Shown: one piece after another, positions 1 through 64,000 of the stretch
Layout of the letters: every line of letters begins with the position of its first letter
Position numbering within the stretch: the stretch's first letter is position 1
Virus record (IMG/VR): IMGVR_UViG_3300045988_175036
Span: 32,001-96,000 of that record
From: a virus
Reading direction: 5' to 3' (one strand)
Length of the DNA: 64,000 bases
Translations under genes and position numbers: made by a program
Notes under the pieces: generated by a model
The model's database searches: none
Seen by the model: only the letters and a program-made list of their open reading frames with translations
What the model was told of the DNA's origin: nothing

Positions 1-3000
1 ATCAATGATTTGACAGTTGGAACTACAGAATGGAAAAATGCACTTCTTGATGTAAATAATCAAGTTTTGGAACTCTTGGATAAGTATCCTCAATTAGCAT
101 CTTATTTGACTTCTGAAAATGGTGTATTAGGAATTTCAGAGGAAGGTATCCAGAAGGCTACAGATATTGCACAAGAGCAAGCACGTAGAGCTCAAGCCTT
201 ATCCGTTACGAGTCAGTATGCTGAAACAACCAATCAGAGAAGAATTGCTCAAAAAGCATATCAACAAAACTTCTGGTCTTATGACCAATATACTGGTAAT
301 GTTATCACAAACCCCGAAGCAGCAAAAGCTTTTTCAAATTATCTCAAAGAAAATCCAGATATGACAGCCGAAGATTTTCAGACTTTGGCTGGAGGCGCAG
401 GGGAAGAACTCTCCAAATTGGCTGATATTACTGGCCTTACTGTCAATCAAATGGCGGATTTAGTAGATATTACTCGTTCTTATAATAAAGATATGGTAGC
501 TTATGGTCTTCAAGAAGAAAATTACCGTAATGCTTTGGGAGTTTTAGCGGGGGATGTTTCTTCTAATAAACGTTGGAGTATGGTCACTCAAATGTTTAAC
601 CTGGATGAGACTGCTTCTGAAATAGACGCCGCGCGTGATAAATTGGATACGACAATTTCTGAAATGGCTCGTGACTTGAAAGATCAAGGTTATACAAGTA
701 TTATGGATTTGACCGGAAGTGACGCCACTTACCGTCAAGTTTATGAAGCCGTTACAGGTCAAAGTTCAGAGGGCGTTGATATTGACAGTATAAAGGATTA
801 TTTAGCTCAATTCCAAGTTTTGAATGGCCAAGTTGAAGAAGCTATTCCAATTCTAAATAAGTTGACATCAATGAAAAATCAAGGCCTAGCTGATGAAATT
901 GCTGGACGAATTGCTGGTGGAACTGGCCTAACGCGAGCTCAAGCAGAAAAACCACTTACAAAAGCTGACTTGCAGGAAATGGCATCTCAAATGGGATATG
1001 CTAATGACGATGAAATGGCAAAAGCTTTTGGATTTGATGATTGGACGGCTCTTTTCAATCAGTGGTCACAGGACGCCGCTTCAATTGCTTCACAGTTTGA
1101 GGAAAAGGAAGCAACTGCTGCTAATGTTATTGGTCAAAATCAAGTAGAAAAAGCAAGCTCTTTGATGGGAGATAAAGACTTCCAAACCTACTCCAAATAT
1201 CTTGAACAATTGGCAACTCTTTATGCTAAAGCGGGGGTAAATGGCGCGCAAGCGGTTGATTTGTTCCAAAGTTCTCTTGAAGCTTTGATTTCTAATAATC
1301 CTCAGTATGAGAAAGAAATCAAAGATATTATTGGAATGACCGACCTTTCTGACTATGACAGTGTCGAAGCAGCAATTTCTGATATAAAAGAACTTATTCC
1401 TGGAGTTGGAGACGAACTCAATAATTTTGAGACAGCTCTTATTCAACTAGGTAAAGCCACTAAAAAAGTCAACTTGAAAACCACAATGTCTGATTTGACT
1501 TCGATGTTAGACTTAGCAGATGAGATTTCTTCCCGCTCTCGTTCCGAAGGCATTACTCAAGACGAACTAGAACAAATTGTATCTAGTGGTGCTGCTGACT
1601 ATTCTGATTTTATGTTTACAGGTCAGGAATTTATTCCAGTGACTTCTACTATGGACGACCTGGCCGAAGCAGTGCGCGCGAACACTCAAGCCGCTATTGA
1701 AAATACTTTAGCGCTTTTGAAGCAAGCAATTAGTGAGGGCGAATATGTTGAAGAAATGTTCAATCAAGAGGAATCTTGGAAAGGGATTTCTGACGAGCAA
1801 AAAAATCGAATTCTAAGCGGAGAAGCTAGTGCGACGCTTGATGCGAATGTAATTCGAGATGTTCTTCAATTAGACAAGAGTGCCTCTACGGAAGAGGTTA
1901 TGTCTAAATATCGCGCCTATATGCCAGATTATTTGAATTTAGCTGATAATCGTTCTCAAGCAGAAAATTATCAGAGTTATATGGACCAGGCAGCCGCTTG
2001 GAACACCGACGCGCAAAATCTCCTTCTACAAGGAAATACAGATGCTCTCGATGATATTGTCAACGCGCGTGAATTGAGTGGAACCGTTGAAAAACTAACG
2101 GATGATTATGAAGCCAATACAGAAAACGGCGAAGCCAACTCTGACATGATGAAAACTCAAGGTGTCAGATATACAGAGAATGAGAAAAAAATAAAAAAAC
2201 TTTGTGAAGGTATTGAAGACGTAAAGGATGCTTTTGATAAAGGAACTGAAGCTTTGGCCAACGGTGAGACTCCTGCTGACGATTATTGGCAAGCTCTTTC
2301 TAAAATTGAGAGTAAAGGCCGCCAAGTCTTTGGTGAGAATTTTACTCAAGATTTCATCCAGCAAAATGCTGATTTGATTTCTCAGCTGACCGAAGGCGGA
2401 GAAGTTGGCGAACAAGCTTTTATTTCCCTTCAACAGAAAATTTCTGAAGCCACTCAGCAAGCAGTTGAAGATTTGACTTATTTTGATACTAATCTCCAGC
2501 AAGTTAGAAGTGCACTTGACGGGTTAGATGGAGTAAAAGCCGAGTTCAAGGTCAATGGCACTGCTGATGTATCTCAATTAGTTCAACAACTAATCCTTGC
2601 TGGTAACACAGCGGCTGAGGCCGCGCGGATTGTTGAGTCTTTGACAGGTTCAACTGTTACTTATACTGTTGATTGGCAGTGGGTTACTCTTCCTACTTCG
2701 TTAGCAATGAGTTCCACTTATGCCGGTCTTGAGAAGGCAGGCGCGAGTGGCGGTTTTACTTCTGTAAAAATTCCTAAAGTTATTCAGGCAGTTGGCACAA
2801 AAAATAATTATAGCGGCTCTGGATACTCCGGTTCTTCTAGCGGAGGCGGCGGAGGAGGAGGAAGTTCTTCTAAAGATACCGTTTGGGAGAATCCTTATGA
2901 TAAGCTTTATAATTTGACGGAGCAAATCAATGAGGCTCTACGTCAGCGCGAAAAACTTGAAAGAGAGTATGACAGAATTCTTGAGCGCAGAGGTTCGACT

Positions 3001-4713
3001 TTCAAAGAACTTCGTGCGAACTACAATGCTCAAGTCAAGTCTCTTGAAGAAGAAATTAAACTCCAAGAGAAACTGCGCGCGGGTCGTAAGGGACAGCTTG
3101 ATGCGATTAGTAATGAAAAATATACGGATAGTGAAGGAAATCGTAAGACGTTCGCGCAGACCGGAGCAACAAAATATGCACGATATGACCAAAGTCTAAA
3201 TCGTATTATTATTGATTGGGATGCTATTGATATGATTACTGATGATGACCTTGGTTCTGCTGTCGAGGCTTATGTCAGTCGGTTAGAAGAACTTCAAGAC
3301 CAATTTGAAACAACAGATGAAACAATTGAAGATATGAAAGATACTCTTGATGAGTTACGCAAAAGTCAAATGTCTGATTATCTTGATTTTGAACAAAGTG
3401 TCTATGACGCTCTTGTAAATGCTCAACAGAAGCTTATTGACGAGTATCAATCTCTATCTGATAGTATTGCTGATTCAAATTCTAAAATTTTGGAAAATCT
3501 TCAAGAAAGTATTGATTTAGAGCGTCAAATTCGAGATAATACAAAAACAGAAGAAGATATCAATGAGAAAGAAGCTCGTTTAGCTTTCTTGCGACGTGAT
3601 ACTTCAAACGCCAACGCTTTAGAAATCAAAAAATTGGAAGAGGAATTGAGCGACGCTAGGGAAGATTATTCTGATAGTTTAGTTGACCAACAGCTTGAAC
3701 GCCTTACTCAACAAAATCAAGATGCACAAGAAGCACGTGAAAAGCAAATTGAACTTATGCAAGCTCAACTTGATTATGCTTCTGAGAATGGCGAATTCTG
3801 GAATAGAGCATATGAATTGATAAATGAAGGCTTCGCGGCAGATGGTTCTCTCAATCAAGCAGCTCAATTATGGGAACTCCTCAAAGCTGATGAAGGCTGG
3901 AATGGTCTAAGCAAATTTGGCCAGCTGAATTGGCAAGAAGAAATTTCTAAGGCGATTATCGCTGCCAGCCAAGGCTATGCTAACTGGAACATGTATAAAG
4001 CTGAACAAGTGGACAAGTCTTTGGTTCTACCAGATGGAACTCTATTGACTTATGATGGGAAGCAATGGAAAGATAGTAATGGCAATGTTTATAATGGAAT
4101 TGATTTTGATTCTAATAAAAATCAATTTACCTATGGTTCGATTGATTATACTACACCACCAACACCAGGAGGGGGCAGTACCGGTTCATCCAGTGGAGCC
4201 GAGAAGAAAGAAATTTCTGTTGGCAGCACATTCAATGCCACTGGTGCTCCTATCTATCCATATCCGGGCGGCTCGGCTCAGCGGCAATATTTTGCTAATG
4301 ACCCTTATTATGTAGCAATTGGTGAATCTGGCGATTATTGGCTTGCTCGTTGGCATGGAGCTTCTTCTGGCTCAACTGGTTGGTTCAAGAAAACAGATGT
4401 AAAAGCATATAGGACTGGTGGCTTAGCTGATTTCACCGGGCCCGCTTGGCTTGATGGAACAAAATCTCATCCAGAATTAGTTCTCAATGCTAAAGATACT
4501 CAAAACTTCCTCATTCTCAGGGATATTTTGAGTTCTGCTGTCAAAAATGCTGGAACTTCAAATAATGGCGGAGATAATTATTATGATATAAACATTTCTG
4601 TTGATGAAATTGCTTCTGATTATGATGTTGACCAACTCGCGCGCCGTGTCAAGGAACAAATTGTAGAAGACAGCATTTATCGTAATGTCAACACAATAAG
4701 TTTTATCAGATAA
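1..4713 (+). CDS. tail tape measure protein (5' end outside window)
   Basis: Frame is open from base 1. Over 1560 aa with a long coiled-coil-like Q/E/A/L-rich body and a G/S linker (GSGYSGSSSGGGGGGGSSS). C-terminal TGPAWLDGTKSHPELVLN-type motif. Followed by Dit/Tal-like genes. Confidence 0.8.
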   Translation: MNDLTVGTTEWKNALLDVNNQVLELLDKYPQLASYLTSENGVLGISEEGIQKATDIAQEQARRAQALSVTSQYAETTNQRRIAQKAYQQNFWSYDQYTGNVITNPEAAKAFSNYLKENPDMTAEDFQTLAGGAGEELSKLADITGLTVNQMADLVDITRSYNKDMVAYGLQEENYRNALGVLAGDVSSNKRWSMVTQMFNLDETASEIDAARDKLDTTISEMARDLKDQGYTSIMDLTGSDATYRQVYEAVTGQSSEGVDIDSIKDYLAQFQVLNGQVEEAIPILNKLTSMKNQGLADEIAGRIAGGTGLTRAQAEKPLTKADLQEMASQMGYANDDEMAKAFGFDDWTALFNQWSQDAASIASQFEEKEATAANVIGQNQVEKASSLMGDKDFQTYSKYLEQLATLYAKAGVNGAQAVDLFQSSLEALISNNPQYEKEIKDIIGMTDLSDYDSVEAAISDIKELIPGVGDELNNFETALIQLGKATKKVNLKTTMSDLTSMLDLADEISSRSRSEGITQDELEQIVSSGAADYSDFMFTGQEFIPVTSTMDDLAEAVRANTQAAIENTLALLKQAISEGEYVEEMFNQEESWKGISDEQKNRILSGEASATLDANVIRDVLQLDKSASTEEVMSKYRAYMPDYLNLADNRSQAENYQSYMDQAAAWNTDAQNLLLQGNTDALDDIVNARELSGTVEKLTDDYEANTENGEANSDMMKTQGVRYTENEKKIKKLCEGIEDVKDAFDKGTEALANGETPADDYWQALSKIESKGRQVFGENFTQDFIQQNADLISQLTEGGEVGEQAFISLQQKISEATQQAVEDLTYFDTNLQQVRSALDGLDGVKAEFKVNGTADVSQLVQQLILAGNTAAEAARIVESLTGSTVTYTVDWQWVTLPTSLAMSSTYAGLEKAGASGGFTSVKIPKVIQAVGTKNNYSGSGYSGSSSGGGGGGGSSSKDTVWENPYDKLYNLTEQINEALRQREKLEREYDRILERRGSTFKELRANYNAQVKSLEEEIKLQEKLRAGRKGQLDAISNEKYTDSEGNRKTFAQTGATKYARYDQSLNRIIIDWDAIDMITDDDLGSAVEAYVSRLEELQDQFETTDETIEDMKDTLDELRKSQMSDYLDFEQSVYDALVNAQQKLIDEYQSLSDSIADSNSKILENLQESIDLERQIRDNTKTEEDINEKEARLAFLRRDTSNANALEIKKLEEELSDAREDYSDSLVDQQLERLTQQNQDAQEAREKQIELMQAQLDYASENGEFWNRAYELINEGFAADGSLNQAAQLWELLKADEGWNGLSKFGQLNWQEEISKAIIAASQGYANWNMYKAEQVDKSLVLPDGTLLTYDGKQWKDSNGNVYNGIDFDSNKNQFTYGSIDYTTPPTPGGGSTGSSSGAEKKEISVGSTFNATGAPIYPYPGGSAQRQYFANDPYYVAIGESGDYWLARWHGASSGSTGWFKKTDVKAYRTGGLADFTGPAWLDGTKSHPELVLNAKDTQNFLILRDILSSAVKNAGTSNNGGDNYYDINISVDEIASDYDVDQLARRVKEQIVEDSIYRNVNTISFIR

Positions 4714-4773
4714 ATCGAGGCAACCAAGGATAAAGCAACTTATAAAAAGATTGAGTAAAGGAGGAAAAAATAG

Positions 4774-5658
4774 ATGGGCGTTTTAGGCGGAGACTTCATT
4801 GGCTTCTCTTTTGATGGTCATCATTCCTCCGACCTTGGGATTATGAGAGTAAGTGATGGAAGCAGGTATGCTGATTACCTGCTTCCCACTTCTCAGGATT
4901 TGACGGTCCAAGTTCCGGGCGGAGATGGAACCTACTATTTTGGTTCGTATGACACATCAAAAGTTTTTTCTATTTCTATTGCCTTTGATAGTCTAAAAGA
5001 AGAACAAATTAGTAATCTCCGAAAGATTTTTGGAGAAAAAAAGATTGGCAAGCTTATATTTGATGAAATGCCATATAAATATTATATGGTAAAAATTACA
5101 GGCCAGCCGCAATTGAAATATATTTGCTTTGGAAAAACTGGGCAAGAACGCATTTATAAAGGCGAAGGTACAATTCAATTTACTGCTTATTATCCTTATG
5201 CCAAGAGCACCGCACTTTTTCTTGGTGCTACTAATCTTACATCACTTGAAAATAAGGACGAATGGGCTGCGGCAAGTCGCTTACCACAAACCGCGCCGAC
5301 TTTGACTGGTAGTTCAATCCCTGTTTATAACGTTGGCGACCTACCAATGGACTGGCGCGCGCGGTATATATTCCCTAATGTCCCAACTGACATTTATATG
5401 GATGGGGTTGGAATGCTAAAATTTTCAGCCATTGCCAAGCAAGGTAGCGATGAATTTATTGAGGTAAATTCAAAAACAAACCTGATAGAAGGTTTGGATA
5501 CAAATGGAGAAAAGACTGGAAATATTTATAATAAATTCATGACCGGCGGAACTTTTTTCAAAATTCCTCCTATGGCAAGTGAGTCAGAGAAAAAGAATTT
5601 TATTTCGGTTGGCACTTCTTCTTGTTGGAAATTACTATACGACTATATCTATTACTAA
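4774..5658 (+). CDS. distal tail protein (Dit-like, siphovirus tail family)
   Basis: GGAGG RBS. N-terminus FSFDGHHSSDLGIMRV resembles phage tail (Dit) proteins. Lies directly after the tape measure. Confidence 0.65.
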   Translation: MGVLGGDFIGFSFDGHHSSDLGIMRVSDGSRYADYLLPTSQDLTVQVPGGDGTYYFGSYDTSKVFSISIAFDSLKEEQISNLRKIFGEKKIGKLIFDEMPYKYYMVKITGQPQLKYICFGKTGQERIYKGEGTIQFTAYYPYAKSTALFLGATNLTSLENKDEWAAASRLPQTAPTLTGSSIPVYNVGDLPMDWRARYIFPNVPTDIYMDGVGMLKFSAIAKQGSDEFIEVNSKTNLIEGLDTNGEKTGNIYNKFMTGGTFFKIPPMASESEKKNFISVGTSSCWKLLYDYIYY

Positions 5659-5668
5659 GGAGGTTTGA

Positions 5669-8600
5669 ATGAAAAAAGATATTTATCAAATCTCTTTATG
5701 GGAAGATTATGTAGTTCCGGCAACTGATACTGTCCCAGAGCATTATGAAGAACAACTTCTAGGCATTATTGGCTCCGATACGATGACAGCAGAATATCGT
5801 GCAACAGAGCCAAAGTTGATTCAAAATATCAACGGAACAAATACTCTTACTTTCAAAGTCTACTATACCTATATTGATACAGAGACCGGAGAGCGTCAAG
5901 ATAATCCTTTTATAAAACTTCTAGTAAACGAACGGAAAGTAAAATGTTTATGGAAAGGACAATGGTATGACTTCGTAATCAAGTCAATTCAAGAAGATAG
6001 CTCTGGTAAATCAATTACTTATACTTGTAAAGACTTATATATAAATGAGTTGAGCAAAACTGGTTTCAACTTAGAATTTGATAATGAGCTTGAGAACAAT
6101 CAAGGAACGGCGCAAGAATTAGGAGCAAAAATATTAGAAGGCACAGACTGGCAAGTAGCGTCTGAAGGACAGGATATTGTTCAACAGACAATTGAAGAAC
6201 CACTTTTTTTAGTCCAAATTCAAACTGCCATTACGGTCTATAAGAGTAATGGAAAAGACACATATGAAATTCCTTCTAGTAAAAAAATACTTGTGCCATA
6301 TTCTGTTACTCAAACTCCTTATCCTCAAATTTTTCAATTCTTCTATGACGAAGATGAAAATTATGCCAAATATCAAGAAGATAATAGTGTTCATCTTACC
6401 GGATTAGATTGTTCATTACTCAAAAATCCAATTTATTCTGTAACAGACGATGGAACTTTTACTCTAAAATTTGGAACCACTACCGTTCTAACAATTCCAA
6501 ACACTCAACCATTATCAGATTGGCGTGCTGATAGACCAATCCGCGCGCCTCTACAAGAGTATAGTTCTCTAGTTGGCAGATATTGTTATGTCTATAAAGG
6601 ATACGCCGGAAAGAAAATTTATAAATATATTACTACAGAATATAACGACCCGACAGTGGTTTTGAATTTAGTTGTCAATAATAAAGAGTTCAAGGACACT
6701 ACAGGTTGGATTGGTGAGGGGATGAGTTGGCAACTTTATCCTCCTTATACAGACATTAGTAATATAGAGTCCTATAGTGCTACTACCTATTTGGGTCTTC
6801 AAGGCGGAAAGACTATCTATAATGCCGGCCTTCAAAAATCTTCCATGTATATTGAAGGTGGGTTTCAGAAAGGCGAAAAATATATTTTCCGCGTGAAGGG
6901 GTATCAGACACTTGGTGGCGCAAAACTAACAACTAATTATCACATAGACCCCAAAGTCTGTTCTCATGATAATAACTTTACTCCATTAGCAACTTCTGAT
7001 GCTAATTATATCAATTACTTTGACGTTGGAACGGCAATTCAAAATGGTGATTGGATTGAGTATCCAATGACTTGCCAGGTTTCAATCCCTCGCTCTAAAA
7101 TTACAACCTCAAATATTGGTTTATTTATTACTCCTGTTGTTAGCTGTTGGATTGAAGAATTTCAATTCTTCAAAGAAGTTTATGGCAAAGATAGTGATGG
7201 CAATTCTACAAGAATAAATCCAGGCGAGATGGATAAAAATAGTGTTGCAACTGAAGTTTATTGCTATTTTGACTCCGCTACAACAGTGCTTGATGAGAAA
7301 GATATAGAATATCTTTGGAAGGCTACCTCTGACTGGTCTGGGAGTAGCGTGCCAGAACCTCAATATTCTATTGACGCAGATGGTAATTATACTTACGAAA
7401 AAATTCGTAGTATTACTGGAAAAAATTCGAATCGTTTCAATCTTTTACAATCTGTTGCCGAGACTTTTGAGTGTTGGGTTCGTTTTGAAATAAAGCATAA
7501 TGAGAATACGGGTAAAATTCTTTATGAAGATGGGAAACCGCAAAAATTTGTTTATTTCAAAAATGAAGTGGGAGAAGAAAACGGATGCGGATTCGTTTAT
7601 GGAATTGACTTAAAAACAATTTCTCGTTCTATCAATTCAGACCAAATCACTTCAAAAGTTGTTGTTGTTCCTAATACCACTCAATATGCAGAAAACGGTG
7701 TGTGTGAAATAGCGCAATCAGAATACAACCCTTGTAAGGAGAACTTCATTCTCAATTTTGATTATTATATAAATCAAGGATTGTTAGATGGTGGAGCAGC
7801 AAATAAAGATTTGTGGCTTTCTTCAGCTTCTGGAGGTCTTGGATATTATCCTTCCCTCAAAGAAAAGAATGAAGAATATTATAAGTCTGTTGAAGAGAAC
7901 GTCGCAAGAAAACTTGAACATGATAAACAGAATTCAACTCTTCAACTTTATCAGCAGTATTTGACTTCGACGACAGAACAGATTACTTCAACGAAGTCTG
8001 ACATCGCTAGATTGGCAGGTCTATTATCATATGATGCCGCGCGAGTTACTAGCTATGTGAAAGAACATCCTGGTTTTGAAAAGCTAGAAACTCTTATTGT
8101 TACTCTAAAAACTTTAGAAGGACAGAAGACAGATTATCAAGGAATCTATGGAAATCTAAAGAAAAGTGTTGACGCTCTTGAAAAAGCAATTGAAGCAGCA
8201 GAAGCCCGACAAACAAAGCTTTTGGAAGAAATAGATACGCTTCATAAAGCCTTTTATGAAAAGTATTCTCGTTTTATTCAAGAAGGTTCCTGGACCTCTC
8301 AAAACTACTTAGATGAGAATCTTTATTATCTGGATGCAAAGTCTGTAGCTTATACAAGCGCGCGCCCTCAAATTTCGTATAATATTTCTGTTCTAAGATT
8401 GAGCGCACTTGATGAATTCAAGAACAAAGTTTTTAGAATTGGTGATATAAGCTATATTGAAGACACTGAATTTTTTGGATATACTTATATTGCCACCGAA
8501 AGTGGAAAAGTAAGAAGTCCTTATCGTGAGAAAGTTCTAATTAGTGAAATCACTTCTAACTTTGATAGCCCCGAAAAAGATAGCTTCAAAGTTCAAAATT

Positions 8601-11600
8601 ACAAAACTCAATTTGAAGACCTTTTCCAGAGAATTACAGCTACGACTCAGTCTCTTCAATATTCAGTGGGTGAATACCAACGAGCCTCTGATGTAGTTGA
8701 AGGAACAGGTGTAATCAATAATGAGACGCTTCAATCGAGTATCGCGCGCAATGAACAGCTAATCTTCAGCTCTCAAAATAATACAATAGTCAAAGATGCT
8801 ACAGGTTTGACAGTCATCGACGCGAGTAATCCATCTAATCAGACAAAAATTACCGCCGGTGGCCTTTTTATCACAACGGATGGCGGATTGACCTGGAAGA
8901 ATGCTATTCGTGGTGAAGGTATTGCCACTCAGTATTTGACCGCGGGGGCAATCAATACAGAGAATATTACAATACTTGATGGCATCAATCCATCTTTTCG
9001 ATGGGATAGCTATGGTATTACGGCCTATAAAAAGAATGTCTCAGATAACGGTATCTTACTTGGATATACTTCAAACCAATTTGTCCGATATGACCAGTAT
9101 GGTATTTATGGCGTAAAGGATATTACAATCCAAGACGCTTCTGGTGAGTATAAACCTTCAAGTGAAGATCAGATTTGGAATGATGCTTCTTTCGGCCTGA
9201 CTTGGAAGGGTTTCTTTCTAAAAAATAAATATGGCGCAGGTCTTGTCGAAATCTCTTCAGAAAAAGATATCAATATAAGTGATGGTACTAATGACCGTAT
9301 TCGTATAGGTAAGCTCTCTGGAGATGGAACCACTGAGAATCCTTATACCTTTGGTATTAGAATAAATGATGCCACTGGCGCGATCGTCATGGAGACAAAT
9401 AGTGATGGAACTCTTTGGCTCAAGGATAGTTTGAATGTAGAGACAACGGATAGCGGTCTAAAAGTAGCAATCGGTAAACTTGGAGAAAGAGATGATAGTG
9501 GTCTCGCGCAAGTTATAAATGCCAATGACGCTTTTATTGTCTACGAAGACGGGTCAGTCCGTGCCCTCAATGGTAACTTTACTGGTGTTATAAATGCCAC
9601 AGATGGCTTTTTCAGTGGCGTTATCAATGCTACTGATGGTTCCTTTACTGGTGTTATAAATGCGACTGGTGGTACAATTGGCTCCATTCAGATTACCAAT
9701 GAAGGATTGACAGTAGGAAATGGTGGCTTTGAGATTACAAAGACTGGCGTAGACGGCACTATTGAGAAATTACTCTATGTCGATGACGAAGGTAATCTGA
9801 AAATTACTGGTGACTTAGAGGGTGCTGGTGGTTATTTTAGTGGAGAGCTCCGCGCGCCGACTGGTACAATTGGTGGCTTTGTAATTGAAGAAAATCTTTT
9901 ATACTCTCTTGGGCAAGATGAGAATGGTTCACCAAACATAGTCTTAAAAGGAACCGAAGGCAAGATTGTTGCGCGCGACATTGAATTAGGTGTCGGCGCG
10001 GTTATCAAAGATTATATCAAGTTAGGTAACGCTTTTCTTCAAAATCCTGATATCCATGATAATAAATTTATTGAAATCAAAGATGAAAATGGCCAGCCAA
10101 TTATTTCACTAACAGACACTGGAATTTTTACTCTTGGCTCTCTCGTTTTCAATGGTATCAATTCAACTATCAGTGGAAAGAATTGGGGAATTACTCCAGA
10201 CGAGGCTCGTTTTGGAAATGTCATCGCTCAAGGTGGCACAATTGAAAATGTAATTTTCAAAACTTCTTCTATTCAAACTCTTGGTGGCCTTATGATTTTC
10301 AAACCAACAAGTCATGGAGTAGGAGAGGGAAATATTTTTACGCTTGATGAAGAAAATAGCTTTTTCCAAAAAGGAGATTTTGTTAGTATAACTTCTGTTG
10401 GAGAAAGAAGTTTTTCCATTGAGACTTATATTGTTGATAAAAATGGCTTAGAAGTTACTTTAGCAGATAATGTTGAAGGTGCAGAAGCAATTACAAAATT
10501 AGCTTCAGCTTCTTGGGTGGATGGTAGAGCTGTATCCCTATCAGATGAATTACTTATTGGTATAAATCCAAACCCGGCTGGTCTTGGTAAAGATGCTCAT
10601 CTATTTAGAAGTGGTTTTTCATTTGTTGAGCCTGAACTTGGCGAAGATGGCAAATCTCTGGAATATAATGCTCCAAGCCTTTTCTTGGGCAATCTTTCTT
10701 CTCTTGGTATTCAAAATGTTTCAGGTTTTGGTCTTTATGGTGATAATGTTTTTCTAAAGGGTACTTTGACAACAAAAACTGGTGCAGACACCTATGCTGG
10801 TATCAATACTTTGAGTGGAGTACTCTCTAATAAAGTACGCTTCACAACTCAAGGTAAAATTGTTATTTGGGCTGGTGCAAGTAATTTTGATGAAAGTTCT
10901 ATCCAGAATGCTCCTTTTTTTGTAACTGATAATGGTAATTTATTTGCACGCCAAGGTGTGTTTGAAGGTTCGATTCTTACTAATTCAACAATTCAAGGTG
11001 CAGATATCTATGCTGCGCGCATTCATGGTGGAACTCAGGAAAGTGATGGCGTTGCAGCCCTGACCATCTATGATACCGCCGCAGGTATTATTTTCAAGAA
11101 GAATTTTGATGAAAATAATAAAGAGAATGGTGGTCAAGAAACCTTTAGAATTAGTGCTGATGGCTTCATTCAAAATGGAATTGAATTTATTTCCTTTGAA
11201 GATGAGGGCGTTCAATTTTCAGGCAATCGCGCGCGGATGGTTCAATTCCAAACTCAATTTGAAAATGCTTCTCTTATTATGAAAGGGACTTCTCTTTATA
11301 AGGGAATTTCGGTTGATAGTGGTAATACACAAGTTCTTTCAAAAATTGATTTTTCTACTGGAGATAAGGAACAAATTGATTTTATAGTAGGAGAGAGAAT
11401 TGCTTCATTTACTAATGAAGAGGCAATTTTTGATAAGAAAACAGTTTTACGAGACAATGTTCTTATGGGAGACATAAATACTGTTTATGTTTCTTACCAA
11501 AAAGTTGCTAAGGGCTATGATGTTTATGTTTATACCAATGAGAATGTTGATGTAAGTTCGAATATTGTTGATATCGCAGTTGCAGGTTATGCGATTGCTG

Positions 11601-11605
11601 GATAA
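5669..11605 (+). CDS. tail-associated protein / tail fibre (Tal-like, 1978 aa)
   Basis: Lies after Dit, with a GGAGG RBS. Very large beta-rich protein with a C-terminal fibre-like region carrying GVINATDG repeats. Confidence 0.6.
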   Translation: MKKDIYQISLWEDYVVPATDTVPEHYEEQLLGIIGSDTMTAEYRATEPKLIQNINGTNTLTFKVYYTYIDTETGERQDNPFIKLLVNERKVKCLWKGQWYDFVIKSIQEDSSGKSITYTCKDLYINELSKTGFNLEFDNELENNQGTAQELGAKILEGTDWQVASEGQDIVQQTIEEPLFLVQIQTAITVYKSNGKDTYEIPSSKKILVPYSVTQTPYPQIFQFFYDEDENYAKYQEDNSVHLTGLDCSLLKNPIYSVTDDGTFTLKFGTTTVLTIPNTQPLSDWRADRPIRAPLQEYSSLVGRYCYVYKGYAGKKIYKYITTEYNDPTVVLNLVVNNKEFKDTTGWIGEGMSWQLYPPYTDISNIESYSATTYLGLQGGKTIYNAGLQKSSMYIEGGFQKGEKYIFRVKGYQTLGGAKLTTNYHIDPKVCSHDNNFTPLATSDANYINYFDVGTAIQNGDWIEYPMTCQVSIPRSKITTSNIGLFITPVVSCWIEEFQFFKEVYGKDSDGNSTRINPGEMDKNSVATEVYCYFDSATTVLDEKDIEYLWKATSDWSGSSVPEPQYSIDADGNYTYEKIRSITGKNSNRFNLLQSVAETFECWVRFEIKHNENTGKILYEDGKPQKFVYFKNEVGEENGCGFVYGIDLKTISRSINSDQITSKVVVVPNTTQYAENGVCEIAQSEYNPCKENFILNFDYYINQGLLDGGAANKDLWLSSASGGLGYYPSLKEKNEEYYKSVEENVARKLEHDKQNSTLQLYQQYLTSTTEQITSTKSDIARLAGLLSYDAARVTSYVKEHPGFEKLETLIVTLKTLEGQKTDYQGIYGNLKKSVDALEKAIEAAEARQTKLLEEIDTLHKAFYEKYSRFIQEGSWTSQNYLDENLYYLDAKSVAYTSARPQISYNISVLRLSALDEFKNKVFRIGDISYIEDTEFFGYTYIATESGKVRSPYREKVLISEITSNFDSPEKDSFKVQNYKTQFEDLFQRITATTQSLQYSVGEYQRASDVVEGTGVINNETLQSSIARNEQLIFSSQNNTIVKDATGLTVIDASNPSNQTKITAGGLFITTDGGLTWKNAIRGEGIATQYLTAGAINTENITILDGINPSFRWDSYGITAYKKNVSDNGILLGYTSNQFVRYDQYGIYGVKDITIQDASGEYKPSSEDQIWNDASFGLTWKGFFLKNKYGAGLVEISSEKDINISDGTNDRIRIGKLSGDGTTENPYTFGIRINDATGAIVMETNSDGTLWLKDSLNVETTDSGLKVAIGKLGERDDSGLAQVINANDAFIVYEDGSVRALNGNFTGVINATDGFFSGVINATDGSFTGVINATGGTIGSIQITNEGLTVGNGGFEITKTGVDGTIEKLLYVDDEGNLKITGDLEGAGGYFSGELRAPTGTIGGFVIEENLLYSLGQDENGSPNIVLKGTEGKIVARDIELGVGAVIKDYIKLGNAFLQNPDIHDNKFIEIKDENGQPIISLTDTGIFTLGSLVFNGINSTISGKNWGITPDEARFGNVIAQGGTIENVIFKTSSIQTLGGLMIFKPTSHGVGEGNIFTLDEENSFFQKGDFVSITSVGERSFSIETYIVDKNGLEVTLADNVEGAEAITKLASASWVDGRAVSLSDELLIGINPNPAGLGKDAHLFRSGFSFVEPELGEDGKSLEYNAPSLFLGNLSSLGIQNVSGFGLYGDNVFLKGTLTTKTGADTYAGINTLSGVLSNKVRFTTQGKIVIWAGASNFDESSIQNAPFFVTDNGNLFARQGVFEGSILTNSTIQGADIYAARIHGGTQESDGVAALTIYDTAAGIIFKKNFDENNKENGGQETFRISADGFIQNGIEFISFEDEGVQFSGNRARMVQFQTQFENASLIMKGTSLYKGISVDSGNTQVLSKIDFSTGDKEQIDFIVGERIASFTNEEAIFDKKTVLRDNVLMGDINTVYVSYQKVAKGYDVYVYTNENVDVSSNIVDIAVAGYAIAG
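9578..9673 (+). repeat. three tandem ~33 bp in-frame repeats (FTGVINATDG / FSGVINATDG / FTGVINATGG)
   Basis: The direct repeat is seen both in the DNA and in the translated Tal sequence NFTGVINATDGFFSGVINATDGSFTGVINATGG. Confidence 0.8.
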
Positions 11606-11617
11606 AAGGAGATATAA

Positions 11618-14600
11618 ATGGCAACTACTGGTTATTTTGATGGCGCAAAGACGAGTAGGGGCTGGTATGCGCGCCTTGAGTGGTCATACACTCAAGGCAC
11701 CTCTACCACTATTACCCTTACGTTGAAAGTGTATAATGGAACTGCGCCCTCTTATAATAATTTCACAAATTCTGCTTATTACATACTAGCTGGCAATAAA
11801 ATATACAAAACTTTCAATTGGACTTCAGTTGGATGGAATACACTAGGAACGACCACAGCTGTGGTAGAGGGTTCTAAAACTTCTTATTCTGCTAGTGCGC
11901 AATGGGTAAGTGGAGTAACTTCAGCATATACTCCTGCATCACTATCTGTGAATGGAGTTATTACTTTCCCTGCCTGTACATCTAACGTAGGTGCGCCTTC
12001 TGGAGCTTATGTTAGAACTCCTTATTGGGATAAAGGCTCTATTATTCCTCCTACGACTACTAATATGACAGTGGCTTGGTGGCCAGCTTCTGACGGAAAT
12101 GGAGGCAATACTGTTTCTTCATATAAAATTTATTTTCTAATTAGTTCCTCAGGAGCAGTTCCATCTGAAAGCAATTATTCCAAAGTATTTACAACAACAG
12201 ACTTGACAAGAGAGGCTGATGGTTCAATTAGAAGGACTTTTAGCTTACCGGTATCAACTTCACAAAGAGGACAGACCATTCGTGCCGCTATTCAAGCAAT
12301 TGGTTCTTTAGGAATGAATTCTGCGCTTGTGGCTTGCTCTACAGTGATAACTGTAAATAAGAAACCTTCCGCGCCGACTGGCCCAGTGTCTCTTTTATAT
12401 AGTTCTACTTATACAGAATGTCATCCAGAAATTATTGTTGGCAATTCAAATGATGCTTCGCAAACGCCTACATTATATTATAGCTTAAATAATTCAACAA
12501 CTAAAAATCAATATACTTCTTCAACAAAACTTCCTCTTATGGCTTCTTCGCAGTCTTATAACTTTTACACCTTTGATGGACTAGAATATAGCGATAGTTT
12601 TACTTGTGTTATTACAAAAAATATAAAACCGATATTATCCAACGTAACAGTGACGATTTCCGAGACAGCAGTCACAAAAAACAGTGCTTTTTCTACAAAT
12701 TCTATATACGCGACAAAAATAAAAATTAGTGGTAATTCTTCTAAATCTAATGGTTACTTCAAAATCCAGCTAAAATATCAAAATTATGCAGCTTCGCCAA
12801 CTTTATATAATAAAGCAGTCGAAATTCAAAGAATAGATGGAGGTCTTTTGAAGAATAAAGAAATCTCTATTCTAAGCTATGTCCCTTATGGAATTAGTTA
12901 TGGAGTTTCTTTAGTTTATAATGATGGAATAGAAAATTCTTCAGAAGTATTTATTGATACCATTCAGGGGAAAAAACTTTCAATTGCACCTTATCCAACA
13001 CTTCAAAAGACATATAATCAGTTTGATTTTTCAAATATTAGTGGAACAAAAGAAAATGAATTTTGGAATAAAATTCGTTTTTGTTATACTTATGATAGCA
13101 CGTTTGTAGGAGATAAAAGCAGATTTTTCTTATCTGGCAGTGCTCTTGAAGTATTAGACGTCCAAACTGGAGCAGATAATAACAAGAACTATATATATTA
13201 TGATGCTACTTTTGCTGATACAATTCCTTCTGGCTCATATACTCTTAGTGCAGTGTTATATGACACGCGCCATCAAGATAGTTCAATTACAGATATTACA
13301 AAGGTAGAGGCAAAAGCAATTTCTTCAATTTTGCCAATTTTGACTTCTTCTACTCAGTTAAATGTATATACTGGCGGCGCAAATGATACTTTTACAATTA
13401 CTTTTACAAAGTTTTACGCAGACGGAGAAAGTCTTGAGGATTGGTCGATTACTTCTTTGAACTCAAGTGTCACTGCTTATTTTGTATATGAAGGAACTTA
13501 CTATATAATTAGTGAGCCGGTAATAGCCGCAGCTGCTTCAGAAGATTTGGTTAGAATCACTTTCAAGAAAAGCGCTGTTCCTGGAATATTTCAAAATTTT
13601 CCAAACAAAAATGGTTTATATGCGATGAATTGCGCAATAAAAATTGTAAATCTGTATGGTCGAGAATTTGATTTTATAGGAACTTCTTCGGTTGGCGTCA
13701 ATTTCAATTCTAGTCCGACAATATCTTTTGAAAAAGCTAATGTAAAATATCAATATAATAATAGTAGTTATCCTCTCAATGATAATCCTATTAGAGAAAC
13801 ATTAGTTCTTTGCTTCTCTCCCACTATCAAAGGTTATAATAACTCTCAGATAAATTTCTTTATAGATGTTTCAAGAGCAACAAGCTCCGGCCCCTGGGAT
13901 CTATTCACAAAAGGAACTTGTTTTAGAAGTGGTGAGCCATCTTATAATTCGCCTTCAGAGTTTAGTTCTTATGGGATCGGGCGTACTTCAATAAAAGAAA
14001 TTACAGATAATAATGCTTGCTGGTTCAGAGTTAGAATAAATGACGGTTATAATAATGAAGTAACGAGCTCTGTTGTAGGTCCTTTTTCTCGCGCGAAACA
14101 TATCGCTATGGATTTGACATTATCAGAATTACAGTATGCTTCAAATAAATTTACCTTCAATTATAAAATAAATGACTTAGGTCTAGCTCAAAGTTCTCTC
14201 ACGGATGGAACAATAATAATTCAACATTCAGAAGGAGCCCTTCAAGAGCAAACTTCTGGCATCGCGTGGGTTCCACATAATTTTTCTTGGGTTTCTTTTA
14301 TTTCTGGGAAATCTTCATCTGTCAGTTATTCAATGTCCGGAGATTTTGAATATGTCCGAGCGAAAATAACTACATTGTTTACGACAGATTATCCTTCAGG
14401 TCTTTCTATTACAACTAGAAAAATTTCTTATTCTAATAGTGATTTAGTTTATAACGTCACTCCAACTTTTGCTATAAGAAGGAATCAGTTGGGAATAAAT
14501 GTTGTTGAACCAACTGATTATGCTGATGGTGCTGTGGTTATTGGCGCGGCGACTGGTAAGAAAATGGTATATTTTTTGAGCGCAAACGGTATGGCTACCA

Positions 14601-14656
14601 TTGATATGGAAAATCTTTCAATCAATAATTTTATTATTGATGGCGGCAGTTGGTAA
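11618..14656 (+). CDS. putative receptor-binding / tail fibre protein (1012 aa, S/T/N-rich)
   Basis: RBS AAGGAG. Last large gene of the tail module, with beta-rich low-complexity composition. No catalytic motif recognised. Confidence 0.45.
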   Translation: MATTGYFDGAKTSRGWYARLEWSYTQGTSTTITLTLKVYNGTAPSYNNFTNSAYYILAGNKIYKTFNWTSVGWNTLGTTTAVVEGSKTSYSASAQWVSGVTSAYTPASLSVNGVITFPACTSNVGAPSGAYVRTPYWDKGSIIPPTTTNMTVAWWPASDGNGGNTVSSYKIYFLISSSGAVPSESNYSKVFTTTDLTREADGSIRRTFSLPVSTSQRGQTIRAAIQAIGSLGMNSALVACSTVITVNKKPSAPTGPVSLLYSSTYTECHPEIIVGNSNDASQTPTLYYSLNNSTTKNQYTSSTKLPLMASSQSYNFYTFDGLEYSDSFTCVITKNIKPILSNVTVTISETAVTKNSAFSTNSIYATKIKISGNSSKSNGYFKIQLKYQNYAASPTLYNKAVEIQRIDGGLLKNKEISILSYVPYGISYGVSLVYNDGIENSSEVFIDTIQGKKLSIAPYPTLQKTYNQFDFSNISGTKENEFWNKIRFCYTYDSTFVGDKSRFFLSGSALEVLDVQTGADNNKNYIYYDATFADTIPSGSYTLSAVLYDTRHQDSSITDITKVEAKAISSILPILTSSTQLNVYTGGANDTFTITFTKFYADGESLEDWSITSLNSSVTAYFVYEGTYYIISEPVIAAAASEDLVRITFKKSAVPGIFQNFPNKNGLYAMNCAIKIVNLYGREFDFIGTSSVGVNFNSSPTISFEKANVKYQYNNSSYPLNDNPIRETLVLCFSPTIKGYNNSQINFFIDVSRATSSGPWDLFTKGTCFRSGEPSYNSPSEFSSYGIGRTSIKEITDNNACWFRVRINDGYNNEVTSSVVGPFSRAKHIAMDLTLSELQYASNKFTFNYKINDLGLAQSSLTDGTIIIQHSEGALQEQTSGIAWVPHNFSWVSFISGKSSSVSYSMSGDFEYVRAKITTLFTTDYPSGLSITTRKISYSNSDLVYNVTPTFAIRRNQLGINVVEPTDYADGAVVIGAATGKKMVYFLSANGMATIDMENLSINNFIIDGGSW

Positions 14657-14657
14657 T

Positions 14658-14686
14658 TTGATTTTTCTTTTATTTTTTGATATAAT
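14658..14686 (+). promoter_or_regulatory. sigma-A-like promoter (TTGATT-N17-TGaTATAAT)
   Basis: -35 at 14658-14663, extended -10 TG at 14678-14679, TATAAT at 14681-14686. Sits upstream of 14708. Confidence 0.6.
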
Positions 14687-14707
14687 AAATCAAAAGGAGA
14701 TGATAAA

Positions 14708-15091
14708 ATGAATCTAACAATGTCGCAAATTCTTGCTCTAAACGAGCAGAAAAAAGCTTTTGAAAAGCTTTCTTTACCAATCAAAACTTCATATAAACTT
14801 ACAAAACTTTTTTCTTCGATTGACCAAGAAATAGATTTCTATACAAATAAAATGAAAGAAATTATTACAGCATATTCTCAGAAAGATGAGAACGGAGCCC
14901 CTATTTGGTCAGAGGATGGCACTTATATAAAAGTTATTCCAGAAAAAATGACTGAATGTCAATCCGAAGTTCTACAATTGAACGCATTGGAGATTGCGCC
15001 GCCTGATATTTCATTTTCTATTGAAGATTTTGGAGAAGTAAATTTATCACCAGAAAATCTTCAAGTGATTTTACCTTTTATCAGGGACTAA
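14708..15091 (+). CDS. hypothetical protein
   Basis: ORF with AAGGAG RBS, followed by a strong terminator. Confidence 0.6.
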   Translation: MNLTMSQILALNEQKKAFEKLSLPIKTSYKLTKLFSSIDQEIDFYTNKMKEIITAYSQKDENGAPIWSEDGTYIKVIPEKMTECQSEVLQLNALEIAPPDISFSIEDFGEVNLSPENLQVILPFIRD

Positions 15092-15100
15092 TATAATAAA

Positions 15101-15160
15101 AGAGACTAAAGTTGTAGCTTTTCACCAAACTTGTTACAACTTTAGTCTCTTCTTTTTATT
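15101..15160 (+). terminator. rho-independent terminator
   Basis: 16 bp perfect stem (15101-15116 pairs with 15135-15150), followed by TCTTTTTATTTT. Confidence 0.85.
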
Positions 15161-15211
15161 TTATCAATTCCTAAGCTTCTTATATATAGAAGGAGTAAAG
15201 GAGGAATAAAA

Positions 15212-15541
15212 ATGGCAGGTTATAACCCTTATCAAACCAACTCTTATCAAGCGACACAGTTCTTTCCGCAACCACAGGGAAATGTTTATATAATAAATAA
15301 TTCTATGGAAATAGCTAATATTCCTGTCGGTGGAGGGATTTCAGTAGCATTATGTCCTAGTGAAGCAATAATGTTTTTGAAATCAATGCAGAATGGAGCG
15401 CCAACACTTCTGGCATATACTCTAACTCCATGTGAAACTCGCGCTAATCAAACCTCTGATGAACGGGTGGCAGCTCTTGAAAAAGAAGTAGCTGAACTAA
15501 AAAAGCAGCTAAAAGGAGGAAAATTGAATAATGAACTCTAA
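15212..15541 (+). CDS. hypothetical protein (C-terminal coiled coil)
   Basis: RBS AAGGAGG. Contains ERVAALEKEVAELKKQLKG. Confidence 0.6.
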   Translation: MAGYNPYQTNSYQATQFFPQPQGNVYIINNSMEIANIPVGGGISVALCPSEAIMFLKSMQNGAPTLLAYTLTPCETRANQTSDERVAALEKEVAELKKQLKGGKLNNEL

Positions 15542-15740
15542 TCCATTACAAATGATGATACAAATGAGTCAAAAACAGCAACGACCTCAAAATCCGCCTA
15601 TTGACCCTCAACGTTTTTGTCAGATGGCACCAAAATTGACAAAAGAAAACCTTGTCCAACTAGCTCAACAGGCTCGCGCGCAAGGTATACCTGATGAACA
15701 AATTGAACAAGGTTTAAATTTCCTTTTGAACCTAAAATAA
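15531..15740 (+). CDS. hypothetical protein
   Basis: ORF overlaps the previous stop, suggesting translational coupling. Confidence 0.5.
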   Translation: MNSNPLQMMIQMSQKQQRPQNPPIDPQRFCQMAPKLTKENLVQLAQQARAQGIPDEQIEQGLNFLLNLK

Positions 15741-15799
15741 GTTGTCGTCCGGAAGACAAATTATTTTTGGAATATATATTTTAGGAGGTTTCTATTACA

Positions 15800-16507
15800 A
15801 TGATGGGAACTGAAGGTTTATCTGCTGGCGATATTCTCGCCCTAACAAAAGATAACGATAACGGTATGAGCGGAGCATGGAACAATCCTTTTATCTATTT
15901 GGTTTGGCTAGCTCTTCTCGGTGGAAATGGCGGTCTATTTGGTAACAGAAATGCTGACGCTGCTGTTCAAGGCGCGCTAACTCGTTCCGACCTCTTTGAA
16001 GGCTTCAACAATCAAGATGTCAATAGTCAACTCCGTGGTATTACTAATGGCGTCTGTGATGGCTTCTATGCAATCAATAGTGGAATGAAAGACGGCTTCT
16101 ATGGTAATCAGGCCGTAGTCAAGGACGGCTTCTATTCCACTCAGTCCGCTCTGGCAGAGAACAGATTTGCTCAACAGCAATGCTGCTGTGAAATCAAGGG
16201 TGGCATCAAAGACCTTTCTTCCGAAGGTTACAAGAATACCTGCGAAATTACAACTGCCATCCATGCTGAAGGTGAAGCAACTCGTGCGCTAATCAACGCA
16301 AATACGATGCAAGACCTTCGCGACAAACTAGCCGACCGCGACCGAGACCTAATGAATGCGCAGTTCCAGCTTTCTCAACAGACTCAGAACGCTACTCTTA
16401 TTGGGACGTTACGTCCATTTCCACAGCCTGCGTATATTACTTGCAGCCCTTATCAGTCAGTAGGTGGCACTTGCGGCTCTAGTTACAATTGCGGCTGCGG
16501 CATCTAA
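15800..16507 (+). CDS. hypothetical protein with Cys-rich C-terminus
   Basis: RBS TAGGAGG. Repeated DGFY motifs, a CCC triplet, and a C-terminal GGTCGSSYNCGCGI. Confidence 0.55.
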   Translation: MMGTEGLSAGDILALTKDNDNGMSGAWNNPFIYLVWLALLGGNGGLFGNRNADAAVQGALTRSDLFEGFNNQDVNSQLRGITNGVCDGFYAINSGMKDGFYGNQAVVKDGFYSTQSALAENRFAQQQCCCEIKGGIKDLSSEGYKNTCEITTAIHAEGEATRALINANTMQDLRDKLADRDRDLMNAQFQLSQQTQNATLIGTLRPFPQPAYITCSPYQSVGGTCGSSYNCGCGI

Positions 16508-16549
16508 CAGCTATTACCGAGAGTACAAATTCGTATCGGAGGTAATAAA

Positions 16550-16966
16550 ATGATTGAAAGTTATACAAATACTTCTCAAACCATAGCGCCAGAAGGGCTA
16601 CTATCTTTCGCAACAAATGATGTCCTGACTGGTTGCACTGTGCTTCATTCTGCTGGTTCTACTTCGTTTACCCTAAAACGTCCAGGTTTTTACTATGTTT
16701 CTTTTACAGGCACTGGTGCTATTACTGGCGCGACCGCTGGCGCAATTACTGTAAATTTACTGAAAAATGGTGTAGCTCTGCCAGGAGCAACAGCCACTCA
16801 AACATCAGCTTCGGCCACTGATATTCGTACAGTAAATTTTTCAAAAATTGTCCAAGTACTTCCTTCCTGTTGTGCCATAAATAACACTACCACTCTAACC
16901 TTCCAAAATGCGGGTTTAGATACTACTTATTCCAATGTCAATGTAGTAATTACAAAACTCGCATAA
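16550..16966 (+). CDS. putative BclA-C-terminal / C1q-TNF-like jelly-roll domain protein
   Basis: 138 aa. The pattern HSAGSTSFTLKRPGFYYVSFTG...TVNLLKNG resembles BclA-type C-terminal domains as recalled from memory, not searched. Confidence 0.3.
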   Translation: MIESYTNTSQTIAPEGLLSFATNDVLTGCTVLHSAGSTSFTLKRPGFYYVSFTGTGAITGATAGAITVNLLKNGVALPGATATQTSASATDIRTVNFSKIVQVLPSCCAINNTTTLTFQNAGLDTTYSNVNVVITKLA

Positions 16967-16978
16967 GGAGGTCCTGAA

Positions 16979-17278
16979 ATGAAAAAATACAAAGCGCTTT
17001 ATAAGGGAATGTATGACGATTTGAAAGATTCGGAAATGATGATTGATTATGCTTTTTGTATCCGAGAAGAAGGTGACAAAACTCTCGCGGATGAAATAGC
17101 AAAGTACGCGCAATATCGTCTTCAACATTTCTCTGATTTTCACAAATTATTTGAACAAGAAGTTTCGAAAGAAAAGGAAATTTCGATGGAAACTGTTCAT
17201 AAATGTATGTGGGAAGAGGCTCATGAAGCTCTACAAGAATGGCATGATAAAATAGAAAGAAAAGTCAAATCTTATTGA
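16979..17278 (+). CDS. hypothetical protein
   Basis: RBS AAGGAGG, followed by a terminator. Confidence 0.55.
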   Translation: MKKYKALYKGMYDDLKDSEMMIDYAFCIREEGDKTLADEIAKYAQYRLQHFSDFHKLFEQEVSKEKEISMETVHKCMWEEAHEALQEWHDKIERKVKSY

Positions 17279-17282
17279 AATT

Positions 17283-17311
17283 GGGAGAGGAGCTTCGGCT
17301 CCTCTCTTTTA
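17283..17311. terminator. bidirectional terminator between convergent genes
   Basis: GGGAGAGGAGC-TTCG-GCTCCTCTC stem with a UUCG loop, followed by TTTTATT. Confidence 0.8.
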
Positions 17312-18031
17312 TTCCCATTGAACAATTTCTTTATGAGGAAAGTTTCTATCAGAAACAAATTTTCCAATTCCAATGGCGTCCGCGCAGTCATCATTTACAC
17401 TTACGTCATACCATTGTTTTACTAGATTTTTCATTGAAGCTTTTCGGTCGCTTCTTGAGCGCCCCTTTACGCCACAGTGCGCGCGCCATGTATTTGTTGG
17501 ACATATTTCAAAAGAGATACCACGCGCGAAGCACGTTTCCATCAAAATTCCTTGAAGGCGTGCGAGTGTTTGAAATGTCGTAACTCCATAATTCTGCTCA
17601 TATTGAATTCCTTCAATACCAACAAAATCAATTTCAAAAGTAGAAATAATTGACATCATCCATTCTTTTATGCGATGGTCACGCGCAATTTCATCTGTAT
17701 TTTCAGGCGCATCGAAGTATCCATACTTTATCAATTTTTTATCTTCAAAGATTGAAAAGCCACTTCGTTTTGTCGCTTGGTCAAGCCCAAGAACACGAAA
17801 ACTTCCTTTTTTCTTTGGAATTGCTTCTAATTTTATTTCTTTATATGGATTGTCTTTACAGAAAGGACATTCGCGCCGCATACGAATCTTTTTCCATGGC
17901 GCGAATACTTGATGTCCCTCTGAGCACACAAATTCCATTATAGTATCAAGATTTTTATACTCTGTAGAAATGAGTTTCCAGCCGTCTTTTTCGATTTCGG
18001 CTTTTATGTCGTCCAATTGTATCTTAGCCAT
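17309..18031 (-). CDS. RuvC-like Holliday junction resolvase with N-terminal zinc-finger region
   Basis: Motifs VLGLDQATKRSGFSIF, FVGIEGIQ and NDDCADAIGIG match the RuvC acidic residues. N-terminal CSEGH...CPFC. Confidence 0.75.
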   Translation of the reverse strand: MAKIQLDDIKAEIEKDGWKLISTEYKNLDTIMEFVCSEGHQVFAPWKKIRMRRECPFCKDNPYKEIKLEAIPKKKGSFRVLGLDQATKRSGFSIFEDKKLIKYGYFDAPENTDEIARDHRIKEWMMSIISTFEIDFVGIEGIQYEQNYGVTTFQTLARLQGILMETCFARGISFEICPTNTWRAHCGVKGRSRSDRKASMKNLVKQWYDVSVNDDCADAIGIGKFVSDRNFPHKEIVQWE

Positions 18032-18048
18032 TCACTCACTTCCGTTAT

Positions 18049-18930
18049 TTACTTTAGGTTAGTGGAGCCAAAACCTCCATTACCTCTTTCTGTGTCATCA
18101 AGATTTTCAACTTGGAAAAGAACTGCCTTAGGGACTTCCATTAGAACAAGTTGCGCGAACTTTTCGCCTTTTCCAATTGTCATATCACTACCTCTAAGAA
18201 TTGAGGTAATGATAGGGCGGCCATTATCATCAAAATCATAAGTGATATCCTTGATAGGAGGCTCAATATTTTCAATAATTACTTGAAGCTCCCCTCTAAA
18301 TCCAGCATCAACCGTCCCAATTGAATTAGCAATTCTCATTTTTGTCTTGAGGGCGCGACCACTCTTTGGACGAATTTGAATTTCATAACCATTTGGAACA
18401 GCCACCTTGATGCCAGTTGGAATAAGCTTTGTTTCGCCGGGATGAATCACATAGTCATCCACTGCATAAACATCCATTCCACTATCATCGGGATGCGCAT
18501 ACTCAGGCATTTTTGCGTCTGGATGGCACTTTACAAAAGGAATTTGGATATAACGTTTTGCGATACCTTCTGTTTCACTAATAGCCGTATTGATGCCGCG
18601 CAGTAGCTTTTTGAGAAAATCTCGCTTTGGTGCAGTCAGGTCAGTAATTACATCAATTTCATTTACCAATTGGAGAAATTCGTCCTGGACGCTTTCTGCT
18701 GTAGAGCCAGTGGCATTGATAGACTGCGCAAGCATTAGGCGCGCGTTCGTAGTATTGAGACTACGAAGGAAACTATCCAGAATGCCAGGGGACACTAATT
18801 CAAATTGAGCATCATCCATTGATAACAGAACAGCAATAGCATCAATAGAATTTCCATCAAGACTATTTAGTTGAGAAAGCGCGTCGCGCACTTCTTCAAT
18901 AACTTTTTTAGAATTTGGTTCTACGTTCAT
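18049..18930 (-). CDS. dut: dUTPase with ~130 aa N-terminal extension
   Basis: DSGMDVYA, IRPKSGRA, GTVDAGFRGEL and the C-terminal RGNGGFGST motifs of trimeric dUTPases. Confidence 0.9.
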   Translation of the reverse strand: MNVEPNSKKVIEEVRDALSQLNSLDGNSIDAIAVLLSMDDAQFELVSPGILDSFLRSLNTTNARLMLAQSINATGSTAESVQDEFLQLVNEIDVITDLTAPKRDFLKKLLRGINTAISETEGIAKRYIQIPFVKCHPDAKMPEYAHPDDSGMDVYAVDDYVIHPGETKLIPTGIKVAVPNGYEIQIRPKSGRALKTKMRIANSIGTVDAGFRGELQVIIENIEPPIKDITYDFDDNGRPIITSILRGSDMTIGKGEKFAQLVLMEVPKAVLFQVENLDDTERGNGGFGSTNLK

Positions 18931-19151
18931 TCGGCCTCTTCACCCCACAGAGAGCAATATGTCATTTGAATTTTGCAGACCCAAATTTCATCCACAACAA
19001 TTCCCTTTTGCTTCTTCGTTTTATAAGTGTAACCGGCTGCTGTAATCTGAAAGCCTTCTTCACGAGCCTTTTCCCGGTATGCTTCAATAGTTTCTTTTGC
19101 TTCGTTTTCGTTTAGGGTAATTAGTTCTTCTGTCTTTTTATAGAGTGTCAT
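18927..19151 (-). CDS. hypothetical protein (start moved to internal ATG)
   Basis: The ATG at 19151 is preceded by GGAGG. The longer track ORF (to 19235) would overlap the upstream gene by about 100 nt. Confidence 0.5.
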   Translation of the reverse strand: MTLYKKTEELITLNENEAKETIEAYREKAREEGFQITAAGYTYKTKKQKGIVVDEIWVCKIQMTYCSLWGEEAE

Positions 19152-19986
19152 TATTTTTTGCCTCCACTTGATAGCTTGTATTTTCATTACAGTTGCACGT
19201 AGTATACCACGGATTACTAGGAGTGCCAATTTCATAAGGTTTTGGCGTATAAGGAACAGTTGCAGGAGAAGTTACAATTAGCGGACTATTAGTAATCTTG
19301 TCCTCAATTTTTGTTAGTCGTTCCATAACTTGGTCAAGCGTAATTGCGCTACTGGTTTTCTTTTCTTCCTTTTCATAGCAAATCAAATCTTTAGCATAAG
19401 GAAGTGTCTCAATCCACTTACAAAATTCTCTCCATTCCGGCAGCTTATGGCTACGACGCTGACGCCAGATATTCTTCAAACAACGGTAATTTGTGGTAAG
19501 CCGCGCTGTAAGTTCAAAGCCAGGAGGAATATTATACAAAATTTCAAGATAAAGTTCTGTTTTCTGTTTCGAGAGACTTTGCTTTGCTTCCTCGTTTTGT
19601 CCTTTTAGCGCAGAAAGTCGGTTGTATTCATTGATTTTTCCTTGGACAATATCAATGATGCGTGAATCAACATATCTATTGCATTGTTCTTTTAGGGAAA
19701 ATTTTGTGGCACAGTGCATAGTGGATTGTGAACTAACAAAAAATTTGAAGATATACCTCTCCATTTCAATCCACGCTTTATTAGAAAAGCGCAAGTCAAA
19801 ACTCACGAGAATACCTGTAAGGAATTGGTCGTGCGCGCCAACCCAATCAGCGGCGTGAGATAGGTTCTTCGCTCGTTTTAGCGCGGCTTCTACTGTCTCT
19901 TCCCAATCGGTTGTAGTTCTCAAAGGATACCCTGAAGCATGAAGACTTTCTTCTAAATCATAGACCTTTACATTTTCAACTCTCAT
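19138..19986 (-). CDS. divergent ThyX-like (flavin-dependent thymidylate synthase fold) protein
   Basis: GAHDQFLTGILVSFDL...W.EMERY...SSQSTMH and TTNYRCLKNIWRQRRSH..PEWREF parallel ThyX blocks. The recalled RHR...S.RY signature is replaced by ERY...STMH. Has an extra ~80 aa C-terminal tail. Confidence 0.45.
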   Translation of the reverse strand: MRVENVKVYDLEESLHASGYPLRTTTDWEETVEAALKRAKNLSHAADWVGAHDQFLTGILVSFDLRFSNKAWIEMERYIFKFFVSSQSTMHCATKFSLKEQCNRYVDSRIIDIVQGKINEYNRLSALKGQNEEAKQSLSKQKTELYLEILYNIPPGFELTARLTTNYRCLKNIWRQRRSHKLPEWREFCKWIETLPYAKDLICYEKEEKKTSSAITLDQVMERLTKIEDKITNSPLIVTSPATVPYTPKPYEIGTPSNPWYTTCNCNENTSYQVEAKNNDTL

Positions 19987-20506
19987 TTAGCAACTCCTCA
20001 AAAATTAAATCTTTTGGCAAAAAATTATTACATATGTATATACTAGCAAACGAAACTCCTTTTACTATCTTCGTATAATCTTCATCTTGATAAAAATTTA
20101 TTCTTTTATCAAAGATAAGGGCTTGTTTATTTTGTAAATAGGGAAAACGTTTTTGTCCTTGTAAGGTAGGCAGCGGAAAAAGCATTGCATAAGGTTTTTG
20201 GAGTTCTTCTAGCCTTTTTAAGATATCGTCTTTACAAGAGAATGGAGGATTAGAAATGATAATATCATATTTATCAGGAGAATAGTAAAAAAAGTTTTTC
20301 CCCAAGTCAATATGGGAAAATATTACTTTATTCCCATTCTGTAAAAAAATTTGAACATATTTACTATTCTCCTTATCAAAAGGACACCAAATGATATCCT
20401 CTTTTGAGACATATTTTAATAAGGGGGTAATAGCGTTAGGTGGGGTATAGTATTCATCAGAAGCTTTATCCGTTTTTGCTGTTAAATAACCTTTATTTTG
20501 TCCCAT
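19976..20506 (-). CDS. DNA N6-adenine methyltransferase (small phage Dam-like)
   Basis: DEYYTPP and IISNPPFS motifs. Confidence 0.7.
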   Translation of the reverse strand: MGQNKGYLTAKTDKASDEYYTPPNAITPLLKYVSKEDIIWCPFDKENSKYVQIFLQNGNKVIFSHIDLGKNFFYYSPDKYDIIISNPPFSCKDDILKRLEELQKPYAMLFPLPTLQGQKRFPYLQNKQALIFDKRINFYQDEDYTKIVKGVSFASIYICNNFLPKDLIFEELLNES

Positions 20507-20925
20507 TATACCTCCACGATTTTATAGTCGCATCCATCAATAGAACGGATATAATTTAAAACATCTTTATATTCTGGTTTTGTAAACCAGTTATTGAGAA
20601 GATAGGTATATGTAACTTTCTTAGCTTTTAAAGCCCTTCCAATTTTTTGATATTGGAGAAGTTTGAAAGCACAAGTTTGTAATTTTTCATCAACTGAGCC
20701 GGCCACTTGTTGATATTTCTTCTCATAAATTTTTAGTTCTCCATTTACAAAATAAGCCTCATCTGGCAATAGCTTCTTAGAAATTAGTTTTCTCCAATCA
20801 ATCTTTTCTTGAGACAAATACTTATATAGATTATGCTTAGATAAATCTATGCCTTCTTTTTGAGCTTGACAGATTTCTTCCCAAACTAAACCACTAGAAG
20901 TATCTCTAATCATATTCTTCATCAA
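20506..20925 (-). CDS. hypothetical protein
   Basis: ORF tightly packed in the operon, with ATGA-type overlaps on both sides. Confidence 0.55.
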   Translation of the reverse strand: MMKNMIRDTSSGLVWEEICQAQKEGIDLSKHNLYKYLSQEKIDWRKLISKKLLPDEAYFVNGELKIYEKKYQQVAGSVDEKLQTCAFKLLQYQKIGRALKAKKVTYTYLLNNWFTKPEYKDVLNYIRSIDGCDYKIVEV

Positions 20926-21341
20926 ATAATTTTCTCCTTTACATAATCTCCACTTTCATTCAAATAATAAACTGTCTTTATTCCTAGGTCTCGTATCAGT
21001 CGCGCGCACGCCGCGCAGGGTCTGCTACAGCCTCTTTCTCCATTTTTGTGTTCTCTATAAACATAGATATTGACTTTATCCCATTCAATATCTTTCCCAA
21101 TAAGAGGAGAAAGTGCAGCGACCTCTGCGTGTTCTCGCGCGATTGAATTCTCGTAGTCATCAAAATTTCGATAAATATTATAACGGTGCTGAAGAGGACG
21201 AGTCTTCTGACTATTACAAGCAGAAGAAAGAATCCTGTTGCCACTGACAACAACCGCGCCGACCTTTGTCTGCTTGAAATCAGATAAATAACTGACTTCA
21301 CGCGCGATATTGAAAAAGCGTTCTTCTTTGTGCGTCATCAA
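20922..21341 (-). CDS. dCMP deaminase
   Basis: HAEVAAL and PCAACARLI zinc-binding motifs of the cytidine/deoxycytidylate deaminase family. Confidence 0.9.
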   Translation of the reverse strand: MMTHKEERFFNIAREVSYLSDFKQTKVGAVVVSGNRILSSACNSQKTRPLQHRYNIYRNFDDYENSIAREHAEVAALSPLIGKDIEWDKVNIYVYREHKNGERGCSRPCAACARLIRDLGIKTVYYLNESGDYVKEKII

Positions 21342-21384
21342 ACTAGTCCCCTTTACTCTTTATAAAAATATTATATCAAAAATT

Positions 21385-21600
21385 TTAGTTTTTTTCAAAT
21401 TCTTGCTTTGCTTGTAGATAGCCATTTGTATATGCATCCTTCAATGCCTTTTGGACGTTAGTCCAGACACTAGGGAAAAGACGCATTATGACATAGGAAA
21501 ATTTTATTGGATAGTCAGTTGGATAGAGAAGCAAACTTTCTGAAAGTTTTGTAATCTTTTCTTTTGTTGTGGTGACTTCATTTATTTCTTTACTTTCCAT
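21385..21600 (-). CDS. hypothetical protein
   Basis: ORF with an RBS, in operon context. Confidence 0.5.
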   Translation of the reverse strand: MESKEINEVTTTKEKITKLSESLLLYPTDYPIKFSYVIMRLFPSVWTNVQKALKDAYTNGYLQAKQEFEKN

Positions 21601-21611
21601 ATTATTCCTCT

Positions 21612-23840
21612 TTAGTTACAGTGAGAGTAACCGCATTCCTTACAGATATCGCAGCCGCCGCTATGCTCCAAAACCGCGTCGCACTCTGGACAACGCTCTC
21701 CGAACTTTTGTGATTTCTTTTTCTTTGGTTCCTCTAAATATCCCAATTCTTCTTGAACTTCTTTCCACATATCCATCAGTGCATTGCCTATTGCCATTGG
21801 GCAACACGCGCCCTTAGATGTATCATGCTTTGTGGCTGTCCTAATAGCATAACTAGGACAAGCACCAGTTGAATTGAGCTGGTCTTGAATATCATTTATG
21901 CTAACTCCAGCTCTACAGGCAAGAGAAACCATTCGAGATAATCCAACCATATAGTTGGAACATCCCCCCAAACTACCTTTTGTAAAGAACACTTCAACTA
22001 AATCACCATAAACTGGTTCAAAGAACCCAAGAACATGAGTTGAGCCGCAACCATTGATTATTTTTCTTTTCTTTCCAATCAAGTCGTCCGCACACTTCAT
22101 AATTTCTCCACGTTTTAATTCTTTATGAGAAATTTCTTCTTCTTTTTTATTTTCTGTAGTCAAAATGCCAAGGCGCTTACAACCATCTCTGAACATGGTA
22201 ATACCTTTACACCCAGACGACCAAGCAAGTAGATACATATGTGCAATATCATCTTTAGTTGCAGAATTTGGCATATTTACTGTAGAACTAATTGCTGTAT
22301 CAACATGTTTTTGCATTACAGCTTGTGTTAGCACTCTACTCTGCCAAGAGATATCAGCTGAACCGACAAAATAATCTGGTAGCTCTTTTGTATTATTTAT
22401 CTCCATATATTCGCGTGCTGCTTTACAATAAACATCGTAGTAGGCATCTTCTCCATCTGTCATGCCTACTGTTCTTCTTGTATATTTTAGCGCAAATTCT
22501 GGCTCACAACCACCACTTTCTCCTAGTAGAGTAGCTAATGAACCAGTTGGAGCAATTGAAACTAAACTACAATTTCTTAAGCCATATTCTTTTAGTTTAG
22601 TTATTTCATCAGGACTAAAATGAAATTTTATGATATCACTATCAAAAATTTCTTCTTTGTATTTTGGATACGGACCGAACTCTTTTGCCAATTCGTTGCT
22701 TGCAAGGACCGCGCGTCTAAAGATAAGAGAAAAGACATCATCAGTAAATTCAATAGCCTCTGGCGAGCCATATCGGAAGCCGAGCTTCATAAGGGCCGTT
22801 GCATAGCCAAAGATACCTAGGCCAATATTTCTATAGTTATAAGACATATCTCTTTGCTGTTGTAAAGGGTGTCTGTTATAATTTTCATCAATAAGTTTAT
22901 CAAGAGTTTTAATACCAACATCAATTGCCGATAGTAAGTCCGCTGTATTGAGGTGAGCTTGTGGTGTATAAGGGTTTACAATAAATTCAGAAAGATTCAG
23001 GGAAGATAGACAGCAAGCGCCATGTTTGGGGAGCGGTTGCTCGCCACAAGGATTACAAGTCTCAATCTCATAATCTTCATCGAATTGCATCAAATTATAA
23101 TTTCTAAATTTGTTGGTAAAGAGGCAAGCGGGGTCAGCCCAATCATAACAATTATCAACTAGCATTTTGAAAATTTCGATTGGGGTAACATCATATTCTA
23201 TTTCATGCCCGGAGTAGTTTCGCTTTTCGTGTAGTACTACAACTTCTCCAGTGTCATAATATTTCTCAACAGCTCGCATAAATTCGTCATCAAGTTCAAG
23301 AGACAAATTGGCTTTTTCAATTTCCCCTTCTTTTGACTTTATTTTTATAAAAGTCTCTGCTTCTTTATGCCGTGCGTCAATAGAAAGCATTAGCGCACCC
23401 TTGCGCGCACCTCCTTGTGAAGTTCCCGCTGTGACTTCATTGAAAATTTTCATAAAAGGAACAATTCCATCAGAATAGTATTCAGTTTTTATTGGAGTTC
23501 CCTTTGGGCGTAATTTTGTAAGAGAAATTCCTTGGCCGCCTTGTGCTTTGAAAGTAATGCCAATGTCTTTTGCGGCATCCATAATGTCGTAGTAATCATC
23601 TTCAATATACCCTCTTGAATAACAATTGAATAAACTGCCAGTATTATTAAGACCTCTATTTGCTAAAGTGCGCCCGCCCATCAAGAACTTTTTCTCGATA
23701 ATTAGTTTTCGTAATTCATTATCTCCTGCACTTACTCTATCTAGCCATTCTTCAAAACTTTCATTATTGTGTCGATATTTACGTTGCCAGATGTCTTGCG
23801 CGAGTTGATTATTTTCTCCAAGCCAATCCTTTACGGTCAT
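21612..23840 (-). CDS. nrdJ: class II (adenosylcobalamin-dependent) ribonucleotide reductase with C-terminal zinc ribbon
   Basis: TCNPCGEQPLP active-site block. C-terminal CPECD...CDICKECG. Start taken at ATG 23840, which follows GGAGG. Confidence 0.9.
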   Translation of the reverse strand: MTVKDWLGENNQLAQDIWQRKYRHNNESFEEWLDRVSAGDNELRKLIIEKKFLMGGRTLANRGLNNTGSLFNCYSRGYIEDDYYDIMDAAKDIGITFKAQGGQGISLTKLRPKGTPIKTEYYSDGIVPFMKIFNEVTAGTSQGGARKGALMLSIDARHKEAETFIKIKSKEGEIEKANLSLELDDEFMRAVEKYYDTGEVVVLHEKRNYSGHEIEYDVTPIEIFKMLVDNCYDWADPACLFTNKFRNYNLMQFDEDYEIETCNPCGEQPLPKHGACCLSSLNLSEFIVNPYTPQAHLNTADLLSAIDVGIKTLDKLIDENYNRHPLQQQRDMSYNYRNIGLGIFGYATALMKLGFRYGSPEAIEFTDDVFSLIFRRAVLASNELAKEFGPYPKYKEEIFDSDIIKFHFSPDEITKLKEYGLRNCSLVSIAPTGSLATLLGESGGCEPEFALKYTRRTVGMTDGEDAYYDVYCKAAREYMEINNTKELPDYFVGSADISWQSRVLTQAVMQKHVDTAISSTVNMPNSATKDDIAHMYLLAWSSGCKGITMFRDGCKRLGILTTENKKEEEISHKELKRGEIMKCADDLIGKKRKIINGCGSTHVLGFFEPVYGDLVEVFFTKGSLGGCSNYMVGLSRMVSLACRAGVSINDIQDQLNSTGACPSYAIRTATKHDTSKGACCPMAIGNALMDMWKEVQEELGYLEEPKKKKSQKFGERCPECDAVLEHSGGCDICKECGYSHCN

Positions 23841-24031
23841 TCTTTTTCCTCCGTGTAACAATATTCACAATAGCCATTTATAAAATTGTGCTGACATTGT
23901 GCTTGAAGTTTTTTATTTTCTTCTAATAATTTAGCAACAGTATTATTTAGGGTGAATTTATTTGGTGTTACTAGCTGTTCAATAATACTATTATTTTCAT
24001 CTATTTTTTGTTTTATTTCTAAATTAGTCAT
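23837..24031 (-). CDS. hypothetical protein
   Basis: Small ORF coupled to nrdJ by an ATGA overlap. Confidence 0.5.
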   Translation of the reverse strand: MTNLEIKQKIDENNSIIEQLVTPNKFTLNNTVAKLLEENKKLQAQCQHNFINGYCEYCYTEEKE

Positions 24032-25160
24032 TTATAAACATCTCCTTTTCATAATGGACAGAGATTGTCTCGTAGAACATCTTGAAAAGTTCATAATTCT
24101 TTTCACGAATATATATAAAGCTTTTCCGATTTTCCTCAAGGGAAGTCTTTGGAGAGAGAGATTTCTCTGTAAAAATTGGACCAGAATTATACTGAGATTT
24201 TGCTTTTAGGTAATAATATAATGTGGTCAGTTTTCTATCTTGGCTTTTTTGAAAAAATTCATTCCAAAGTCGAAAAAGGTTTTCTAACTCTTGTGAAAAT
24301 GGAGATTCTCTACCAAGAGTAAGTAGAAAATTTATCTTATGAGTAGATAAGTATAAACACTGTCTGTATACAATAGGTAGTGTTTCTAGGATTTGCTCAT
24401 CACAAGATGTTGTGGAAAACGGATTATATATAATTTTCCGCGCAGTTCTAGCAGGAATATCATCACATAGTTCTTTTACCATTTTATCAGGCATCAGGTC
24501 TTCATATTGAACTTGGAAAATACCTGAAAGAGGTGGAAGACTAAGCCATTCATAGAGTTCTTCTTTTGTGCTTACAGTTGGCGGAAATTTCATCCCAATT
24601 GGCAACACGTGAATTTTTTCAGGATTATTTACACCAAAACGAGAATTAGATAACTCTTTCAGGAAACTAACGGCTCCTTCAACTTGTCCAAGGTTATAAT
24701 CATGAAGAATAATACCTGATGTTTTTGGAAAAATCTGTGCTTTGAGTTGCTTTTCCACAAAGCTATCAATACCATGGCCTTCACGCGAAAGACGTCCATG
24801 TCCTGCGCGTAAAATCCTCTTAAAAGTAGCCTTATCTACTCCGAAGTAACTTTCATATTTTTCATACGGAGAAAAATCAGGGACAATACTTTCAATTTCT
24901 TTTGAAAAAGGAACATAATTTTCTAATGATACCGCGCGACCACCATATCCTACATTAGGTAAAAAAAGTTCTTTTGGATACAATCTATCCTCGTAATCTT
25001 TTCTTACAAAAAAAGAATTATAGCGTTCTGGCTCCAAAGTAGGAGCCAAAAGCGTTATATCTCTTTTCTTCTTGTAGTAGGCAAGAAGCTTCGCACACTC
25101 AAGATTTGGCATTACATTCCAATAATGAAAAAAATCATAATCATGAATTCCAACTATCAT
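24024..25160 (-). CDS. hypothetical protein (378 aa)
   Basis: Long ORF between dnaE and nrdJ. No motif recognised. Confidence 0.6.
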   Translation of the reverse strand: MIVGIHDYDFFHYWNVMPNLECAKLLAYYKKKRDITLLAPTLEPERYNSFFVRKDYEDRLYPKELFLPNVGYGGRAVSLENYVPFSKEIESIVPDFSPYEKYESYFGVDKATFKRILRAGHGRLSREGHGIDSFVEKQLKAQIFPKTSGIILHDYNLGQVEGAVSFLKELSNSRFGVNNPEKIHVLPIGMKFPPTVSTKEELYEWLSLPPLSGIFQVQYEDLMPDKMVKELCDDIPARTARKIIYNPFSTTSCDEQILETLPIVYRQCLYLSTHKINFLLTLGRESPFSQELENLFRLWNEFFQKSQDRKLTTLYYYLKAKSQYNSGPIFTEKSLSPKTSLEENRKSFIYIREKNYELFKMFYETISVHYEKEMFIND

Positions 25161-28100
25161 TCATCTAACTCCAACCTTGGGCGCATTTTTATTTTACCAT
25201 CTGGATAAACTTCTTCAATCAATTCACAAAGATGGTAGGGGGTTGCTTTATATTTTTTCGCGCGGAAGCTATCACCATCACGAATTCCACACACTACAAT
25301 TTTGTTTCCACGTGCAAAAGTAGATTTTTCTTTGACGTGTTTCTTGCCATCCACACCTTTTTCAGAAATTTGGCGATCATAGATATTGAAGACTTCACCA
25401 AAAATCTTTACTGTAACAACCCCATCTGGCGTCAAAAGTGTCACTAATTTCTTCATCTTATCACGGTCAAGAACGGTTCCATAGATACGATGAATTTTGA
25501 AGATTGGAACACGTTTACCCTTGATTTCAAAAACTCGCTCAATCTCTGGTTCTTCTGCTAAGTCAAAGAAGTTCGAGAAGCCATAATATGTGTTATCGAC
25601 ATGTGCGAGTTCGTGTTCATGGAAATAACAAGAAACGCTGTCCATTTCCCATTTACTTATATTTCCAAGGCAATACTTATTCCACACATCTTCTGTCAAT
25701 CGACTATTTACAGAAGAAAGAAGTTTTTGATTATTCTCTTTGACGTAGGGACGAATTCTATCCATTACTTCATCATAGATTTTTTTCCACGTGATTTGCT
25801 TTATGCCAAAGCCACTTTCCGCGCGAGCGTCCTCAACCAGCTTGTCGATTGAGAAGTTCTTATCAAAGAAAACCATCGCAATGTTATCTAAAAGGAATAA
25901 ATCATCTACTTTGGATGTCTTTAGATATTTGTTGAAGTTGAAGACCCGGCGAACAAAATCGTATTCGCTTGGAATAAGTCCAAAATCAATCAACATTTTC
26001 ATATTTTGGAGAGTAATACGTTTCTTTGCGTCGCTAATAAGGTTGATATATTCGTGCATCACTTGTTCGCGTTGGCCGAAACTGTCGAAAGCGCCGCACT
26101 TTATGAGATTTACCATTTGAGGCTTGTTGATTTTTACTTTTGAGAGGAAGTCTGGGATTGAAGTGTAAGGACGATTTTCGATTATTTGTTTTACAATATC
26201 TTGACCGATTTTTGTAATACCATTCATACCAAAACGAATAATTGAATTTTCAACATCTGGAGAAAATGTAAAAGTGGATTTATTTATATCTGGTGGAGCA
26301 ACTGTAATTCCAGCTGCTTGCATTTTTCCAAGCGCCGCGGCAATTTTACCGTAATTACTTACTTTTACTTTTTTCTTCTTTTTAGTTGTTAAGACTTTAT
26401 TGACTTCAGTATCATCTTCTTCATCTTCTTCATCGTCATCATCGAATTCTTCTATGCAATCAGTATATTTTTCTATTGTGAACGTGTCCTCTTCTTCATT
26501 TCCATCGTTATCATCACCCTGTTGTTCATTGCCACCACTGTCACTAATTAAGCAAGCACAATTCCAAAAAATAATTGGAAAGCGATAAGCCAAATTCATT
26601 TCTTGCAAAGCCACAAGAGAATATGAAAGGGTGTGCGCACGACAAAATGAGTAACCACGCTGAACACGAAGTAAAATGTCCCAGACATAATGAACAAGTT
26701 TCATATCACATTTTTTTTCTTGAGCATTTTCAAAATAAGCCTTTTCACATTCGTCAAAAAGCTTACCTTGTTTTTTTGCAATTGCCTTACGGCATTTGTC
26801 TGCAAAGGTCAGACTATTACCACCAAGTTGTTCTTCTTGTAGAAGCTGCATCATTCCTTCTTGACTTTCACAAATACCATCGGTAATAGCGTTGTGCGAC
26901 ATTAGCCAATCAATATTGACCTGACTTAGGCCATACGTGCACATCTCTCGTTCCCATTCTATGATATTGGAACGATATCTGGCCCACATATCAAGAGGTT
27001 GTTCTGCACCCTTTTCAGGAGCCATGAGACGAATAACTGAATTCAAAACCGCTAATTCACTGACACTTTTTGGATGCGTTAGCGCGATACCATTGATACC
27101 ACTTTGTTTTTCCATTTGAAAAAGACTGGTAATTTTATGCTCCCAAACCATTTGCCACATTTTTGGGGCGGTGCGCTCAAGATTATAAATTCCAATGATT
27201 TTCTCATAGGTTTCTCGTAATGTTGCTTCTGGTTTTATATAGCCATATTCTACTAATAAATCTAACTCATTATGAATTTTATCAAGGGCTTCAATAGAGA
27301 GCATGTCAATTTTAATGAGTGATACATCCTCGCAATCATGTAACTCAAAAGCAGTAATAATCGTACCATCTGGCGCGCGCATTAGAGCCGTAGAATTAGT
27401 GAAAGGTTCATCAACAAAAATTACTCCGCCAGCATGTATTCCAACTCCACAAATCAGTCCTTCAATTTTAGAAGCTACTGCCCAAACTTCTGGATAATTT
27501 TCCGTCATTTCAAAAACAAATTGTTTGATTGGCTTGAAGTCCTTCTCTTCGTCACCATTCATGCATTGTGATAAAGACCGTAACTGGCCGCGGTCGGATG
27601 GAATTAGTCCAGCTAGATAAGAAGCAATATCAACCTCAATATTGAGGCCGCGACAGGCAGTTAGAATAGCAGACTTGGATTTTTCGGTTTTGAAGGTTGC
27701 CACATTAGACACTCTGTCTTCGCCATAAAAGTCTCGAAACTTTTGAAGGACTTGTGCACGCTTACTTCCTTCGATATCTGTATCACAGTCAAGAACCGAA
27801 GCTCGATCAGGGTTCAAAAAGCGCCAATGGAATACTTTCGTCTCTTCAAGAAGCGGGTTTATTTGAGTAATTCCAAGTACGTATAGTAGAATAAATCCTG
27901 CACCAGAACCCCGCCCTGGCCCAACAAGAGAACCAGCCTCCCAGCACAAATCAATATTTTTTTGAAGATTTAGATAATATGCAGACCAATGAGCATTATT
28001 TTTGATAGAAGAACGCCAAGTATCATCGAGACACACATTTATTTCTTTATAAGCCTCATCCGTTTGAAGCCCGCGTCGAGATTTTATACCATCAATAACT

Positions 28101-29155
28101 GCCCAAACAAGATGTCTATCACCAATATAATTAGAATTATAAAAAGTTTCAAGAAGTGGGATTTTATTTTTATAGAAAAGATATTCATCTTTATTTTGTG
28201 GATACTTGTACCACTCTAATTCTGGAATTCTTAGAGGTTTTAGTAGGCTATAATCTTCACAGGTTTCTCTAATCTTAAGGATATTTCTATATGCTTTTTC
28301 TAATTGTTCCCTTGAAAAATATCCAAAATAACTTTCAAGTTCTTCCGTATTCATCATATACGTAGACACGTAAAAGTCATCAACTTCACGGTCGCCATTT
28401 TGAGCATTTAGATATGCTTTATGGATAGTGCGGTCTTCTTTCTTTAGGTAATGACTATCAGTTGTAATAATATAGGGGATGTCTAATTCTTCTGAAAGTT
28501 CAAAGAGTCGTTGATTTACATAGACTTGATCTTTATTATGGCTTGGTTGCATTTCAAAGAAAAAATTACCATGTCCAAATAAGTTATCTAATTGACTAAT
28601 CCAATTATAAATTTTTGGTAACAACTCTGGTTCAGTCTTCGCACGAAGGAGTTGAGTAGGAAGACAGCCACCCAAACACGCTGATGAACCAATAATATGT
28701 CCTGGGTTAGCACCAATTATCTCAAATAAATCGCTATAATAAGTCGGAACACGTCTCATGCCTCGCGCCGTATAGCTACGAAGCCAAGCACGCGTAGAAA
28801 GTTCACGGATTTGTTGGTGACCAATTGCATCTTTTGCAAGAAGAATAAAGTGATAATATTTGTCTTGACCTGCTTTATAATTAGAAGCATTGAGGCCATT
28901 GCGGCAAAGATAAATCTCATTTCCTAGAATAAGCTTAAAATCAGGATTCTTTTCTTTTACCTTTCGATAATATTTCTCAGCGCGAACTGCGCCAGAGACG
29001 GTTTCATGGTCAGTAATGGCTACTACTTGATGTCCTAGTTCAATTGCATAATCAATCAAATCTTCAGTCTTAATGATACAGTCACGAAGACGTTCATTTG
29101 ACCAGTCAAGATGATTATGTAGAGAACCAGGGTACTTTAGTTTTCGTTCGTCCAT
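25157..29155 (-). CDS. dnaE: DNA polymerase III alpha subunit (DnaE-type, PHP domain)
   Basis: PHP motifs (SLHNHLDWS, ITDHETVSG) and GPGRGSGAGFILLYVLGITQINPL. Contains an acidic/basic insert (EEFDDDDEEDEEDDTE...KKKKKVK). Confidence 0.95.
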   Translation of the reverse strand: MDERKLKYPGSLHNHLDWSNERLRDCIIKTEDLIDYAIELGHQVVAITDHETVSGAVRAEKYYRKVKEKNPDFKLILGNEIYLCRNGLNASNYKAGQDKYYHFILLAKDAIGHQQIRELSTRAWLRSYTARGMRRVPTYYSDLFEIIGANPGHIIGSSACLGGCLPTQLLRAKTEPELLPKIYNWISQLDNLFGHGNFFFEMQPSHNKDQVYVNQRLFELSEELDIPYIITTDSHYLKKEDRTIHKAYLNAQNGDREVDDFYVSTYMMNTEELESYFGYFSREQLEKAYRNILKIRETCEDYSLLKPLRIPELEWYKYPQNKDEYLFYKNKIPLLETFYNSNYIGDRHLVWAVIDGIKSRRGLQTDEAYKEINVCLDDTWRSSIKNNAHWSAYYLNLQKNIDLCWEAGSLVGPGRGSGAGFILLYVLGITQINPLLEETKVFHWRFLNPDRASVLDCDTDIEGSKRAQVLQKFRDFYGEDRVSNVATFKTEKSKSAILTACRGLNIEVDIASYLAGLIPSDRGQLRSLSQCMNGDEEKDFKPIKQFVFEMTENYPEVWAVASKIEGLICGVGIHAGGVIFVDEPFTNSTALMRAPDGTIITAFELHDCEDVSLIKIDMLSIEALDKIHNELDLLVEYGYIKPEATLRETYEKIIGIYNLERTAPKMWQMVWEHKITSLFQMEKQSGINGIALTHPKSVSELAVLNSVIRLMAPEKGAEQPLDMWARYRSNIIEWEREMCTYGLSQVNIDWLMSHNAITDGICESQEGMMQLLQEEQLGGNSLTFADKCRKAIAKKQGKLFDECEKAYFENAQEKKCDMKLVHYVWDILLRVQRGYSFCRAHTLSYSLVALQEMNLAYRFPIIFWNCACLISDSGGNEQQGDDNDGNEEEDTFTIEKYTDCIEEFDDDDEEDEEDDTEVNKVLTTKKKKKVKVSNYGKIAAALGKMQAAGITVAPPDINKSTFTFSPDVENSIIRFGMNGITKIGQDIVKQIIENRPYTSIPDFLSKVKINKPQMVNLIKCGAFDSFGQREQVMHEYINLISDAKKRITLQNMKMLIDFGLIPSEYDFVRRVFNFNKYLKTSKVDDLFLLDNIAMVFFDKNFSIDKLVEDARAESGFGIKQITWKKIYDEVMDRIRPYVKENNQKLLSSVNSRLTEDVWNKYCLGNISKWEMDSVSCYFHEHELAHVDNTYYGFSNFFDLAEEPEIERVFEIKGKRVPIFKIHRIYGTVLDRDKMKKLVTLLTPDGVVTVKIFGEVFNIYDRQISEKGVDGKKHVKEKSTFARGNKIVVCGIRDGDSFRAKKYKATPYHLCELIEEVYPDGKIKMRPRLELDE

Positions 29156-29169
29156 TCTCTTCCTCCTTT

Positions 29170-29463
29170 TTATTCGCCAATTATATGGAAAGTTTTATCT
29201 GGAAATACCTTCTTTATTCTAACCCTATCATCATGTTCGGCCACGTCAAAAAAGCTCCATCCCTTATGTAAGCTCATTATTCCTACAATTCTCCATGGTT
29301 CTTCATCAATTAAATAATAAAGTTCGTCTATTTGAATTTTTTTATAGATATTTTCGTCTTCAAAAAGAATATAATTTTCAATTTCTTCTAAAGATTGAAG
29401 AGTATTAGGGAGTGAAGCAACTAATTCTTTTGTAAAATTTTCAATTTTATAAATTTTTATCAT
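29170..29463 (-). CDS. hypothetical protein
   Basis: ORF overlaps the methylase stop. Confidence 0.5.
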   Translation of the reverse strand: MIKIYKIENFTKELVASLPNTLQSLEEIENYILFEDENIYKKIQIDELYYLIDEEPWRIVGIMSLHKGWSFFDVAEHDDRVRIKKVFPDKTFHIIGE

Positions 29464-30253
29464 TTTCTTTCTCCCATTGTTCTTTTAGCCATTTGCGGAG
29501 TCTCCATGCAGGCAAATTTGGCGAAGCAACACATTGAAGTAAATTTTTATAATTACATTCTTTTAGCTTTTTTTCTAACCACTCTTTTATATTATCGTCA
29601 CATCTAAAAACTATTTCATTAGGACAGGTTTCACCTTCATCCAATAGCTTTATTGTCCCCCAAGCGGAAACACGGAAGTCCCAAGGATAATTTAATATAT
29701 CATCTGGGTGCTTATATTTACCAGTCCGAAAGATATGCCTGCATTCTAAAATTCCTGAAATGTCATAATTTTGTTTATGTCCATTCTTACAATAATGATA
29801 TATATTCAAGCAACAATGAATTTTTCTTCCGCTATAAGGTAAAATTCCTAAGTCTTCACTATATAATAGTTCAGTGTCTTTCATTGTTCTATTTTGATTT
29901 AATTGACTAATTGGCTGAATGAGTGAAATATATGGCGAATGAGTTAAAGAAGCCTTTATAAATTGAACAGAAAGTTTATTAGCTCTACCAAAAGGGGGGT
30001 TGCCAATCACAAGAGATTTTTCTTCATAAGGGAGTTTTATATCTCTATAATCAGCTTGAATAATATTTGGGCCTTCAGGCAAAATATCATAAGCTAATGT
30101 GTTATTTGGCAAATAAGCCAGATATGCCCCAGCTCCTGCTGATGGCTCAATAATTCTGTCCCAATCTGTTCCAAGAATTTCAAAAGTTTTTTCAACGCAG
30201 TACTTGGCTATACTATTTTCAGTATAATATTTATCATTTGCAATTTTTCCCAT
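29447..30253 (-). CDS. N6-adenine-type DNA methyltransferase
   Basis: IIEPSAGAGAYL (AdoMet motif I) and VIGNPPFGRAN (motif IV). Confidence 0.8.
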   Translation of the reverse strand: MGKIANDKYYTENSIAKYCVEKTFEILGTDWDRIIEPSAGAGAYLAYLPNNTLAYDILPEGPNIIQADYRDIKLPYEEKSLVIGNPPFGRANKLSVQFIKASLTHSPYISLIQPISQLNQNRTMKDTELLYSEDLGILPYSGRKIHCCLNIYHYCKNGHKQNYDISGILECRHIFRTGKYKHPDDILNYPWDFRVSAWGTIKLLDEGETCPNEIVFRCDDNIKEWLEKKLKECNYKNLLQCVASPNLPAWRLRKWLKEQWEKENDKNL

Positions 30254-30254
30254 A

Positions 30255-30770
30255 TCATACCTCTAAGAATTTATTTAGCTCGGAAAAAGTCATAAAACGG
30301 TATTTAGAAAAAGATTGTTTATTTTTCTTGGTTGAGCCAGAAATTGTATAACAGCTTTCTTCTATCCTAGAATGTTGTTTACTTTTAGAAAATAATTGTT
30401 CATTTATAATATCTCTACTAGGAATAAAAAATATCTCTTCTCCGCCATTTTCAGTATCATAATTAACGAAAAGAAAATATTCACACTCATATGGATGACA
30501 TTGATTATAAGTAATTGTTTTCAACGGCAGCCGAGCAGATTTGACCTCTACTCTACCATATTTTTCAGAAAACATATCATGACCAGCGGAGTTATCTTTT
30601 CTCAGAGCTGGAACTTGGCTAAGAATATACGGCTCGCTCCATTCTTCACCAAAGGCTTTATTGGATAAACTTTTTAAGTTTCCATAAGGATTTAATTCTG
30701 AAATTCTTTTTTCACATTCTGCAATAATTTGTCTCAATTCTGAGACAGAAGTAATTTTTGATAAATCCAT
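30255..30770 (-). CDS. putative PD-(D/E)XK nuclease, possible restriction partner of the adjacent methylase
   Basis: GHDMFSEKYGRVEVKSAR gives a D-x9-E-V-K pattern. Ends 1 nt upstream of the methylase and has its own promoter. Confidence 0.35.
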   Translation of the reverse strand: MDLSKITSVSELRQIIAECEKRISELNPYGNLKSLSNKAFGEEWSEPYILSQVPALRKDNSAGHDMFSEKYGRVEVKSARLPLKTITYNQCHPYECEYFLFVNYDTENGGEEIFFIPSRDIINEQLFSKSKQHSRIEESCYTISGSTKKNKQSFSKYRFMTFSELNKFLEV

Positions 30771-30802
30771 AAGAAAATTTCCTTTCCAATTTCTTTATTT
30801 CT

Positions 30803-30831
30803 ATTATATCACAATTTTCTCTAAAAAGCAA
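30803..30831 (-). promoter_or_regulatory. promoter for the nuclease-like/methylase cassette (TTGCTT-N17-TGaTATAAT on minus strand)
   Basis: Reverse complement reads TTGCTT...TGTGATATAATAGAAAT. -10 at 30803-30808, -35 at 30826-30831. Confidence 0.5.
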
Positions 30832-32539
30832 ATCTACTATCTTCAATCTCCAAATCAGTTATGAAGATTTGAGGGGTTGTTTTACCTCCCCATTCGTTTA
30901 GATTTGGCTTGCCAACTAAAGTAATATCCATATCACCTGGAAAGTCTTTTAGCTCTCTAATCAAATCTTTCGCGCGGAACTTTACATAGGTAATTCCATT
31001 CTTCTCAATTCGTAAAGTGTCTAAATTCTTTCCAATAATTTTTACATTGTTCTGAGAAACATTCAAATTGGTAATTGCCATAACCGGTTCTTCATTTTGT
31101 TGTCCATAAACTTGCTCAATTGCGCAAAGCTCTTCAATGGCTTCTTCAATTTTTTGGTCGTCAGCGCGCATCACAAAATCTACGTCATAGTAATTTTCGC
31201 CGAAATCAATTTTTGAGAGTTCTTTATTGGCAATTTCATGGAAAGTAGAAAGATTGCGGTCAAGAATACTTACTCCAAGAGCTTGGTCGTGACCAAGCGT
31301 ATACTCAAATAGTTTAGTACTAGCCATGAAATTTTTGAAAGATTTTAGTTCTGTATTTCCAGGCGCGCGAGCACTCCCTCGAATATATCCTTCATTATTG
31401 AGACGAGCTACGATTGTAGGGCGTTTATACTTCGATGCGATGCTCATTGCCAGAAGTCCATTCAGTTCTGCGGGAAATACATCATCATCCTCTAGCCGAA
31501 TAAATAGAACTTGGTTAGATAATAAATCCTTCTTGAAAATTTTGGCTTCAAGTTTCTCAACCATCTGCTCTTTCATTTTATCTTGGTGAGACTTAGCGTT
31601 CACGCACTCGCGCGTGCTTTCAACACAAAGACGTTCTTTTGTGCCTTTCGCGCCTCGCTTATGACAATCAACCATTACCTCGGGCATTACAAAAGATAGA
31701 TATAAGCGTTCTTTCTCATCCATTGACCCAACTCTAATCATGGCATTGATTAGCGGCACAATATAGAAAGCGACTGTGATTGGAGTGATTTTCCCGCCCA
31801 TTGAATAGTCTTGCTTTTCAAGCAAAGTCCTAAACATTTTATTCTTGATATTTTTGAAGCCAGTTTGAACAAGATATTGATTTTCAACCTCTAACATTGA
31901 CATCATATCTGCGACAATGCCTAAAGCACATAAATCAATGTATTCCCAAGCAAGGTCTTTTATAAAAAAGTCGTCAAGCGCGCGACACAGCTGCCAAGTG
32001 ACACCAGCCCCACACAAGTCTTTATTCTTATAATTAGGCGAAGTTTGATTATTTACTAAAATCATATTTGAAGGAATAATTGTATTCTCTTCCTTGATAT
32101 GGTGGTCCACGCACAATACCGGACAACTAAAACGGGAAATATATTCGCCGTCATTTGTGGCACTATCTGGCGCAATAATTATACTCCAATCTTTATCTTC
32201 TAACTGTTCCATCAAATCAGAAAAGCCGTGCTGTTTTCCAGAATGAATAAAGTATTGAATTTCTTTTTCTGGATTTAGCCTTTTCAAATATTGATAGATA
32301 ATGGCAGATGATGTCGCGCCATCAACGTCGCAATCAGCAATTAGTGCATATGGACGTACATCATTGATTGTTAGCTCTATCGCTTTCACTGCTCTTTCAA
32401 TATTTTCTAAGTCGCGCCAGCTTTGAAGGCAACTTTCGTCTGGATGACAAAACTCTTGAATGTCTTGGACTCCTCTCGCGCGAAGGAGGTTTTCTCCAAA
32501 ATTTTCTTTTATTTCTGGATTTTTTAGTCGATATCTCAT
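30821..32539 (-). CDS. recJ: RecJ-like ssDNA exonuclease (DHH family)
   Basis: DCDVDGATS, VLCVDHHI and LGHDQALG (DHH motifs I, III, IV). Confidence 0.85.
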   Translation of the reverse strand: MRYRLKNPEIKENFGENLLRARGVQDIQEFCHPDESCLQSWRDLENIERAVKAIELTINDVRPYALIADCDVDGATSSAIIYQYLKRLNPEKEIQYFIHSGKQHGFSDLMEQLEDKDWSIIIAPDSATNDGEYISRFSCPVLCVDHHIKEENTIIPSNMILVNNQTSPNYKNKDLCGAGVTWQLCRALDDFFIKDLAWEYIDLCALGIVADMMSMLEVENQYLVQTGFKNIKNKMFRTLLEKQDYSMGGKITPITVAFYIVPLINAMIRVGSMDEKERLYLSFVMPEVMVDCHKRGAKGTKERLCVESTRECVNAKSHQDKMKEQMVEKLEAKIFKKDLLSNQVLFIRLEDDDVFPAELNGLLAMSIASKYKRPTIVARLNNEGYIRGSARAPGNTELKSFKNFMASTKLFEYTLGHDQALGVSILDRNLSTFHEIANKELSKIDFGENYYDVDFVMRADDQKIEEAIEELCAIEQVYGQQNEEPVMAITNLNVSQNNVKIIGKNLDTLRIEKNGITYVKFRAKDLIRELKDFPGDMDITLVGKPNLNEWGGKTTPQIFITDLEIEDSRFAF

Positions 32540-33594
32540 TACACTTTTACTCTCTCCTTTATCAGTTGACGAAAGATTTCTTCTCCTTCATCAGCTGGGC
32601 TGTCTTTCTTTTTTGTTATATTTTTTCTGTCATAAACAAAAGAAAATCTACAATAATTTTTATATTTATTACAAATCTTCCAAAGTTTTTCAAAATATTC
32701 TGTGCTTCCTTCTTTTTCTTCGTTATCCAAACAAAGAATAATTTCTCTTGGGTGCGCGAACCGCATCAAAAGGTCAACTTGGTATTTATTGAACTGACTG
32801 CCACAAATGGCCACCGCACAATTCGGTGTAGAAAAATTTTCAGAAAGAAGTACAGACTTTTCCGCTTCAAACACATAGCAAATGCCTCTTTCTTCAATAT
32901 TTTTCCTATTCTGAAAAAGTCCATACAAATTGAAAGAGAGAGGATGAGAATACCAAGTATTTTCTACCTGAATTGGCATATATTTACCAACATTTTCAAC
33001 TTCCCATTCATCGAGCGCGCGCCCTCTAATTCCAACTAGTTTTCCATTTACATCAAAATGAGGAATAATAATTTTATTCTGAATTGGTGAATAAAGTATC
33101 CCATACTTATCCATTGTTTGTGCCGTAATTCCTTCTTCCAACCATTCAACTGGATAATAATGTTGAAAAGTTTCAAGAACCTTAGAAGAAAATTCTGGGA
33201 GTTCACGTCGGAGTTTTTGTCCGACATACTTGTCTTTATTACTTTTATATTTTGTTTTTAGCTCTTTTTCCTCAGCAAAGTAAGATTGGTTATAGCTTTG
33301 GATAAAACTATAAATATCTTGATACCAATCAAAGACTACTTCACGCGTCTCATACCAATGTTCAACAAATTGAAATATTGACATTGCACCGCACGAACTA
33401 TAGCAGTAAAAAAGATGGGTGTTCTTATAGTAATAAAGTTTCCAAGAAGCCTCGTCTACATTTAGATTGTGACAAGCTGTTTTACAAAGTAAAAAATCTC
33501 CTTTATCAATCCAAGGAACTTCTAACTTATCTAAAATTTTTTCAATATCCTCTGGTTCAAGATTTTCAATTATTTCTTTATAATTGATTGCCAT
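32539..33594 (-). CDS. dnaG: DNA primase (DnaG-like, zinc finger + Toprim)
   Basis: CKTACHN...CYSSCG zinc finger. VFEAEKSVLL and LCLDNEEKEG Toprim motifs. Confidence 0.8.
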   Translation of the reverse strand: MAINYKEIIENLEPEDIEKILDKLEVPWIDKGDFLLCKTACHNLNVDEASWKLYYYKNTHLFYCYSSCGAMSIFQFVEHWYETREVVFDWYQDIYSFIQSYNQSYFAEEKELKTKYKSNKDKYVGQKLRRELPEFSSKVLETFQHYYPVEWLEEGITAQTMDKYGILYSPIQNKIIIPHFDVNGKLVGIRGRALDEWEVENVGKYMPIQVENTWYSHPLSFNLYGLFQNRKNIEERGICYVFEAEKSVLLSENFSTPNCAVAICGSQFNKYQVDLLMRFAHPREIILCLDNEEKEGSTEYFEKLWKICNKYKNYCRFSFVYDRKNITKKKDSPADEGEEIFRQLIKERVKV

Positions 33595-35156
33595 CAGTTC
33601 TTTCCTTTCTTGTTGATTTCTTTTAAGAACTCTTCATCTTCTTTTGAAAGCTCCCAATTTACGAGGCCGCGCGCCTCATCTTCTGTGAGTTCTGGTATAG
33701 GCCGCATATAACGGTCTGTCACAAAAAGATCACGTTTGCGAAGCGTTCCAGCATTGAATTGACTCCAAATTCTAACCTGTGTCCATCGACCAGAACGAAC
33801 TTTGAAAACGTCTGTTACCATATCTGGAATAATACCTTGGTCAAGAACTCCATCTTGATTGAGAATTTCAATTTCATCTTTTGTTGGTCGTGCACAAATT
33901 ACACCATTGTCTGCTTTGTTGATGGTTGCTCGACCGCCAGCAAGAGAAGCTTCGTTTCGTATATCAGTATTATCATCAGCTTTTGCATTGACTTGAGTTG
34001 AAGTAAAGACACAGACGTTTTGTTCAATTGCAAGGTCTTTGAGAGCAGTAGTCATAAGTAAAAGCAGTTCATCATTACGCAATGAGTGCCCACGAAATTC
34101 TTCAAGCAGTTTTGGAGAAATAAAGATATAATCATAAAATACATATCGACTTCCATAAAGGATTACCTGTTCACGCACCATATTTTTGATTTGTTCAATT
34201 GATGGGTCGGGAATTCTCATCAACTTCAATGTCTTATAATGCTTGATAATCTTGCGCGCAGTCTCTATTCTCTCTAATTCGTCTTTTGAAAAATCTCCAT
34301 AACGGAATCTACTTCTTTCAATTCCGGTCAAATATCCTAGAACCATTTGAATAATTTGTTCTGGCTTTTGCTCTGTCATTATGAAAAGAACTGGTTCTGT
34401 ATTACCTACTCTAATCCATTTTCTTTTATAGTCATCATAATAAAAAGGAAACGCTAATCGACAAGCATCAGCTACAGCCTGCGCGCTCTTGCCTCCACCA
34501 CTTCCACTACTACGGATAGTTAGCGCACCAAGTTCCGCCCCATTTATGATATGAGAAAAAATATCTCCATTTACTGGAAGACCAATTCCTTCTGAAGCTC
34601 CGAAGCTATCAATCACATCATCTACTTCTTCTTCTAGGTTCCACGACTGTATTTCATCATTTTCGCTATAATTTTGTTCTAGCTTTAGAATTTTAGACTT
34701 AACCTTTTGAAGGATTTTTTCAATTGTTAATTCTTCAAAGTTCTTGTTGACTTCAAAGGCTTCTGGCTTTGTTTCATCTTCAATAAAAAACTCACTTGTG
34801 TCAACGCCCATTTTTTGAAGAGAATTCAATAAGCTAATCTTTTTTAGACGGCGATAATAAAGAAGAAAATTATCTTCGTCTGTATAGTATTGCGCGTCTT
34901 GGAGGTATTCGATACCATGAGCCGTTTCAAAAGTAACGCGTGCAGACGCATTATTTTTTAGATAACCTTCAATATCAATAGGGGCAATACGTGTCGCGCC
35001 GTTTCGGTAAAGACCGTCGATTGCGGCGAAAATATATTTATCAAGTTTTGTTTGAAAGTCATCCGGAGTTAGTATATATTTGTCTGTATGACTAAGATAT
35101 TGGGGCTTTGCCATAAGTGCGCCGAGAACTTGCAGCACTGTATTTTTATCTGTCAT
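33594..35156 (-). CDS. dnaB: replicative DNA helicase (DnaB family)
   Basis: N-terminal VLQVLGALMAKPQYL. Walker A SGSGGGKSAQ. Sits next to the primase. Confidence 0.85.
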   Translation of the reverse strand: MTDKNTVLQVLGALMAKPQYLSHTDKYILTPDDFQTKLDKYIFAAIDGLYRNGATRIAPIDIEGYLKNNASARVTFETAHGIEYLQDAQYYTDEDNFLLYYRRLKKISLLNSLQKMGVDTSEFFIEDETKPEAFEVNKNFEELTIEKILQKVKSKILKLEQNYSENDEIQSWNLEEEVDDVIDSFGASEGIGLPVNGDIFSHIINGAELGALTIRSSGSGGGKSAQAVADACRLAFPFYYDDYKRKWIRVGNTEPVLFIMTEQKPEQIIQMVLGYLTGIERSRFRYGDFSKDELERIETARKIIKHYKTLKLMRIPDPSIEQIKNMVREQVILYGSRYVFYDYIFISPKLLEEFRGHSLRNDELLLLMTTALKDLAIEQNVCVFTSTQVNAKADDNTDIRNEASLAGGRATINKADNGVICARPTKDEIEILNQDGVLDQGIIPDMVTDVFKVRSGRWTQVRIWSQFNAGTLRKRDLFVTDRYMRPIPELTEDEARGLVNWELSKEDEEFLKEINKKGKN

Positions 35157-35692
35157 TCAATGTCCTCCAAGTTCCACTTTGGTTTTGCTTGAGTCTTTTC
35201 TTTTTTGACTTTACGGAGAGGAGCTTTCGCGCGGAGCTCTTCACGTTTTTTGATTTCTTCTTCAATAGAAGCAACGATGCCACGATTTTCTTGTTCTTTG
35301 CGCGACCAGTATTCGGTAGATTTGGCGTAAACATATGGAATAATTCCAAGGCCGCCATAGCTTTTCTCCCTATCTCCACCTTGAATTTCATAAAAATATT
35401 TCAAAGCAAAATAACATCCTTTATATGTTCCTTTTTTCTCTGATTTGATAAAGCTTTTGAAGAAAGCTTCGCATTTGAAAAAATCATATTTGATTTTTAG
35501 GTCGTGCGCGAGATAGTCATAAATACGGTCGCGCCATTGGTCGTCCTCATTTAGATTCGCTTTCTTCCAATTATCATAACAGGTTTTATGATAATAATAA
35601 TTCTTTGCAGGCATCACATAAATGGTGTCTAATCCATCAAGTTGGGCATCAAAGTATTGCCCACATAGTCGGCATTTGACTTCGTGTTTCAC
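35153..35692 (-). CDS. hypothetical zinc-ribbon protein (start moved to GTG 35692)
   Basis: CRLCGQ...YYHKTCY. The track ATG at 35764 lies inside an upstream terminator hairpin and upstream of the promoter. GTG 35692 follows GGAG. Confidence 0.5.
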   Translation of the reverse strand: MKHEVKCRLCGQYFDAQLDGLDTIYVMPAKNYYYHKTCYDNWKKANLNEDDQWRDRIYDYLAHDLKIKYDFFKCEAFFKSFIKSEKKGTYKGCYFALKYFYEIQGGDREKSYGGLGIIPYVYAKSTEYWSRKEQENRGIVASIEEEIKKREELRAKAPLRKVKKEKTQAKPKWNLEDIE

Positions 35693-35723
35693 TCTATCAA
35701 CTCCAATTCTTTTCCTTTCTAAT

Positions 35724-35752
35724 ATTATATCATAAATTTCGTAAAAATACAA
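35724..35752 (-). promoter_or_regulatory. promoter (TTGTAT-N17-TGaTATAAT on minus strand)
   Basis: -10 at 35724-35729, TG extension at 35731-35732, -35 at 35747-35752. Confidence 0.6.
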
Positions 35753-35786
35753 ATTCAGAGGCATAGTCTTACACTATGCCTCTGAA
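35741..35786 (-). terminator. rho-independent terminator after the Sak4-like gene
   Basis: 13 bp stem (35754-35766 pairs with 35774-35786), then TTTGTATTTTT on the minus strand. Confidence 0.75.
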
Positions 35787-35797
35787 CATATATCTAT

Positions 35798-36700
35798 TTA
35801 GTTCATGCTGTCACGTAGATCGCGCAGGTCAAGAAGAGCTAAGTATAGAAGGTCTACTTGATCTTCAGTAACTTCCGAAAGCTTCATCTTTCGGCCAAAA
35901 ATCATCTCAACCTTCTTTGACATTGTGCGAACAATATCCGTCTTATCCTCGTCCGTTTGTGCCTTATTTACAAGCGAAGTCCAAATTTCACGAGCTTCGC
36001 TCATGGTGGCGTTGAAGTCGTGCTTTTCATTGGTAATAATTGGAGCATTGTCAACAACACGTGCGCCATTCTTTTCTTCCATATCAATTGCATCAGCCAA
36101 AGCTTTTTCAAACTCATGGAAGCCAAAGGGAATACGTGGCGATAAAAAACGGAAACGACTTCCTGCTGTAACCGTCGGAGTAGAGCGAGTTTGTATCCAG
36201 CGCTCACTTTCACCCTTCTCATTCCATGTCTGCGTGATAATCGCGATGACATCGACGAGGCTATTGACGATTTTTAAACAACGGTTATTAAGGTCAGGCT
36301 TCGCACTAATAAGCTTGCCCTCCTCGTCATAAGTCTCTTTCAAGTGACACGTCATAAGAAGGCCATACCGTATCATAGTAATTTTGCGGAGGGAATTTTC
36401 AAATTCTTTCGACAGTTGAGCATATCCCCCGCCATAGGGGATGTCCCCAATCTTAGATACTCCATTTTGCGCACAAACAAATTGTTCACACAAATCAAAC
36501 AATATGCCAATAGTATCAATGCAAATCGTCTGATATAGTTCTTTTGCTTGCGGTTTTTCAAGCTGTCGAAGAACAAGTTTCCACTCGCTCCAAGTAGTAA
36601 CTGGCTGAACCATCGCATTGCCTTGAGCGTTGGTTCCAATCTCAGTCGCTATGATGAGAGCTTTGTCGCTTTGGCAACAAAATTCTGTTTTACCTATCTT
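35798..36700 (-). CDS. Sak4-like / AAA_24 recombination ATPase, exon 2
   Basis: Begins KIGKTEFCCQ..., the second half of a Walker A. ICIDTIG is Walker-B-like. The track start TTG 36703 is preceded by an in-frame TAA. Confidence 0.75.
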   Translation of the reverse strand, partial: KIGKTEFCCQSDKALIIATEIGTNAQGNAMVQPVTTWSEWKLVLRQLEKPQAKELYQTICIDTIGILFDLCEQFVCAQNGVSKIGDIPYGGGYAQLSKEFENSLRKITMIRYGLLMTCHLKETYDEEGKLISAKPDLNNRCLKIVNSLVDVIAIITQTWNEKGESERWIQTRSTPTVTAGSRFRFLSPRIPFGFHEFEKALADAIDMEEKNGARVVDNAPIITNEKHDFNATMSEAREIWTSLVNKAQTDEDKTDIVRTMSKKVEMIFGRKMKLSEVTEDQVDLLYLALLDLRDLRDSMN

Positions 36701-36952
36701 CAATTATGTTATCGTAAGGGCTTTTTATCCCTTACTTCTTATACTTCATTTCGTATAAGTTCAGCATATCTTTTCACCCGCTATTGTGCGGGGACGCGGC
36801 CTCTTGGATGGATTATATCTTTTCACCATCTATGCGTTGCGGCTGGGCTGACTTTACCAGTCCTTCGCCTCTGATTAGCGTCTCAGCTTTCCAGTTTTTC
36901 TCCGCGTTTCTCTATTGATTGTTACCAATCAACCGCCCCAGATTATGGTCGA
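36701..36952 (-). ncRNA. 252 nt group I-like intron splitting the Walker A of the Sak4-like gene
   Basis: 5' exon ends in U (..GCGCCU). Intron ends in G (..AUAAUUG). Intron GGGCG can pair with exon CGCCU (P1 with a U-G pair). Many hairpins, e.g. UUGAUUG-GUAA-CAAUCAA, CCCGC/GCGGG, GUAAGGG/CCCUUAC. ACGCGG/CCGCGU is a P3-like long-range pair. No sense-strand ORF. Confidence 0.65.
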
Positions 36953-37036
36953 AGGCGCGCCTGCCAAGAGCAGATATTTGCCACGAAGGTCCCTCGAAAT
37001 AACATTTGGTTGTAAAGAAAGAATATCAATACCCAT
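36953..37036 (-). CDS. Sak4-like ATPase, exon 1 (28 codons)
   Basis: ATG 37036 follows AGGGGGTAAGGGGA. Encodes MGIDILSLQPNVISRDLRGKYLLLAGAP. Joined to exon 2 it gives LLLAGAPKIGKTEF, a complete GxxxxGKT. Confidence 0.65.
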
Positions 37037-37053
37037 TCCCCTTACCCCCTAAA

Positions 37054-37974
37054 TTAGAAGCCTAGGTCGGCTCCAACATTAGAAAGGGAACTAGTTTGCG
37101 CGGGAGCCTTATGAGCACTCTTCTTACCTGCATCTGCCTTCATCTGGTCAAGACGAGCCTTGCGCTCGCGCATTGCCTGGACAAGGTCATCCATATCGTA
37201 TGCGGCATCACCTTCAAACGGTTCCTGAGAACCAGCAATTACAACCAGCTCCTTCACAGAAGTGGTCTTCATACGCTCCTGCGGCTCACCAAAACCAATC
37301 TGCTCAATAATCTTCTCAGTCGTAGAGGAGAAGTTGAGACGAACTGTTGCTTTAAAAGTCTTATCAGTCTCCCAATACTGCTCAATTGCTGCAACGACGT
37401 TGGGATTAGTGGCATGAAGCTTCATAATATCAACCTTGCCGCCATACTGCGGAACAATAGTAGTAATCTCAAGCTTCTTGGGGTCAAGTTCAACACCCTG
37501 CTCATCAACCATCGGCTTGATACTAGAAATAGCAAACATAATAGTAAATTCACAGGATGGCTTGAATTCGCCAGTCGCCTTATTTACAAAGGAAGCTTGG
37601 ATACGAGGAGTAGACACAAAACGTCCTTCTTGAGTATAGAACTCATTCATCTTAAGGGTCGCGCCAGTGATACGAATACGATCAGCCTCTTCTCTACCAA
37701 CGGCGGCAACGGACTTATACTCCTTCATCACAGTCTCAATACTCGTGTAAGCAGGATTTAGGGTCTTTCCATCCTTCTTATACTTCTGAGCATAAAGAGA
37801 AACTGGAATCTGATAAGTGACAGGTGCACCATTGACTTCCTTGTCAACTTCAACGGTAATCTCGCCGCCGACAGTATCAACCTTCTGTCCATTCTTCTCA
37901 AAAGAGCCATACTTTAGATTTGTCTCTAGTAGAATACCTTCAATCTTACCTCTATTTTCAGCTTGCTTTAGCAT
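37054..37974 (-). CDS. putative phage single-stranded DNA-binding protein
   Basis: Lies between the recombinase ATPase and a DNA-binding gene. 306 aa with a disordered tail ending ...VGADLGF, like SSB tips. No firm motif. Confidence 0.4.
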   Translation of the reverse strand: MLKQAENRGKIEGILLETNLKYGSFEKNGQKVDTVGGEITVEVDKEVNGAPVTYQIPVSLYAQKYKKDGKTLNPAYTSIETVMKEYKSVAAVGREEADRIRITGATLKMNEFYTQEGRFVSTPRIQASFVNKATGEFKPSCEFTIMFAISSIKPMVDEQGVELDPKKLEITTIVPQYGGKVDIMKLHATNPNVVAAIEQYWETDKTFKATVRLNFSSTTEKIIEQIGFGEPQERMKTTSVKELVVIAGSQEPFEGDAAYDMDDLVQAMRERKARLDQMKADAGKKSAHKAPAQTSSLSNVGADLGF

Positions 37975-38056
37975 TTATTTTTTTCTCCTTTTCAATTATT
38001 ATATTTGGCTCTTCAAATGGCGAGGCCAATAATAGCCTCGCCTATATGAATTCAAT

Positions 38057-38308
38057 TTACTCTGCGTCGTCAGAAGGGACGAAAGTCTTGCCAGCGTCAG
38101 TTAGAATGGCATATGCGACGGGCTTCTCGGCGCCCTCAACCTCTTCCTTCTCACGAACAACAAGATCCTTCTTAGTAAGGTCGAGAACGCTCGCGCCAAT
38201 AGAACGAGCGGAACGACCAGTAGCGTTAGCTAGCTCCTCGATAGACACTTTACCGCCATTATTCTTTAGATACTCAAAAACAATTTGACTCTTTTCAGTT
38301 AGCTTCAT
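38057..38308 (-). CDS. winged-helix DNA-binding protein
   Basis: VSIEELANATGRSARSIGASVLDLTKKDLVVRE is an HTH-like segment. Confidence 0.5.
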   Translation of the reverse strand: MKLTEKSQIVFEYLKNNGGKVSIEELANATGRSARSIGASVLDLTKKDLVVREKEEVEGAEKPVAYAILTDAGKTFVPSDDAE

Positions 38309-38415
38309 AATAACAATTTACTCCTTTTTTATTATAAAAATATATATTATAAATGAGCTTATGCCTCATTTATTCCATATCAAATAAGTTGTCACTCAAC
38401 TCATTTCATAATAAT

Positions 38416-38444
38416 ATTATACTCAAAATTCAAAAGAAAATCAA
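38416..38444 (-). promoter_or_regulatory. promoter (TTGATT-N17-TATAAT on minus strand)
   Basis: -10 at 38416-38421, -35 at 38439-38444. Upstream of 38308. Confidence 0.55.
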
Positions 38445-40801
38445 GAATTCAATCCAACTAAATTCTGAATTTTTTCTTTATCTTTCAATTTCATTACCTT
38501 CACGCCCATCGTTGCGCGCGATAATAAAGGAATTTCATTTATCTTTAGCCGAATTTGAGAAACATTAGAGACTACCAAAACTTCTTTGTCATCAATTAGC
38601 GGTAAGAAATCACAAAGTTTATCTGATTGCTGAATTGATTTTCCTTTTGTTGCGCGGCCGGTCAGCCCAAATTCTTCAATTGAAGTTCGTTTTGCTGAAC
38701 CATCTTCAGAAATTGATAAAATCTCTTTAGTCTCTTTTGGAATAACTCGCGCGGAAACAACATAGTCTCCTTCATTGAGCTTCATTCCTACAACGCCGCG
38801 CGTAACTCGTCCAATCGGACGGATATCAGAAGTGGAAATCATAATAAAGTTGCCAGAGTGGGACAAGACTCCAATATTTTCATCTCTTAAAATCAAAACA
38901 GAGACAATTGTATCATTTTCATCGAGTTTTATTGCCTGTGCACCATTACCTCTTTTTAGGTTATACTCAGACAAGGAAGATTTCTTCAAAATTCCATTCT
39001 TCGTAATAAAGACGATGTTAGAGGCTTGTTGTTCTTTCGATAAAATGACACTAGCACGCACCTGTTCATCTGACTGAAAAGACACAAATGTATTGAGGTA
39101 TTGCTTTTCACCAACTGAAAAATCGCCCATCTTCATTACATAAAAATGACCCTTATCAGTAAAGAACAGAATTTCATTTGTATTTTCTCCAACAAGCGTA
39201 TCAACCACATATTCACCTTTATCAAGTTTGAACTTTTGGCCGACGCCGTTGCGCCGTTGAGAATAAAGAGTTGACGTTTCATTGACGAAAACCGCACCGT
39301 CATTTGTAAAGGAGAGAGCTAGTTGCTTACGTTCGATTGTTTCTTCTTCGTTCGAGATATTCAAAATTTTTGTGCGCCGCGCGTCACCAAATTTCTCAGC
39401 GACTTCGCGCAGTCCTCTTTCAATTTCTTTCTTCAAAAGATTTTCATCAGCAAGAATTGCTTCAATGCGTGCGAGTTCTTTTTCTAGTTCTGTCTTTTCA
39501 CTCATCAACTTAGAAACATCAAGATGGGTGAGACGAGAGAGTTTTAGGTCAAGGATTGCTTTTGCTTGGGTTTCATCAATATCTAATAGCCGCTGAAGTC
39601 CAATCGACGCATTTTTTGTATCCGCAGCCTTTTTGATAGTCTCAACAACTTTATCAATCATTGAAATCGCTTTGATAAGTGCTTCAAGGATATGAAGTCG
39701 CGCACGAATTTTGCGTCGATCAAACTGAAAACAATTTATATAAACAGTTTTCTCGTGGTCAAGGTGCGATTGGAATAGCGCACGCTGTCCCATCACAACA
39801 GGATAGAGGCCCTTATCAAGAACCGTCATATTGATGGCAAAGAAAGTTTCAAGAGAAGTATTCTTATAAAGATATTTCAAAACTCTCTCAGGAGAAGACC
39901 CTTTCGAGAGAAAAATTCTCAAGTCTGCGTGTTCACCGGTATAGTCAGCAAAATCACGAATACCACAGCTTTCATTTTCTTCAATTAGATTTGCAAGTTC
40001 TTTACAGATGGTATTTGTAAAAGTTGAATACGGCATTTCTCTAACGATAAAACATCTATCTTTTGATTCCCATTCGATGCTCGCGCGCACTTTACACGCG
40101 GAACCATTTCCAACTAAAAGACTTTTTCTAACTTCATCTTTATTTAGAAGTGTCGCGCCTGTTGGAAAGTCTGGGTAACAAAGAATTTCATCATCTGGAA
40201 TATTAGGGTTCCAAAGAAGCTTTATCATTGCTTCATTGGTTTCTCTAAGATTAAGTGGTGGCAAACTACTTGACATACCACTGCCAATCGAAATACAACC
40301 ATTGACGCCATTCCAAAAACCTTTCGCGGGAAGTACTTTTGGGAATTTTCCTTCCATATCATAGGTGTCTTCCCATTCATCAATAATTCCTTTTTCCAAG
40401 TCTTTCAAAAGTTGATATGCAATTTCAGACCCGCGCAGTTCAACATAACGGTCAGCAGAGTGGTCATTCGGGTTCATCAAAGTACCATAGTTGCCATTAG
40501 CTTCTTGGAGGGGAACTCGATAAGCAAAAGGTTTAGCCATACGAATAAGTGTGCCATATGCAGAGGCAGGTCCATGTGTATAACTAAAGCTAGTAGCCTG
40601 TGCGACTGACTTTGCGGCCTTTTTGAAAGGCTTATCATAAGTGAGCTTTGCAAGGTATTGCGCATGAAGAAGCTTTCGCGCGCCCCACTTACAGCCATCG
40701 CGCGCGTCAGGTAGTGCGCGGCGTTGGAGGTTATAGCCAGCAAAATCGAGGAAATCTTCCTCAAAGACTTCTTGTGCATCTCTATCAATAAAATCTTCCA
40801 C
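38441..40801 (-). CDS. type IIA DNA topoisomerase subunit A (GyrA/ParC-like)
   Basis: PDARDGCKWGARKLLHA, HGPASAYGTLIRMAKPF, and the active-site Tyr context DRYVELR. C-terminal repeat domain. Confidence 0.9.
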   Translation of the reverse strand: MEDFIDRDAQEVFEEDFLDFAGYNLQRRALPDARDGCKWGARKLLHAQYLAKLTYDKPFKKAAKSVAQATSFSYTHGPASAYGTLIRMAKPFAYRVPLQEANGNYGTLMNPNDHSADRYVELRGSEIAYQLLKDLEKGIIDEWEDTYDMEGKFPKVLPAKGFWNGVNGCISIGSGMSSSLPPLNLRETNEAMIKLLWNPNIPDDEILCYPDFPTGATLLNKDEVRKSLLVGNGSACKVRASIEWESKDRCFIVREMPYSTFTNTICKELANLIEENESCGIRDFADYTGEHADLRIFLSKGSSPERVLKYLYKNTSLETFFAINMTVLDKGLYPVVMGQRALFQSHLDHEKTVYINCFQFDRRKIRARLHILEALIKAISMIDKVVETIKKAADTKNASIGLQRLLDIDETQAKAILDLKLSRLTHLDVSKLMSEKTELEKELARIEAILADENLLKKEIERGLREVAEKFGDARRTKILNISNEEETIERKQLALSFTNDGAVFVNETSTLYSQRRNGVGQKFKLDKGEYVVDTLVGENTNEILFFTDKGHFYVMKMGDFSVGEKQYLNTFVSFQSDEQVRASVILSKEQQASNIVFITKNGILKKSSLSEYNLKRGNGAQAIKLDENDTIVSVLILRDENIGVLSHSGNFIMISTSDIRPIGRVTRGVVGMKLNEGDYVVSARVIPKETKEILSISEDGSAKRTSIEEFGLTGRATKGKSIQQSDKLCDFLPLIDDKEVLVVSNVSQIRLKINEIPLLSRATMGVKVMKLKDKEKIQNLVGLNS

Positions 40802-40812
40802 TATAATCCTCC

Positions 40813-42684
40813 TTATTCACAAATATTTGAAAAATCAACATTCTTCATAATAAATTGCTTTCTTTCTTCTACGTTTGGTCCCATCAGCATATTCATCATC
40901 TCTGAATATCTTTCAAAGTCTTCAATTTGAACGCGTTCCCACCTGCGCTGGGCGCCAAAAACACTTTCTTTTGTTTCTTGAGGCGTATTCTCACCAATAC
41001 CTTTTTTACGACTAATTTCTTTTGGCTTTCCATTTTTCTTTAGAAGCATATCTCTTTCTTCTTCACTAAACGCATAGAGGGTCTTATCTTTATATCGTAA
41101 AACAAAAAGGGGCATTTTCATTCTAAACAAACGCCCTTCTTTTATAAACTGAGGACACATATAGAAGAAAAGCGTTGTAATTAGATTTGAAATGGATGCA
41201 CCATCAACGTCAGCGTCAGAAGCGCAAGCGACATATTGGTAACGAAGCTTTTTTGAGTTATAATTATTGAAGAAACCACAGCCTAGCGCAGAAAAAATTG
41301 CCTTGACTTCCTCATTCTGTAGAATTTTTTCTTGGTCATGCTTCAGAGCAGAAATGATTTTGCCTCGGATGGGAAGAAGGGCTACTCGATCGATAGGTCG
41401 GCCTTGGGCGAGTGCGCCAAGAGCACTATCACCCTCTGTTATAGCTAAAATTGAGCCGTTCTCTGGCCCATGAATTTGGCAGTCCTTCAATTTATCGGCA
41501 AGAATTGCACGTTTTTTCTTTTCGTTGTTGATTTCTTTTTCTGTCTCTAAGACTTGGCGGCGCGCACGTTCCGCAGCAGCATCGGCTTTTACTTCTTTCA
41601 AAAGTAAGTCCAAAATTTTCTGAAATTCATCAGAATGTTTTCGCTCAAAATCTTCAAGCATTTGGGTGGTCGCGCGCTGGCAGAGACCTCTAAGTTCAGG
41701 CGTATTTACCTTCGTCTTGGTTTGATTAGCAAAAGACGGATTTGGTACTTTACAGCTGACAGCATAAAGTAAACCTTTGCGTAAAGTATCAGGAGAGCCT
41801 TCTCCTTTGATTTTCTTCTTGAAGAAGTTCGTCAAAGCTGTTTTTACGCCAGTTAGAGATGTTCCACCATTCGAATTTTCAAGTCCATTCGTAAAAGTAA
41901 AAGAAGTCTCAGCACGACTATCTGTCCATTCCATTACAATTTCAGTTTCAATTTGGTCTTCCTTTAGAATAATATGAAGTGGAGTCTTGTGAATTGTCTT
42001 CGCACCACTATTTTTGAGAAAATCAAGTAAACCATTTTTAGATTGGTACTCTATTTTTTCACCCGTCAAATCATTATTGAGAATGAAAACAATTTGAGGA
42101 TAAAGATATGACCAATCACGGCACATTTTTTTAATATCTTCAAATTTTATTGAAATTGGTTCAAGATGATATACTTCTTGAGATGGGATGAAGGAAACAA
42201 TTGTCCCATGATATTTTGAGTCAGTGGGAGAAATCATAAAACTTTCTTTGATACCTTTTTCTAGGCAGAGATAAGCCACTTGCCCATCACGAGTACTCCA
42301 CACTTCAAAGATATCACTAGTGAGAGCAGTGCCTTTTGCTCCAATACCGTTCAATCCGGCCACGTTCTGATAAACTTTATCAGAAAATTTACCGCCAGAA
42401 TGGGGCATTGTATAAATAGCTTCAAGGGCTTCTGTGCCATCCTCACGCTTACCAAATGGCGCGCCACGTCCATTATCGCGGATTGTAACTCGATTATTTT
42501 TAGAAAGAGTGACTTCAATTTCATTGCCATAGCCCATAGTCGCTTCGTCTATGGAATTCGTAATAATTTCACGGATACATTGAAGAACACCTTGATTATC
42601 TTCACTACCCATATACATTGCCGCGCGCGAGCGTATTGCATCACGGAATGAGAGCGTTTCTATCGAATTAGCATCATAACTCAT
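40813..42684 (-). CDS. type IIA DNA topoisomerase subunit B (GyrB/ParE-like)
   Basis: EIITNSIDEA, GLNGIGAKG, Toprim ITEGDSALG, and SDADVDGASI. Confidence 0.95.
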   Translation of the reverse strand: MSYDANSIETLSFRDAIRSRAAMYMGSEDNQGVLQCIREIITNSIDEATMGYGNEIEVTLSKNNRVTIRDNGRGAPFGKREDGTEALEAIYTMPHSGGKFSDKVYQNVAGLNGIGAKGTALTSDIFEVWSTRDGQVAYLCLEKGIKESFMISPTDSKYHGTIVSFIPSQEVYHLEPISIKFEDIKKMCRDWSYLYPQIVFILNNDLTGEKIEYQSKNGLLDFLKNSGAKTIHKTPLHIILKEDQIETEIVMEWTDSRAETSFTFTNGLENSNGGTSLTGVKTALTNFFKKKIKGEGSPDTLRKGLLYAVSCKVPNPSFANQTKTKVNTPELRGLCQRATTQMLEDFERKHSDEFQKILDLLLKEVKADAAAERARRQVLETEKEINNEKKKRAILADKLKDCQIHGPENGSILAITEGDSALGALAQGRPIDRVALLPIRGKIISALKHDQEKILQNEEVKAIFSALGCGFFNNYNSKKLRYQYVACASDADVDGASISNLITTLFFYMCPQFIKEGRLFRMKMPLFVLRYKDKTLYAFSEEERDMLLKKNGKPKEISRKKGIGENTPQETKESVFGAQRRWERVQIEDFERYSEMMNMLMGPNVEERKQFIMKNVDFSNICE

Positions 42685-42878
42685 TTATCTTCCTCCAAAA
42701 TTTGATATCCTTCAAATCTATCGTGATACATTGGATAATAGAATTTATCATCAAAGAAGTAACCAACAATTTTAAGTGGTGGGATAGTATTTGGAAAGAC
42801 GACTAAATCCAAGGGATATTTTTCTTTTGCTTCCTCTAGCGTAGCAAACTTTCTCATTTTATTCTCCTTTCTATCCAT
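42681..42878 (-). CDS. hypothetical protein (first gene of leftward operon)
   Basis: RBS AAGGAG. ATGA overlap with the topoisomerase B subunit gene. Confidence 0.55.
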   Translation of the reverse strand: MDRKENKMRKFATLEEAKEKYPLDLVVFPNTIPPLKIVGYFFDDKFYYPMYHDRFEGYQILEEDK

Positions 42879-42886
42879 TTTCTTTT

Positions 42887-42915
42887 AGTATAACATAAAA
42901 AGAGGAAGAAATCAA
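42887..42915 (-). promoter_or_regulatory. leftward promoter (TTGATT-N17-TGtTATACT on minus strand)
   Basis: -10 at 42887-42892, -35 at 42910-42915. Confidence 0.6.
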
Positions 42916-42938
42916 ATTTCTTCTATATTCATTATAAA

Positions 42939-42959
42939 TGCGCGCGTCGCGCCTGCGCG
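42939..42959. promoter_or_regulatory. GC-rich CG-repeat cluster between divergent promoters (possible operator)
   Basis: GCGCGCGTCGCGCCTGCGCG is embedded in very AT-rich DNA between the leftward and rightward promoters. Confidence 0.3.
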
Positions 42960-43002
42960 TAATCTAAATTCATTCAAAAATCAAATTTCTATTTGAAAAA
43001 AT

Positions 43003-43031
43003 TTGAAAAAAGCCTGAAAAAGGACTATAAT
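43003..43031 (+). promoter_or_regulatory. rightward promoter (TTGAAA-N17-TATAAT)
   Basis: -35 at 43003-43008, -10 at 43026-43031. Confidence 0.6.
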
Positions 43032-43061
43032 ATAGATAGAAACTAGAAAGAAGGTGAAAAT

Positions 43062-43220
43062 GTGAAAAAAGATATGATAATTCGTTTTATGCTTGATGCA
43101 GAGTTAGACGCACGAATTCGCGAATATTGTGAAGAAAACGACATGAAGATTAGTTATTTTTTGAGAGTAGCCGCGCGCGAGTATATGAAAAATCATCCGA
43201 CAGAAGAGGAGTGGACATGA
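43062..43220 (+). CDS. ribbon-helix-helix (CopG/Arc-like) regulator, 52 aa (not in ORF track)
   Basis: GTG start after AGAAAGAAGGTG. MIIRFMLDAELDARIREYCEENDMKISYFLRVAAREYM fits a beta-strand plus two helices. Stop overlaps the next ATG. Confidence 0.5.
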   Translation: MKKDMIIRFMLDAELDARIREYCEENDMKISYFLRVAAREYMKNHPTEEEWT

Positions 43221-43537
43221 AAGACTATCTTTTGATTGATAAAAAAGAATATTTGAGAATGAATGAAGTTCGAGAGCGTTTTGGAGATGACTATGCTATG
43301 GACTTTGCCTTTGGACTTCTTGATAATGCTTTTGAAAAATCAGAAAAGCAAAAAAAAGAAAAAGAAAAAGTCTTTGAATGTTATAGCATCGGCCTTTCAA
43401 ACTTTCTAACTAAAAAGGGCTTCCAAATTATTGGAACTCGTCCTAACACAAAAAATCCAAATTGGGATGTTTGGCTTTTTGAACGGACGCCAGATATTGA
43501 ACGCGCGCAGTCTGAGTATTCTCACCGCAAGAACTAA
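43217..43537 (+). CDS. hypothetical early protein
   Basis: ATG 43217 overlaps the upstream stop (ATGA). Confidence 0.55.
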   Translation: MKDYLLIDKKEYLRMNEVRERFGDDYAMDFAFGLLDNAFEKSEKQKKEKEKVFECYSIGLSNFLTKKGFQIIGTRPNTKNPNWDVWLFERTPDIERAQSEYSHRKN

Positions 43538-43540
43538 GGG

Positions 43541-44227
43541 GTGAAGACTGTGAGTGTTCCAAATCAAAAAATTATTAGAATAGAAAAAGATAAATATCAA
43601 AGTAGATTTCTTCAAATCGGAGATGAACAATGGAAAAAAGCTTTTCAGTCTATGAGGCCAACTGTATTTGGTTTGTATTTATACTTGGCTTCAAATAAAG
43701 ATGGATATTTATTAGAGCTTAGCGCCGCGGCCGTCGAGCGAGAAATCGGCATAAAGAAAACTGCGTATCATACTGCTCTCAAAGATTTGGAAGAAAAAGG
43801 ATATTTGAAGAAAGAGCAAGGAAACACTTATGCTTTTTCACCTTCGCCAAAGTTCGCAAACACGAACTCCGCAAATACGAACTCCGCATTTGCGAACTTA
43901 GAAGTTCACAAATGCGAACTCCCGACTCCGCAAATGCGAACTTCCTACTCCGCAAATGCGAACTTAGAAGTTCGCGGGCGCGATATAGAAATAGATAATA
44001 TAAATAAAATAAATAAAATAGATATTACAGATATTGAAAAGGAAAAATTGGAAGGGTTATTTGGAAAGGACGGTGCGCTTCTCAAAGGAGAAGGCTGGAT
44101 TGATACTTATATCCCTAATTTTTACGACCTCGCGCGCGAAAAGCAAATCGAAGTGCTTTCTACTACTCCAATTTTTGATTTGGCAGTTTCTCAAGCAGAA
44201 TATGTAGTTGATAAAATTTTGAATTAG
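43541..44227 (+). CDS. putative replication initiator (wHTH N-domain, iterons inside the gene)
   Basis: VEREIGIKKTAYHTALKDLEEKGYLKKE looks like a wHTH. An internal iteron array plus AT-rich tract recalls lambda O. The start may be GTG 43550. Confidence 0.45.
   Translation: MKTVSVPNQKIIRIEKDKYQSRFLQIGDEQWKKAFQSMRPTVFGLYLYLASNKDGYLLELSAAAVEREIGIKKTAYHTALKDLEEKGYLKKEQGNTYAFSPSPKFANTNSANTNSAFANLEVHKCELPTPQMRTSYSANANLEVRGRDIEIDNINKINKIDITDIEKEKLEGLFGKDGALLKGEGWIDTYIPNFYDLAREKQIEVLSTTPIFDLAVSQAEYVVDKILN
43851..43975. repeat. iteron array (at least 6 copies of (A/G)CGAACT-ended 15-22 bp units)
   Basis: CCGCAAATGCGAACT is exact at 43928-43942 and 43950-43964, with variants at 43869, 43884 and 43906. 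TAGAAGTTC occurs twice. Units are spaced 15, 15, 22, 22, 22 bp. Confidence 0.8.
43981..44040. promoter_or_regulatory. AT-rich tract next to the iterons (candidate DNA unwinding element)
   Basis: GATATAGAAATAGATAATATAAATAAAATAAATAAAATAGATATTACAGATATTG. Confidence 0.4.
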
Positions 44228-44289
44228 AATTTTATCCTAAGTGGCATAACATCATGATATGCCACACTACGAACTCGAAAGGAGCTAAA

Positions 44290-44523
44290 ATGGAAGATAT
44301 TGAAAAGCGCGAACAGCTAATCAAAGGTTACGAAGGTCAGATTCGTTACCTTCAAAAGCGTATTCAAAAAAATGCAAACAATAAAGCAAAAAATCGACGA
44401 ACAAAGCGTGATCCCGACAAAGATACTGCGCATTGTCACTTACTTATCGAAAAATGGCAAGAGCGCATTGACAAATGTAAAAATGGAGAACCGCTTGATT
44501 TTCTAGGCAAATCTTTGCTCTAA
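44290..44523 (+). CDS. hypothetical protein
   Basis: ATG 44290 follows AAAGGAG. Basic, helical sequence. Confidence 0.5.
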   Translation: MEDIEKREQLIKGYEGQIRYLQKRIQKNANNKAKNRRTKRDPDKDTAHCHLLIEKWQERIDKCKNGEPLDFLGKSLL

Positions 44524-44535
44524 GGAGAAAAAAAT

Positions 44536-44895
44536 ATGACAAAATATGAAATTTACGATACAATCATTTCGCGCGCGATTATCAACCTAATTAGTCTCGC
44601 GCGTCGGCATAACAACGAAATAATCCTCAAAAATTTTCATCCTCATAATATTATTCATCTTTTTATGTTTGAAATGGCGGCCATTGCTTCTAATAATTAT
44701 GAACATGAGAAAATTACACTAAAACTAGAGATGCCATGGTATAGAAAAATTTTCGCGCCGAAACGTATTCGTTGCGTGCAGTCAGTTCGCGCAGTTGAAG
44801 ATGGCATCAATATTCAAGAATTTCTTGATTTTACAAAGAGCGAATTTGAAGATATCTCATATGAAGAAATTTGGAAGGAGTATTACGCCCAATGA
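44536..44895 (+). CDS. hypothetical protein
   Basis: RBS AAGGAG. Confidence 0.55.
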   Translation: MTKYEIYDTIISRAIINLISLARRHNNEIILKNFHPHNIIHLFMFEMAAIASNNYEHEKITLKLEMPWYRKIFAPKRIRCVQSVRAVEDGINIQEFLDFTKSEFEDISYEEIWKEYYAQ

Positions 44896-45356
44896 ATTAT
44901 TCAATTTACACGGATGGCGCGTGTTCTAATAATGGGAAAGAAAATGCAGCTGGAGGTTTTGCTTTTATTATTGTTGACAGCGAAGGCATACTCAGATATG
45001 AATTTGCCATGCCTGTAGAAAATGCTACTAATAATATTTGTGAACTTTCTGCTGTTTTTGGAGCTTGTAGCTTCTTCGATGCTTACACCCCCAAAGAGAA
45101 CACCGCTATCATTTATAGTGATAGCGCCTACATTATCAATTGTATTACTCAAAAATGGTATAAGAAATGGCAAACTAATGGTTGGCGCAACTCAAAGAAA
45201 GAACCAGTTGCAAATCGTGAACTTTGGGAACGTCTTATTCCCTATTTTGAAAATCCACGTTTTTCTTTTGAGAAGGTAAAGGGCCATTCTGGCAAAAAAG
45301 ATTGGAATGACTATGTAGATAGACTTGCTGTGGAGGCGAAGAAAACAAAACTATGA
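44892..45356 (+). CDS. rnhA: ribonuclease H (type 1)
   Basis: IYTDGAC, NNICELSA, IYSDSAY and KGHSG...NDYVDRLA motifs. ATGA overlap with the previous gene. Confidence 0.9.
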   Translation: MNYSIYTDGACSNNGKENAAGGFAFIIVDSEGILRYEFAMPVENATNNICELSAVFGACSFFDAYTPKENTAIIYSDSAYIINCITQKWYKKWQTNGWRNSKKEPVANRELWERLIPYFENPRFSFEKVKGHSGKKDWNDYVDRLAVEAKKTKL

Positions 45357-46318
45357 TTACTATAGGTATTCCTGTCTATAAGGCACGCGACACTCTTCCC
45401 TATTGCCTTGATGCTTTAGTAGCTCAAACGCGTAAAATGTTCCTAGTTACTTTGTGTCAAGACTGTGACGGAGAAGATTATAGCGATATTATTGAGACAT
45501 ATCGTGCGCGCGGGCTTCATATTCGTCTAATTTCTACTCTTGAAAATAGCGGACCAGGCGTCGCGCGTCAAACAATTATTGACAATGAAACCCAGAGTGA
45601 CTACATTATGTTCTGTGATAGTGACGACATACTTCAACCTCGTGCAGTTGAACAACTTTATCGTGAAGCAAAGCGAAATAACGCTGATGTAGTCTGTGGC
45701 TCATTTATACATGAAGAGAATTTTGGGCCAGGGCCTTCTCTCCCAGTAGATAGAATTCCTTGTACTTGGCTGCATGCCAAAATATATCGTCTTGATTATT
45801 TGAGAAAAAATAATATCCGTTTTCTCCCTGAGCTTCGACTCAATGAAGACAGTTATTTCAATTTAGTAGCTTGTAACTGTACTGATAAGATGTATAAATT
45901 AGACGAATATTTTTATATTTGGCGCTCAAACCCAAATTCGCTTACTCGTCAAGACAAAGGAACTTTTTTCCAACGCAGTAATGGTCAATACATCTATGGT
46001 CAGGTAAAGGGCTTGAAAAAAATTTATGAGATTAGAGGAGACATTCCTGCACCAGTTTTATGTCAGACTCTCATCAATATTTACAATGCTATGATGGAGC
46101 AAGTCTATCGTAAAGTTGATGACTATTCTTATTTAGATGAGCTTCTTTCTCTAAAACAGAATTCATTTATTCAAGATTTTCTAAAAGATGGAAACAACTG
46201 GCCCTATTTCGTCAATAACGTGAAAGCTGCGTGCATCTATGATAATGAAGTTGTATACTTCTACAAGTTGCGTTTCGTTGATTTTATCACTAACTATATA
46301 ATGGAGGATAAAAAATGA
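45353..46318 (+). CDS. family 2 glycosyltransferase
   Basis: IGIPVYKARDTLPYCLDALVAQT and FCDSDDIL (DxD). Confidence 0.8.
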   Translation: MITIGIPVYKARDTLPYCLDALVAQTRKMFLVTLCQDCDGEDYSDIIETYRARGLHIRLISTLENSGPGVARQTIIDNETQSDYIMFCDSDDILQPRAVEQLYREAKRNNADVVCGSFIHEENFGPGPSLPVDRIPCTWLHAKIYRLDYLRKNNIRFLPELRLNEDSYFNLVACNCTDKMYKLDEYFYIWRSNPNSLTRQDKGTFFQRSNGQYIYGQVKGLKKIYEIRGDIPAPVLCQTLINIYNAMMEQVYRKVDDYSYLDELLSLKQNSFIQDFLKDGNNWPYFVNNVKAACIYDNEVVYFYKLRFVDFITNYIMEDKK

Positions 46319-46914
46319 TTTATGTTGTAAATGGTGCTCCTCGCTCTGGTAAAGATACGTTTTGCTCAATGACCGCCAAATTTATGGGAGAAGGATATGT
46401 AAGAGTTTATTCTACTGTTGATTATGTAAAAATAATTGCGGCTACTGCATTCGGATGGAATGGAGAAAAGACGCCTCGCGCGCGTAAATTTCTCAGTGAC
46501 TTGAAGGACCTTTTGACCGAATGGAACGATATTCCCTTTAAAGACATTCAGAAAAAAGTATATGAAACAACAGAGGATTGGGATTATTACGGAATCGATA
46601 GTAAAAGATGCGCAATTTTTATTATGTGTCGTGAACCAGAGGAAATAAAAAAAATTGTTGAACGACTGGATGCGCGAACGATTCTTGTAAGGCGGAACAG
46701 TGCTGAATGCGAAGAAGTTTCAAACCATGCTGATGCAGAGATTCTTGATTATAAATACGATATTGAAATTGAGAATAATGGTTCTTTGAAAGATTTGGCT
46801 TTTGAGGCTTTGAAGTTTGTTGAGGATGAAGACTTAATGTTCAGGCATTGGGTTACTTTTCATGTAAAAGATAGTGGTGAAGTTATTGAAGTAGAAAAGG
46901 AGCTAAACTTTTGA
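46315..46914 (+). CDS. deoxynucleoside monophosphate kinase-like P-loop protein
   Basis: VVNGAPRSGKDTF P-loop, typical of phage dNMP kinases. Confidence 0.55.
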   Translation: MIYVVNGAPRSGKDTFCSMTAKFMGEGYVRVYSTVDYVKIIAATAFGWNGEKTPRARKFLSDLKDLLTEWNDIPFKDIQKKVYETTEDWDYYGIDSKRCAIFIMCREPEEIKKIVERLDARTILVRRNSAECEEVSNHADAEILDYKYDIEIENNGSLKDLAFEALKFVEDEDLMFRHWVTFHVKDSGEVIEVEKELNF

Positions 46915-47189
46915 CTAATCGAGAATTTTTGAAAAATTTTTCTGAGAAGGATTTTGTGAGATGGCTCGCCGGTTTTGAACTAGTTGAGAACGCGCCATGG
47001 TTTCAGTGGTTGGATAAGGAATATTGTCAGAAATGCCCTCCAATTATAGGACGCTTGGAGGGTCACGACTACGACCAGTCGTTTGCACCATGCGAGTTTG
47101 AAGTGGATGAGTGTCCCTATGGAGTGGCAGATTTGACAAATGAAGAGTTGATTGAAATGTGGCTAGATGCTAAAAGGGAAGAAATTTGA
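46911..47189 (+). CDS. hypothetical protein (TTG start)
   Basis: ORF coupled to the upstream stop. Cys-rich (CQKCP...C..E.DECP). Confidence 0.45.
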   Translation: MTNREFLKNFSEKDFVRWLAGFELVENAPWFQWLDKEYCQKCPPIIGRLEGHDYDQSFAPCEFEVDECPYGVADLTNEELIEMWLDAKREEI

Positions 47190-47206
47190 ATTCTTCCCTT
47201 CTTTTT
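47176..47206 (+). terminator. rho-independent terminator
   Basis: GGGAAGAA / TTCTTCCC 8 bp stem, then TTCTTTTT. The loop carries the -35 of the next promoter. Confidence 0.7.
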
Positions 47207-47214
47207 GATATAAT
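47186..47214 (+). promoter_or_regulatory. promoter (TTGAAT-N17-TGaTATAAT)
   Basis: -35 at 47186-47191, -10 at 47209-47214. Confidence 0.6.
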
Positions 47215-47238
47215 AAAAGAAAAAGGAAGTGATAGAAT

Positions 47239-48294
47239 TTGGAGCTAAGCAAAACTCAAGAAGAAATTTTGGCGTCATCTGCTTCTGTTGTATTTGTTCA
47301 ATCTTGTGCGAGTAGCGGGAAAACGAGATTATTGACTGAGAAAATTCGCCAATCTATCTCGCGTGCGAAAAAGCTGGTAGCTTTTACTTTTACAAACATG
47401 GCGGCAGCAGAAATTCGTAGTAGATTGAATGTTGAAAATAGTGATGTAATTTGGATCGGCACTATCCATTCTTACTGCGCGAGATGCTTGTTGCGCGCGG
47501 GAATTACAGAAGCAGGAAAGTATTTGAATAATGAAAATTTTGATGGTCTTTTTGACCTTGCGCGAAGCCATCCAAGGGCTTTTCCTTCTTTAGACATTTG
47601 CCTACTGGATGAAGCGCAGGATAGTAATGAAGATCAATTCAATTTTATTTTTTCAATTATCAAAAGTGCGGAATACTTTGTAGTTTATGATGAGCGGCAG
47701 TCTATTTATCGATGGAATGGAAGTAGACCAGATCTTTTGAAATATTGGGCTTACGAACTAAACGCTTCTATTTATTCAATGGATGAAAATTATCGTAATG
47801 GTAGCGATATTCTTGATTTTGCGCGGGATATTATTAGAAAAAATAAAATGAGTGATTTATCTATTCCGATGCGTGGAGTGCGTGGGAGGGTCATTGAAGT
47901 TCCTTTTTCTATCAAGTATCTTGTTGATGAAATCAAGTCCACTTCTAATTATGGCGATTGGATGGTGCTCGCGCGCACGAATGCGGAAGTAGATAATATT
48001 TTTGATAAGTTGACTGATGCTGGAATTCCATGCGATACATTCAAGCAAGGTGACCTGTCAAAAGATGAGCTAAGCGAAAAAATGAAAGCAGATACTGTGA
48101 AGGTTCTTACCATTCACTCAAGCAAAGGACTTGAGACACGCTATGTAGCTGTATATGATAGCCGGATGTGGAACGAAGAAGAAGTCTGTATTTCTTATGT
48201 TGCGGCGACTCGCGCGCGTGATCGCCTAATTTGGTTTACTAAACCAGTTGTAAAAAAGAAACCTCGAAGAAACTCAATGACGAGTTGGGAGTAA
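47239..48294 (+). CDS. UvrD/Rep-like superfamily 1 DNA helicase (compact)
   Basis: CASSGKTRLL (Walker A), LLDEAQD, TIHSSKGLE and YVAATRARDRL. Confidence 0.85.
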   Translation: MELSKTQEEILASSASVVFVQSCASSGKTRLLTEKIRQSISRAKKLVAFTFTNMAAAEIRSRLNVENSDVIWIGTIHSYCARCLLRAGITEAGKYLNNENFDGLFDLARSHPRAFPSLDICLLDEAQDSNEDQFNFIFSIIKSAEYFVVYDERQSIYRWNGSRPDLLKYWAYELNASIYSMDENYRNGSDILDFARDIIRKNKMSDLSIPMRGVRGRVIEVPFSIKYLVDEIKSTSNYGDWMVLARTNAEVDNIFDKLTDAGIPCDTFKQGDLSKDELSEKMKADTVKVLTIHSSKGLETRYVAVYDSRMWNEEEVCISYVAATRARDRLIWFTKPVVKKKPRRNSMTSWE

Positions 48295-48296
48295 AT

Positions 48297-49223
48297 ATGG
48301 AAAAAATATCAGCATTACTTTTTATGGTTTCTGCTGTTGTTTTTCTAATTCTTTTCATTGGACAAAAAAAGAAAATAAAGCAAAAAAATTATGAAATTGA
48401 GCAACTAAAAGAAAAGAATAAAAAAGATGCTGAAAATTTTTGGAAAGACTTGGATGTGGCAGAACAAAAAGTTTATGAAGATAATCACAAAAAGAGAAAT
48501 GAGCGACTTCAGCAATTGAATGAAATTATTGCTAAGCAAGAAACTTTTCAAGTGAATAGAAAATCTTCAATTGAAGAAGAAATCCAAGAACTCCGTTTAC
48601 AAAAGCTTCAGCAGCTTCAAAATCAGCTTATCATAGATAAAGCGCAAATTGACCAAGATAAAAGAGATTATGAATTAGAACTTGAAAAGGTGAAGTGCGA
48701 ACTTTCTCAATTTCAAGCAAAGCGCCAAGCAGTGAATGAAGCGATTCGGCGCGAGCGTGAAGTTGAGGAAAAAGAGGATTTCTATCGCATTTGTCTTTTG
48801 CCAGAAGAAATTGAAGATATAGAAGTCTTGAAAAGTTTGGCACCAAGGCTTCGGCATCGTGAAATAGTTCCAAAACTAATGTGGGATACAATGGTTTCGC
48901 GTGCGACGAAGGAAATGATAAAGCGAGTAACAGGTGGCCGCGCAGTTGGTGGTATTTACAAAATTACCTATATTCCAACTGGTGAATCTTATATTGGGAA
49001 AACGACTGATTTTGGAACACGTTGGCAATCACACGTCCAAACCGCGCTTGGTATGGAGAAAGTTGCTCGTTCAACTCTTCATGTACATATGGCTTCTCAT
49101 GGAATTCAAAACTATACTTTTGAAATTTTGGAAGAGGTTGCGCGCGAAAAGCAAACAGAAAGAGAAAAATTTTATATTGAGCTTTATGGGACGCAAAAAC
49201 AGTTGAATATGAGGATTGGTTGA
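48297..49223 (+). CDS. GIY-YIG nuclease domain protein with N-terminal TM helix and long coiled coil
   Basis: ISALLFMVSAVVFLILFIG (TM helix), a ~170 aa E/K/Q-rich coiled coil, and a C-terminal GGIYKITYIPTGESYIGKT...REKFYIELYG. Confidence 0.65.
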   Translation: MEKISALLFMVSAVVFLILFIGQKKKIKQKNYEIEQLKEKNKKDAENFWKDLDVAEQKVYEDNHKKRNERLQQLNEIIAKQETFQVNRKSSIEEEIQELRLQKLQQLQNQLIIDKAQIDQDKRDYELELEKVKCELSQFQAKRQAVNEAIRREREVEEKEDFYRICLLPEEIEDIEVLKSLAPRLRHREIVPKLMWDTMVSRATKEMIKRVTGGRAVGGIYKITYIPTGESYIGKTTDFGTRWQSHVQTALGMEKVARSTLHVHMASHGIQNYTFEILEEVAREKQTEREKFYIELYGTQKQLNMRIG

Positions 49224-49534
49224 TGGATTTCAAAGTATTAGTAATTACAGATAAACCTGATTATTGGTTTGATTATTTTCGAGAAGGGCTGCATGACTTT
49301 TGTATTATTTCAGGCTCTAGCAGGAATATAAAAGCAAAGAATGGTTTCTTTTCAGCTAAAATTTGTAGAAATTATAATGATGGAATGAGAGGGTATGACC
49401 CAGATAAAATTATTTTTGATAAAGATGTTTCAGTTGAAGATTTTTGCTCAATTAGCGCTTTACTTGCTCATAGGAAAAGAATAGCGTTTACAAAAAATTC
49501 CACTAGACAGTCAGTGTATGTTGAGGAGTTTTGA
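49220..49534 (+). CDS. hypothetical protein
   Basis: ATGA overlap with the upstream gene. Confidence 0.5.
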   Translation: MMDFKVLVITDKPDYWFDYFREGLHDFCIISGSSRNIKAKNGFFSAKICRNYNDGMRGYDPDKIIFDKDVSVEDFCSISALLAHRKRIAFTKNSTRQSVYVEEF

Positions 49535-49535
49535 T

Positions 49536-49778
49536 ATGAGTAATGAATATAAAGATTATTATGAAGGAATAAAAAGCGTAAATGATGATATTTATGGTCA
49601 ACTAATAGAAGGCGATGTTTGTCTTAATATGGAAGATTTAGCATACTTTTTACCTGAACTTAATACCTATGGAATTCATCAACTCCGAATTGACCAGATT
49701 GATAAAGAATATTTTGTAATTGATGTTGACGATAAAACAAGGTGGGAGTGGAACAATAATGAAGAAAATTCTATGTGA
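49536..49778 (+). CDS. hypothetical protein
   Basis: ATG follows GAGGAG. Confidence 0.5.
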   Translation: MSNEYKDYYEGIKSVNDDIYGQLIEGDVCLNMEDLAYFLPELNTYGIHQLRIDQIDKEYFVIDVDDKTRWEWNNNEENSM

Positions 49779-49989
49779 TTTGTGTAAAAGAGACATCAAA
49801 GAAGAGAAAGATATATGGTATATCCAAATTCCTTTTTATCAAAAAGATGGCGTTTATGTAAATGGTAAGCTTATTGGTGAATTTGGTTCTTACTTAGGCT
49901 ATAAGATAATTGAGCTTTGTCCAACTTGTGCGGATTCCTTCGCACGATGTATCGAAGAGCAAATGAAGGAATTAGGAATGGAAATTTGA
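49759..49989 (+). CDS. hypothetical zinc-ribbon protein
   Basis: ATG 49759 follows GGTGGGAG. CDLC...CPTC. Confidence 0.5.
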   Translation: MKKILCDLCKRDIKEEKDIWYIQIPFYQKDGVYVNGKLIGEFGSYLGYKIIELCPTCADSFARCIEEQMKELGMEI

Positions 49990-50013
49990 TTTCTATCTTT
50001 TTTCTGATATAAT
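49986..50013 (+). promoter_or_regulatory. promoter (TTGATT-N16-TGaTATAAT)
   Basis: -35 at 49986-49991, -10 at 50008-50013. Confidence 0.55.
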
Positions 50014-50039
50014 AAAAGAAAAAGAAAGGAAGATTTGGA

Positions 50040-51131
50040 ATGAGTTTTATAATTGATGGCGTTGATTTTGAAAATCTTGAAGCTGAGAAGTATTGGAGTT
50101 TTACTTCTTCCTATACGCCTGAAAGAAAGAAACGAGAAGCAATCAACATGGTTTATTCTGGAGATTATCTTGGGGCGCGGAAGATGGACGGAGCGTATTA
50201 TCGAGCTATAATCTCTGAGGATGGCGAACTTCGTCTACAAGGCCGATCTAAGTCCGTAAAGGGAGGATACCTAAACAAAATTGATTGGGTTCCTCATTTG
50301 AAGTCTTTCTTTGAGGCTCTTCCGCGAGGAACCTGTTTACTTGGCGAAGTCTACTTCCCAAAGAATGAAGGTTCTTATAACACAACTACAATTATGGGCT
50401 GTCTTGCGCCTAAAGCAGTCGCGCGCCAAGAAACAGGAGAAAAACTTCACTATTATGTTTTTGATATTTGGGCTTATGACGGAGAAAGCTATTTGAATAA
50501 GACAGCAGAAGAGCGTTTTACAATGATTCAGAATCTTCCCAAGTCAGATTATGTTGAGTTTGCTCAATACTATGAAGGCGCTGAGTTGTGGCAGAAATAT
50601 CAAGAAATTTTGGCTGAAGGTGGAGAAGGTGTTGTTATTACTCGACGTGATTCTAAACCACAACCCGGTAAACGCAGCGTGCGGAAGACTCTTAAACTGA
50701 AGAAAGAACTTCAAGAAACACTTGATGTCTTTATCTATGGTGGAAATCCTCCGACCCGTCTTTATTCTGGAAAAGAAATCGAAAACTGGCAGTATTGGCA
50801 AAATACTGTTACGCATGAACTTATGTGCGGCGACCATTATAAGGAATATTTTGAGGGTGATACAATTGAACCTGTCACAAAAATGTATTATATGCGTGGT
50901 GCTGGTAGTCTAAAGATTGGCGCGTATAAGGATGGAAAACCGGTTCAGATTGGTAGTTTGAGTGGTTTAGATGATGAGATTTTGTTGAATTGGAAGGACT
51001 ATATTGGGAAGGTCGCAGAGGTTACTTGTATGGAGGTTCTGCCTACAGGAGGATTGCGCCATAGTCGTTTCTTAGGTTGGCGCGTCGATAAGGTTCCTCG
51101 CGATTGCCAGTGGGAGACAATTTTTGGTTGA
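50040..51131 (+). CDS. ATP-dependent DNA ligase
   Basis: Adenylation motif ARKMDGAYYR (KxDG), plus LLGEVYF, EGVVITR and LKLKK. Confidence 0.85.
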   Translation: MSFIIDGVDFENLEAEKYWSFTSSYTPERKKREAINMVYSGDYLGARKMDGAYYRAIISEDGELRLQGRSKSVKGGYLNKIDWVPHLKSFFEALPRGTCLLGEVYFPKNEGSYNTTTIMGCLAPKAVARQETGEKLHYYVFDIWAYDGESYLNKTAEERFTMIQNLPKSDYVEFAQYYEGAELWQKYQEILAEGGEGVVITRRDSKPQPGKRSVRKTLKLKKELQETLDVFIYGGNPPTRLYSGKEIENWQYWQNTVTHELMCGDHYKEYFEGDTIEPVTKMYYMRGAGSLKIGAYKDGKPVQIGSLSGLDDEILLNWKDYIGKVAEVTCMEVLPTGGLRHSRFLGWRVDKVPRDCQWETIFG

Positions 51132-51529
51132 GTAAATTTGAAGAAAAAATCGCGCGTATCCTTACAGATGCGCGCGTCCCTTTTATAAGGGAAAAGACTT
51201 TCAAAGACCTCAAGCATGGCTATCTTCGTTTTGATTTCTATCTCCCTCAAAAAGAGGTTTGCTATGAACTAGATGGGTTCCAGCACTTTGAGTATACAAA
51301 ATTTTTCCACAAAAAGCGAAGTGATTTTACAAAGGCACAAGAGCGCGACCGTATAAAAAATTCTTACTGTCTCGCGCATAAGATATCTCTTTATCGGATT
51401 CCTTATTGGGAAATAGATAATGTTCATTGCGTAGACGACTTATTTCAAGAGAAGTTTCTTGTCCATTCAAAATATCATAATGACGACATCTATCGAGAGT
51501 ATCGCAAAAGAATGAAGGAATCTAAATAA
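51104..51529 (+). CDS. Vsr/DUF559-like PD-(D/E)XK endonuclease (start uncertain)
   Basis: YLRFDFYLPQKEVCYELDGFQH block. Overlaps the ligase 3' end. Alternative starts are GTG 51110 and TTG 51128. Confidence 0.5.
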   Translation: MPVGDNFWLSKFEEKIARILTDARVPFIREKTFKDLKHGYLRFDFYLPQKEVCYELDGFQHFEYTKFFHKKRSDFTKAQERDRIKNSYCLAHKISLYRIPYWEIDNVHCVDDLFQEKFLVHSKYHNDDIYREYRKRMKESK

Positions 51530-51573
51530 TTTTCGACTTCTCTTTGGGAAGAAATAAGCGGGAGGAGTTCCAA

Positions 51574-52032
51574 TTGAATTTTTCTAGTATTGCCAGCGCA
51601 ATTGGTGGGTTCCTTGTTCTAATTTATTTAGTGTGGCAAGTTGTTGTAAAATTCTGCGGAGAAAAAGAATGGTTTAGTAAACGTCGAAAAGAGCGTCAAA
51701 AACAAAAGGAAGAAGAAAATAAAAAGCAGTTCAAAGAGACTATCAAAGAAGTAATTGAGCCAATGCTTTTGGAACTAAAAGAAAGAGACAACGAACAAGA
51801 TAGAAAATTGACTTGTCTTATTCATTCTTCTAATGATATGATGCGCGCGGAAATAGTAAAAATTTATTATCGTTATCTTCCACATAAGAAAATGCTTCAA
51901 CACAGCCGCGAGCTCTTGAATAAGCTATTTCATGATTATCACGACCAAGGTGGTAATAGTTTCATTGAAGATATGTATAATGAAATGAAAACTTGGCCAG
52001 TTGTTAATAATGACAAAGATTTGAGGGAATAA
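51574..52032 (+). CDS. membrane-anchored hypothetical protein
   Basis: TTG start after GGAGG. N-terminal TM helix IASAIGGFLVLIYLVWQVVV, then a charged region. Confidence 0.45.
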   Translation: MNFSSIASAIGGFLVLIYLVWQVVVKFCGEKEWFSKRRKERQKQKEEENKKQFKETIKEVIEPMLLELKERDNEQDRKLTCLIHSSNDMMRAEIVKIYYRYLPHKKMLQHSRELLNKLFHDYHDQGGNSFIEDMYNEMKTWPVVNNDKDLRE

Positions 52033-52035
52033 AAA

Positions 52036-52070
52036 GAAAGGACACATCGAAAGACGTGTCCTTTTCTACT
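52036..52070. terminator. bidirectional terminator between convergent genes
   Basis: AAAGGACAC / GTGTCCTTT stem with T-rich flanks. Confidence 0.65.
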
Positions 52071-52354
52071 TATTTACCTTTTACGCGCTCAATGATTTCA
52101 GCCACTGCGCTGGAACCTGACATTAGGACTAGGCCAGTCATAATTTTACCTGCTATAGTCGTCGCTTTGACAAGACCGCACGCGAGAATGAGGTCAAGAT
52201 TGAAGGAGAAGACTAGCGCGAAAGCAAATATTGCGGAAACACCAATAGTAATCCATTTGCTGAAAGAGAATTTGCCCCAAATTTCGTCTTTTCCTCTTTG
52301 AATCAAATACCACATAACACTAGAAAGCGCAATAATAAGTGTTAAAACATTCAT
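52070..52354 (-). CDS. putative holin (three hydrophobic segments)
   Basis: ATG 52354 follows GGAGG. VLTLIIALSSVMWYLI, ITIGVSAIFAFALVFSF and IAGKIMTGLVLMSG, with a charged C-terminus. Confidence 0.45.
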   Translation of the reverse strand: MNVLTLIIALSSVMWYLIQRGKDEIWGKFSFSKWITIGVSAIFAFALVFSFNLDLILACGLVKATTIAGKIMTGLVLMSGSSAVAEIIERVKGK

Positions 52355-52355
52355 T

Positions 52356-52991
52356 TTATTTTCCTCCATTTTTCCAAGTATATCCACCAGCCGTTAGACG
52401 TTTTCCACGGCAGACTTCGCTAATATGATTATACCAAATCCCAGTAGCTAATTGTGCGTCTTTATATGAAGTATATGAAGCTATAAAATTTCCTTGTAAG
52501 TCATACTGCTCTACAATATGCTTTTGTTTTGCAGTGCGAATAGCATAGCCTCTTTTCTTAATATCTTCTTCTGAAAGTTTTAATTCTTGTTTTATATAAA
52601 AAGAAATTGTTTCTATAGTTGAATTGGTTAATTTTCGAATATCTCTAATACAATATCCGTTTTGATATAAATCAATTATAGTTGAAATTTCTTTTTGGGT
52701 TAGGAAGCGAGTTCCTTCGCCGCCTCTAGTTGAATTATAACCTTCTTCATAAGAATTATAAAAATCAATCCAATAAATTTCTCGTTCATTGATAATATCA
52801 TTAGAACATTCTTCAATTGATTCAATAGAAAAGTTTTTTACTCCATATTTTCTAAAGGCCCGATAGATTTTGAAATCTTTATCTTTAATACTATTAAGAT
52901 GTTCTTTCCATCGTTCTTCAATAGTTCTGGTTGTTTTTCCAACGTAAACTTTATCATTTATAGTATTTGTAATTTTATAAATAAATCCCAT
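52356..52991 (-). CDS. free-standing GIY-YIG homing endonuclease (I-TevI/Seg-like)
   Basis: GFIYKITNTINDKVYVGKT, EREIYWI and GYNSTRGGEG. C-terminal DNA-binding-like CRGKRLTAGGYTW. Confidence 0.85.
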   Translation of the reverse strand: MGFIYKITNTINDKVYVGKTTRTIEERWKEHLNSIKDKDFKIYRAFRKYGVKNFSIESIEECSNDIINEREIYWIDFYNSYEEGYNSTRGGEGTRFLTQKEISTIIDLYQNGYCIRDIRKLTNSTIETISFYIKQELKLSEEDIKKRGYAIRTAKQKHIVEQYDLQGNFIASYTSYKDAQLATGIWYNHISEVCRGKRLTAGGYTWKNGGK

Positions 52992-53119
52992 AAGTCCTCC
53001 ACCTTATAATAAATGATGACGCTTATCCTGGAGGGGATATTGCTCCATAAGTAGCTAATTTATGGCTCCCGTCATATTTCTAAAGAAAAGAGGTCTCACA
53101 TATTCCATAATCCATAAAT

Positions 53120-53148
53120 TTGAAACTTTTGAAAAATTTTGATATAAT
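53120..53148 (+). promoter_or_regulatory. promoter (TTGAAA-N17-TGaTATAAT, followed by ATTTATAGAAA box)
   Basis: -35 at 53120-53125, -10 at 53143-53148. Confidence 0.65.
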
Positions 53149-53177
53149 ATTTATAGAAAATAAAGGAGGCAGAAAGA

Positions 53178-53468
53178 ATGGCTCGTGTAACACAAGAGGA
53201 TATAATTCATATCAATGATGTTTATTATAAGTGTCGAACTTATGCAGAAACTGCGCGGCAGACTGGTTTTTCTGCCTCTACAGTAAAAAAGTATGTTATT
53301 TCAGGTTATGAGCCAGCAGAGACAGTCAAAGTAGAAAAATTTGATAGACCTTTGCCTAAGTTTGACCCAATGATTTTTGTTCAAAAAGAGGATTGGGCTT
53401 CATTCTGTGAATATACGGTAGAAGAGGCTGCGCGCATTGAAGAGCTTTGGAAGGAGATGGCGTTATAA
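53178..53468 (+). CDS. HTH DNA-binding protein (possible transcription regulator)
   Basis: RTYAETARQTGFSASTVKKYV looks like an HTH. RBS AAGGAGG. Confidence 0.45.
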   Translation: MARVTQEDIIHINDVYYKCRTYAETARQTGFSASTVKKYVISGYEPAETVKVEKFDRPLPKFDPMIFVQKEDWASFCEYTVEEAARIEELWKEMAL

Positions 53469-53839
53469 TGGAGAAGTATTTTTATCTTGAGGAAAGCCCC
53501 TATCTTCCTACTTACTGTATGCTTTATACCAATATTGAGAAGATGCCTTTTCCAAATGGAATTAGAGGCTCTTATTCAATGATGGCTGCGCGGGTTCTTG
53601 GATTAGATTATGCAGACTTCTTGAGGTTTGCGCGCGACATCCTTGAAGCAAAGATTATGGGTAAAGGTGAATGCTATCCTCGTGCATATTTTAGAAAAAC
53701 TCCTGAAGTCCTTCAGATGGTAAAGCTATTGAATAAGCGGATGGAATTGATTATGGATATGCGCGCGAAGCCATACAATTTAGAAAAAAGAATTGATGGG
53801 TCAATCATAAAGGAGAATTTTGATGTATCTAACAGTTGA
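53468..53839 (+). CDS. hypothetical protein
   Basis: ATG 53468 follows AAGGAG and overlaps the upstream stop. Confidence 0.5.
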   Translation: MEKYFYLEESPYLPTYCMLYTNIEKMPFPNGIRGSYSMMAARVLGLDYADFLRFARDILEAKIMGKGECYPRAYFRKTPEVLQMVKLLNKRMELIMDMRAKPYNLEKRIDGSIIKENFDVSNS

Positions 53840-54737
53840 GTTGCTACGAAAATATGGTGCGCATCAAGATAAAATCCAAGAATTTGTTGGAAGATTTCCA
53901 AATGGTGTTGAAGCACTAGACTTTCTTGAAGAAATTGGCCCTGAAGCGATTGCTGGTAATTATAGTCCATGGCTTGAGGCATTATACTGGGGTTACCGAA
54001 TGCTACCCTGGACCACCAAAGAAAAAGAGAAATACTGTGAAGTTTTGAATATTGATAGTTCTTCTAGCGTCTATGAAAGTTATGATGTAGAAGAAAGTGA
54101 AAAAGTTATTCATTCTGATCACATTTATTTGAGCGGAAACATTGATAACTGTAGTAATATTAGAAATAGTAATTACGTTGCTTCTAGTGCTACAGTTGAA
54201 GGAAGTGACGGTGTCCTAAAGTCAGAATATATTGTGAATAGTAGTCTAGTTGATACTGGAATGGACATTCAAAGTTCAAAAGAAATTTATAAAGCATCAC
54301 ATGTGAAGAAAAGTCAGAAGTGCGCGCGAGTCGATAGTATTGAGAATTGCGTCGGAATTTTCAGTTCTTCTGGATGTGAAGAGGTCTATTACTCTTCTTT
54401 TATGAAGAATTGTCATCATTGTCTTTTCTGTGATGATATTGAGGATGCTTCTTTTAGAATCTTCAACCAACCAGTGCCTGAGAAGGATTTCTTCGTAATT
54501 CTTTCGATGGTTGAGAGCTATTTTGATAACAAGCTTGAACCTTTGATTGAAACTACAGTAAATGACGAATTTTATTTTGGCCTTGATTGGCATGTTTCGA
54601 CGCACTTTACAAAGATTTACAGAAGCCTGTCGCAGGAGGTTTTCAATCAACTTTATAGACTACCTGGTTATAATGACTGGCTGATGTATCAGATTACATT
54701 GAATACTCTGAGTTTTCGAGATTTGAAAAATAGCTAA
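53823..54737 (+). CDS. hypothetical protein (Cys/Ser-rich repeat region)
   Basis: ATG 53823 follows AAGGAG. Repetitive S/N/V-rich middle section with CHHCLFC. Confidence 0.55.
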   Translation: MYLTVELLRKYGAHQDKIQEFVGRFPNGVEALDFLEEIGPEAIAGNYSPWLEALYWGYRMLPWTTKEKEKYCEVLNIDSSSSVYESYDVEESEKVIHSDHIYLSGNIDNCSNIRNSNYVASSATVEGSDGVLKSEYIVNSSLVDTGMDIQSSKEIYKASHVKKSQKCARVDSIENCVGIFSSSGCEEVYYSSFMKNCHHCLFCDDIEDASFRIFNQPVPEKDFFVILSMVESYFDNKLEPLIETTVNDEFYFGLDWHVSTHFTKIYRSLSQEVFNQLYRLPGYNDWLMYQITLNTLSFRDLKNS

Positions 54738-54751
54738 ATTTCGAGTATAAT
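54723..54751 (+). promoter_or_regulatory. promoter (TTGAAA-N17-TATAAT, followed by ATTTATACAAA box)
   Basis: -35 at 54723-54728, -10 at 54746-54751. Drives the first RNA segment of the island. Confidence 0.6.
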
Positions 54752-54785
54752 ATTTATACAAAATGGTTGAGGAAAGGAAAAAGAA

Positions 54786-54920
54786 ATGACTTATCATTGG
54801 AAGACAGAAGTAGCAATTCTTGAAAATCGCATCCATCTTCTTGAACAGCGTGGAGATAACGTGCCAATTGTCTCAAAGTTGAAGCGACGACTAAGAAAGC
54901 TATTATCTAGCTCTTATTGA
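54786..54920 (+). CDS. possible 44 aa ORF (or 5' part of the downstream structured RNA)
   Basis: ATG follows GAGGAAAGGAAA. Encodes MTYHWKTEVAILENRIHLLEQRGDNVPIVSKLKRRLRKLLSSSY. Too short for the ORF track. Confidence 0.3.
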   Translation: MTYHWKTEVAILENRIHLLEQRGDNVPIVSKLKRRLRKLLSSSY

Positions 54921-55544
54921 GCTATTTGGCGCACGACAGAAACTTACCGTGAATGTCTGAAGTGGCCTCAGTTGGGAAGGCTTACCAGCTTTATAAAAAC
55001 CGAGCAATCAAGACAAAGTATTAGCTACACTTTGAGGAAGCAAAGAGGTGGGCGGGAGTCGGCTCTCCCGTAGCTAGAAACCGATTACAGGGTTAAGCGC
55101 AAGACGCTTAGGCCAAGCTATGATGTCATATTTCCGGGGCAATTTCGGTAGTATGACGGAGCTTTTGTCAAGGGTTAGGAGATTTCCACAGATTGCCTAG
55201 GGGTCTACCTCGTAGGAGACTACCGAAAGAAAATCTCCATCTTTATCCTGCCTTAGCACAACGGTAGTGCAACCGGTTTATGCCCGGCATACGGCTCCAG
55301 ATTAGGGCGCGATCTCGGTTCGAATCCGAGGGGCAGGACCAAAGGTATCCAAACTACCTTAATCGTTTGGTGAGGACTCAAGTTACTAAAGTTAGGTCAG
55401 CTTGACATCCAACAGAGACGACCTACACAGGTGAGACAGGTGAGAATGACGGCTTAGTCCTTTCTTGAATAAACAGAACCTGACCCGTTTTGGCGCCAAG
55501 GGTGAACGCTGCTTGAAGGTAAAGAAAGGCAATAAATTTTATAT
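54921..55544 (+). ncRNA. large structured RNA candidate A (~620 nt, contains an internal cloverleaf)
   Basis: No ORF in any frame and visibly higher GC than its flanks. Helices: TAGCTAC/GTAGCTA, CGGGAG/CTCCCG, TAAGCG/CGCTTA, GGAGATTT (55178-85)/AAATCTCC (55231-38), AGGACT/AGTCCT. Promoter at 54723. Ends at tRNA-Asn. Confidence 0.55.
55247..55341 (+). tRNA. tRNA-like cloverleaf with 25 nt extra arm, anticodon-loop UUUAUGC (UAU), CCA encoded
   Basis: Acceptor CCTGCCT/GGGCAGG, D arm GCAC-AACGGTA-GTGC, T arm CTCGG-TTCGAAT-CCGAG, then A-CCA. The anticodon stem has only 4 bp plus an A-C mismatch. The long variable region folds poorly. Confidence 0.45.
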
Positions 55545-55621
55545 GGGAGCATAGCTCAGTTGGTTAGAGCGCATGACTGTTAATCATGATGTCGAAGGTT
55601 CAAGTCCTTCTGTTCCCGCCA
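55545..55621 (+). tRNA. tRNA-Asn (GTT)
   Basis: Canonical cloverleaf: GGGAGCA/TGTTCCC acceptor, CATGA-CTGTTAA-TCATG anticodon arm, GAAGG-TTCAAGT-CCTTC T arm, G-CCA end. Confidence 0.9.
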
Positions 55622-55906
55622 AATGATGGCGAGTAGTGCGAATAGAAAAGATAAGAACGAAATAGTACCTTTTATGGTGGATAAACCTATTATTCACTTA
55701 TTGAATCTATTGGAGTCACGCACGGCTCCGCTTGCTATCATTACCAACGGATAAAACTTGTTGTGAGCAAACTTACAAGTTACCTTTTTGACCTCACAAA
55801 CAACTATGCAAGCATATCTTACGCGCAAACTAGATATGACTCCCTCTGGGAGAAAGGTGATTGCGCGGCCGGTTAGCGCTCCTGTCTAAGTTCAAAGCGC
55901 GTTATA
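55622..55906 (+). ncRNA. structured spacer RNA candidate B (~285 nt)
   Basis: ORF-free. Helices include GTTGTGAG/CTCACAAC and ACTTGT/ACAAGT. Lies between tRNA-Asn and a cloverleaf. Confidence 0.35.
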
Positions 55907-55973
55907 TCCCCTTTTAGTGTAATGGTTAGCACAGCAATTGAGGGCAAGAGTGGTTCGATCCCACAGAGGGGAG
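55907..55973 (+). tRNA. tRNA-like element lacking a normal anticodon arm (pseudo-tRNA or mimic)
   Basis: Acceptor TCCCCTT/GAGGGGA, D arm GTGT-AATGGTTA-GCAC, T arm GTGG-TTCGATC-CCAC. Only 15 nt lie between D and T arms, forming UUG-AGGG-CAA. Confidence 0.4.
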
Positions 55974-56053
55974 TCAAAGATAAAATTATCTTTTCTACAC
56001 GGAGAAACTATTGATTCCGAAAACTATCCAATACAAATTGAAAGGAAATTTTT

Positions 56054-56314
56054 ATGGAAAAGATTTTTGAACTCTGTAAAGAGCGTGATATCAGGTGTTA
56101 TTTCAGTTATTGGAAGCTCGACGATTCTATTCATTTTGCTTTCACTAGAACATTTGCTGGCCAAGATTGTAAATTTATACAGGTCGTTCCGATCAAGGAT
56201 ATTAATAATAATTCTCATGTTATCGGACAGTACATTGCAGAACTTATTGAAGACAAGCTGTCGGATGAGAATTGTAGAAAAATGATTCTCGACAGAATTG
56301 AAAAGCTTCTTTGA
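56054..56314 (+). CDS. hypothetical protein (86 aa) inside the RNA island
   Basis: ATG follows AAAGGAAA. Protein-like composition. Sits between two cloverleaves. Confidence 0.45.
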   Translation: MEKIFELCKERDIRCYFSYWKLDDSIHFAFTRTFAGQDCKFIQVVPIKDINNNSHVIGQYIAELIEDKLSDENCRKMILDRIEKLL

Positions 56315-56387
56315 AATCTATTTTTATAATAAGAAAAATAGGTACACTACTTCTTTTATGTTTCGTAGTAGCTGGATTTATAAATAT

Positions 56388-56463
56388 CCTCTATTGGTGT
56401 AATGGTAGCACACTTCCCGTCAAGGAAGAGGGGTCGGTTCGATTCGATATCCTGCATAGAGGA
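56388..56463 (+). tRNA. aberrant tRNA-Asp-like cloverleaf (GUC in a 6 or 8 nt loop, irregular T arm)
   Basis: Acceptor CCTCTAT/ATAGAGG, D arm GTGT-AATGGTA-GCAC, CTTCC-CGTCAA-GGAAG. The T region GTCG-GTTCGATT-CGAT has 7 extra nt before the acceptor 3' strand. Confidence 0.35.
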
Positions 56464-56650
56464 CGGCTTGACACAGCCGGAGTGTTATCTCTGGCATACG
56501 GATTAGCGTATGCAAAGCATTTGTCTTCGGATGGTAAAATGCGAGAGAAGTCATCCCCTTGAACTTCTCACTACATACATCCCCAGCGGTTGTTATGCTG
56601 AGACCGATGGCGCGACGGTCGTTTATAATATCGCGCCATTTGTCTAAAAT
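56464..56650 (+). ncRNA. hairpin-rich spacer C
   Basis: Hairpins CGGCT/AGCCG, GCATACG/CGTATGC, GAGAAGT/ACTTCTC and ATGGCGCGA/TCGCGCCAT. No credible ORF. Confidence 0.35.
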
Positions 56651-56686
56651 GCGGGTGTAGTATAATGGTTATTATGTCTGCCTTCC

Positions 56687-57150
56687 TTCTAAACTTAATG
56701 CGTTAGATATATATGGAGCAATTATCAACTCAATTTAAAGGCGATGTGACTGAACTTTTAGTTAGTGCATATTTACTAAAATTAGGTTATGTAGTATCTA
56801 AACCTTTAACCCAAGATAGTAAATATGATTTAATTGTAGATATTAACCATAAGTTAATTCGTATTCAGGTTAAAACTGCAAGACTAAATGATCGGACCAT
56901 TGGCAAAAGTATTAAGTTTAATTGTAGAAGTACCACAAACAATGTAAGAGAATGCAAACAGCGATATTATTCGCCAGAAGATGTAGATTATTTTGCAACA
57001 TATTGGGATAATGTAGTATATTTAATCCCAGTTACTGAATGTAGTGCTGAGAAAATTTTATGGATAGATAAGCCTACATATAAAAACAGTTGTTTTGCAA
57101 ATGATTATCTGGCAGAGGAGGTATTACAACGCATTTAAGCATTGGAAGGG
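56687..57150 (+). mobile_element. 464 nt endonuclease-carrying intervening sequence in the tRNA-Gly anticodon loop
   Basis: Inserted after C36. Only 26 nt upstream and 12 nt downstream are outside the ORF and its stop codon. The ends pair: CCTTCC (56681-86) with GGAAGG (57144-49), and CTTAATGCGTT (56694-704) with AACGCATTTAAG (57128-39). Confidence 0.7.
56713..57138 (+). CDS. PD-(D/E)XK homing endonuclease (I-Ssp6803I-like)
   Basis: GDVTELLVSAYLLKLGYVVSKPLTQDSKYDLIVD...IRIQVKT matches the E...G..V..P...YDLIVD...QVK pattern of the tRNA-intron endonuclease family (from memory). Located inside a tRNA anticodon loop. Confidence 0.65.
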   Translation: MEQLSTQFKGDVTELLVSAYLLKLGYVVSKPLTQDSKYDLIVDINHKLIRIQVKTARLNDRTIGKSIKFNCRSTTNNVRECKQRYYSPEDVDYFATYWDNVVYLIPVTECSAEKILWIDKPTYKNSCFANDYLAEEVLQRI

Positions 57151-57273
57151 AAGCAGAAGATGGGGCTTCGATTGCCCTCACTCGCTCCACCGCCCCATGG
57201 GAAGTTTGCCTCCAATAAGTCTCATGACCACTACTAGATTGCACTAGTTGACTGAATAAAGGTGGTTTTATAT

Positions 57274-57350
57274 GCACTTGTAGCTCAGTTGGTAGTAGCA
57301 ATTGCCTTTTAAGCAATGGGTCGGGCATTCGAGTTGCCCCAAGTGCACCA
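57274..57350 (+). tRNA. tRNA-Lys (TTT)
   Basis: GCACTTG/CAAGTGC acceptor, ATTGC-CTTTTAA-GCAAT anticodon arm, GGGCA-TTCGAGT-TGCCC T arm, A-CCA end. Confidence 0.9.
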
Positions 57351-57430
57351 CTTTATTTGGAATCAATAGCTTGTCCACCTTTGGGCGACCCGTAATAGCC
57401 GGACATTTGAAAATTTCTTCTCGTAAATGT

Positions 57431-57459
57431 TTGAAATTTTTCTGATTTTTTGATATAAT
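57431..57459 (+). promoter_or_regulatory. promoter (TTGAAA-N17-TGaTATAAT, followed by ATTTACAGAAA box)
   Basis: -35 at 57431-57436, -10 at 57454-57459. Confidence 0.65.
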
Positions 57460-57485
57460 ATTTACAGAAAGTGAGGGAAACGAAA

Positions 57486-57662
57486 ATGGAAACTGAAACT
57501 CCGTGGAAGCCCGAAGTAAAGAAAATGTCTCCCGAACAACTTGAGAAGTGGACGGCGCTCCGTAAAAAGTGTCAAGTCTTTCCTTCTCGAAAACCATATT
57601 CGCGCAAAATCAAACATAAAAATCGAGAAAAAGAAAAAGAAAAAGAAGAAAACGAAATTTGA
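57486..57662 (+). CDS. small basic hypothetical protein (58 aa)
   Basis: ATG 57486 follows GTGAGGGAAA. K/R/E-rich C-terminus. Confidence 0.45.
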   Translation: METETPWKPEVKKMSPEQLEKWTALRKKCQVFPSRKPYSRKIKHKNREKEKEKEENEI

Positions 57663-57687
57663 AAAACTTCTAAAATTTTGGTATAAT
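57659..57687 (+). promoter_or_regulatory. promoter (TTGAAA-N17-TGgTATAAT, followed by ATTTATACAAG box)
   Basis: -35 at 57659-57664, -10 at 57682-57687. No protein gene for about 1.6 kb downstream. Confidence 0.65.
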
Positions 57688-57704
57688 ATTTATACAAGAT
57701 GAGA

Positions 57705-57746
57705 GAGAGAGGAACTGGTCTTTTCCTTTCTACCAGTTCCTCTCTC
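57705..57746 (+). other. 15 bp perfect hairpin at the 5' end of the promoter-proximal RNA
   Basis: GAGAGAGGAACTGGT (57705-19) pairs with ACCAGTTCCTCTCTC (57732-46). No T-run follows, so it is not a terminator. Confidence 0.7.
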
Positions 57747-57778
57747 AGAAAGTCCTAATGTGGCTTACTTGAAAACTA

Positions 57779-57852
57779 TCCGATGTAGTTCAACTGGTTA
57801 GAACACCGCATTGATAAAGCGGAGCTGTCGGTTTGAGATCCGGCCTTCGGGT
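57779..57852 (+). tRNA. probable tRNA-Ile (GAT) with 8 nt T loop and mismatches
   Basis: Acceptor TCCGATG/CTTCGGG (6/7 paired), D arm GTTC-AACTGGTTA-GAAC, CCGCA-TTGATAA-AGCGG (A-A at 31:39), T arm GTCGG-TTTGAGAT-CCGGC. No CCA encoded. Confidence 0.5.
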
Positions 57853-58248
57853 AGTTGGTAAGCAGTCCCAAGCCTGCATAAACACAGAGGGAGACTAATA
57901 GCGGTATTACAGTGGCCAATGTAATATCCAAAATTTCGAGACAGGCAAGTCTTCAGGCAGTAGATGTCTGATAAAACAACGACGGCGAAGGAGTCGCGAC
58001 CTTCGGAGGAGCCGAGATAAACCTACGGGGAACCGCCATCGGAGAAAAGGAATTTATTAGTCAAATCAGTTTCGTGGTTCTGGGACTCAAAACCACCTCG
58101 CGCAGTTCTTACGGCGCAATATAAATAGGATGGGCGCTATCTGACATGGCGTGACGTTCAGAAGTTTCGATGCGTGGGCTTACCTATAAAACTCATGCTG
58201 GGTCTTTGGAGCCTTTTACCTCCTGTGTGAAACAAAAGGCTCGTATAT
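57853..58248 (+). ncRNA. large structured RNA candidate D (~400 nt)
   Basis: ORF-free and GC-enriched. Contains the GTGGTT/AACCAC hairpin. Bounded by the Ile-like tRNA and tRNA-Leu, in the transcription unit of the 57659 promoter. Confidence 0.45.
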
Positions 58249-58334
58249 GCAAGTGTGGTGGAAATGGCATACACATCTGATTCAAGCTCAGATGCCCACT
58301 GGGATTAAGGGTTCGACTCCCTTCACTTGTACCA
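58249..58334 (+). tRNA. tRNA-Leu (CAA), type II
   Basis: GCAAGTG/CACTTGT acceptor, 3 bp D stem, TCTGA-TTCAAGC-TCAGA anticodon arm, extra arm CCC-ACT-GGG, T arm AAGGG-TTCGACT-CCCTT, A-CCA end. Confidence 0.85.
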
Positions 58335-59282
58335 GAAATTCGTGTCCCGCTAAGCTCTATAATGATTGTGGCGAGGCTAAGGCGTTGGCAGATAAGGGGC
58401 AACCGCACGAATTAGAATATTGCGCAGGTCGTCTAACAGTAGGACGCCAGACTCATTATCTGGAGACAACGTGCAACTCGTTCGTGCGCAACCATTCGCT
58501 TTGGCGAAACTCTCGTAGAGGATGGATTTTACGGTTCAACTACCACCGGCTTCCGAGCCCGACCGCTATGGCTGACAACGAAGATATGTGGCTTTGTCAT
58601 TTGCCGAGAGTATAATAAATAAAAACGAAAGCAAACCGTTTATTTGTTCCTTGAAAATAAAATATCTTAGAACTCGATGACAAACATTCTGTGACTAGGA
58701 ATGTCGAGGCGTTTTGAAAAGGGCGGCAGACAACGAACAAGGATACTTGTGGATACTGACCGGTGCGCGTGACGTGAGTTGCGTGCCAGAGAGGATGGAC
58801 TCCCAACCCTAAGAGGCGGCATCGAGATTAACGCGAGTAAAGGTAGGACGCGCGTCGCTGGCGTAATAGAGGCTTTCAAGATAATTGAGAGCTGAATCCT
58901 AATCTCCCTTAGTTGGTGACTGTGGGTAAATCATTTGATTAGGAAATAACCACAAGCCAGTTTGTTGTGAAGCGAAGAAATTCGTGTATAAGACGTGTAT
59001 GTGGCCTCTGAGTAGCCAAAGACAAGCACAATAATGATTATTGATAATAAAAATCAAGAACTTGCTGAATGGCTGGTGAAAGGTTCTGGTAATCAATCCA
59101 GAAGAGACTACGCGCACGAAGGTGCGGCTATGGGAAGTATGCGCGGGACGCTGCGTATGCTCAGCCCCATGGTGCTCTTGACTGAATATACTTGAAGTTA
59201 GTTTTCGGTAGGTTGAAGAACCCATAGATATTTTATTTTCAGGGAACAAATCCCTTTTGACGGAAAGGAACGTCAAAATTTT
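58335..59282 (+). ncRNA. large structured RNA candidate E (~950 nt, possibly two RNAs)
   Basis: Only short overlapping ORFs without an RBS, and about 50 percent GC by eye. Helices: AATTCGTG (58337-44)/CACGAATT (58406-13), TTCGC-TTTG-GCGAA, CGCAC-GAAG-GTGCG. Ends with hairpins AGGGA/TCCCT and TTGACG/CGTCAA plus a T-run. Confidence 0.5.
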
Positions 59283-59305
59283 GAAATGATAGGAGAGGAA
59301 CTATT

Positions 59306-59596
59306 ATGGCAAGATTTTATAGCGATATTACAAACAAGCTCTACGATAGCATGGATGACCTTGAAGAGGCTGAAAAGAAGATTATCGCAAAACAAGAAGA
59401 GAAAAGAGTGGCAGAACAGAAGCGTGCAGACGAGCGCAAAGTTCGCGCACAGGAAATTGATGAACTGCAAAAGACTTATGTAGAGGCACGAAAGGCGTAT
59501 ACAGAAGCTCTTGAGAAATTCTGTAATGATTACGGAACTTTTCACACCTCCATTTCTTCTGATAATCTTTTCGATTTTCTTTGGAGTTGGATGTAA
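59306..59596 (+). CDS. hypothetical coiled-coil protein
   Basis: RBS AGGAGAGG, followed by a terminator. Confidence 0.6.
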   Translation: MARFYSDITNKLYDSMDDLEEAEKKIIAKQEEKRVAEQKRADERKVRAQEIDELQKTYVEARKAYTEALEKFCNDYGTFHTSISSDNLFDFLWSWM

Positions 59597-59603
59597 TAGG
59601 AAC

Positions 59604-59630
59604 GCGCCCTTGACTGGGCGCTTTCTTTTT
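59604..59630 (+). terminator. rho-independent terminator
   Basis: GCGCCC-TTGACT-GGGCGC stem-loop, then TTTCTTTTT. Confidence 0.75.
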
Positions 59631-59660
59631 ATCAAAATAGAAATATAAAGGAGAAAACGA

Positions 59661-59861
59661 ATGACGCTTTATTTCGACAATGGATATGAGCCGAGGCGGC
59701 CTATTGGTCATCCTAGCACTAAGGAAAGTGCGTATCAACTGGTTTACAAGTTTTTAGAGGAGCACAACTATAAGGCCCCCTATACAAGAGAATGGACAAA
59801 TGACATCAATGAGACTTGGATTGATGTTGGAAGCCACACAGAATTCTTTATTTGGTGCTAA
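59661..59861 (+). CDS. hypothetical protein
   Basis: RBS AAAGGAG. Confidence 0.55.
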   Translation: MTLYFDNGYEPRRPIGHPSTKESAYQLVYKFLEEHNYKAPYTREWTNDINETWIDVGSHTEFFIWC

Positions 59862-59933
59862 TTTATCAAGATTATTTGGCGCGCGACTACTTAGGGATAG
59901 AAAGAAAAATATATCCCAGAAAAGGAGAATAGA

Positions 59934-60572
59934 ATGAAGAAAAATGAAGATATCGGACTACTACCGCTAGTCCAAATTCCAGAAAGCGCGAATTATTCAC
60001 TTCCCGACGATAATCTCCTGTCGTTCTACAATGATTTGGAAGAACGATTACTTTGGGTAACAGATGGAATTGATAGCTGTTCCTTGAATATTATTCATTA
60101 TATTTTGAAGTGGAATCGTGAAGATAAGGGGATTGAGCTTTCCGCGCGAAAGCCTATTCGTCTTCTCATTTTTAGCCCCGGTGGAGAGCTTGATGTTTTT
60201 ACTGCCATCGGCAATATTATTCGCCTTTCAAAAACTCCTGTTATTGGTATCAATATTTCGTGCGCTTATAGTGCCGCGGCGATGATACTTTTAATGTGTC
60301 ATAAGAGATATGCTTTGAGCAGTGATGTTTCTGTTCTTTTCCATCAAGGAAGTTGTTCCGGCATTCAGGGAACTTATGATCAGATTGCTAATTTTATGAA
60401 AGAATATGATGAGCAAGTTTCTCGTCTTTCTCAGGTTATTCTCGATAGAACTTCATTTACAAAAGAAGAAGTAGATGAAAAGATGAAGAGCGATTGGTAT
60501 GTATCCGCGCGCGAAGGCGTTGAACGCGGCGTATATGATGGTATTATTTCTTCTATCGATGAATTGATTTGA
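59934..60572 (+). CDS. clpP: ClpP-family serine protease
   Basis: LLIFSPGGELDVFTAIGNII, SCAYSAAAMILL and VLFHQGS match the ClpP Ser/His blocks. Confidence 0.8.
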   Translation: MKKNEDIGLLPLVQIPESANYSLPDDNLLSFYNDLEERLLWVTDGIDSCSLNIIHYILKWNREDKGIELSARKPIRLLIFSPGGELDVFTAIGNIIRLSKTPVIGINISCAYSAAAMILLMCHKRYALSSDVSVLFHQGSCSGIQGTYDQIANFMKEYDEQVSRLSQVILDRTSFTKEEVDEKMKSDWYVSAREGVERGVYDGIISSIDELI

Positions 60573-60582
60573 GGAGGACTTT

Positions 60583-61401
60583 ATGGATTATACTGGCATT
60601 AGGGATTTGAAGCTAAATTCAGAGGAATTAGCTCAATTTTATCAAGGTGACTATCCAATTCGAGACTTATTAGAGAATCAATATGTTTTTATCAGAGACG
60701 AAACTGATAAGATAGCTGATAAGTTCTTTTGGCGCGCGGGGCACTTAGAAAGAGTTCCGTTTCTTACAATCAAAAATGATTTCTGTGGCACTATTAAGCC
60801 GCGCAATCCATATCAAGAATGCGCGATACATATGTTGAATGATAGAAAAGCGCCAGTAAAAGTTTTTACGTCTGTTTATGGTGGAGGCAAAGACTTCTTG
60901 ATGTCCGCGCAGGCTCTCTCTCTAATCGAAAAAGGAGTTTTTGAAAAGCTCGTTTATATTCGTCCAAATGTTTCATTAGGAGATATCCCAGATATTGGAT
61001 ATTTGAAGGGCGATGAGTTTGCGAAATTGAGCTGGACACTGGCTCCACTTTGGGATAAGTTTGGTGGTCGAGAAACGGTTGAAGAAATGTGCCAAAATAA
61101 CCAGATTGAACTTGTTCCATTACCGCATATTCGTGGTCGCTCATTCAATAATGCACTTGTTTATGTAAGTGAGGCGCAAAACATTACAAGAGAAATCGCA
61201 CGCCTTATCATTTCTCGTATTGGTGAGAACAGCGAAATTTGGTATAATGGAGATTATCGCCAGGTTGATAGACGAATGTATGATGCAGATAACGGTTTGC
61301 GCGCGACTATTGACAGTTTGGCAGGTAATTCTCTTTTTGAAATGGTTTATTCTCCTGTTACAGAGCGCTCCATGGTTGCACGATTGGCGGAAATAATTTG
61401 A
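60583..61401 (+). CDS. phoH: PhoH-like protein with degenerate Walker A
   Basis: KPRNPYQECAIHML, GYLKGDEFAKL, HIRGRSFNNALVYVSEAQN and NGDYRQVD. The P-loop reads YGGGKD instead of GTGKT. Confidence 0.8.
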   Translation: MDYTGIRDLKLNSEELAQFYQGDYPIRDLLENQYVFIRDETDKIADKFFWRAGHLERVPFLTIKNDFCGTIKPRNPYQECAIHMLNDRKAPVKVFTSVYGGGKDFLMSAQALSLIEKGVFEKLVYIRPNVSLGDIPDIGYLKGDEFAKLSWTLAPLWDKFGGRETVEEMCQNNQIELVPLPHIRGRSFNNALVYVSEAQNITREIARLIISRIGENSEIWYNGDYRQVDRRMYDADNGLRATIDSLAGNSLFEMVYSPVTERSMVARLAEII

Positions 61402-61445
61402 AAATCAGCACCGGCTTCCTGCGGCGCTGTCTATATATATCGTAG

Positions 61446-61475
61446 GGAGAGGGCGTGAGTCCTCTCCTTATTTTA
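61446..61475 (+). terminator. rho-independent terminator
   Basis: GGAGAGG / CCTCTCC stem, then TTATTTTA. Confidence 0.65.
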
Positions 61476-61488
61476 TGGAGTGAGATAA

Positions 61489-63171
61489 ATGGCATATCAA
61501 TCTGTCTATTGGAAAAAATATGATAGGTCAAAGATGTTTTCTCAAATGGATGTCTTTTATAATTATCTTGGAGAAGACCCCGCGCGGCCTTCACTGGCAG
61601 TTTTGAAAGGAATGGCAGAAGACAGTTTCAATCGCCACTTGAATCAGATAAGAGAAATCTCAAAAAATGTTGAACCTTACAGGCGTATTGCTGAGACAGA
61701 AAAGGAAAAGGAATTAGCTCTTTTGCGCGAGGTATTTGGGCAAGACCTTCATATAAATCTTCAAGACCAAAATGATGTAAAGTCGTTGATTGAGGCATTG
61801 AACAGTGTTTTGAATATAAAAGATGTATATAATAGGAATGTTCGAACTTTGGAGCTTTCTAAGGGTGGTATGAAAAGCGTTGTATCTTTCTTCCCAACCT
61901 ATTTTCTCCAAGTTTGGAATGAACAGTGGGAAGACATCTATTTAGCGACTTGTGACATGTTCGCGCGAGGAAAAATTACATTGGAAGATGCCTTGAAAAA
62001 AGAGGTCAATAAAAGAATTGATAATATGACAATTGAAGCAATAGAGAGAATGTTGTCCGCGCGAGCTGAGATGAAGGATATGCGCGAAGACGATAAATAT
62101 AATAAAGCTTACCAAGAATTACTTGACGCAATTAGGGCTCTTCCAAGGTATAGAAATGAAATCATCGAAAGAATTCGTTCAATTTATCAGCTAGACAAGC
62201 TAAGCGACAGTATTACAGAGCAAATCAAAGGGGAAGGGCATATAACAAAGAAACAAATAGAAAAGAAACTAAAAAATTCTGCTAAAAAACCAGTTGAAAT
62301 TCAATCAGCTTCGCGCGGAGGATTGACTTTAGAGGCTATTGAGAAAATGGTTTTCAATATGATTGGAGACAAAATAGAAGCCAATGGTGGAATGGCTAGA
62401 ACCATTCATACTGGTAAGATTGGTAATATGAAAGCAGATAATATTATGACAATCGGTCTTGCTCCTTCCATCATTGATGAATGGATTGATGACATTATGG
62501 AGATTTCTGGTTCATCGCGTGCAGATAATATAGAAAGAATTCGACGTCTTGGAGAATTGACACAAAATGCAGATAAAGGTTTTATAATCTATTCTAGTGA
62601 TAAAAATTATACTTTGAATCAAAGGTTTCGTGAGCAATTTGGTTTTTCTGCCGGATCGGCACTGTCCGCTCAATCATTCTATGATGTCACGCGCAATGTA
62701 AATAAGAACGCGCGCACTTTTACTGGTTTATTGGTCAATACAATTGGCGGAGCTATAATGGATACCGAAGGAACACGTGACCGCTTAGCAGAGATTATTG
62801 CAGAGGACATTGCTGTAATGCTTTTTGATGATTATCAGACAATTGGTGATTTTAGAGGGAAAGTAGGAGCTAGTGCTATTCATATAATGAATTTAGGTAA
62901 TATAATGATACCACTTTCCGTCTTTTTGACGATGTTTGCTAATGCAGTCGAGCAAGCGGAGAGTGAACCTTCTGATTTTGTGAAGGTCGCAATTATGACA
63001 CCTGAAATTGAATTCAAAACATATTCAGAGCAACTGGAATGGCAGGCTAGGAATGAGGCGACTTCTAGTGAAGCTTGGAGCTTCCAGCGGGAGCAAACTT
63101 TACAAAAGATTCGTATTTCGGTTCGTTTCTTCCGAGAATTCCGTTCTTTCATCACCACGCTCGGTCAATAA
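61489..63171 (+). CDS. hypothetical protein (560 aa)
   Basis: Long ORF with RBS GGAGTGAG. No motif recognised. Confidence 0.6.
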   Translation: MAYQSVYWKKYDRSKMFSQMDVFYNYLGEDPARPSLAVLKGMAEDSFNRHLNQIREISKNVEPYRRIAETEKEKELALLREVFGQDLHINLQDQNDVKSLIEALNSVLNIKDVYNRNVRTLELSKGGMKSVVSFFPTYFLQVWNEQWEDIYLATCDMFARGKITLEDALKKEVNKRIDNMTIEAIERMLSARAEMKDMREDDKYNKAYQELLDAIRALPRYRNEIIERIRSIYQLDKLSDSITEQIKGEGHITKKQIEKKLKNSAKKPVEIQSASRGGLTLEAIEKMVFNMIGDKIEANGGMARTIHTGKIGNMKADNIMTIGLAPSIIDEWIDDIMEISGSSRADNIERIRRLGELTQNADKGFIIYSSDKNYTLNQRFREQFGFSAGSALSAQSFYDVTRNVNKNARTFTGLLVNTIGGAIMDTEGTRDRLAEIIAEDIAVMLFDDYQTIGDFRGKVGASAIHIMNLGNIMIPLSVFLTMFANAVEQAESEPSDFVKVAIMTPEIEFKTYSEQLEWQARNEATSSEAWSFQREQTLQKIRISVRFFREFRSFITTLGQ

Positions 63172-63172
63172 T

Positions 63173-63201
63173 TTGAAAATCAAAAAAAATTATGATATAC
63201 T
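63173..63201 (+). promoter_or_regulatory. promoter (TTGAAA-N17-TGaTATACT, followed by ATTTATAGAAA box)
   Basis: -35 at 63173-63178, -10 at 63196-63201. Confidence 0.6.
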
Positions 63202-63233
63202 ATTTATAGAAAGTAGAAAGGAAAGAGAATATC

Positions 63234-63887
63234 ATGAAGCCTTCTTTTGAATTGGTTGCCTCTATTATTGATGAGCTTATTGAAGATACTGATTATGGTA
63301 ACATTTATGATTATGTTTTCGACGGTGCTAGTGATATTAGTTGTTGGCTTTACGAGGTAGAGAACTATACTCATTTTGAGATGGCACACGGTTATACAAA
63401 AATTGTCATTGAAAGCGATAGATTAGGTGATTGGGTTTTGAAAATTCCCATCATCAGGAAAAGAAAAGATTTTTGCGCAATCGAGGTTGCTAATTATAAA
63501 GCCGCCTGTGAGGCTGGACTTGAGAGATTTTTTGCTCCTACTTTTTTCTTTGCTGAAATTTCAAATATTCCAGTTTATATTCAGAAAAAAGTTTATTGCT
63601 GCGAAGGCGATGTTAGTGATAACTTCTATGATTGGACTGCACGACAGATGGAAGAAAGTCGCTACGAGTATGATACCGATGATGAATTTGATGATGCCGT
63701 TTATGAAGAGGCTTCTAATCTAACCACCCAGAGTTCTTTGCGCGCGATGTTTGAAGAAACAAATGACCTTGAAGACATTGATAAGCTTTATTGTTTTTGT
63801 AATAAATTTCATATCAACGACCTTCATTCTGGAAATTACGGTTTTGATAACGGCCGCGCGGTTATTATAGATTTCTCTGGTTTCTAA
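63234..63887 (+). CDS. putative protein-kinase-like fold protein
   Basis: WVLKIPI (VAIK-like Lys), INDLHSGNYGF (catalytic-loop-like D..N) and VIIDFSGF (DFG-like). Confidence 0.4.
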   Translation: MKPSFELVASIIDELIEDTDYGNIYDYVFDGASDISCWLYEVENYTHFEMAHGYTKIVIESDRLGDWVLKIPIIRKRKDFCAIEVANYKAACEAGLERFFAPTFFFAEISNIPVYIQKKVYCCEGDVSDNFYDWTARQMEESRYEYDTDDEFDDAVYEEASNLTTQSSLRAMFEETNDLEDIDKLYCFCNKFHINDLHSGNYGFDNGRAVIIDFSGF

Positions 63888-63957
63888 TTTTTAGAGAACA
63901 CTAAAGAAAAACCCACTTTAGAATAAGGTCTATTGATTTCGTCGAAAAGGAGGAAAA

Positions 63958-64000
63958 ATGAAAGTAAGAAAAGTGATTATTGCTTTGATACTTTCTTTTC
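63958..64000 (+). CDS. start of a membrane/secreted protein (truncated by window end)
   Basis: ATG follows AAGGAGG. MKVRKVIIALILSF is hydrophobic. Confidence 0.4.
   Translation, partial: MKVRKVIIALILSF

Follow-up and report, generated by a model that had tools for sequence, protein, structure and literature searches.

Short alternating CG palindromes iterated across an AT-rich phage genome: a candidate recognition element of a phage lineage

Introduction

Why would an AT-rich phage fill its genome with short palindromes built of C and G alone? Phages are expected to purge short palindromes, and the phage described here does purge TTAA, GATC and GTAC, yet it enriches one family, the alternating C/G runs, 13- to 22-fold. 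The DNA analyzed, hereafter the window, is a stretch of 64,000 nucleotides with 37.8% GC, and it belongs to a phage of ~117-120 kb represented by an IMG/VR contig. The phage origin proposed in the initial annotation is borne out by the ROOL and drum RNAs, the tRNAs, an SPbeta-type DnaE/RecJ/DnaB module and the tail genes. The phage also encodes GyrA and GyrB, together with a recombination module made of a RecJ-like protein, RuvC and AAA_24, the last of which can be aligned with the Sak4-like protein that related modules carry. No near-identical DNA was found in the GenBank phage collection, and the ribonucleotide reductase of the window has no exact protein match on record.

The runs and their excess over chance

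The first tally of alternating C/G runs (6 nt or longer) had been about 90, and the recount gave exactly 90 maximal runs, 6-9 nt long: 42 of 6 nt, 34 of 7 nt, 13 of 8 nt, and one of 9 nt. At a threshold of at least 5 nt the number rises to 189, counting both strands and genic as well as intergenic DNA of the window. The 90 runs and two notable sites are the following.

Runs 1-15: 630-635, 1244-1249, 1674-1680, 2064-2069, 2622-2627, 3075-3081, 4638-4644, 5355-5363, 6542-6548, 8038-8043, 8358-8365, 8743-8749, 9851-9857, 9971-9977, 11015-11020
Runs 16-30: 11228-11235, 11669-11674, 14090-14095, 15675-15681, 15972-15977, 17479-17486, 17523-17528, 18739-18745, 19833-19838, 21001-21007, 21136-21141, 21301-21306, 22710-22715, 23403-23408, 24933-24938
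Runs 31-45: 25259-25264, 25820-25825, 27373-27380, 30971-30976, 31164-31169, 31363-31369, 31609-31614, 31978-31984, 32477-32482, 33015-33022, 33668-33674, 34254-34259, 34481-34486, 35228-35233, 36955-36960
Runs 46-60: 38514-38520, 38748-38753, 38797-38802, 39378-39383, 40082-40088, 40677-40683, 40699-40706, 41560-41565, 41671-41677, 42459-42464, 42622-42629, 42940-42946, 43172-43179, 43502-43508, 44131-44138
Runs 61-75: 44570-44577, 44598-44603, 45506-45512, 45562-45567, 46477-46484, 47493-47499, 47970-47976, 48211-48218, 49140-49146, 50420-50426, 51151-51156, 51170-51176, 51843-51849, 53430-53435, 53630-53636
Runs 76-90: 53761-53767, 54322-54328, 58849-58854, 59879-59885, 60143-60148, 60506-60513, 60732-60738, 61299-61305, 61581-61586, 61962-61967, 62058-62063, 62312-62317, 62709-62715, 63740-63746, 63855-63860
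5355-5363: longest run and the sole one of 9 nt, GCGCGCGCG, within the Sipho_tail gene 4774-5658
42940-42959: triple cluster GCGCGCG-T-CGCGC-CT-GCGCG in an AT-rich divergent intergenic region

The runs first cited as examples all exist, but their positions were 1-4 nt off, the true ones being 5355-5363, 40699-40706, 44131-44138, and 48211-48218.

How far do these numbers exceed chance? CGCGCG occurs 87 times (1.36/kb) against 2.9 expected under the Markov model M0 and 4.0 under M1, an M1 observed/expected ratio (o/e) of 22, and GCGCGC occurs 66 times (1.03/kb) against 5.2 (M1 o/e 13); these are the top two over-represented hexamers of the window. Words of the GCGC/CGCG type are also enriched over a codon-aware expectation (z 12-17). 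In synonymous-codon shuffles (n=1000), coding DNA contains 19.6±3.8 runs of 6 nt or longer, with a maximum of 31, against the 85 observed, and stricter shuffles (n=500), which hold the protein, the codon usage and all dinucleotides constant, yield 42.3±4.1, with a maximum of 56. The strong over-representation claimed at the outset thus exceeds M0, M1 and both shuffle nulls, and codon-preserving shuffles, which had been named as a possible refutation, fail to reproduce the run count.

The excess is seated at the level of 3- to 6-mers, while 7- and 8-mers do not exceed what an order-5/6 Markov model predicts. The statement that other G/C hexamers are rare holds for words with a GG or CC step, but not for those with a CGC/GCG core, which are likewise raised (CGCGCC 34, CCGCGC 31); GGCC, CCGG, and GGGCCC are not enriched in the window despite being G/C-only. 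The probability that a run is extended falls at 7-8 nt (14/48, then 1/14), so that run length has a ceiling of 8-9 nt. At the flanks, a 5' A and a 3' T are disfavoured, and there is no further extended consensus.

Are the runs simply a by-product of other preferences? Codon and dinucleotide preferences, joined to the avoidance of TCGA, ACGT, and CCGG, might funnel CpG into GCGC and CGCG. Indeed, the phage very strongly avoids TTAA, GATC, GTAC, CATG, TGCA, and TCGA (the first three are purged ~3- to 9-fold); among CpG contexts, TCGA, ACGT, TCGG, and ACGG are depleted and GCGC is enriched, and the dinucleotide- and dipeptide-preserving null absorbs 42 of the 85 runs. However, a 2-fold excess (z ~10) survives this strictest null, the enrichment of 5- to 7-mers is far above that of tetramers, the protein composition is itself shifted, and the enrichment is present in relatives both with and without TTAA or CCGG avoidance. 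We therefore give this explanation little credence.

A structural role deserves mention here as well, with the runs acting as Z-DNA-prone tracts, an option raised initially, or as GC clamps that limit supercoil-driven melting of an AT-rich genome served by a phage gyrase. The alternation of purines and pyrimidines would suit such a role, as would the phage-encoded GyrA and GyrB and the triple cluster, which lies in an AT-rich putative origin/promoter region. This cluster, first placed between divergent promoters, is confirmed: it separates the replication genes on the minus strand from the early genes on the plus strand, lies close to the minimum of cumulative GC skew, and overlaps the spacer/-35 area of a leftward promoter-like TATAAT (a promoter assigned by eye); the 332-nt intergenic stretch that holds it has 32% GC and 14 CGCG/GCGC. 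Yet the runs are capped at 8-9 nt, longer ones being disfavoured, and at physiological superhelicity a (CG)n tract of 8-9 nt is too short to flip from the B to the Z form. In addition, the equally G/C-only words GGCC, CCGG, and GGGCCC are unenriched, a relative without the enrichment (L012) has GyrA as well, and no Z-alpha-like protein or other CG-specific binder was found among the window proteins searched (families and PDB). Z-DNA is accordingly unlikely, and a structural role in general is the least probable of the explanations considered.

A pressure acting on the DNA

Run spacing in the window is Poisson (CV 1.0), with no excess of short gaps, no sign of local hairpin pairing, no terminal clustering and no hint of selection for even coverage. 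GCGCG and CGCGC stand at 173:169, and their regional bias is no greater than GC skew predicts. Spacing and orientation together suggest that the sites contribute independently of one another.

The runs had been described as sitting in the sense frame. All of the cited examples (7/7) do so, but the runs are not limited to one phase: the three codon phases hold 34/15/33 copies of CGCGCG and 22/22/18 of GCGCGC, and the intergenic o/e is ~2.5-2.7. Any in-frame triplet within a run is necessarily GCG or CGC.

The context-dependent codon choice noted earlier is clear in the numbers: Ala is encoded by GCG in 58/99 cases (59%) before Arg and in 206/1057 (19%) otherwise (odds ratio 5.8, p 7e-16). Moreover, Ala-Arg (AR) and Arg-Ala (RA) are the two most enriched dipeptides, at 1.87 and 1.71 times the per-protein expectation in the window proteins, against AR/RA values of 1.14/1.05 in a low sublineage of relatives, 0.72/0.81 in SPbeta and 0.92/1.18 in the putative host. 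Where an AR or RA dipeptide is conserved, its run state is kept (odds ratio ~3), even at 40-55% protein identity.

Since the runs occupy all codon phases and intergenic DNA with Poisson spacing, and since GCG is used before Arg and AR/RA are in excess, the pressure acts at the DNA level and alters protein composition. A pressure on the nucleic acid had been argued from the start, and it agrees with the failure of the shuffles to reach the count and with the unenriched DNA of the putative host. The bias suffices to change the codons used for Ala/Arg pairs and to bring the Ala-Arg and Arg-Ala dipeptides to almost twice their expected frequency.

Motif-free stretches and mobile cassettes

Core genes are mostly enriched 2- to 8-fold, whereas nine accessory ORFs (4.2 kb) hold 0 sites against ~4.5 expected (M1). 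The stretches concerned are listed below.

19976-20925, minus strand: accessory cassette without the motif, with one methyltransferase-like ORF (NPPF) and another that is weakly PD-(D/E)XK-like; 0 CGCG/GCGC
28993-30970, minus strand: motif-free stretch without CGCG or GCGC, spanning the accessory cassette 29170-30770
52356-52991, minus strand: GIY-YIG/NUMOD1 homing-endonuclease gene (Pfam matches); 15 CpG, 0 CGCG/GCGC
54329-58848, plus strand: RNA island without runs of at least 6 nt, with drum RNA, tRNAs and small ORFs
56713-57138, plus strand: PD-(D/E)XK_5 endonuclease, a small ORF within the RNA island

Both gaps reported in the initial annotation are real: no run of at least 6 nt occurs across 54329-58848, and CGCG is absent across 28982-30970. 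Within the RNA island, the ORFs at 55938-57138 have 0 CGCG/GCGC. The 5-nt runs of the island are located in RNA stems.

The cassette 19976-20925 was found in only 2-3 related loci, and the families of the cassette 29170-30770 in only 6-8 of ~57. The latter consists of three ORFs, of which one carries the NPPF motif of a methyltransferase, and has DNA-methyltransferase matches to phrog_799/5172. Of the "methylase/nuclease cassette" first placed at 29.4-30.8 kb, the methylase part stands as an NPPF amino-methyltransferase-like ORF, but the nuclease part found no confirmation. As this cassette is accessory and itself motif-free, it is not the cause of the motif. The bias acted on all long-resident phage DNA and not on recently acquired mobile cassettes.

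Relatives and putative host

Related phages, a comparison suggested early on, are informative. Most of ~55 relatives have a CGCG/GCGC o/e of 2-3.9, while six low loci, which form one sublineage, have 1.1-1.5 and 0-6 copies of either hexamer; in SPbeta and Enterococcus phage VRE9_3, CGCG falls to 0.20 and 0.37, and the hexamers are absent. Counted as maximal runs, GCGCGC outnumbers CGCGCG ~6:1 in groups B and C2, and the two are near parity (~1:1) in groups A and C; such a shift between sublineages would be expected of a reader with evolving specificity.

Does any gene account for this distribution? Across 57 DnaE-centred loci the best-correlated families are dCMP deaminase, the phrog_6721 protein, RuvC and dUTPase, with exceptions; gene presence does not separate enriched from non-enriched loci beyond phylogeny, and it is confounded by locus coverage. 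A GyrB-based scan for a wider contrast returned no low-enrichment contigs. TTAA or CCGG avoidance, tried as a proxy for a shared host, does not track enrichment.

As for the host, an Oscillospiraceae contig (63-65% GC) contains a prophage-like element that shares the receptor-binding gene of the phage at 90% DNA identity; the host assignment rests on this one shared gene and covers only the window's own subgroup. Two other routes failed: a prophage search with DnaE in genomes gave only two mis-binned MAG contigs, and the lysin led to unrelated temperate phages of 58% GC. With the AT-rich phage clade at 38% GC and its putative host at 63-65%, the compositional mismatch between the two is unusually large.

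The host flank shows an o/e of 0.82 for CGCG, 0.92 for GCGC and 1.0 for the hexamers, and flank and prophage-like element together span 0.75-1.0. Host-wide enrichment, the other refutation initially envisaged, is thus absent from the putative host DNA (o/e 0.8-1.0), so that host amelioration is rejected, provided that the Oscillospiraceae bacterium is the host. The bias is likewise absent from phages whose replication module is of the same type.

The mismatch invites a further thought: an AT-rich phage might have to enrich a CG-rich motif, frequent by chance in a 63-65% GC host, to pass as host DNA, with Chi read by AddAB as one specific case of such a signal. Firmicute Chi contain GCG, that of L. 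lactis and Streptococcus being GCGCGTG (PMC5959072), and abundant Chi are possible in phages (PMC12315714). The alternating-CG density of the phage is 32-47% of the host's, against only 7-13% for CCGG/GGCC, and its motif/neighbour ratios (1.8-3.2) are numerically near the host's (1.7-2.5). Against such density matching stand the balanced orientation, with a regional bias that is only GC skew, and the Poisson spacing without terminal clustering. GCGCGTG has only 6+6 copies, and the lactococcal (GCGCGTG), B. subtilis and S. aureus Chi show neither excess nor orientation bias in the window. In the small sample of 12.9 kb of putative host chromosome, GCGCG has an M1 o/e of 0.95 and splits 91:95. 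Furthermore, the phage has its own recombination genes, unlike known Chi-rich phages, and enriched relatives differ in restriction-avoidance profile, so their hosts are probably different. The Chi-like signal proposed earlier is not supported, and density matching in general seems improbable.

Gain, loss and retention of sites

How do the runs arise? Replication slippage of a CG microsatellite, a variant of the by-product explanation, finds no echo in the data: close relatives have 0 gap openings in 3510 nt at runs against 79 in 145170 nt elsewhere, run length has a ceiling, and gains and losses occur by substitution. When changes are polarised with a single outgroup at 15% divergence, 38 of 42 gains are T>C/A>G transitions, and recent losses (72) exceed gains (42). 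Third-position transitions that create a site number 31/93 against 544/3952 elsewhere (odds ratio 3.1, p 2e-6), and motif-creating changes are ~2.4 times commoner than equivalent changes elsewhere. In the shortest-term comparison, site-destroying third-position transitions are also raised (47/169 vs 333/1789, odds ratio 1.7). Runs grow by single substitutions, mostly T>C or A>G transitions beside a CG or GC that is already there. From 98%-identical relatives, the third-position G/C of runs diverges no more slowly than that elsewhere; against an 85%-identical relative, it has diverged in 31/110 cases versus 735/1721 (p 0.003), so that over longer divergence runs disappear more slowly than third-position G/C does elsewhere.

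These substitutions bring in a repair ratchet after the model of the highly iterated palindromes (HIPs) of cyanobacteria or of Dcm/Vsr. A cytosine-5 methyltransferase for GCGC/CGCG would mark the sites; deamination of 5mC would make them hypermutable, and very-short-patch or methyl-directed repair of T:G would restore them and convert near-misses too, so that sites would accumulate as a functionless by-product. GCGC and CGCG cores are classic Type II methyltransferase targets. Gains dominated by transitions fit this scheme, as does the joint rise of creating and destroying transitions, which deamination plus over-correcting repair predicts: methylated sites that mutate readily and are repaired with a bias would give the same pattern. 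Accumulation restricted to long-resident DNA agrees too. The density of ~1-3 sites/kb matches that of HIPs (PMC4390886), and the GCGC/CGCG preference of sublineages resembles alternate HIPs tracking methyltransferase specificity.

Is there an enzyme to drive it? The C5-methyltransferase motif (PCQ) is absent from the window and ~40 kb more of the genome, in all ~104 of ~117 kb, as well as from loci L064, L097, L062, L095, L117, L121 and L137, and the initial suggestion of a target of phage-encoded cytosine methylation is thus unsupported. Methyltransferase motif scans of the window and five further genome segments found only two accessory NPPF amino-methyltransferase-like ORFs, both motif-free, and no Vsr family match was present among the window proteins scanned with Pfam. 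The signature of very-short-patch repair is also missing, the transition neighbours GTGC, GCAC, TGCG, and CGCA not being selectively depleted (0.92-1.18). Host enzymes fare no better, with a motif/transition-neighbour odds ratio of 1.0-1.4 in the putative host DNA and prophage-like element against 3-5 in the phage, and the sites are conserved over longer divergence rather than hypermutable. We consider the ratchet unlikely, though to be taken seriously; selection and a selection-like repair bias would look alike in sequence alone.

A putative reader and its meaning

The explanation that we prefer, tentatively and at somewhat less than even confidence, is a "highly iterated palindrome" specific to the phage lineage and kept by a fixation bias for a putative sequence reader. 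Selection, or a selection-like fixation bias, would favour a short palindromic recognition element with a GCGC/CGCG core and a usual length of 5-7 nt, each site contributing independently and without orientation. The reader would be particular to this lineage of phages, being encoded by the phage itself or else a host factor relevant only for AT-rich DNA, and the ceiling of 8-9 nt may reflect the protein-coding cost, perhaps with the instability of longer (CG)n. Candidates tried as readers were set aside: the small winged-helix/HTH proteins and the GIY-YIG fusion protein have no informative PDB match, and the phrog_6721 protein has neither a PDB match nor a usable AlphaFold model (pLDDT 38).

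A bolder proposal, which we regard as rather doubtful, is that an undescribed, virus-specific system recognizes the (CG)2.5-4 tracts, through a lineage-encoded factor and at ~3 sites/kb of resident genome. Such a system might load replication, recombination or compaction machinery, or else mark the phage's own DNA apart from mobile elements, which are motif-free, and from competing DNA; its specificity would have diverged between GCGCGC and CGCGCG types among sublineages. If true, a "highly iterated palindrome" would for the first time belong to a virus and not to its host.

What would follow? If a reader protein is the cause, viruses would have a new kind of cis element, spread over the whole genome, and a (CG)3 pull-down would offer a handle on an abundant uncultured group of gut phages. 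If methylation-linked biased repair is the cause, the runs would be unusually clear evidence of a ratchet reshaping a viral genome and proteome, and would bear on the origin of HIP sequences. In practice, the motif serves as a marker that tells long-resident DNA from recently acquired cassettes in these genomes.

Comparison with known systems

Dinucleotide microsatellites are recognized by indel polymorphism and open-ended lengths, and the phage runs have neither.

Restriction-site avoidance concerns the same class of words, palindromes of 4-6 bp, and GCGC, CGCG, and GCGCGC match Type II specificities; here, however, the sign is opposite, with a 3- to 22-fold enrichment, while SPbeta and VRE9_3 deplete CGCG to 0.2-0.4.

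The DUS/USS of Neisseria and Haemophilus are non-palindromic words of 9-12 nt, chromosome-wide and linked to competence. Like them, the phage runs are "self" words at ~1/kb that lie in coding DNA and exact some price in protein sequence; unlike them, they are viral and palindromic.

In E. coli, the Dcm/Vsr repair bias leaves CCWGG over-represented and its T-containing neighbours depleted, with a magnitude much smaller than the phage excess. The likeness would lie in the transition-driven gain of a methyltransferase target by T:G to C:G correction; the differences are the undepleted neighbours in the phage and the lack of a methyltransferase or Vsr in the sequence searched.

Chi-rich phages have an orientation bias of 20:3 or 32:0 and no recombination module (PMC12315714). 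With Chi the phage shares a short G/C-rich motif in excess, and Firmicute Chi have the same GCG(CG) core. Chi is asymmetric, oriented and near one genome end, however, whereas the phage motif is unoriented and unclustered at the ends; Chi is also enriched and skewed in its host, and the putative host flank is neither.

Finally, HIP1 (GCGATCGC) spreads by point substitution and sits inside genes in any phase. With the alternates GGCGCC, GCSGC, and RCCGGY it makes up the cyanobacterial HIPs, which Elhai 2015 (PMC4390886) places at ~0.5-2.5 per kb, with alternates that are lineage-specific and a function still debated between selection and biased repair. Like HIPs, the phage motif is a short G/C-rich palindrome, grossly over-represented at a density in their range; its runs are dispersed in any codon phase and between genes, without mobile-repeat flanks. 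Unlike HIPs, it has no cognate methyltransferase in ~89% of the phage genome, and, instead of a fixed octamer, it is an alternating tract whose length varies (4-8 nt). Its carrier is a virus whose putative host lacks the signal (o/e 0.75-1.0), and it measurably shifts dipeptide composition.

Over-Representation of Alternating C/G Runs

A direct scan of the window finds exactly 90 maximal runs of alternating C/G that are 6 nt or longer (42 of 6 nt, 34 of 7 nt, 13 of 8 nt, and 1 of 9 nt). CGCGCG and GCGCGC are its most deviant hexamers, with 87 and 66 copies observed versus 4.0 and 5.2 expected from the dinucleotide model, so that the over-representation reported in the initial annotation is real. 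The motif gaps and the cluster that it described are correct on scanning; the runs it gave as examples are all present, with some coordinates 1–4 nt off. It had also considered that codon-preserving shuffles might reproduce the count, and three codon-aware null models fall short of it. Within-gene synonymous shuffles give 19.6±3.8 coding runs of at least 6 nt (maximum 31 of 1000) versus 85 observed; codon permutation gives fewer still (CGCGCG, 6.4±2.7 versus 82 observed); and a null that keeps the protein, the codon usage, and every dinucleotide gives 42.3±4.1 coding runs (maximum 56 of 500) versus the same 85.

Could the runs be a by-product of codon bias combined with restriction avoidance? 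Four-base palindromes containing A/T are very strongly avoided in the window, with observed/expected ratios (o/e) of 0.12 for TTAA, 0.11 for GATC, and 0.39 for GTAC, followed by CATG (0.43), TGCA (0.46), and TCGA (0.53), and TTGA and TCAA, one mutation away from avoided palindromes, are in excess. In the putative host, GATC is not avoided (o/e 1.07), which would fit the presence of a GATC restriction-modification system. Such a by-product would explain no more than half of the runs, and none of the dipeptide shift described below.

Against the expectation from dinucleotides, enrichment climbs from trinucleotides upward: o/e is 1.5 for CGC/GCG, 3.4 for CGCG, 2.9 for GCGC, about 7.8 for the pentamers, and 13–22 for the hexamers, and in the window it stops short of 7- and 8-mers. 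The chance of extending a run depends on its length.

Probability that a run is extended by one base
Run lengths 1, 2, 3, and 4: 0.18, 0.26, 0.37, and 0.57
Run lengths 5, 6, 7, and 8: 0.48, 0.53, 0.29, and 0.07

The fall at 7–8 nt is significant, and the excess of runs, once the geometric background is subtracted from the length counts, is maximal at 5 nt. Z-DNA formation, another proposal of the initial annotation, is unlikely: the tracts are too short, longer ones are disfavored, and no reader was found among the proteins searched. Runs have no extended flank consensus; a 5' A and a 3' T are disfavored. Those of at least 5 nt number 189, one per 336 nt, with Poisson spacing (CV 1.0) and no excess of short gaps in the window; therefore, they do not form hairpin pairs. 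GCGCG is as frequent as CGCGC, the slight regional bias being that predicted by GC skew.

Placement and Gene Content

The window has a GC content of 37.8% and no near DNA match among GenBank phages; it belongs to IMG/VR contig 3300000285_000002 (89.9 kb), and close relatives are 115–121 kb in size. It holds tail, SPbeta-type replication, nucleotide metabolism, and RNA island modules, with genes called by a simple longest-ORF rule.

Features of the window
Replication module: DnaE, 38% identical to YorL
Replication module: RecJ-like exonuclease, DnaB, Toprim primase-like protein
Replication module: AAA_24 protein, in the position of the Sak4-like protein of SPbeta and Enterococcus phage VRE9_3
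Topoisomerase subunits: GyrA, GyrB
Other enzymes: RNase H, UvrD-like helicase, ATP-dependent ligase, RuvC
17309–23861 and 45353–46914: nucleotide-metabolism set (dCMP deaminase, two-domain (double) dUTPase, ribonucleotide reductase with TSCPD domain), with a weak dNMP-kinase-like ORF and a GT2 glycosyltransferase within these regions
19138–19986: conserved protein phrog_6721, no assigned function
20506–20925: weak PD-(D/E)XK_11 ORF
42879–43217: divergent intergenic region near the cumulative GC-skew minimum
48285–49223: GIY-YIG protein with long N-terminal domain (fusion), motif at core density
52356–52991: GIY-YIG/NUMOD1 homing endonuclease
55115–59242: RNA island, with at least five tRNAs (Ile-TAT, Asn-GTT, Lys-TTT, Ile-GAT, Leu-CAA)
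55115–55242: drum RNA
56713–57138: PD-(D/E)XK_5 ORF
57779 and 58422: two more Rfam tRNA matches
58649–59242: full-length ROOL RNA, 286 bits

Runs within genes fall in every one of the three codon phases, and intergenic CGCG/GCGC tetramers are enriched about 2.5–2.7-fold. Core genes mostly show 2–8-fold motif enrichment, whereas nine accessory or mobile ORFs (4.2 kb: two methyltransferase-like cassettes, a GIY-YIG homing endonuclease, and tRNA-island ORFs) contain no CGCG/GCGC, where about 4.5 would be expected at no enrichment at all; it is thus long-resident DNA that the signal marks. Free-standing nuclease-type ORFs lack the CG motif, unlike the GIY-YIG fusion.

The divergent intergenic region carries a tandem ATTTGAAAAA in two copies, a 13-nt direct repeat AAATCAAATTTCT in two copies, and a promoter-like TTGAAA-17-TATAAT, and is a candidate for the origin and the early control region. 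By eye, a small unlisted ORF resembling a ribbon-helix-helix regulator lies at about 43062–43217.

No thymidylate synthase was recognized in the nucleotide-metabolism set. The role of the set could be to turn dC into dT, for an AT-rich genome within a GC-rich host, or to modify DNA. The codons read by the island tRNAs are rich in A/U, in keeping with an AT-rich phage whose host is GC-rich. In many relatives (loci L022, L024–L026, L029, L034, L039, L040, L042, L044, and others), the DnaE match spans 4.9–5.9 kb, not 4.0 kb, which suggests that the polymerase gene is interrupted by an intein, an intron, or a homing-endonuclease insertion.

Codons, Proteins, and Substitutions

Before Arg, Ala is encoded by GCG in 58/99 cases versus 206/1057 elsewhere in the window, and the Ala-Arg and Arg-Ala pairs are mostly written GCG-CGN and CGC-GCG. 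No dipeptides in the proteome are more over-represented than these two, at 1.87 and 1.71 times the per-protein expectation; the corresponding values are 1.14 and 1.05 in a non-enriched sublineage, 0.72 and 0.81 in SPbeta, and 0.92 and 1.18 in the putative host. In the non-enriched sublineage, only about a fifth of the window's Ala-Arg/Arg-Ala dipeptides are matched by an identical pair. The pressure acts at the DNA level and extends to the proteins.

How do the runs evolve? Among eight relatives with 93–98% DNA identity, polarized with a single 85%-identical outgroup, 38 of 42 motif gains were transitions. At third codon positions, W>S transitions had occurred at 31/93 positions where they create CGCG/GCGC versus 544/3952 in other contexts (OR 3.1, p 2e-6), and S>W transitions at 47/169 positions where they destroy a site versus 333/1789 (OR 1.7, p 0.006). 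Compared with the closest relatives, third-position G/C in runs of 5 nt or more is as variable as the remaining G/C; against more distant relatives the differences are fewer (14/127 versus 396/1867, and 31/110 versus 735/1721). At conserved Ala-Arg/Arg-Ala dipeptides the run state is shared (OR about 3) even with near-saturated synonymous sites. The aligned relatives show no indels at runs, and slippage is excluded by this absence and by the length distribution.

Gain and loss rates, slower long-term divergence, shared run states, and the lack of indels together indicate a fixation bias for the motif, acting via point substitutions, with which selection and biased repair are both compatible. 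Methylation-linked biased repair, the model put forward for the highly iterated palindromes (HIPs) of cyanobacteria (PMC4390886), draws support from the transition-dominated spectrum and from rates raised both ways, for site-creating and site-destroying changes alike.

Relatives and Putative Host

The comparison covered 57 DnaE-centered IMG/VR loci and a single usable MAG contig (a second MAG match was a 2-kb fragment), which are not independent samples. Most have CGCG/GCGC o/e of 2–3.9 and many hexamers; six loci, with DnaE 46–61% identical, have o/e of 1.1–1.5 and 0–6 copies of either hexamer. Non-enriched contigs include 3300029305_006521, 3300029305_012181, 3300021399_000207, and 3300035499_000343. 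Within a genome, enrichment is equal at tail-side and far-side loci. SPbeta and VRE9_3, with a like replication module, are depleted in CGCG (0.20 and 0.37) and have no hexamers. In groups B (L004, L005, L015, L016, L024–26, and L073–L087) and C2, GCGCGC outnumbers CGCGCG about 6-fold among the maximal 6-nt runs, and CpG is depleted (rho 0.77–0.89). Groups A and C use both phases; in the window's group the two are equal in use, and CpG is not depleted. Such sublineage-specific phases also favor biased repair.

In close relatives of this 38% GC phage, an island of 54–64% GC, whose alleles vary, adjoins the lysin gene.

Features of relatives
L095 13800–17200 and L108 10111–11839: GC-rich island, tail-fibre-like genes (CBM_5_12, Y_phosphatase3)
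L095 17217–18044: lysin, CHAP and PG_binding_1

Because its neighbors are tail-fibre-like genes, the Y_phosphatase3-domain gene is taken as a putative receptor-binding protein gene. Over 1730 nt it shares 90.4% identity with a gene in a prophage-like element of roughly 15 kb (terminase, portal, capsid, amidase, holin) in bacterial contigs of 200–600 kb and 63–65% GC, where a neighboring protein bears the record name Oscillospiraceae bacterium. On this indirect link, one exchanged gene that applies only to the window's own subgroup, an Oscillospiraceae bacterium is the probable host, with a phage–host GC gap of about 25 points. The lysin of L095 is 63% identical to lysins of temperate phages of roughly 42 kb and 54–59% GC (L100–L107), which carry AcrIC5-like genes and serine recombinases and represent additional phages of high-GC gut Firmicutes.

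The flanking chromosome (14 kb, 63% GC; RimM, TrmD, KsgA, YabP, DivIC) has o/e of 0.82 for CGCG, 0.92 for GCGC, and 1.0 for both hexamers, with GCGCG:CGCGC at 91:95. Provided that this bacterium is the host, the values of 0.82–1.0 speak against simple amelioration, which the initial annotation had weighed. The ratio of motif to transition neighbors, relative to base composition, is 3–5 in the phage, 1.0–1.4 in the host and prophage-like element, and 0.2–1.0 in SPbeta.

Comparison with Known Systems

A Chi-like role, also suggested earlier, is contradicted by orientation, clustering, and host statistics and by the phage having a recombination module of its own; documented Chi-rich phages (PMC12315714) differ from this one in all of these respects. 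Biased repair, the main rival, is opposed by the absence of an effect in host DNA, by transition neighbors that are not depleted, and by a search of about 104 of the genome type's roughly 117 kb that found no C5-methyltransferase; we regard it as rather unlikely. Our tentative preference is for a selected, orientation-free recognition element, which would be read by a putative lineage-specific factor.

The HIP is the closest analogue: like HIPs, the phage runs are palindromic, similarly dense, and scattered across coding DNA. Two correlates that define HIPs have no counterpart here: a cognate methyltransferase in the genome, not found in the portion covered, and residence in a cellular genome, the carrier being a virus. 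With three features shared and these two lacking, we therefore file the phage runs not as a HIP member but as a HIP-like variant whose carrier is a virus rather than the virus's host.

Follow-up and report, generated by a model that had tools for sequence, protein, structure and literature searches.

The window analysed here is a 64,000-nt stretch of virus record IMGVR_UViG_3300045988_175036. On its minus strand, an ORF at 35798-36703 begins with TTG in the middle of a Walker A motif (MKIGKTEF...), with an in-frame TAA just upstream at 36706-36704. Where, then, is the first part of this P-loop encoded? A preliminary description had read the ORF in the same way and had proposed that an unannotated, ORF-less group I intron splits the P-loop of a Sak4-like recombination ATPase. 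Its readings of the sequence itself were all confirmed. The intron proposal was supported by the exon junction, by intron-less alleles, by covariation and by a match between a covariance model of the intron family and introns of phage Twort. We conclude that the insert is very probably an ORF-less IA-type group I intron that splits a Sak4-like (AAA_24) ATPase gene within its Walker A codons.

The locus comprises exon 1 (37036-36953), the insert (36952-36701) and exon 2 (36700-35798), all on the minus strand. Exon 1 consists of an ATG at 37036 and 27 further codons (MGIDILSLQPNVISRDLRGKYLLLAGAP); it reads ...LLLAGAP through codon 28 (36955-36953), and its last base is U (36953). By direct reading of the sequence, two SD-like runs, AGGGGG and AAGGGG, precede the ATG (37038-37050, minus strand). 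If left unspliced, its frame continues for seven further codons (STIIWGG) into the insert and then stops, giving an ORF of 35 aa. Exon 2 runs from KIGKTEF... to the stop (about 300 codons) and encodes the remainder of the ATPase; alone, it lacks the first glycine of the P-loop. Joining 36953 to 36700 yielded in-frame GAPKIGKT, as had been claimed; the joined reading frame encodes an ATPase of 328 aa whose Walker A motif is complete. The predicted spliced junction is GGCGCGCCU-AAGAUAGG (GGCGCGCCT followed by AAGATAGGTAAAAC).

The joined protein matched Pfam AAA_24 at residues 21-211, a match that spans the junction (E=1.9e-31), and PHROG 124, 'Sak4-like ssDNA annealing protein' (E=1.9e-43). By these matches, the host gene is a predicted Sak4-like/AAA_24 recombination ATPase whose Walker A motif would be restored on joining. 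The literature searched yielded no account of a Sak4/AAA_24 gene interrupted by an intron. The gene upstream (37054-37974, minus strand), previously taken to be SSB-like, matched no SSB family. It matched only PHROG 2367, a family of unknown function, and Pfam YorF was present in its homologues.

Protein searches recovered 328-aa homologues (P0001-P0005) that were 86-88% identical to the predicted spliced product and had N-termini close to it; in two of them (P0001 and P0003, 87-88% identity) the first 33 residues were identical to it. Other homologues were products of 301 aa and 271 aa that begin with MKIGKT or further in, and these are the same mis-annotation in relatives. At the DNA level, intron-less alleles (L007, L128-L130) read ...CCN/AAGAT... 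at the insertion point, and four further loci (L005, L006, L008 and L048) carried an insert of 250-252 nt at exactly this point. In the adjoining 400 nt of exon 2, the insert-bearing L005 and the insert-free L128 and L129 shared 99-100% identity. Judged by sequence comparison, such presence/absence alleles in near-identical phages show a recent and precise gain or loss of the insert. A megablast search found no near-identical copies of the 2.3-kb region in GenBank phages.

The alleles and the protein sequence together fix the boundaries of the insert. Shifting the boundary by one base in either direction fails to restore CCN-AAG, and therefore the 5' exon ends with U and the insert ends with G. 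This demonstrates the exon junction and both ends of the insert: the 252 nt are preceded by U (36953) and end in G (36701), as first described, and the uninterrupted Sak4/AAA_24 homologues gave an identical junction, with the same boundaries in the intron-less alleles. The exon bases GCGCCT, which P1 requires, were kept in all intron-bearing alleles, whereas intron-less alleles varied here at synonymous sites and had GCTCCG, GCGCCA or GCTCCT. We also considered co-conversion of the flanking exon as a sign of recent homing. A first comparison was positive, with exon 1 identities to the window of 96% for the intron-bearing L005 and 68% for the intron-less L007. However, in the intron-less L128-L130 (99% identical to L005 in exon 2), exon 1 was 92-93% identical to the window; because these alleles are equally close, the similarity is not linked to the intron, and co-conversion was dropped. 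A consistent difference in exon 1 between intron-bearing and intron-less alleles was confined to the last six bases.

The insert (36701-36952, minus strand; 252 nt) contains no ORF and has stops in all three frames. None of 200 dinucleotide-shuffled versions folded as well (z = -3.2). The last five bases of exon 1, CGCCU, form the 5' strand of P1. Together with U1 of the intron, they can pair with GGGGCG (intron 14-19; 36934-36939), the internal guide sequence, placing a U(-1)·G15 wobble at the 5' splice site; the ability of GGGCG (intron 15-19) to pair with the exon, noted before, was confirmed. Just 5' of the guide, AUCU (intron 10-13; 36940-36943) is a P10 candidate that can pair with bases 2-5 of exon 2 (AGAU), a short helix of 4 bp with a one-base offset. 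Directly after the guide lies P2, the GNRA-capped hairpin of the preliminary description, which consists of 8 bp (GUUGAUUG/CAAUCAAU) closed by a GUAA loop (intron 20-39; 36914-36933).

The two further helices that had been suggested, ACGCGG/CCGCGU as P3 and CCCGC/GCGGG as P8, were borne out by covariation. P3 (36907-36902/36799-36794; intron 46-51/154-159) encloses P4, P5, P6, P6a, the 5' strand of P7 and P7.1 (36794-36907). The helices P4-P7, P7.1 and P9 were absent from the earlier assignments and are placed here. P4 lies at 36894-36891/36874-36871 (intron 59-62/79-82, positions set by hand) and is followed by J4/5 (AA) and a P5 of 3 bp (36888-36886/36879-36877; intron 65-67/74-76). P6 (36869-36867/36843-36841; intron 84-86/110-112) is extended by P6a, with one A·C mismatch (36863-36856/36852-36845; intron 90-97/101-108). 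A helix in the single-sequence minimum free energy fold, CUGG-GCUGA/UCAGC-CCAG, was not conserved in relatives and was rejected in favour of P4, P5, P6 and P6a.

J6/7 (GCAA) leads into P7, CGCAUA paired with UAUGC-U-G (36836-36831/36768-36762; intron 117-122/185-191). P7 (36762-36836) crosses P3 and thereby creates the group I pseudoknot. It is presumed to be the guanosine-binding helix, and near-invariant C-G and G-C pairs flank the one bulged U on its 3' strand, an arrangement compatible with the canonical binding site. P7.1 (GAUGG/CCAUC; 36830-36826/36811-36807; intron 123-127/142-146) covaries in all five pairs; the window copy lacks an inner, P7.2-like second hairpin that is present in many relatives. 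The P8 hairpin spans 36777-36792 (intron 161-165/172-176), and all six P8 pairs covaried in alignment A4. It is followed on its 3' side by J8/7 (UGAAAAGA), by P9 (36759-36753/36744-36738; intron 194-200/209-215) and P9.1 (36735-36729/36720-36714; intron 218-224/233-239), and by a 3' tail (GAUAACAUAAUU) that precedes the terminal omega-G (G252; 36701). The motif UGAAAAGAUAU is present in two copies in the intron (minus strand), one in the P7.1 loop (36825-36815; intron 128-138) and the other formed by J8/7 and the first bases of the 3' strand of P7 (36775-36765; intron 178-188); each of the two is conserved in much of the family.

Covariation was assessed in a MAFFT-based alignment (A3) of 35 cores, which start immediately before P3 and include the intron's final base. 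Unguided RNAalifold prediction on A3 returned P3, P4, P5, P6, P6a, P7.1, P9 and P9.1, with compensatory changes in 33 of 40 pairs. P7 was not predictable by this program because it crosses P3; P7 and P8 were added to the predicted structure, giving 52 pairs. Across these pairs, 95.2% of the alignment cells were paired, compared with 32-41% when the 3' partners were slid by one to three columns; 40 of the 52 had changed on both sides, and the covariation score was 0.64 (≤0.12 when slid). When 74 copies were aligned to R1, a covariance model built from the family of the window intron only, 95.0% of cells were paired (34-43% slid) and 45 of the 52 pairs were doubly changed. The 74-copy alignment leans towards the structure because it was fitted to R1, whereas the MAFFT-based counts (RNAalifold and the 35 cores) are without this bias. 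The first P8 register in A3 was one column off for most sequences and was replaced by that of the model-based alignment.

Compensatory pairs were found in every helix, P7 included. P7 reads GCAUA/UAUGC in the family, GACUA/UAGUC in the Clostridium phage phiCP13O intron (L004) and in phage Twort, and GAGUA/UACUC in L009, and we conclude that the two middle pairs have been exchanged compensatorily. These data demonstrate a covarying group I architecture, in which the P4-P6 and P3-P8 domains of the core are present together with the P3/P7 pseudoknot.

How widespread is this intron? A blastn search of GenBank phages with the 252 nt returned 104 records, most of which shared the 3' 75 nt at 77-84% identity. 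This P9-P9.1 stretch is 77-84% identical to intron 3' ends in phages of Staphylococcus, Clostridium and Bacillus, and in the four loci examined the match ended within a few bases of the downstream exon start. The genes interrupted in the matched phages include those for the terminase large subunit, tape measure and major capsid proteins. A human-gut phage (MT835481; L001) matched positions 49-246 inside a split terminase gene. Scanning IMG/VR for one conserved 15-mer, followed by nhmmer, yielded approximately 80 homologous matches in approximately 65 loci, some of them representing two halves of a single ORF-split intron. Some of these loci contained two introns, and several introns carried endonuclease ORFs in their loops. 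Within the window, a family HMM found the described intron only; an R1 match (10 bits, E=0.2) fell at 10243-10351, in what resembles ordinary coding sequence, and was rejected.

Among the GenBank relatives, same-family introns, unannotated or partly annotated like that of the human-gut phage, occur in the terminase large subunit gene of Staphylococcus phage S-CoN_Ph1 (L002) and in the tape-measure gene of Clostridium phage phiCP13O, both with an endonuclease ORF inside the intron and the latter with the canonical P7 sequence, and in C. difficile phage phiCDIF1296T (L003). Together with the human-gut phage intron, these introns scored 79-189 bits with R1; they differ from the window intron in the genes interrupted and share with it J6/7-P7, J7.1/3 (CCA[AC]GAG), J8/7, L9.1 (GAUAAAAAG) and the GAUAACA tail.

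In several loci, two family members lay a few hundred bases apart (L001, 1468-1717 and 2515-2663; L023, 3344-3572 and 3717-3940; L009, 3857-4106 and 4235-4484; L037, 8792-9021 and 9814-10037). In L001, the first splits the terminase gene and the second is located just downstream of the second terminase ORF. ORFs with an HNH-like motif (e.g. ...CPENCRWLT...) ran from the P5 region into the ribozyme core in L065 (4019-4290), L039 (627-897), L111 (3877-4180) and L080 (4183-4455). The coding sequence of such ORFs therefore overlaps the 3' strand of P4 and the P6 strands.

An Infernal search with the Rfam group I model RF00028, one of the checks named in the preliminary description, did not retrieve the intron: no match was obtained on 36400-37300 at E≤10. 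Rfam scans of the whole window at gathering thresholds also gave no intron match, and none of the group II families was matched. RF00028 likewise failed on L001-L003 (E≤1) and produced a partial match of 35 bits on L004, covering P8-J8/7-P7'-P9. We then checked 14 further loci, each with a family member scoring at least 143 bits in R1 (L005, L021, L038, L039, L055, L057, L064, L068, L069, L075, L081, L083, L087 and L088). RF00028 was blind to the family member in 13 of them (E≤1) and scored 24.6 bits in the remaining one, whereas canonical, unrelated introns in the same loci scored 94-100 bits (L075, 4606-4821; L038, 3624-3845). With R1, the window copy scored 222.5 bits, among the best in the family, which argues that it is not degenerate.

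Of the three introns in orf142 of phage Twort, R1 also detected two, at 37 and 29 bits (E approximately 1e-9 and 4e-7), and at these two sites RF00028 scored 97 and 101 bits. The Twort orf142 introns are reportedly self-splicing, and one is said to have a crystal structure, in work attributed to Landthaler & Shub (1999) and Golden et al. (2005). They agree with the window intron in the order of the core (P3-P4-P5-P6-P7-P7.1-P3'-P8-P7'-P9-P9.1), the tail and the terminal G, are of similar size (~250 nt) and, like it, have no ORF. They differ in P7 (GACUA/UAGUC compared with GCAUA/UAUGC), in a much longer P5 and in the host gene, and the similarity is low (37 and 29 bits, compared with 222 for the window). 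R1 thus recovers family members that were missed and demonstrates their kinship to proven ribozymes. We attribute the negative RF00028 result to divergence of the family (exchanged P7 pairs, tiny P5) and not to absence of a group I fold. The classical phage IA2 introns T4 td, nrdB and sunY and the introns of Bastillevirinae were likened to the window intron by description; they are found by Rfam and GISSD models, whereas RF00028 misses most of the window family.

Subgroup IA is recognized by additional helices (P7.1/P7.2) that separate P7 from the 3' strand of P3 (PMC3984707). By its P7.1, the modelled window intron is of subgroup IA (IA2-like), an assignment that holds at the IA level and does not separate IA2 from IA3. 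Catalysis and splicing in infected cells would follow the standard group I pathway. The pre-mRNA would fold into the P3-P9 core, and pairing of the GGGGCG guide with exon CGCCU would form P1, whose U·G wobble would lie where cleavage takes place. With P7 as its binding site, a free guanosine would attack after U36953. G36701 would then occupy P7 while the short P10 holds exon 2, and the 3'-OH of exon 1 would attack after G36701. The ligated mRNA would encode the 328-aa ATPase with its P-loop, GAPKIGKT, intact. Without splicing, translation of exon 1 would end seven codons into the intron.

A different possibility is that the insert is group I by ancestry but does not splice by itself, depending instead on a phage or host protein or on conditions in the infected cell. 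There is a precedent: in a survey of Bastillevirinae, eight introns were found to splice, and four of these spliced solely in infected bacteria, failing to do so in vitro (PMC11878797). Self-splicing without help can therefore not be taken for granted, and we kept the helper-dependent variant live. The minimal P5 of the window copy (3 bp) and its missing inner P7.2-like hairpin would also fit such a dependence. However, all core helices are intact, the score of 222.5 bits places this copy at the top of the family, and the GNRA loop of P2 (L2) could stabilize the fold via the usual tertiary contacts. On balance, we regard a need for helpers as unlikely.

Far less probable is that the insert is retained and the gene broken, yielding a 35-aa peptide and a truncated ATPase from TTG 36703, either as a pseudogene or as a split protein. 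Gene callers give exactly such products in relatives (301 aa and 271 aa), but the RNA of the insert is conserved, with 40-45 of 52 pairs showing compensatory changes, exon 1 is conserved as protein and kept precisely in frame with exon 2, and several diverged phages with otherwise intact exons still carry this insert. Moreover, the truncated ORF would have to do without the first P-loop glycine, and no SD-like sequence was evident just before its TTG (36704-36720), a stretch made up of the P9.1 3' strand and the GAUAACAUAA tail.

Skipping or removal by another route (bypass during translation, splicing as an intron of group II or some other type, or a miniature transposon acting on the DNA) would suit the insert length of exactly 84 codons, a multiple of three, but can practically be dismissed, as known bypassed gaps are to our knowledge all far shorter than 252 nt, matching take-off and landing codons were lacking, no group II family matched, neither terminal inverted repeats nor a target-site duplication were apparent at the ends by reading the sequence, and the architecture is that of a group I intron, with pseudoknot, omega-G and U·G P1.

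If the insert is a group I intron, can it move? Relatives in the family carry HNH-like or LAGLIDADG ORFs, whereas the window intron contains no endonuclease ORF in any of its three frames and therefore cannot home by itself. Locus L048 is 97-98% identical to the window over approximately 4.4 kb and has the same intron. Its ATPase gene also contains a second member of the intron family (1.26 kb; 11371-12630, minus strand), inserted after ...ICIDTVG-AU and carrying a LAGLIDADG endonuclease ORF of 330 aa in its P7.1 loop. The corresponding site lies at approximately 36490-36512 of the window, which is without the second intron. Homing elements tend to target conserved catalytic motifs, and an intron in the P-loop with a sibling at the Walker-B-like ICIDT motif fits this pattern. 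We tentatively suggest that the family may be a large, uncatalogued IA-type branch (re-paired P7, minimal P5, double UGAAAAGAUAU) unseen by Rfam, whose ORF-less copies are perhaps mobilized in trans by endonucleases of sibling introns; this is conceivable rather than probable.

Phage group I introns occur in genes of DNA metabolism and packaging, at conserved catalytic motifs, and a homing endonuclease is often present or absent (PMC3984707, PMC11878797). A phage group I intron that lacks an ORF is a common kind of element and introduces no new principle. The added value is modest and consists of a corrected gene model, where the uncorrected annotation would be a truncated ATPase and an orphan 35-aa ORF, and of the recognition of a sizeable intron family that escapes the Rfam model. 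Since RF00028 misses this family almost wholly, surveys relying on it undercount phage introns. Approximately 20 kb from the intron, the plus strand of the window carries a cluster of a full-length ROOL RNA (58649-59242, 286 bits), a drum RNA (55115-55242, 57 bits) and six tRNA genes (55247-58490).

Follow-up and report, generated by a model that had tools for sequence, protein, structure and literature searches.

A tRNA and non-coding-RNA island in a phage genome, with ROOL and drum RNAs, a predicted twister ribozyme and a tRNA-Gly gene split by a homing-endonuclease element

In the 64,000-nt stretch of viral DNA analyzed here (the window), which belongs to a phage genome of ~115 kb, RNA genes almost fill the 4.5 kb between positions 54738 and 59290. 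This island contains four ordinary tRNAs, four tRNA-like elements, a ROOL RNA, a drum RNA, a predicted twister ribozyme, further structured RNAs and only four ORFs (Table 1). These are three small ORFs and one endonuclease ORF, exactly the set claimed when the sequence was first read. Non-ORF sequence makes up 3554 of the 4553 nt (78%) and is richer in G+C, as had also been noted, at 44.3%; the four ORFs have 34.0% and the remaining window has 37.4%. The reading frames of orf44, orf86, and orf58 are intact in each relative carrying them, and searches of Pfam and PHROG matched orf44 and orf86 to no family. The comparison set consists of ten sister phages (L numbers below denote phage contigs) that are 88–99% identical. 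Island length among phages ranges from 4378 to 7857 bp, although the flanking genes are 94–100% identical, and modules have been gained and lost. The helicase of this phage has 30% identity to helicases of SPbeta-like, Staphylococcus, Enterococcus, and Lactobacillus phages. The source appears to be a phage of ~100–120 kb with a Bacillota host, the host and the phage taxonomy being only approximate.

Table 1. Features of the island, with window coordinates
Feature	Position	Strand	Basis or remark
Phage promoter, TTGAAA-17-TATAAT class	54723..54751	+	11/12 consensus positions match
orf44, small ORF, 44 aa	54786-54920	+	open in 10/10 relatives
Stretch A, G+C-rich, upstream of drum	54921..55114	+	G+C 49.5%; 93-99% conserved in relatives
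drum RNA (RF02958)	55115..55242	+	Rfam 56.9 bits (cut-off 43), model positions 1-112
95-nt tRNA, anticodon UAU, long variable arm	55247..55341	+	ARAGORN; Rfam tRNA 48.2 bits; starts 4 nt after drum
Variable spacer B	55342..55544	+	among relatives, only in L010; folding z-score +0.82
tRNA-Asn(GUU)	55545..55621	+	ARAGORN + Rfam, 74.5 bits
Stretch C	55622..55900	+	fold of 55622-56053, z-score -2.9; relatives too similar for covariation
tRNA-like element 1	55908..55971	+	acceptor, D and T arms; anticodon arm degenerate; read from sequence
orf86, small ORF, 86 aa	56054-56314	+	open in 6 relatives
tRNA-like element 2, 6-nt anticodon loop	56387..56463	+	Rfam tRNA 22.5 bits, below cut-off
Structured stretch D	56464..56650	+	four hairpins closed by long-range helix
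tRNA-Gly(UCC) 5' exon, nucleotides 1-36	56651..56686	+	relatives' intact alleles; ARAGORN intron mode
Intervening sequence, 464 nt, anticodon loop, between nucleotides 36 and 37	56687..57150	+	ARAGORN intron mode
PD-(D/E)XK homing endonuclease gene, I-Ssp6803I family, 141 aa	56713..57138	+	PF11645, E 1.3e-23
tRNA-Gly 3' exon	57151..57189	+	relatives' intact alleles; ARAGORN intron mode
tRNA-Lys(UUU)	57274..57350	+	ARAGORN + Rfam, 60.3 bits
Promoter, TTGAAA-17-TATAAT class	57431..57459	+	pattern scan
orf58, small ORF, 58 aa	57486-57662	+	open in all relatives; in-frame 3-nt indel
Promoter, TTGAAA-17-TATAAT class	57659..57687	+	heads ORF-free unit
15-bp leader hairpin	57704-57747		downstream of promoter 57659..57687
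Type-P1 twister ribozyme (predicted)	57751..57896	+	matches template of 14 canonical phage twisters
Twister stems (predicted)	P1 57751-54/57893-96; P2 57759-62/57883-86; P4 57862-65/57874-77	+	
tRNA-Ile(GAU)-like fold	57778-57853	+	44.7 bits; inside twister P3
Structured stretch H-rest, 352 nt	57897..58248	+	without known family
tRNA-Leu(CAA)	58249..58334	+	ARAGORN + Rfam, 50.8 bits
Spacer I, closed stem	58335..58421	+	ATTCGTG pairs with CACGAAT, read from sequence; present in 3 relatives
tRNA-like element, anticodon CAU, aberrant T arm	58422..58490	+	Rfam tRNA 43.7 bits
Motif J, conserved pseudoknotted RNA	58509..58638	+	130 nt, before ROOL
Motif J stems	P1 58509-14/58606-11; P3 58543-46/58588-91; pseudoknot 58532-36/58634-38	+	
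ROOL RNA (RF03087)	58649..59242	+	Rfam 285.9 bits (cut-off 99.1), model positions 1-574, E 1.5e-65
Terminator-like hairpin, then TTTT	59255..59278	+	after ROOL; read from sequence

Searches of the island with Rfam gave gathering-level matches to ROOL, drum, and six tRNA-type elements, and the same set was recovered in the ten sister phages. The original prediction was that a giant RNA of the GOLLD or ROOL kind, or of a new class, lies beside the tRNAs. A full-length ROOL with nearly three times the gathering score does adjoin them. It was present in all ten sister phages at 272–285 bits and covers just 594 of the roughly 3550 bases outside the ORFs. Drum was detected in every relative, and the Rfam search gave no match to GOLLD (RF02032) in the window. 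In another phage locus, L040, a sub-threshold GOLLD match of 71 bits was observed. The idea of a new class was partly borne out, as structure is conserved in motif J and H-rest, neither of which belongs to an Rfam family. The Asn, Lys, and Leu tRNAs proved canonical by both ARAGORN and Rfam. The proposed near-canonical Ile-like tRNA exists as a fold but sits inside stem P3 of the predicted ribozyme, and instead of three aberrant cloverleaves, four are listed (at 55247, ~55908, 56387, and 58422). Neither ARAGORN nor Rfam called tRNA-like element 1, the 5' half of which is paralogous to element 2; the anticodon-arm stem of element 2 covaries (CUUCC/GGAAG versus CUCCC/GGGAG). The tRNA-like element beginning at 58422 is uncalled by ARAGORN here, and its homologue in L067 is called tRNA-Met.

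The tRNA-Gly, which had been described as split, is interrupted at a site fixed by intact alleles in seven sister phages (L003–L008, L012), where window base 56686 is joined directly to 57151, and by the 464-nt intron found with ARAGORN. The intact alleles of relatives score 59–62.5 bits as tRNA. The endonuclease ORF occupies 426 of the 464 inserted nt. Its product also matches PDB 2OST (E 8e-10), and PF11645 is the ssp6803i homing endonuclease group (PMC3424549). Like insertions split tRNA-Gly, -Thr, and -Lys in about 15 other phage contigs, and neither a group I match (Rfam) nor BHB hallmarks were found in this insertion or the related ones. The tRNA-Gly could be a dead gene, namely a dispensable tRNA of the phage invaded by a free-standing homing endonuclease gene that always stays in the RNA. 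The odds of this fall only slightly short of even: all but 38 nt of the insert belong to the ORF, which leaves no room for a ribozyme, and there is no group I match. In addition, the tRNA set varies among phages, so that tRNA-Gly would be dispensable, and recent spread is indicated by the 99.8% identity between the inserts of the window and of L009, which also has the insertion. DNA-level homing does not, however, predict anticodon pairing by the final three inserted bases and closure of the ORF by a covarying helix in all of the about 15 independent cases. Across the insertion family, many double substitutions leave a 10-bp helix and a second, closing helix intact; the two are 92% paired, compared with 64% for shuffles, and none of 500 shuffles reached that level. 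The minimum-free-energy fold of the tRNA-Gly insertion recovers the anticodon–intron helix and the closing helix, as does the family covariation. The exons of the split tRNAs also remain canonical, those of the split tRNA-Lys in L029 being the same as the intact tRNA-Lys of L024. These features argue against a dead gene. A ribozyme-less tRNA insertion of this kind may be new.

About a dozen unrelated phage contigs also carry motif J, immediately 3' of tRNAs. A profile built from nine other phages only recovered the island copy at E 2.7e-16; all 15 scored pairs are paired (100%), and seven of the 15 have compensatory changes. An Rfam search gave no match to motif J, which may be new. Around the Ile-like fold lies what appears to be a complete type-P1 twister ribozyme. 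Its halves, TAA-TGTG-GCT and GCAG-TCCCAAGC-CTGC-ATAAA-CACA-GAGGG, fit the 14-twister template, with P2 4/4 paired and a P1 of 4 bp, and cleavage is predicted between T57756 and A57757. The halves are invariant in eight aligned relatives, even where the T arm has been lost from the tRNA-like insert, and the P3 extension helix covaries among relatives. The Rfam twister scores (28 and 22.8 bits) are below the cut-off, which is attributed to the 95-nt P3 region (57766–57860) holding the tRNA-like fold. For D and H-rest, with structures predicted on the same alignments that scored them and covariation resting on one or two divergent genomes (L007, L012) because the sister phages are so similar, 8 of 73 predicted pairs in 56380–56650 conserve pairing through two-sided changes (seven of these in two D hairpins), and H-rest has compensatory changes in 9 pairs compared with 1.8 in shuffles. 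Single-sequence folding z-scores were mostly -0.15 to -1.2 and not significant for A (-0.59, with no Rfam match), B, H, and 58332–58648; two stretches reached -2.9 and -4.25, the latter in the fold of 56315–56650. The claim that the ORF-free stretches are full of helices is supported in three stretches by compensatory changes in relatives. The mostly unremarkable z-scores, the mosaic island with modules gained and lost, several defective tRNA-like elements, and the confinement of H-rest to this phage clade would fit a view of the ORF-free stretches besides ROOL, drum, and tRNAs as non-functional debris (decayed tRNA genes, recombination scars, and incidental hairpins). This is unlikely, since unrelated phages share a conserved motif J that shows compensatory changes, hairpins of H-rest, D, and the P3 extension stay paired despite double substitutions, and H has long invariant blocks whereas the adjoining ORFs vary.

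The TTGAAA-N17-TATAATATTTA promoter class occurs seven times in the window compared with 0.13 expected. At least four copies had been said to point into the island; three lie in it (54723, 57431, 57659) and one 1.6 kb upstream (53120). A fourth in-island candidate, a TATAAT near 58612, was rejected as part of motif J. The right-hand unit, from 57659 to about 59285, has zero ORFs. The terminator scan called the hairpin after ROOL on the - strand only, and its + strand reading was made from the sequence. Overall, with a probability of about 0.85, the region is a phage tRNA and non-coding-RNA island, in which RNA punctuation and module exchange would take part. Transcription would run from left to right, starting at three or more promoters of a single phage class. 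In order, the right-hand unit would comprise the leader hairpin, twister, 352-nt structured RNA, tRNA-Leu, tRNA-like element, motif J, ROOL, and terminator, and the left-hand part drum, tRNAs, tRNA-like elements, the three small ORFs, and the tRNA-Gly invaded by the homing-endonuclease element. The positions of promoters, terminator, tRNAs, and ribozyme lead us to infer that the RNAs are transcribed together with the tRNAs and processed with them. Punctuation may be supplied by the twister and, through RNase P and RNase Z, by the tRNAs and tRNA-like folds, so that ROOL, drum, motif J, and others would be cut from long transcripts; ROOL would presumably assemble the RNA-only multimeric cage described for its family. 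The island may have evolved by module swapping between co-infecting phages. It is quite improbable that 57751–59242, from twister to ROOL, is one new giant RNA of ~1.5 kb with ROOL merely a domain. The unit, which lacks ORFs, has a single promoter and a single terminator, and according to the first reading of the sequence GOLLD can contain a tRNA, but the modules are separable: ROOL is retained where motif J is missing (L002, L004, and L006) and where another sequence takes the place of H-rest (L003, and in part L005 and L006), other phages have motif J but no ROOL, and a canonical tRNA-Leu, which should be excised, lies midway. Small unannotated proteins, for which the three real small ORFs might speak, are a most improbable source of the conserved ORF-free sequence, since each of the other + strand ORFs of at least 30 aa is an alternative frame, lacks a start context, or overlaps a tRNA gene, ROOL, or another RNA element, and substitutions in J, D, and H-rest track base-pairing (G-U tolerated, double changes) and not codon periodicity.

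ROOL, drum, and twister RNAs have all been described before. GOLLD is a large ornate RNA associated with phages and prophages and found near tRNAs; the island ROOL is likewise a large ornate phage RNA near tRNAs, with no Rfam match to GOLLD. ROOL commonly occurs near tRNAs and in prophages, and the present copy resembles those of Weinberg et al. (2017; PMC5737381) in its full-length model match, size (~590 nt), tRNA-adjacent position, and phage origin. There is no essential difference; here, a terminator-like hairpin directly follows and, in this clade, motif J precedes. One account (PMC12286853) describes homo-oligomeric RNA-only complexes formed by ROOL. Drum has been described with an intrinsic terminator after it (PMC5737381); the whole model is matched here, but a tRNA begins 4 nt downstream and the U-tract is weak. 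Compared with type-P1 twisters (RF03160), the island copy has every conserved block (UAA, GC, GUCCCAAGCC, AUAAA, GAGGG), and P1, P2, and P4 pair as in the 14 canonical phage examples. The typical P3 has 3–45 nt, whereas that of the island has 95 nt, with a tRNA-like cloverleaf on a 12-bp stem. Another phage twister, L079, has a P3 of 87 nt that is not tRNA-like. The tRNA-fMet of Synechocystis contains a group I intron with I-Ssp6803I. The phage insertion shares with it the endonuclease family (PF11645; PDB 2OST) and the tRNA anticodon-loop target, but the phage insertions are without a ribozyme, the 5' exon of the phage tRNA-Gly ends in C, and the host is a phage. Unlike group I introns with their invariant last G, the phage insertions end in G, T, or A. 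The phage introns known at the time of a 2014 review were all in protein genes (PMC3984707). With the protein-spliced BHB introns of archaea and eukaryotes, the phage insertions have in common the anticodon loop, the lack of a ribozyme, possible homing endonuclease genes, and a lengthening of the anticodon stem by pairing between the intron and the anticodon region. To our knowledge, no EndA-type enzyme is known in bacteria. The phage site is 36/37 and not 37/38, and whereas the BHB motif has two 3-nt bulges 4 bp apart, the candidate splice sites of the phage insertions have 3 bp between them, within a nearly uninterrupted helix.

The island is real and almost entirely RNA-coding, and its headline element belongs to a known RNA class. 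The original observation of few ORFs, several tRNAs and a raised G+C holds, because the Rfam and ARAGORN matches, the ORF count, the G+C and the promoter enrichment all bear it out. Only four credible ORFs were found, and the non-ORF share of the island is 78%, with a G+C of 44.3%; the four ORFs have 34.0% and the rest of the window 37.4%. The three small ORFs are open in all sister phages having them. ARAGORN reported five tRNAs in the window, all on the + strand of the island (the 95-nt tRNA(UAU), Asn, Lys, Ile(GAU), and Leu(CAA)). All eight gathering-level Rfam matches across the 64-kb window (ROOL, drum, and six of tRNA type) also fall within the island, and a permissive rescan of 54000-60000 gave only sub-threshold additions, twister among them. 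Seven copies of the promoter class TTGAAA-N17-TATAATATTTA are present in the window, where 0.13 would be expected, and the class marks phage transcription units of one temporal group. At least four such promoters had been said to point into the island; three lie inside it and one just upstream, and TATAAT at ~58612, considered as a fourth island promoter, belongs to motif J, as the conserved 'ATA' that follows its stem P1.

Location of the features discussed (window positions; L numbers denote loci on other contigs)
Feature	Location	Basis
Three consecutive very large ORFs, left end of window	10-14656	
GIY-YIG ORF	48285-49223	
ATP-dependent ligase	50040-51131	
Promoter class, island	54723, 57431, 57659	pattern scan
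Promoter class, outside island	21365(-), 43003, 53120 (just upstream), 63173	pattern scan
Credible island ORFs	54786-54920; 56054-56314; 56713-57138; 57486-57662	ORF scan
Drum	55115-55242	Rfam
Drum and 95-nt tRNA pair	55115-55341	
Stretch D	56464-56650	
tRNA-Gly insert	56687-57150	sister-phage junctions
Leader hairpin	57704-57747	
Twister 5' half	57756-65	
Permuted twister (rejected); its 5' half	57855-57931; 57908-17	
H-rest	57897-58248	
tRNA-type match, no ARAGORN call	58422-58490	Rfam
Motif J	58509-58638	
ROOL	58649-59242	Rfam
Endonuclease-like stretch, sister island	L010:12037-12106	
Two split tRNAs (Thr, Lys)	L041:804-1351 and 2162-2704	
tRNA-Leu(UAA) with intron	L024:1732-2168 (= L027:232-668)	
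Ornate RNAs in other arrays	L039:2913-3426; L040:943-1300; L024:2182-2310; L029:212-340; L047:2462-2592	
tRNA-like genes with short insertions	L031:592-711; L035:401-536; L038:843-966 and 1009-1125; L047:~2922-3039	
Canonical twister with large P3	L079 ~9444-9580	

The window encodes gyrase A and B, a DnaB-type helicase, RecJ, UvrD, RNase H, an ATP-dependent ligase, a ClpP-like protease, and PhoH. The three large ORFs at its left end are of 1567, 1978, and 1012 aa, and the UvrD-type helicase gene is directly followed by an ORF of 312 aa whose C-terminal part is a GIY-YIG nuclease domain and which may be another homing endonuclease. No close cultured phage was found, as megablast against 50,697 phage records matched just 57 nt of tRNA-Asn; helicases of SPbeta-like Bacillus, Staphylococcus, Enterococcus, and Lactobacillus phages share ~30% identity with that of the window. 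In IMG/VR there are ten sister genomes (90-121 kb), with flanking genes 94-100% identical. The spacing of these genes is 4378-7857 bp among the sister phages and 6114 bp in the window phage. A BLAST map of the sister islands shows entire modules present or missing, and all ten genomes carry ROOL, drum, and a varying tRNA set; co-infecting relatives evidently swap parts of the island.

The expected ROOL-type RNA was recovered at full length, at 285.9 bits against a gathering threshold of 99.1 and over model positions 1-574 of 574. GOLLD, put forward together with it, is absent from the covariance-model matches in 54000-60000, with E values as high as 5 allowed, and from the gathering-level matches of the whole window. 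To our knowledge, ROOL is among the largest bacterial RNAs without a known function. Drum scores 56.9 bits (gathering 43; model positions 1-112 of 112), and ROOL and drum here are ordinary members of described families. ROOL RNAs have a mean length of 581 nt and often occur near tRNAs and in prophages (PMC5737381). The island ROOL matches this tRNA-adjacent, phage-borne context, with a tRNA-like element and tRNA-Leu within 400 nt upstream and with IMG/VR viral genomes as the relatives of its contig. A 2025 cryo-EM paper (PMC12286853) describes RNA-only homo-oligomers formed by ROOL. The drum 3' hairpin (GGAGA...TCTCC) is followed by ATCTTTAT, with a tRNA beginning 4 nt on, and the terminator scan makes no call there. 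Drum ends 4-10 nt before the 95-nt tRNA in every relative having that tRNA (all but the sister phage L002), and its 3' end would be set by RNase P cleavage at this tRNA, which has an unusual combination of a UAU anticodon and a long variable arm. Other phage tRNA arrays with endonuclease-split tRNAs also carry ROOL and RAGATH-33 RNAs, and a GOLLD-like match below threshold (71 bits) occurs among them as well; in these large phages, ornate RNAs beside tRNAs are a recurrent feature. The island is a compact natural system for the study of ROOL: the ORF-free unit that ROOL closes is bounded by a single promoter and a single terminator. Because ten near-identical phages differ by whole modules, it becomes practical to ask which neighbors ROOL needs and how it is excised. 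The by-products of the analysis, namely motif J, a twister with a tRNA-shaped P3, and a ribozyme-less tRNA insertion, may matter more than ROOL.

The clearest new finding is motif J, a candidate new RNA family located immediately before ROOL. The nhmmer relatives of motif J occur in a distant phage and a prophage-like MAG contig, and a degenerate-pattern search located it in ten more unrelated IMG/VR contigs, in most of which it lies just 3' of a tRNA. The shared blocks are GGAUUUU, CGGUUMAACUACCACCGGC, GAUAUGUGGC, and GAAGUAAACCG, and the sequence of the outer helix P1 is wholly variable. The inner helix P3 covaries (CCAC/GUGG versus CUAC/GUAG), as does a pseudoknot (CGGUU/AACCG versus CGUUU/AAACG). 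Scored on hand-extracted segments, 105 of 105 cells are paired and 7 of 15 pairs carry compensatory changes, with none of 500 shuffles as high. A profile made from nine other phages only returned the window motif J as its single match (E 2.7e-16). The permissive rescan of 54000-60000 gave no Rfam match to it, and no earlier description of its sequence was found in a literature search whose coverage was incomplete, which leaves novelty unproven. Among the other ORF-free stretches, H-rest is 88-98% conserved in nine relatives and has 9 pairs changed on both sides against 1.8 ± 1.1 in shuffles, mostly in one hairpin of the sister phage L007. A search of IMG/VR for H homologues beyond the clade with the pattern GACGGCGAAGGAGTCGCG gave the same clade and four chance matches in coding DNA. 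When compared by nhmmer with 100 kb of other phage loci, stretches A, B, C, E, F, G, H, and I had no match and tl2/D (D with tRNA-like element 2 before it) had a marginal one (E 0.009). In D and the preceding tRNA-like element, 8 predicted pairs are kept through double changes in the sister phages L007 and L012.

On its conserved blocks and pairing, the Ile-like tRNA forms part of a predicted twister ribozyme. Of the earlier assignment the tRNA-like fold stands and the stand-alone tRNA does not, the element sitting inside twister P3; it departs from the complete conserved cloverleaf by a U1-G72 pair, a U-U mismatch, and no CCA. The 38 nt directly 3' of it (GCAG-UCCCAAGC-CUGC-AUAAA-CACA-GAGGG) correspond to the 3' half of the twister core, and the 5' half, TAATGTGGCT, lies 21 nt upstream of the tRNA-like fold. 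P2 (TGTG/CACA) and P1 (AGTC/GACT) pair perfectly. With 14 phage twisters as the template, the conserved UAA, GCU, GUCCCAAGCC, AUAAA, and GAGGG were all found, and pairing was 4/4 in P2, 4 bp in P1, and, in the register scored, 3/4 in P4, a count shared by 13 of the 14 others. The layout is that of these canonical type-P1 twisters, with a P3 of 95 nt against 3-45 nt in most of them. Large P3 inserts are not unique to the window, since a canonical phage twister on another contig (L079) has an 87-nt P3, which folds as a three-way junction and not as a tRNA. In the window P3, a 5-bp extension (AACTA/TAGTT) stacks on the cloverleaf 'acceptor stem', and this extension covaries (AGCCA/TGGCT in the sister phage L009, AACCA/TGGTT in L007). 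The ribozyme halves are invariant in eight aligned relatives, including L007, whose cloverleaf has a 12-nt T-arm deletion and no tRNA match. The twister scores below Rfam gathering (28.0 bits, 5'-truncated, against 67.2 for type P1; 22.8 against 39.9 for type P3), presumably because the model cannot span the 95-nt P3 insert. Self-cleavage is predicted at the UA step between T57756 and A57757, and the cut would strip the leader hairpin off a transcript that begins at the 57659 promoter. A circularly permuted (type P3) twister with TACAGTGGCC as its 5' half was ruled out, as L007 breaks its pairing and keeps an alternative hairpin through 4-5 compensatory changes; it is also displaced by the proper 5' half upstream. 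A tRNA-shaped P3 in a twister joins two RNA-processing systems in one fold.

The tRNA-Gly(UCC) of the island is split in its anticodon loop. In seven sister phages, window bases 56686 and 57151 are directly adjacent, which fixes the insert exactly, at tRNA positions 36/37. Their tRNA-Gly(UCC) is intact (59-62.5 bits), and one further sister phage, L009, has the same insert, so that otherwise identical alleles show a presence/absence polymorphism at the exact site. An endonuclease ORF fills 426 of the 464 nt and leaves 26 + 12 nt outside it. Its 141-aa product is a PD-(D/E)XK endonuclease (PF11645, E 1.3e-23; I-Ssp6803I structure 2OST, E 8e-10), the ORF has 31% G+C, and the protein is just 57% identical between two examples. 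The island of the sister phage L010 has, at a different place, 74 nt with 73% identity to part of the ORF, perhaps a diverged second copy of it. Homologues of the endonuclease (36-74% identity) on 20 viral and 3 MAG contigs lie almost always within a tRNA gene, as 'introns' of 455-488 nt in Gly(UCC), Thr(UGU) in three subtypes, and Lys(UUU), with the same 5+2 split of the anticodon loop throughout. The exons of one split tRNA-Lys (L029) are identical to the intact tRNA-Lys of another phage contig (L024). One 190-kb phage contig (L041) carries two split tRNAs 800 nt apart. In addition, some tRNA-like genes with intact acceptor, D, and T arms have ORF-less insertions of 27-60 nt in or beside the anticodon arm, and these might represent a further type of short intervening sequence.

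In all members of the family, the last three bases of the intron complement the anticodon (GGN-UCC, ACA or AUA-UGU, AAA-UUU), and positions 34-36 pair with intron -1 to -3 with matching changes in tRNA-Gly, -Thr, and -Lys. The helix extends by pairing of intron +1 to +7 with -4 to -10, followed by a small loop with a conserved CAUUG and by a second helix of 6-13 bp, of unrelated sequences, which closes the ORF. In a 14-sequence pseudo-alignment, 92.4% of cells are paired, the five anticodon-stem pairs being counted; the corresponding shares are 64% for shuffles and 25-39% for slid controls. The covariation value of 0.82 compares with 0.25, and none of 500 shuffles was as high; in some cases the helix score helped to pick the insert boundary, but most of all boundaries were already the top candidates by tRNA rules. 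The minimum-free-energy fold of the 539-nt tRNA-Gly precursor recovers the cloverleaf arms and both helices. An intron 3' end that copies the entire DNA target in RNA (TTGGAAGG versus CCTTCCAA) was rejected, as it applies to tRNA-Gly only and not to Thr or Lys.

We give a rough probability of 0.35 to the reading that the insert represents an undescribed class of ribozyme-less phage tRNA intron removed by proteins and that, separately, motif J is a new widespread phage RNA class. Such an intron would consist of an endonuclease gene in ~40 nt of RNA, with its ends set by the anticodon helix with the last three intron bases. At the DNA level, homing would carry the insert into intact alleles at their anticodon-loop sequence, and proteins would cut and reseal the RNA at the two splice sites. 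The 5' site follows the third pair of the 10-bp helix and the 3' site is at its base, so that the two lie on opposite strands of a nearly continuous helix, 3 bp apart, and cutting would leave 3-nt 3' overhangs. The cutter could be the PD-(D/E)XK endonuclease itself or a host double-strand RNase such as RNase III, after which an RNA ligase would seal the halves. The ATP-dependent ligase of the window, which would matter if tRNA halves need sealing, has its stronger match to DNA_ligase_A_M (E 4e-15) and a weaker one to RNA_ligase (PF09414, E 9e-7), and was discarded as evidence of tRNA repair. That the split tRNAs are tolerated dead tRNA genes has, in our estimate, not quite even odds. Conserved RNA helices at the insert ends speak against dead genes, and protein-driven removal at the RNA level appears favored, at slightly better than even odds, because DNA homing alone does not account for these helices. 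A group I intron in tRNA-Gly is ruled out, as its structured core (P3-P9) takes ~200 nt or more, for which the 26 + 12 nt outside the ORF leave no space, its 5' exon ends in U against C in 4/4 split tRNA-Gly, and its terminal G is invariant, against G, T, A, T (tRNA-Gly) and A (tRNA-Thr, tRNA-Lys) at the ends of the insert family. Rfam Intron_gpI gives no match to the insert, a weak negative since the model also missed (at E<0.01) a probable group I intron on a 161-kb phage contig (L024), a 349-nt ORF-less intron after U34 of tRNA-Leu(UAA) that ends in G and has the hallmarks of the classical tRNA-Leu group I intron.

A 2014 review places every phage intron known at that time in a protein gene, numerous as phage tRNA genes are (PMC3984707). 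Our own literature search, of incomplete coverage, gave no prior description of phage tRNA introns, of the archaeal-type bulge-helix-bulge (BHB) in phages, or of a twister with a tRNA. Until now, protein-dependent tRNA splicing has been attributed to archaea and eukaryotes; if endonuclease-only insertions are truly spliced, bacteria or their phages have it. The insert family resembles archaeal-type BHB introns in that the intron pairs with the anticodon region. The BHB, however, has two 3-nt bulges with a 4-bp helix between them and is cleaved in the bulges, and reading of the sequences and the fold gave no register with two such bulges around 4 bp; unlike it, the insert family has a 2x2 loop (32,33 / 37,38) followed by a 10-bp helix.
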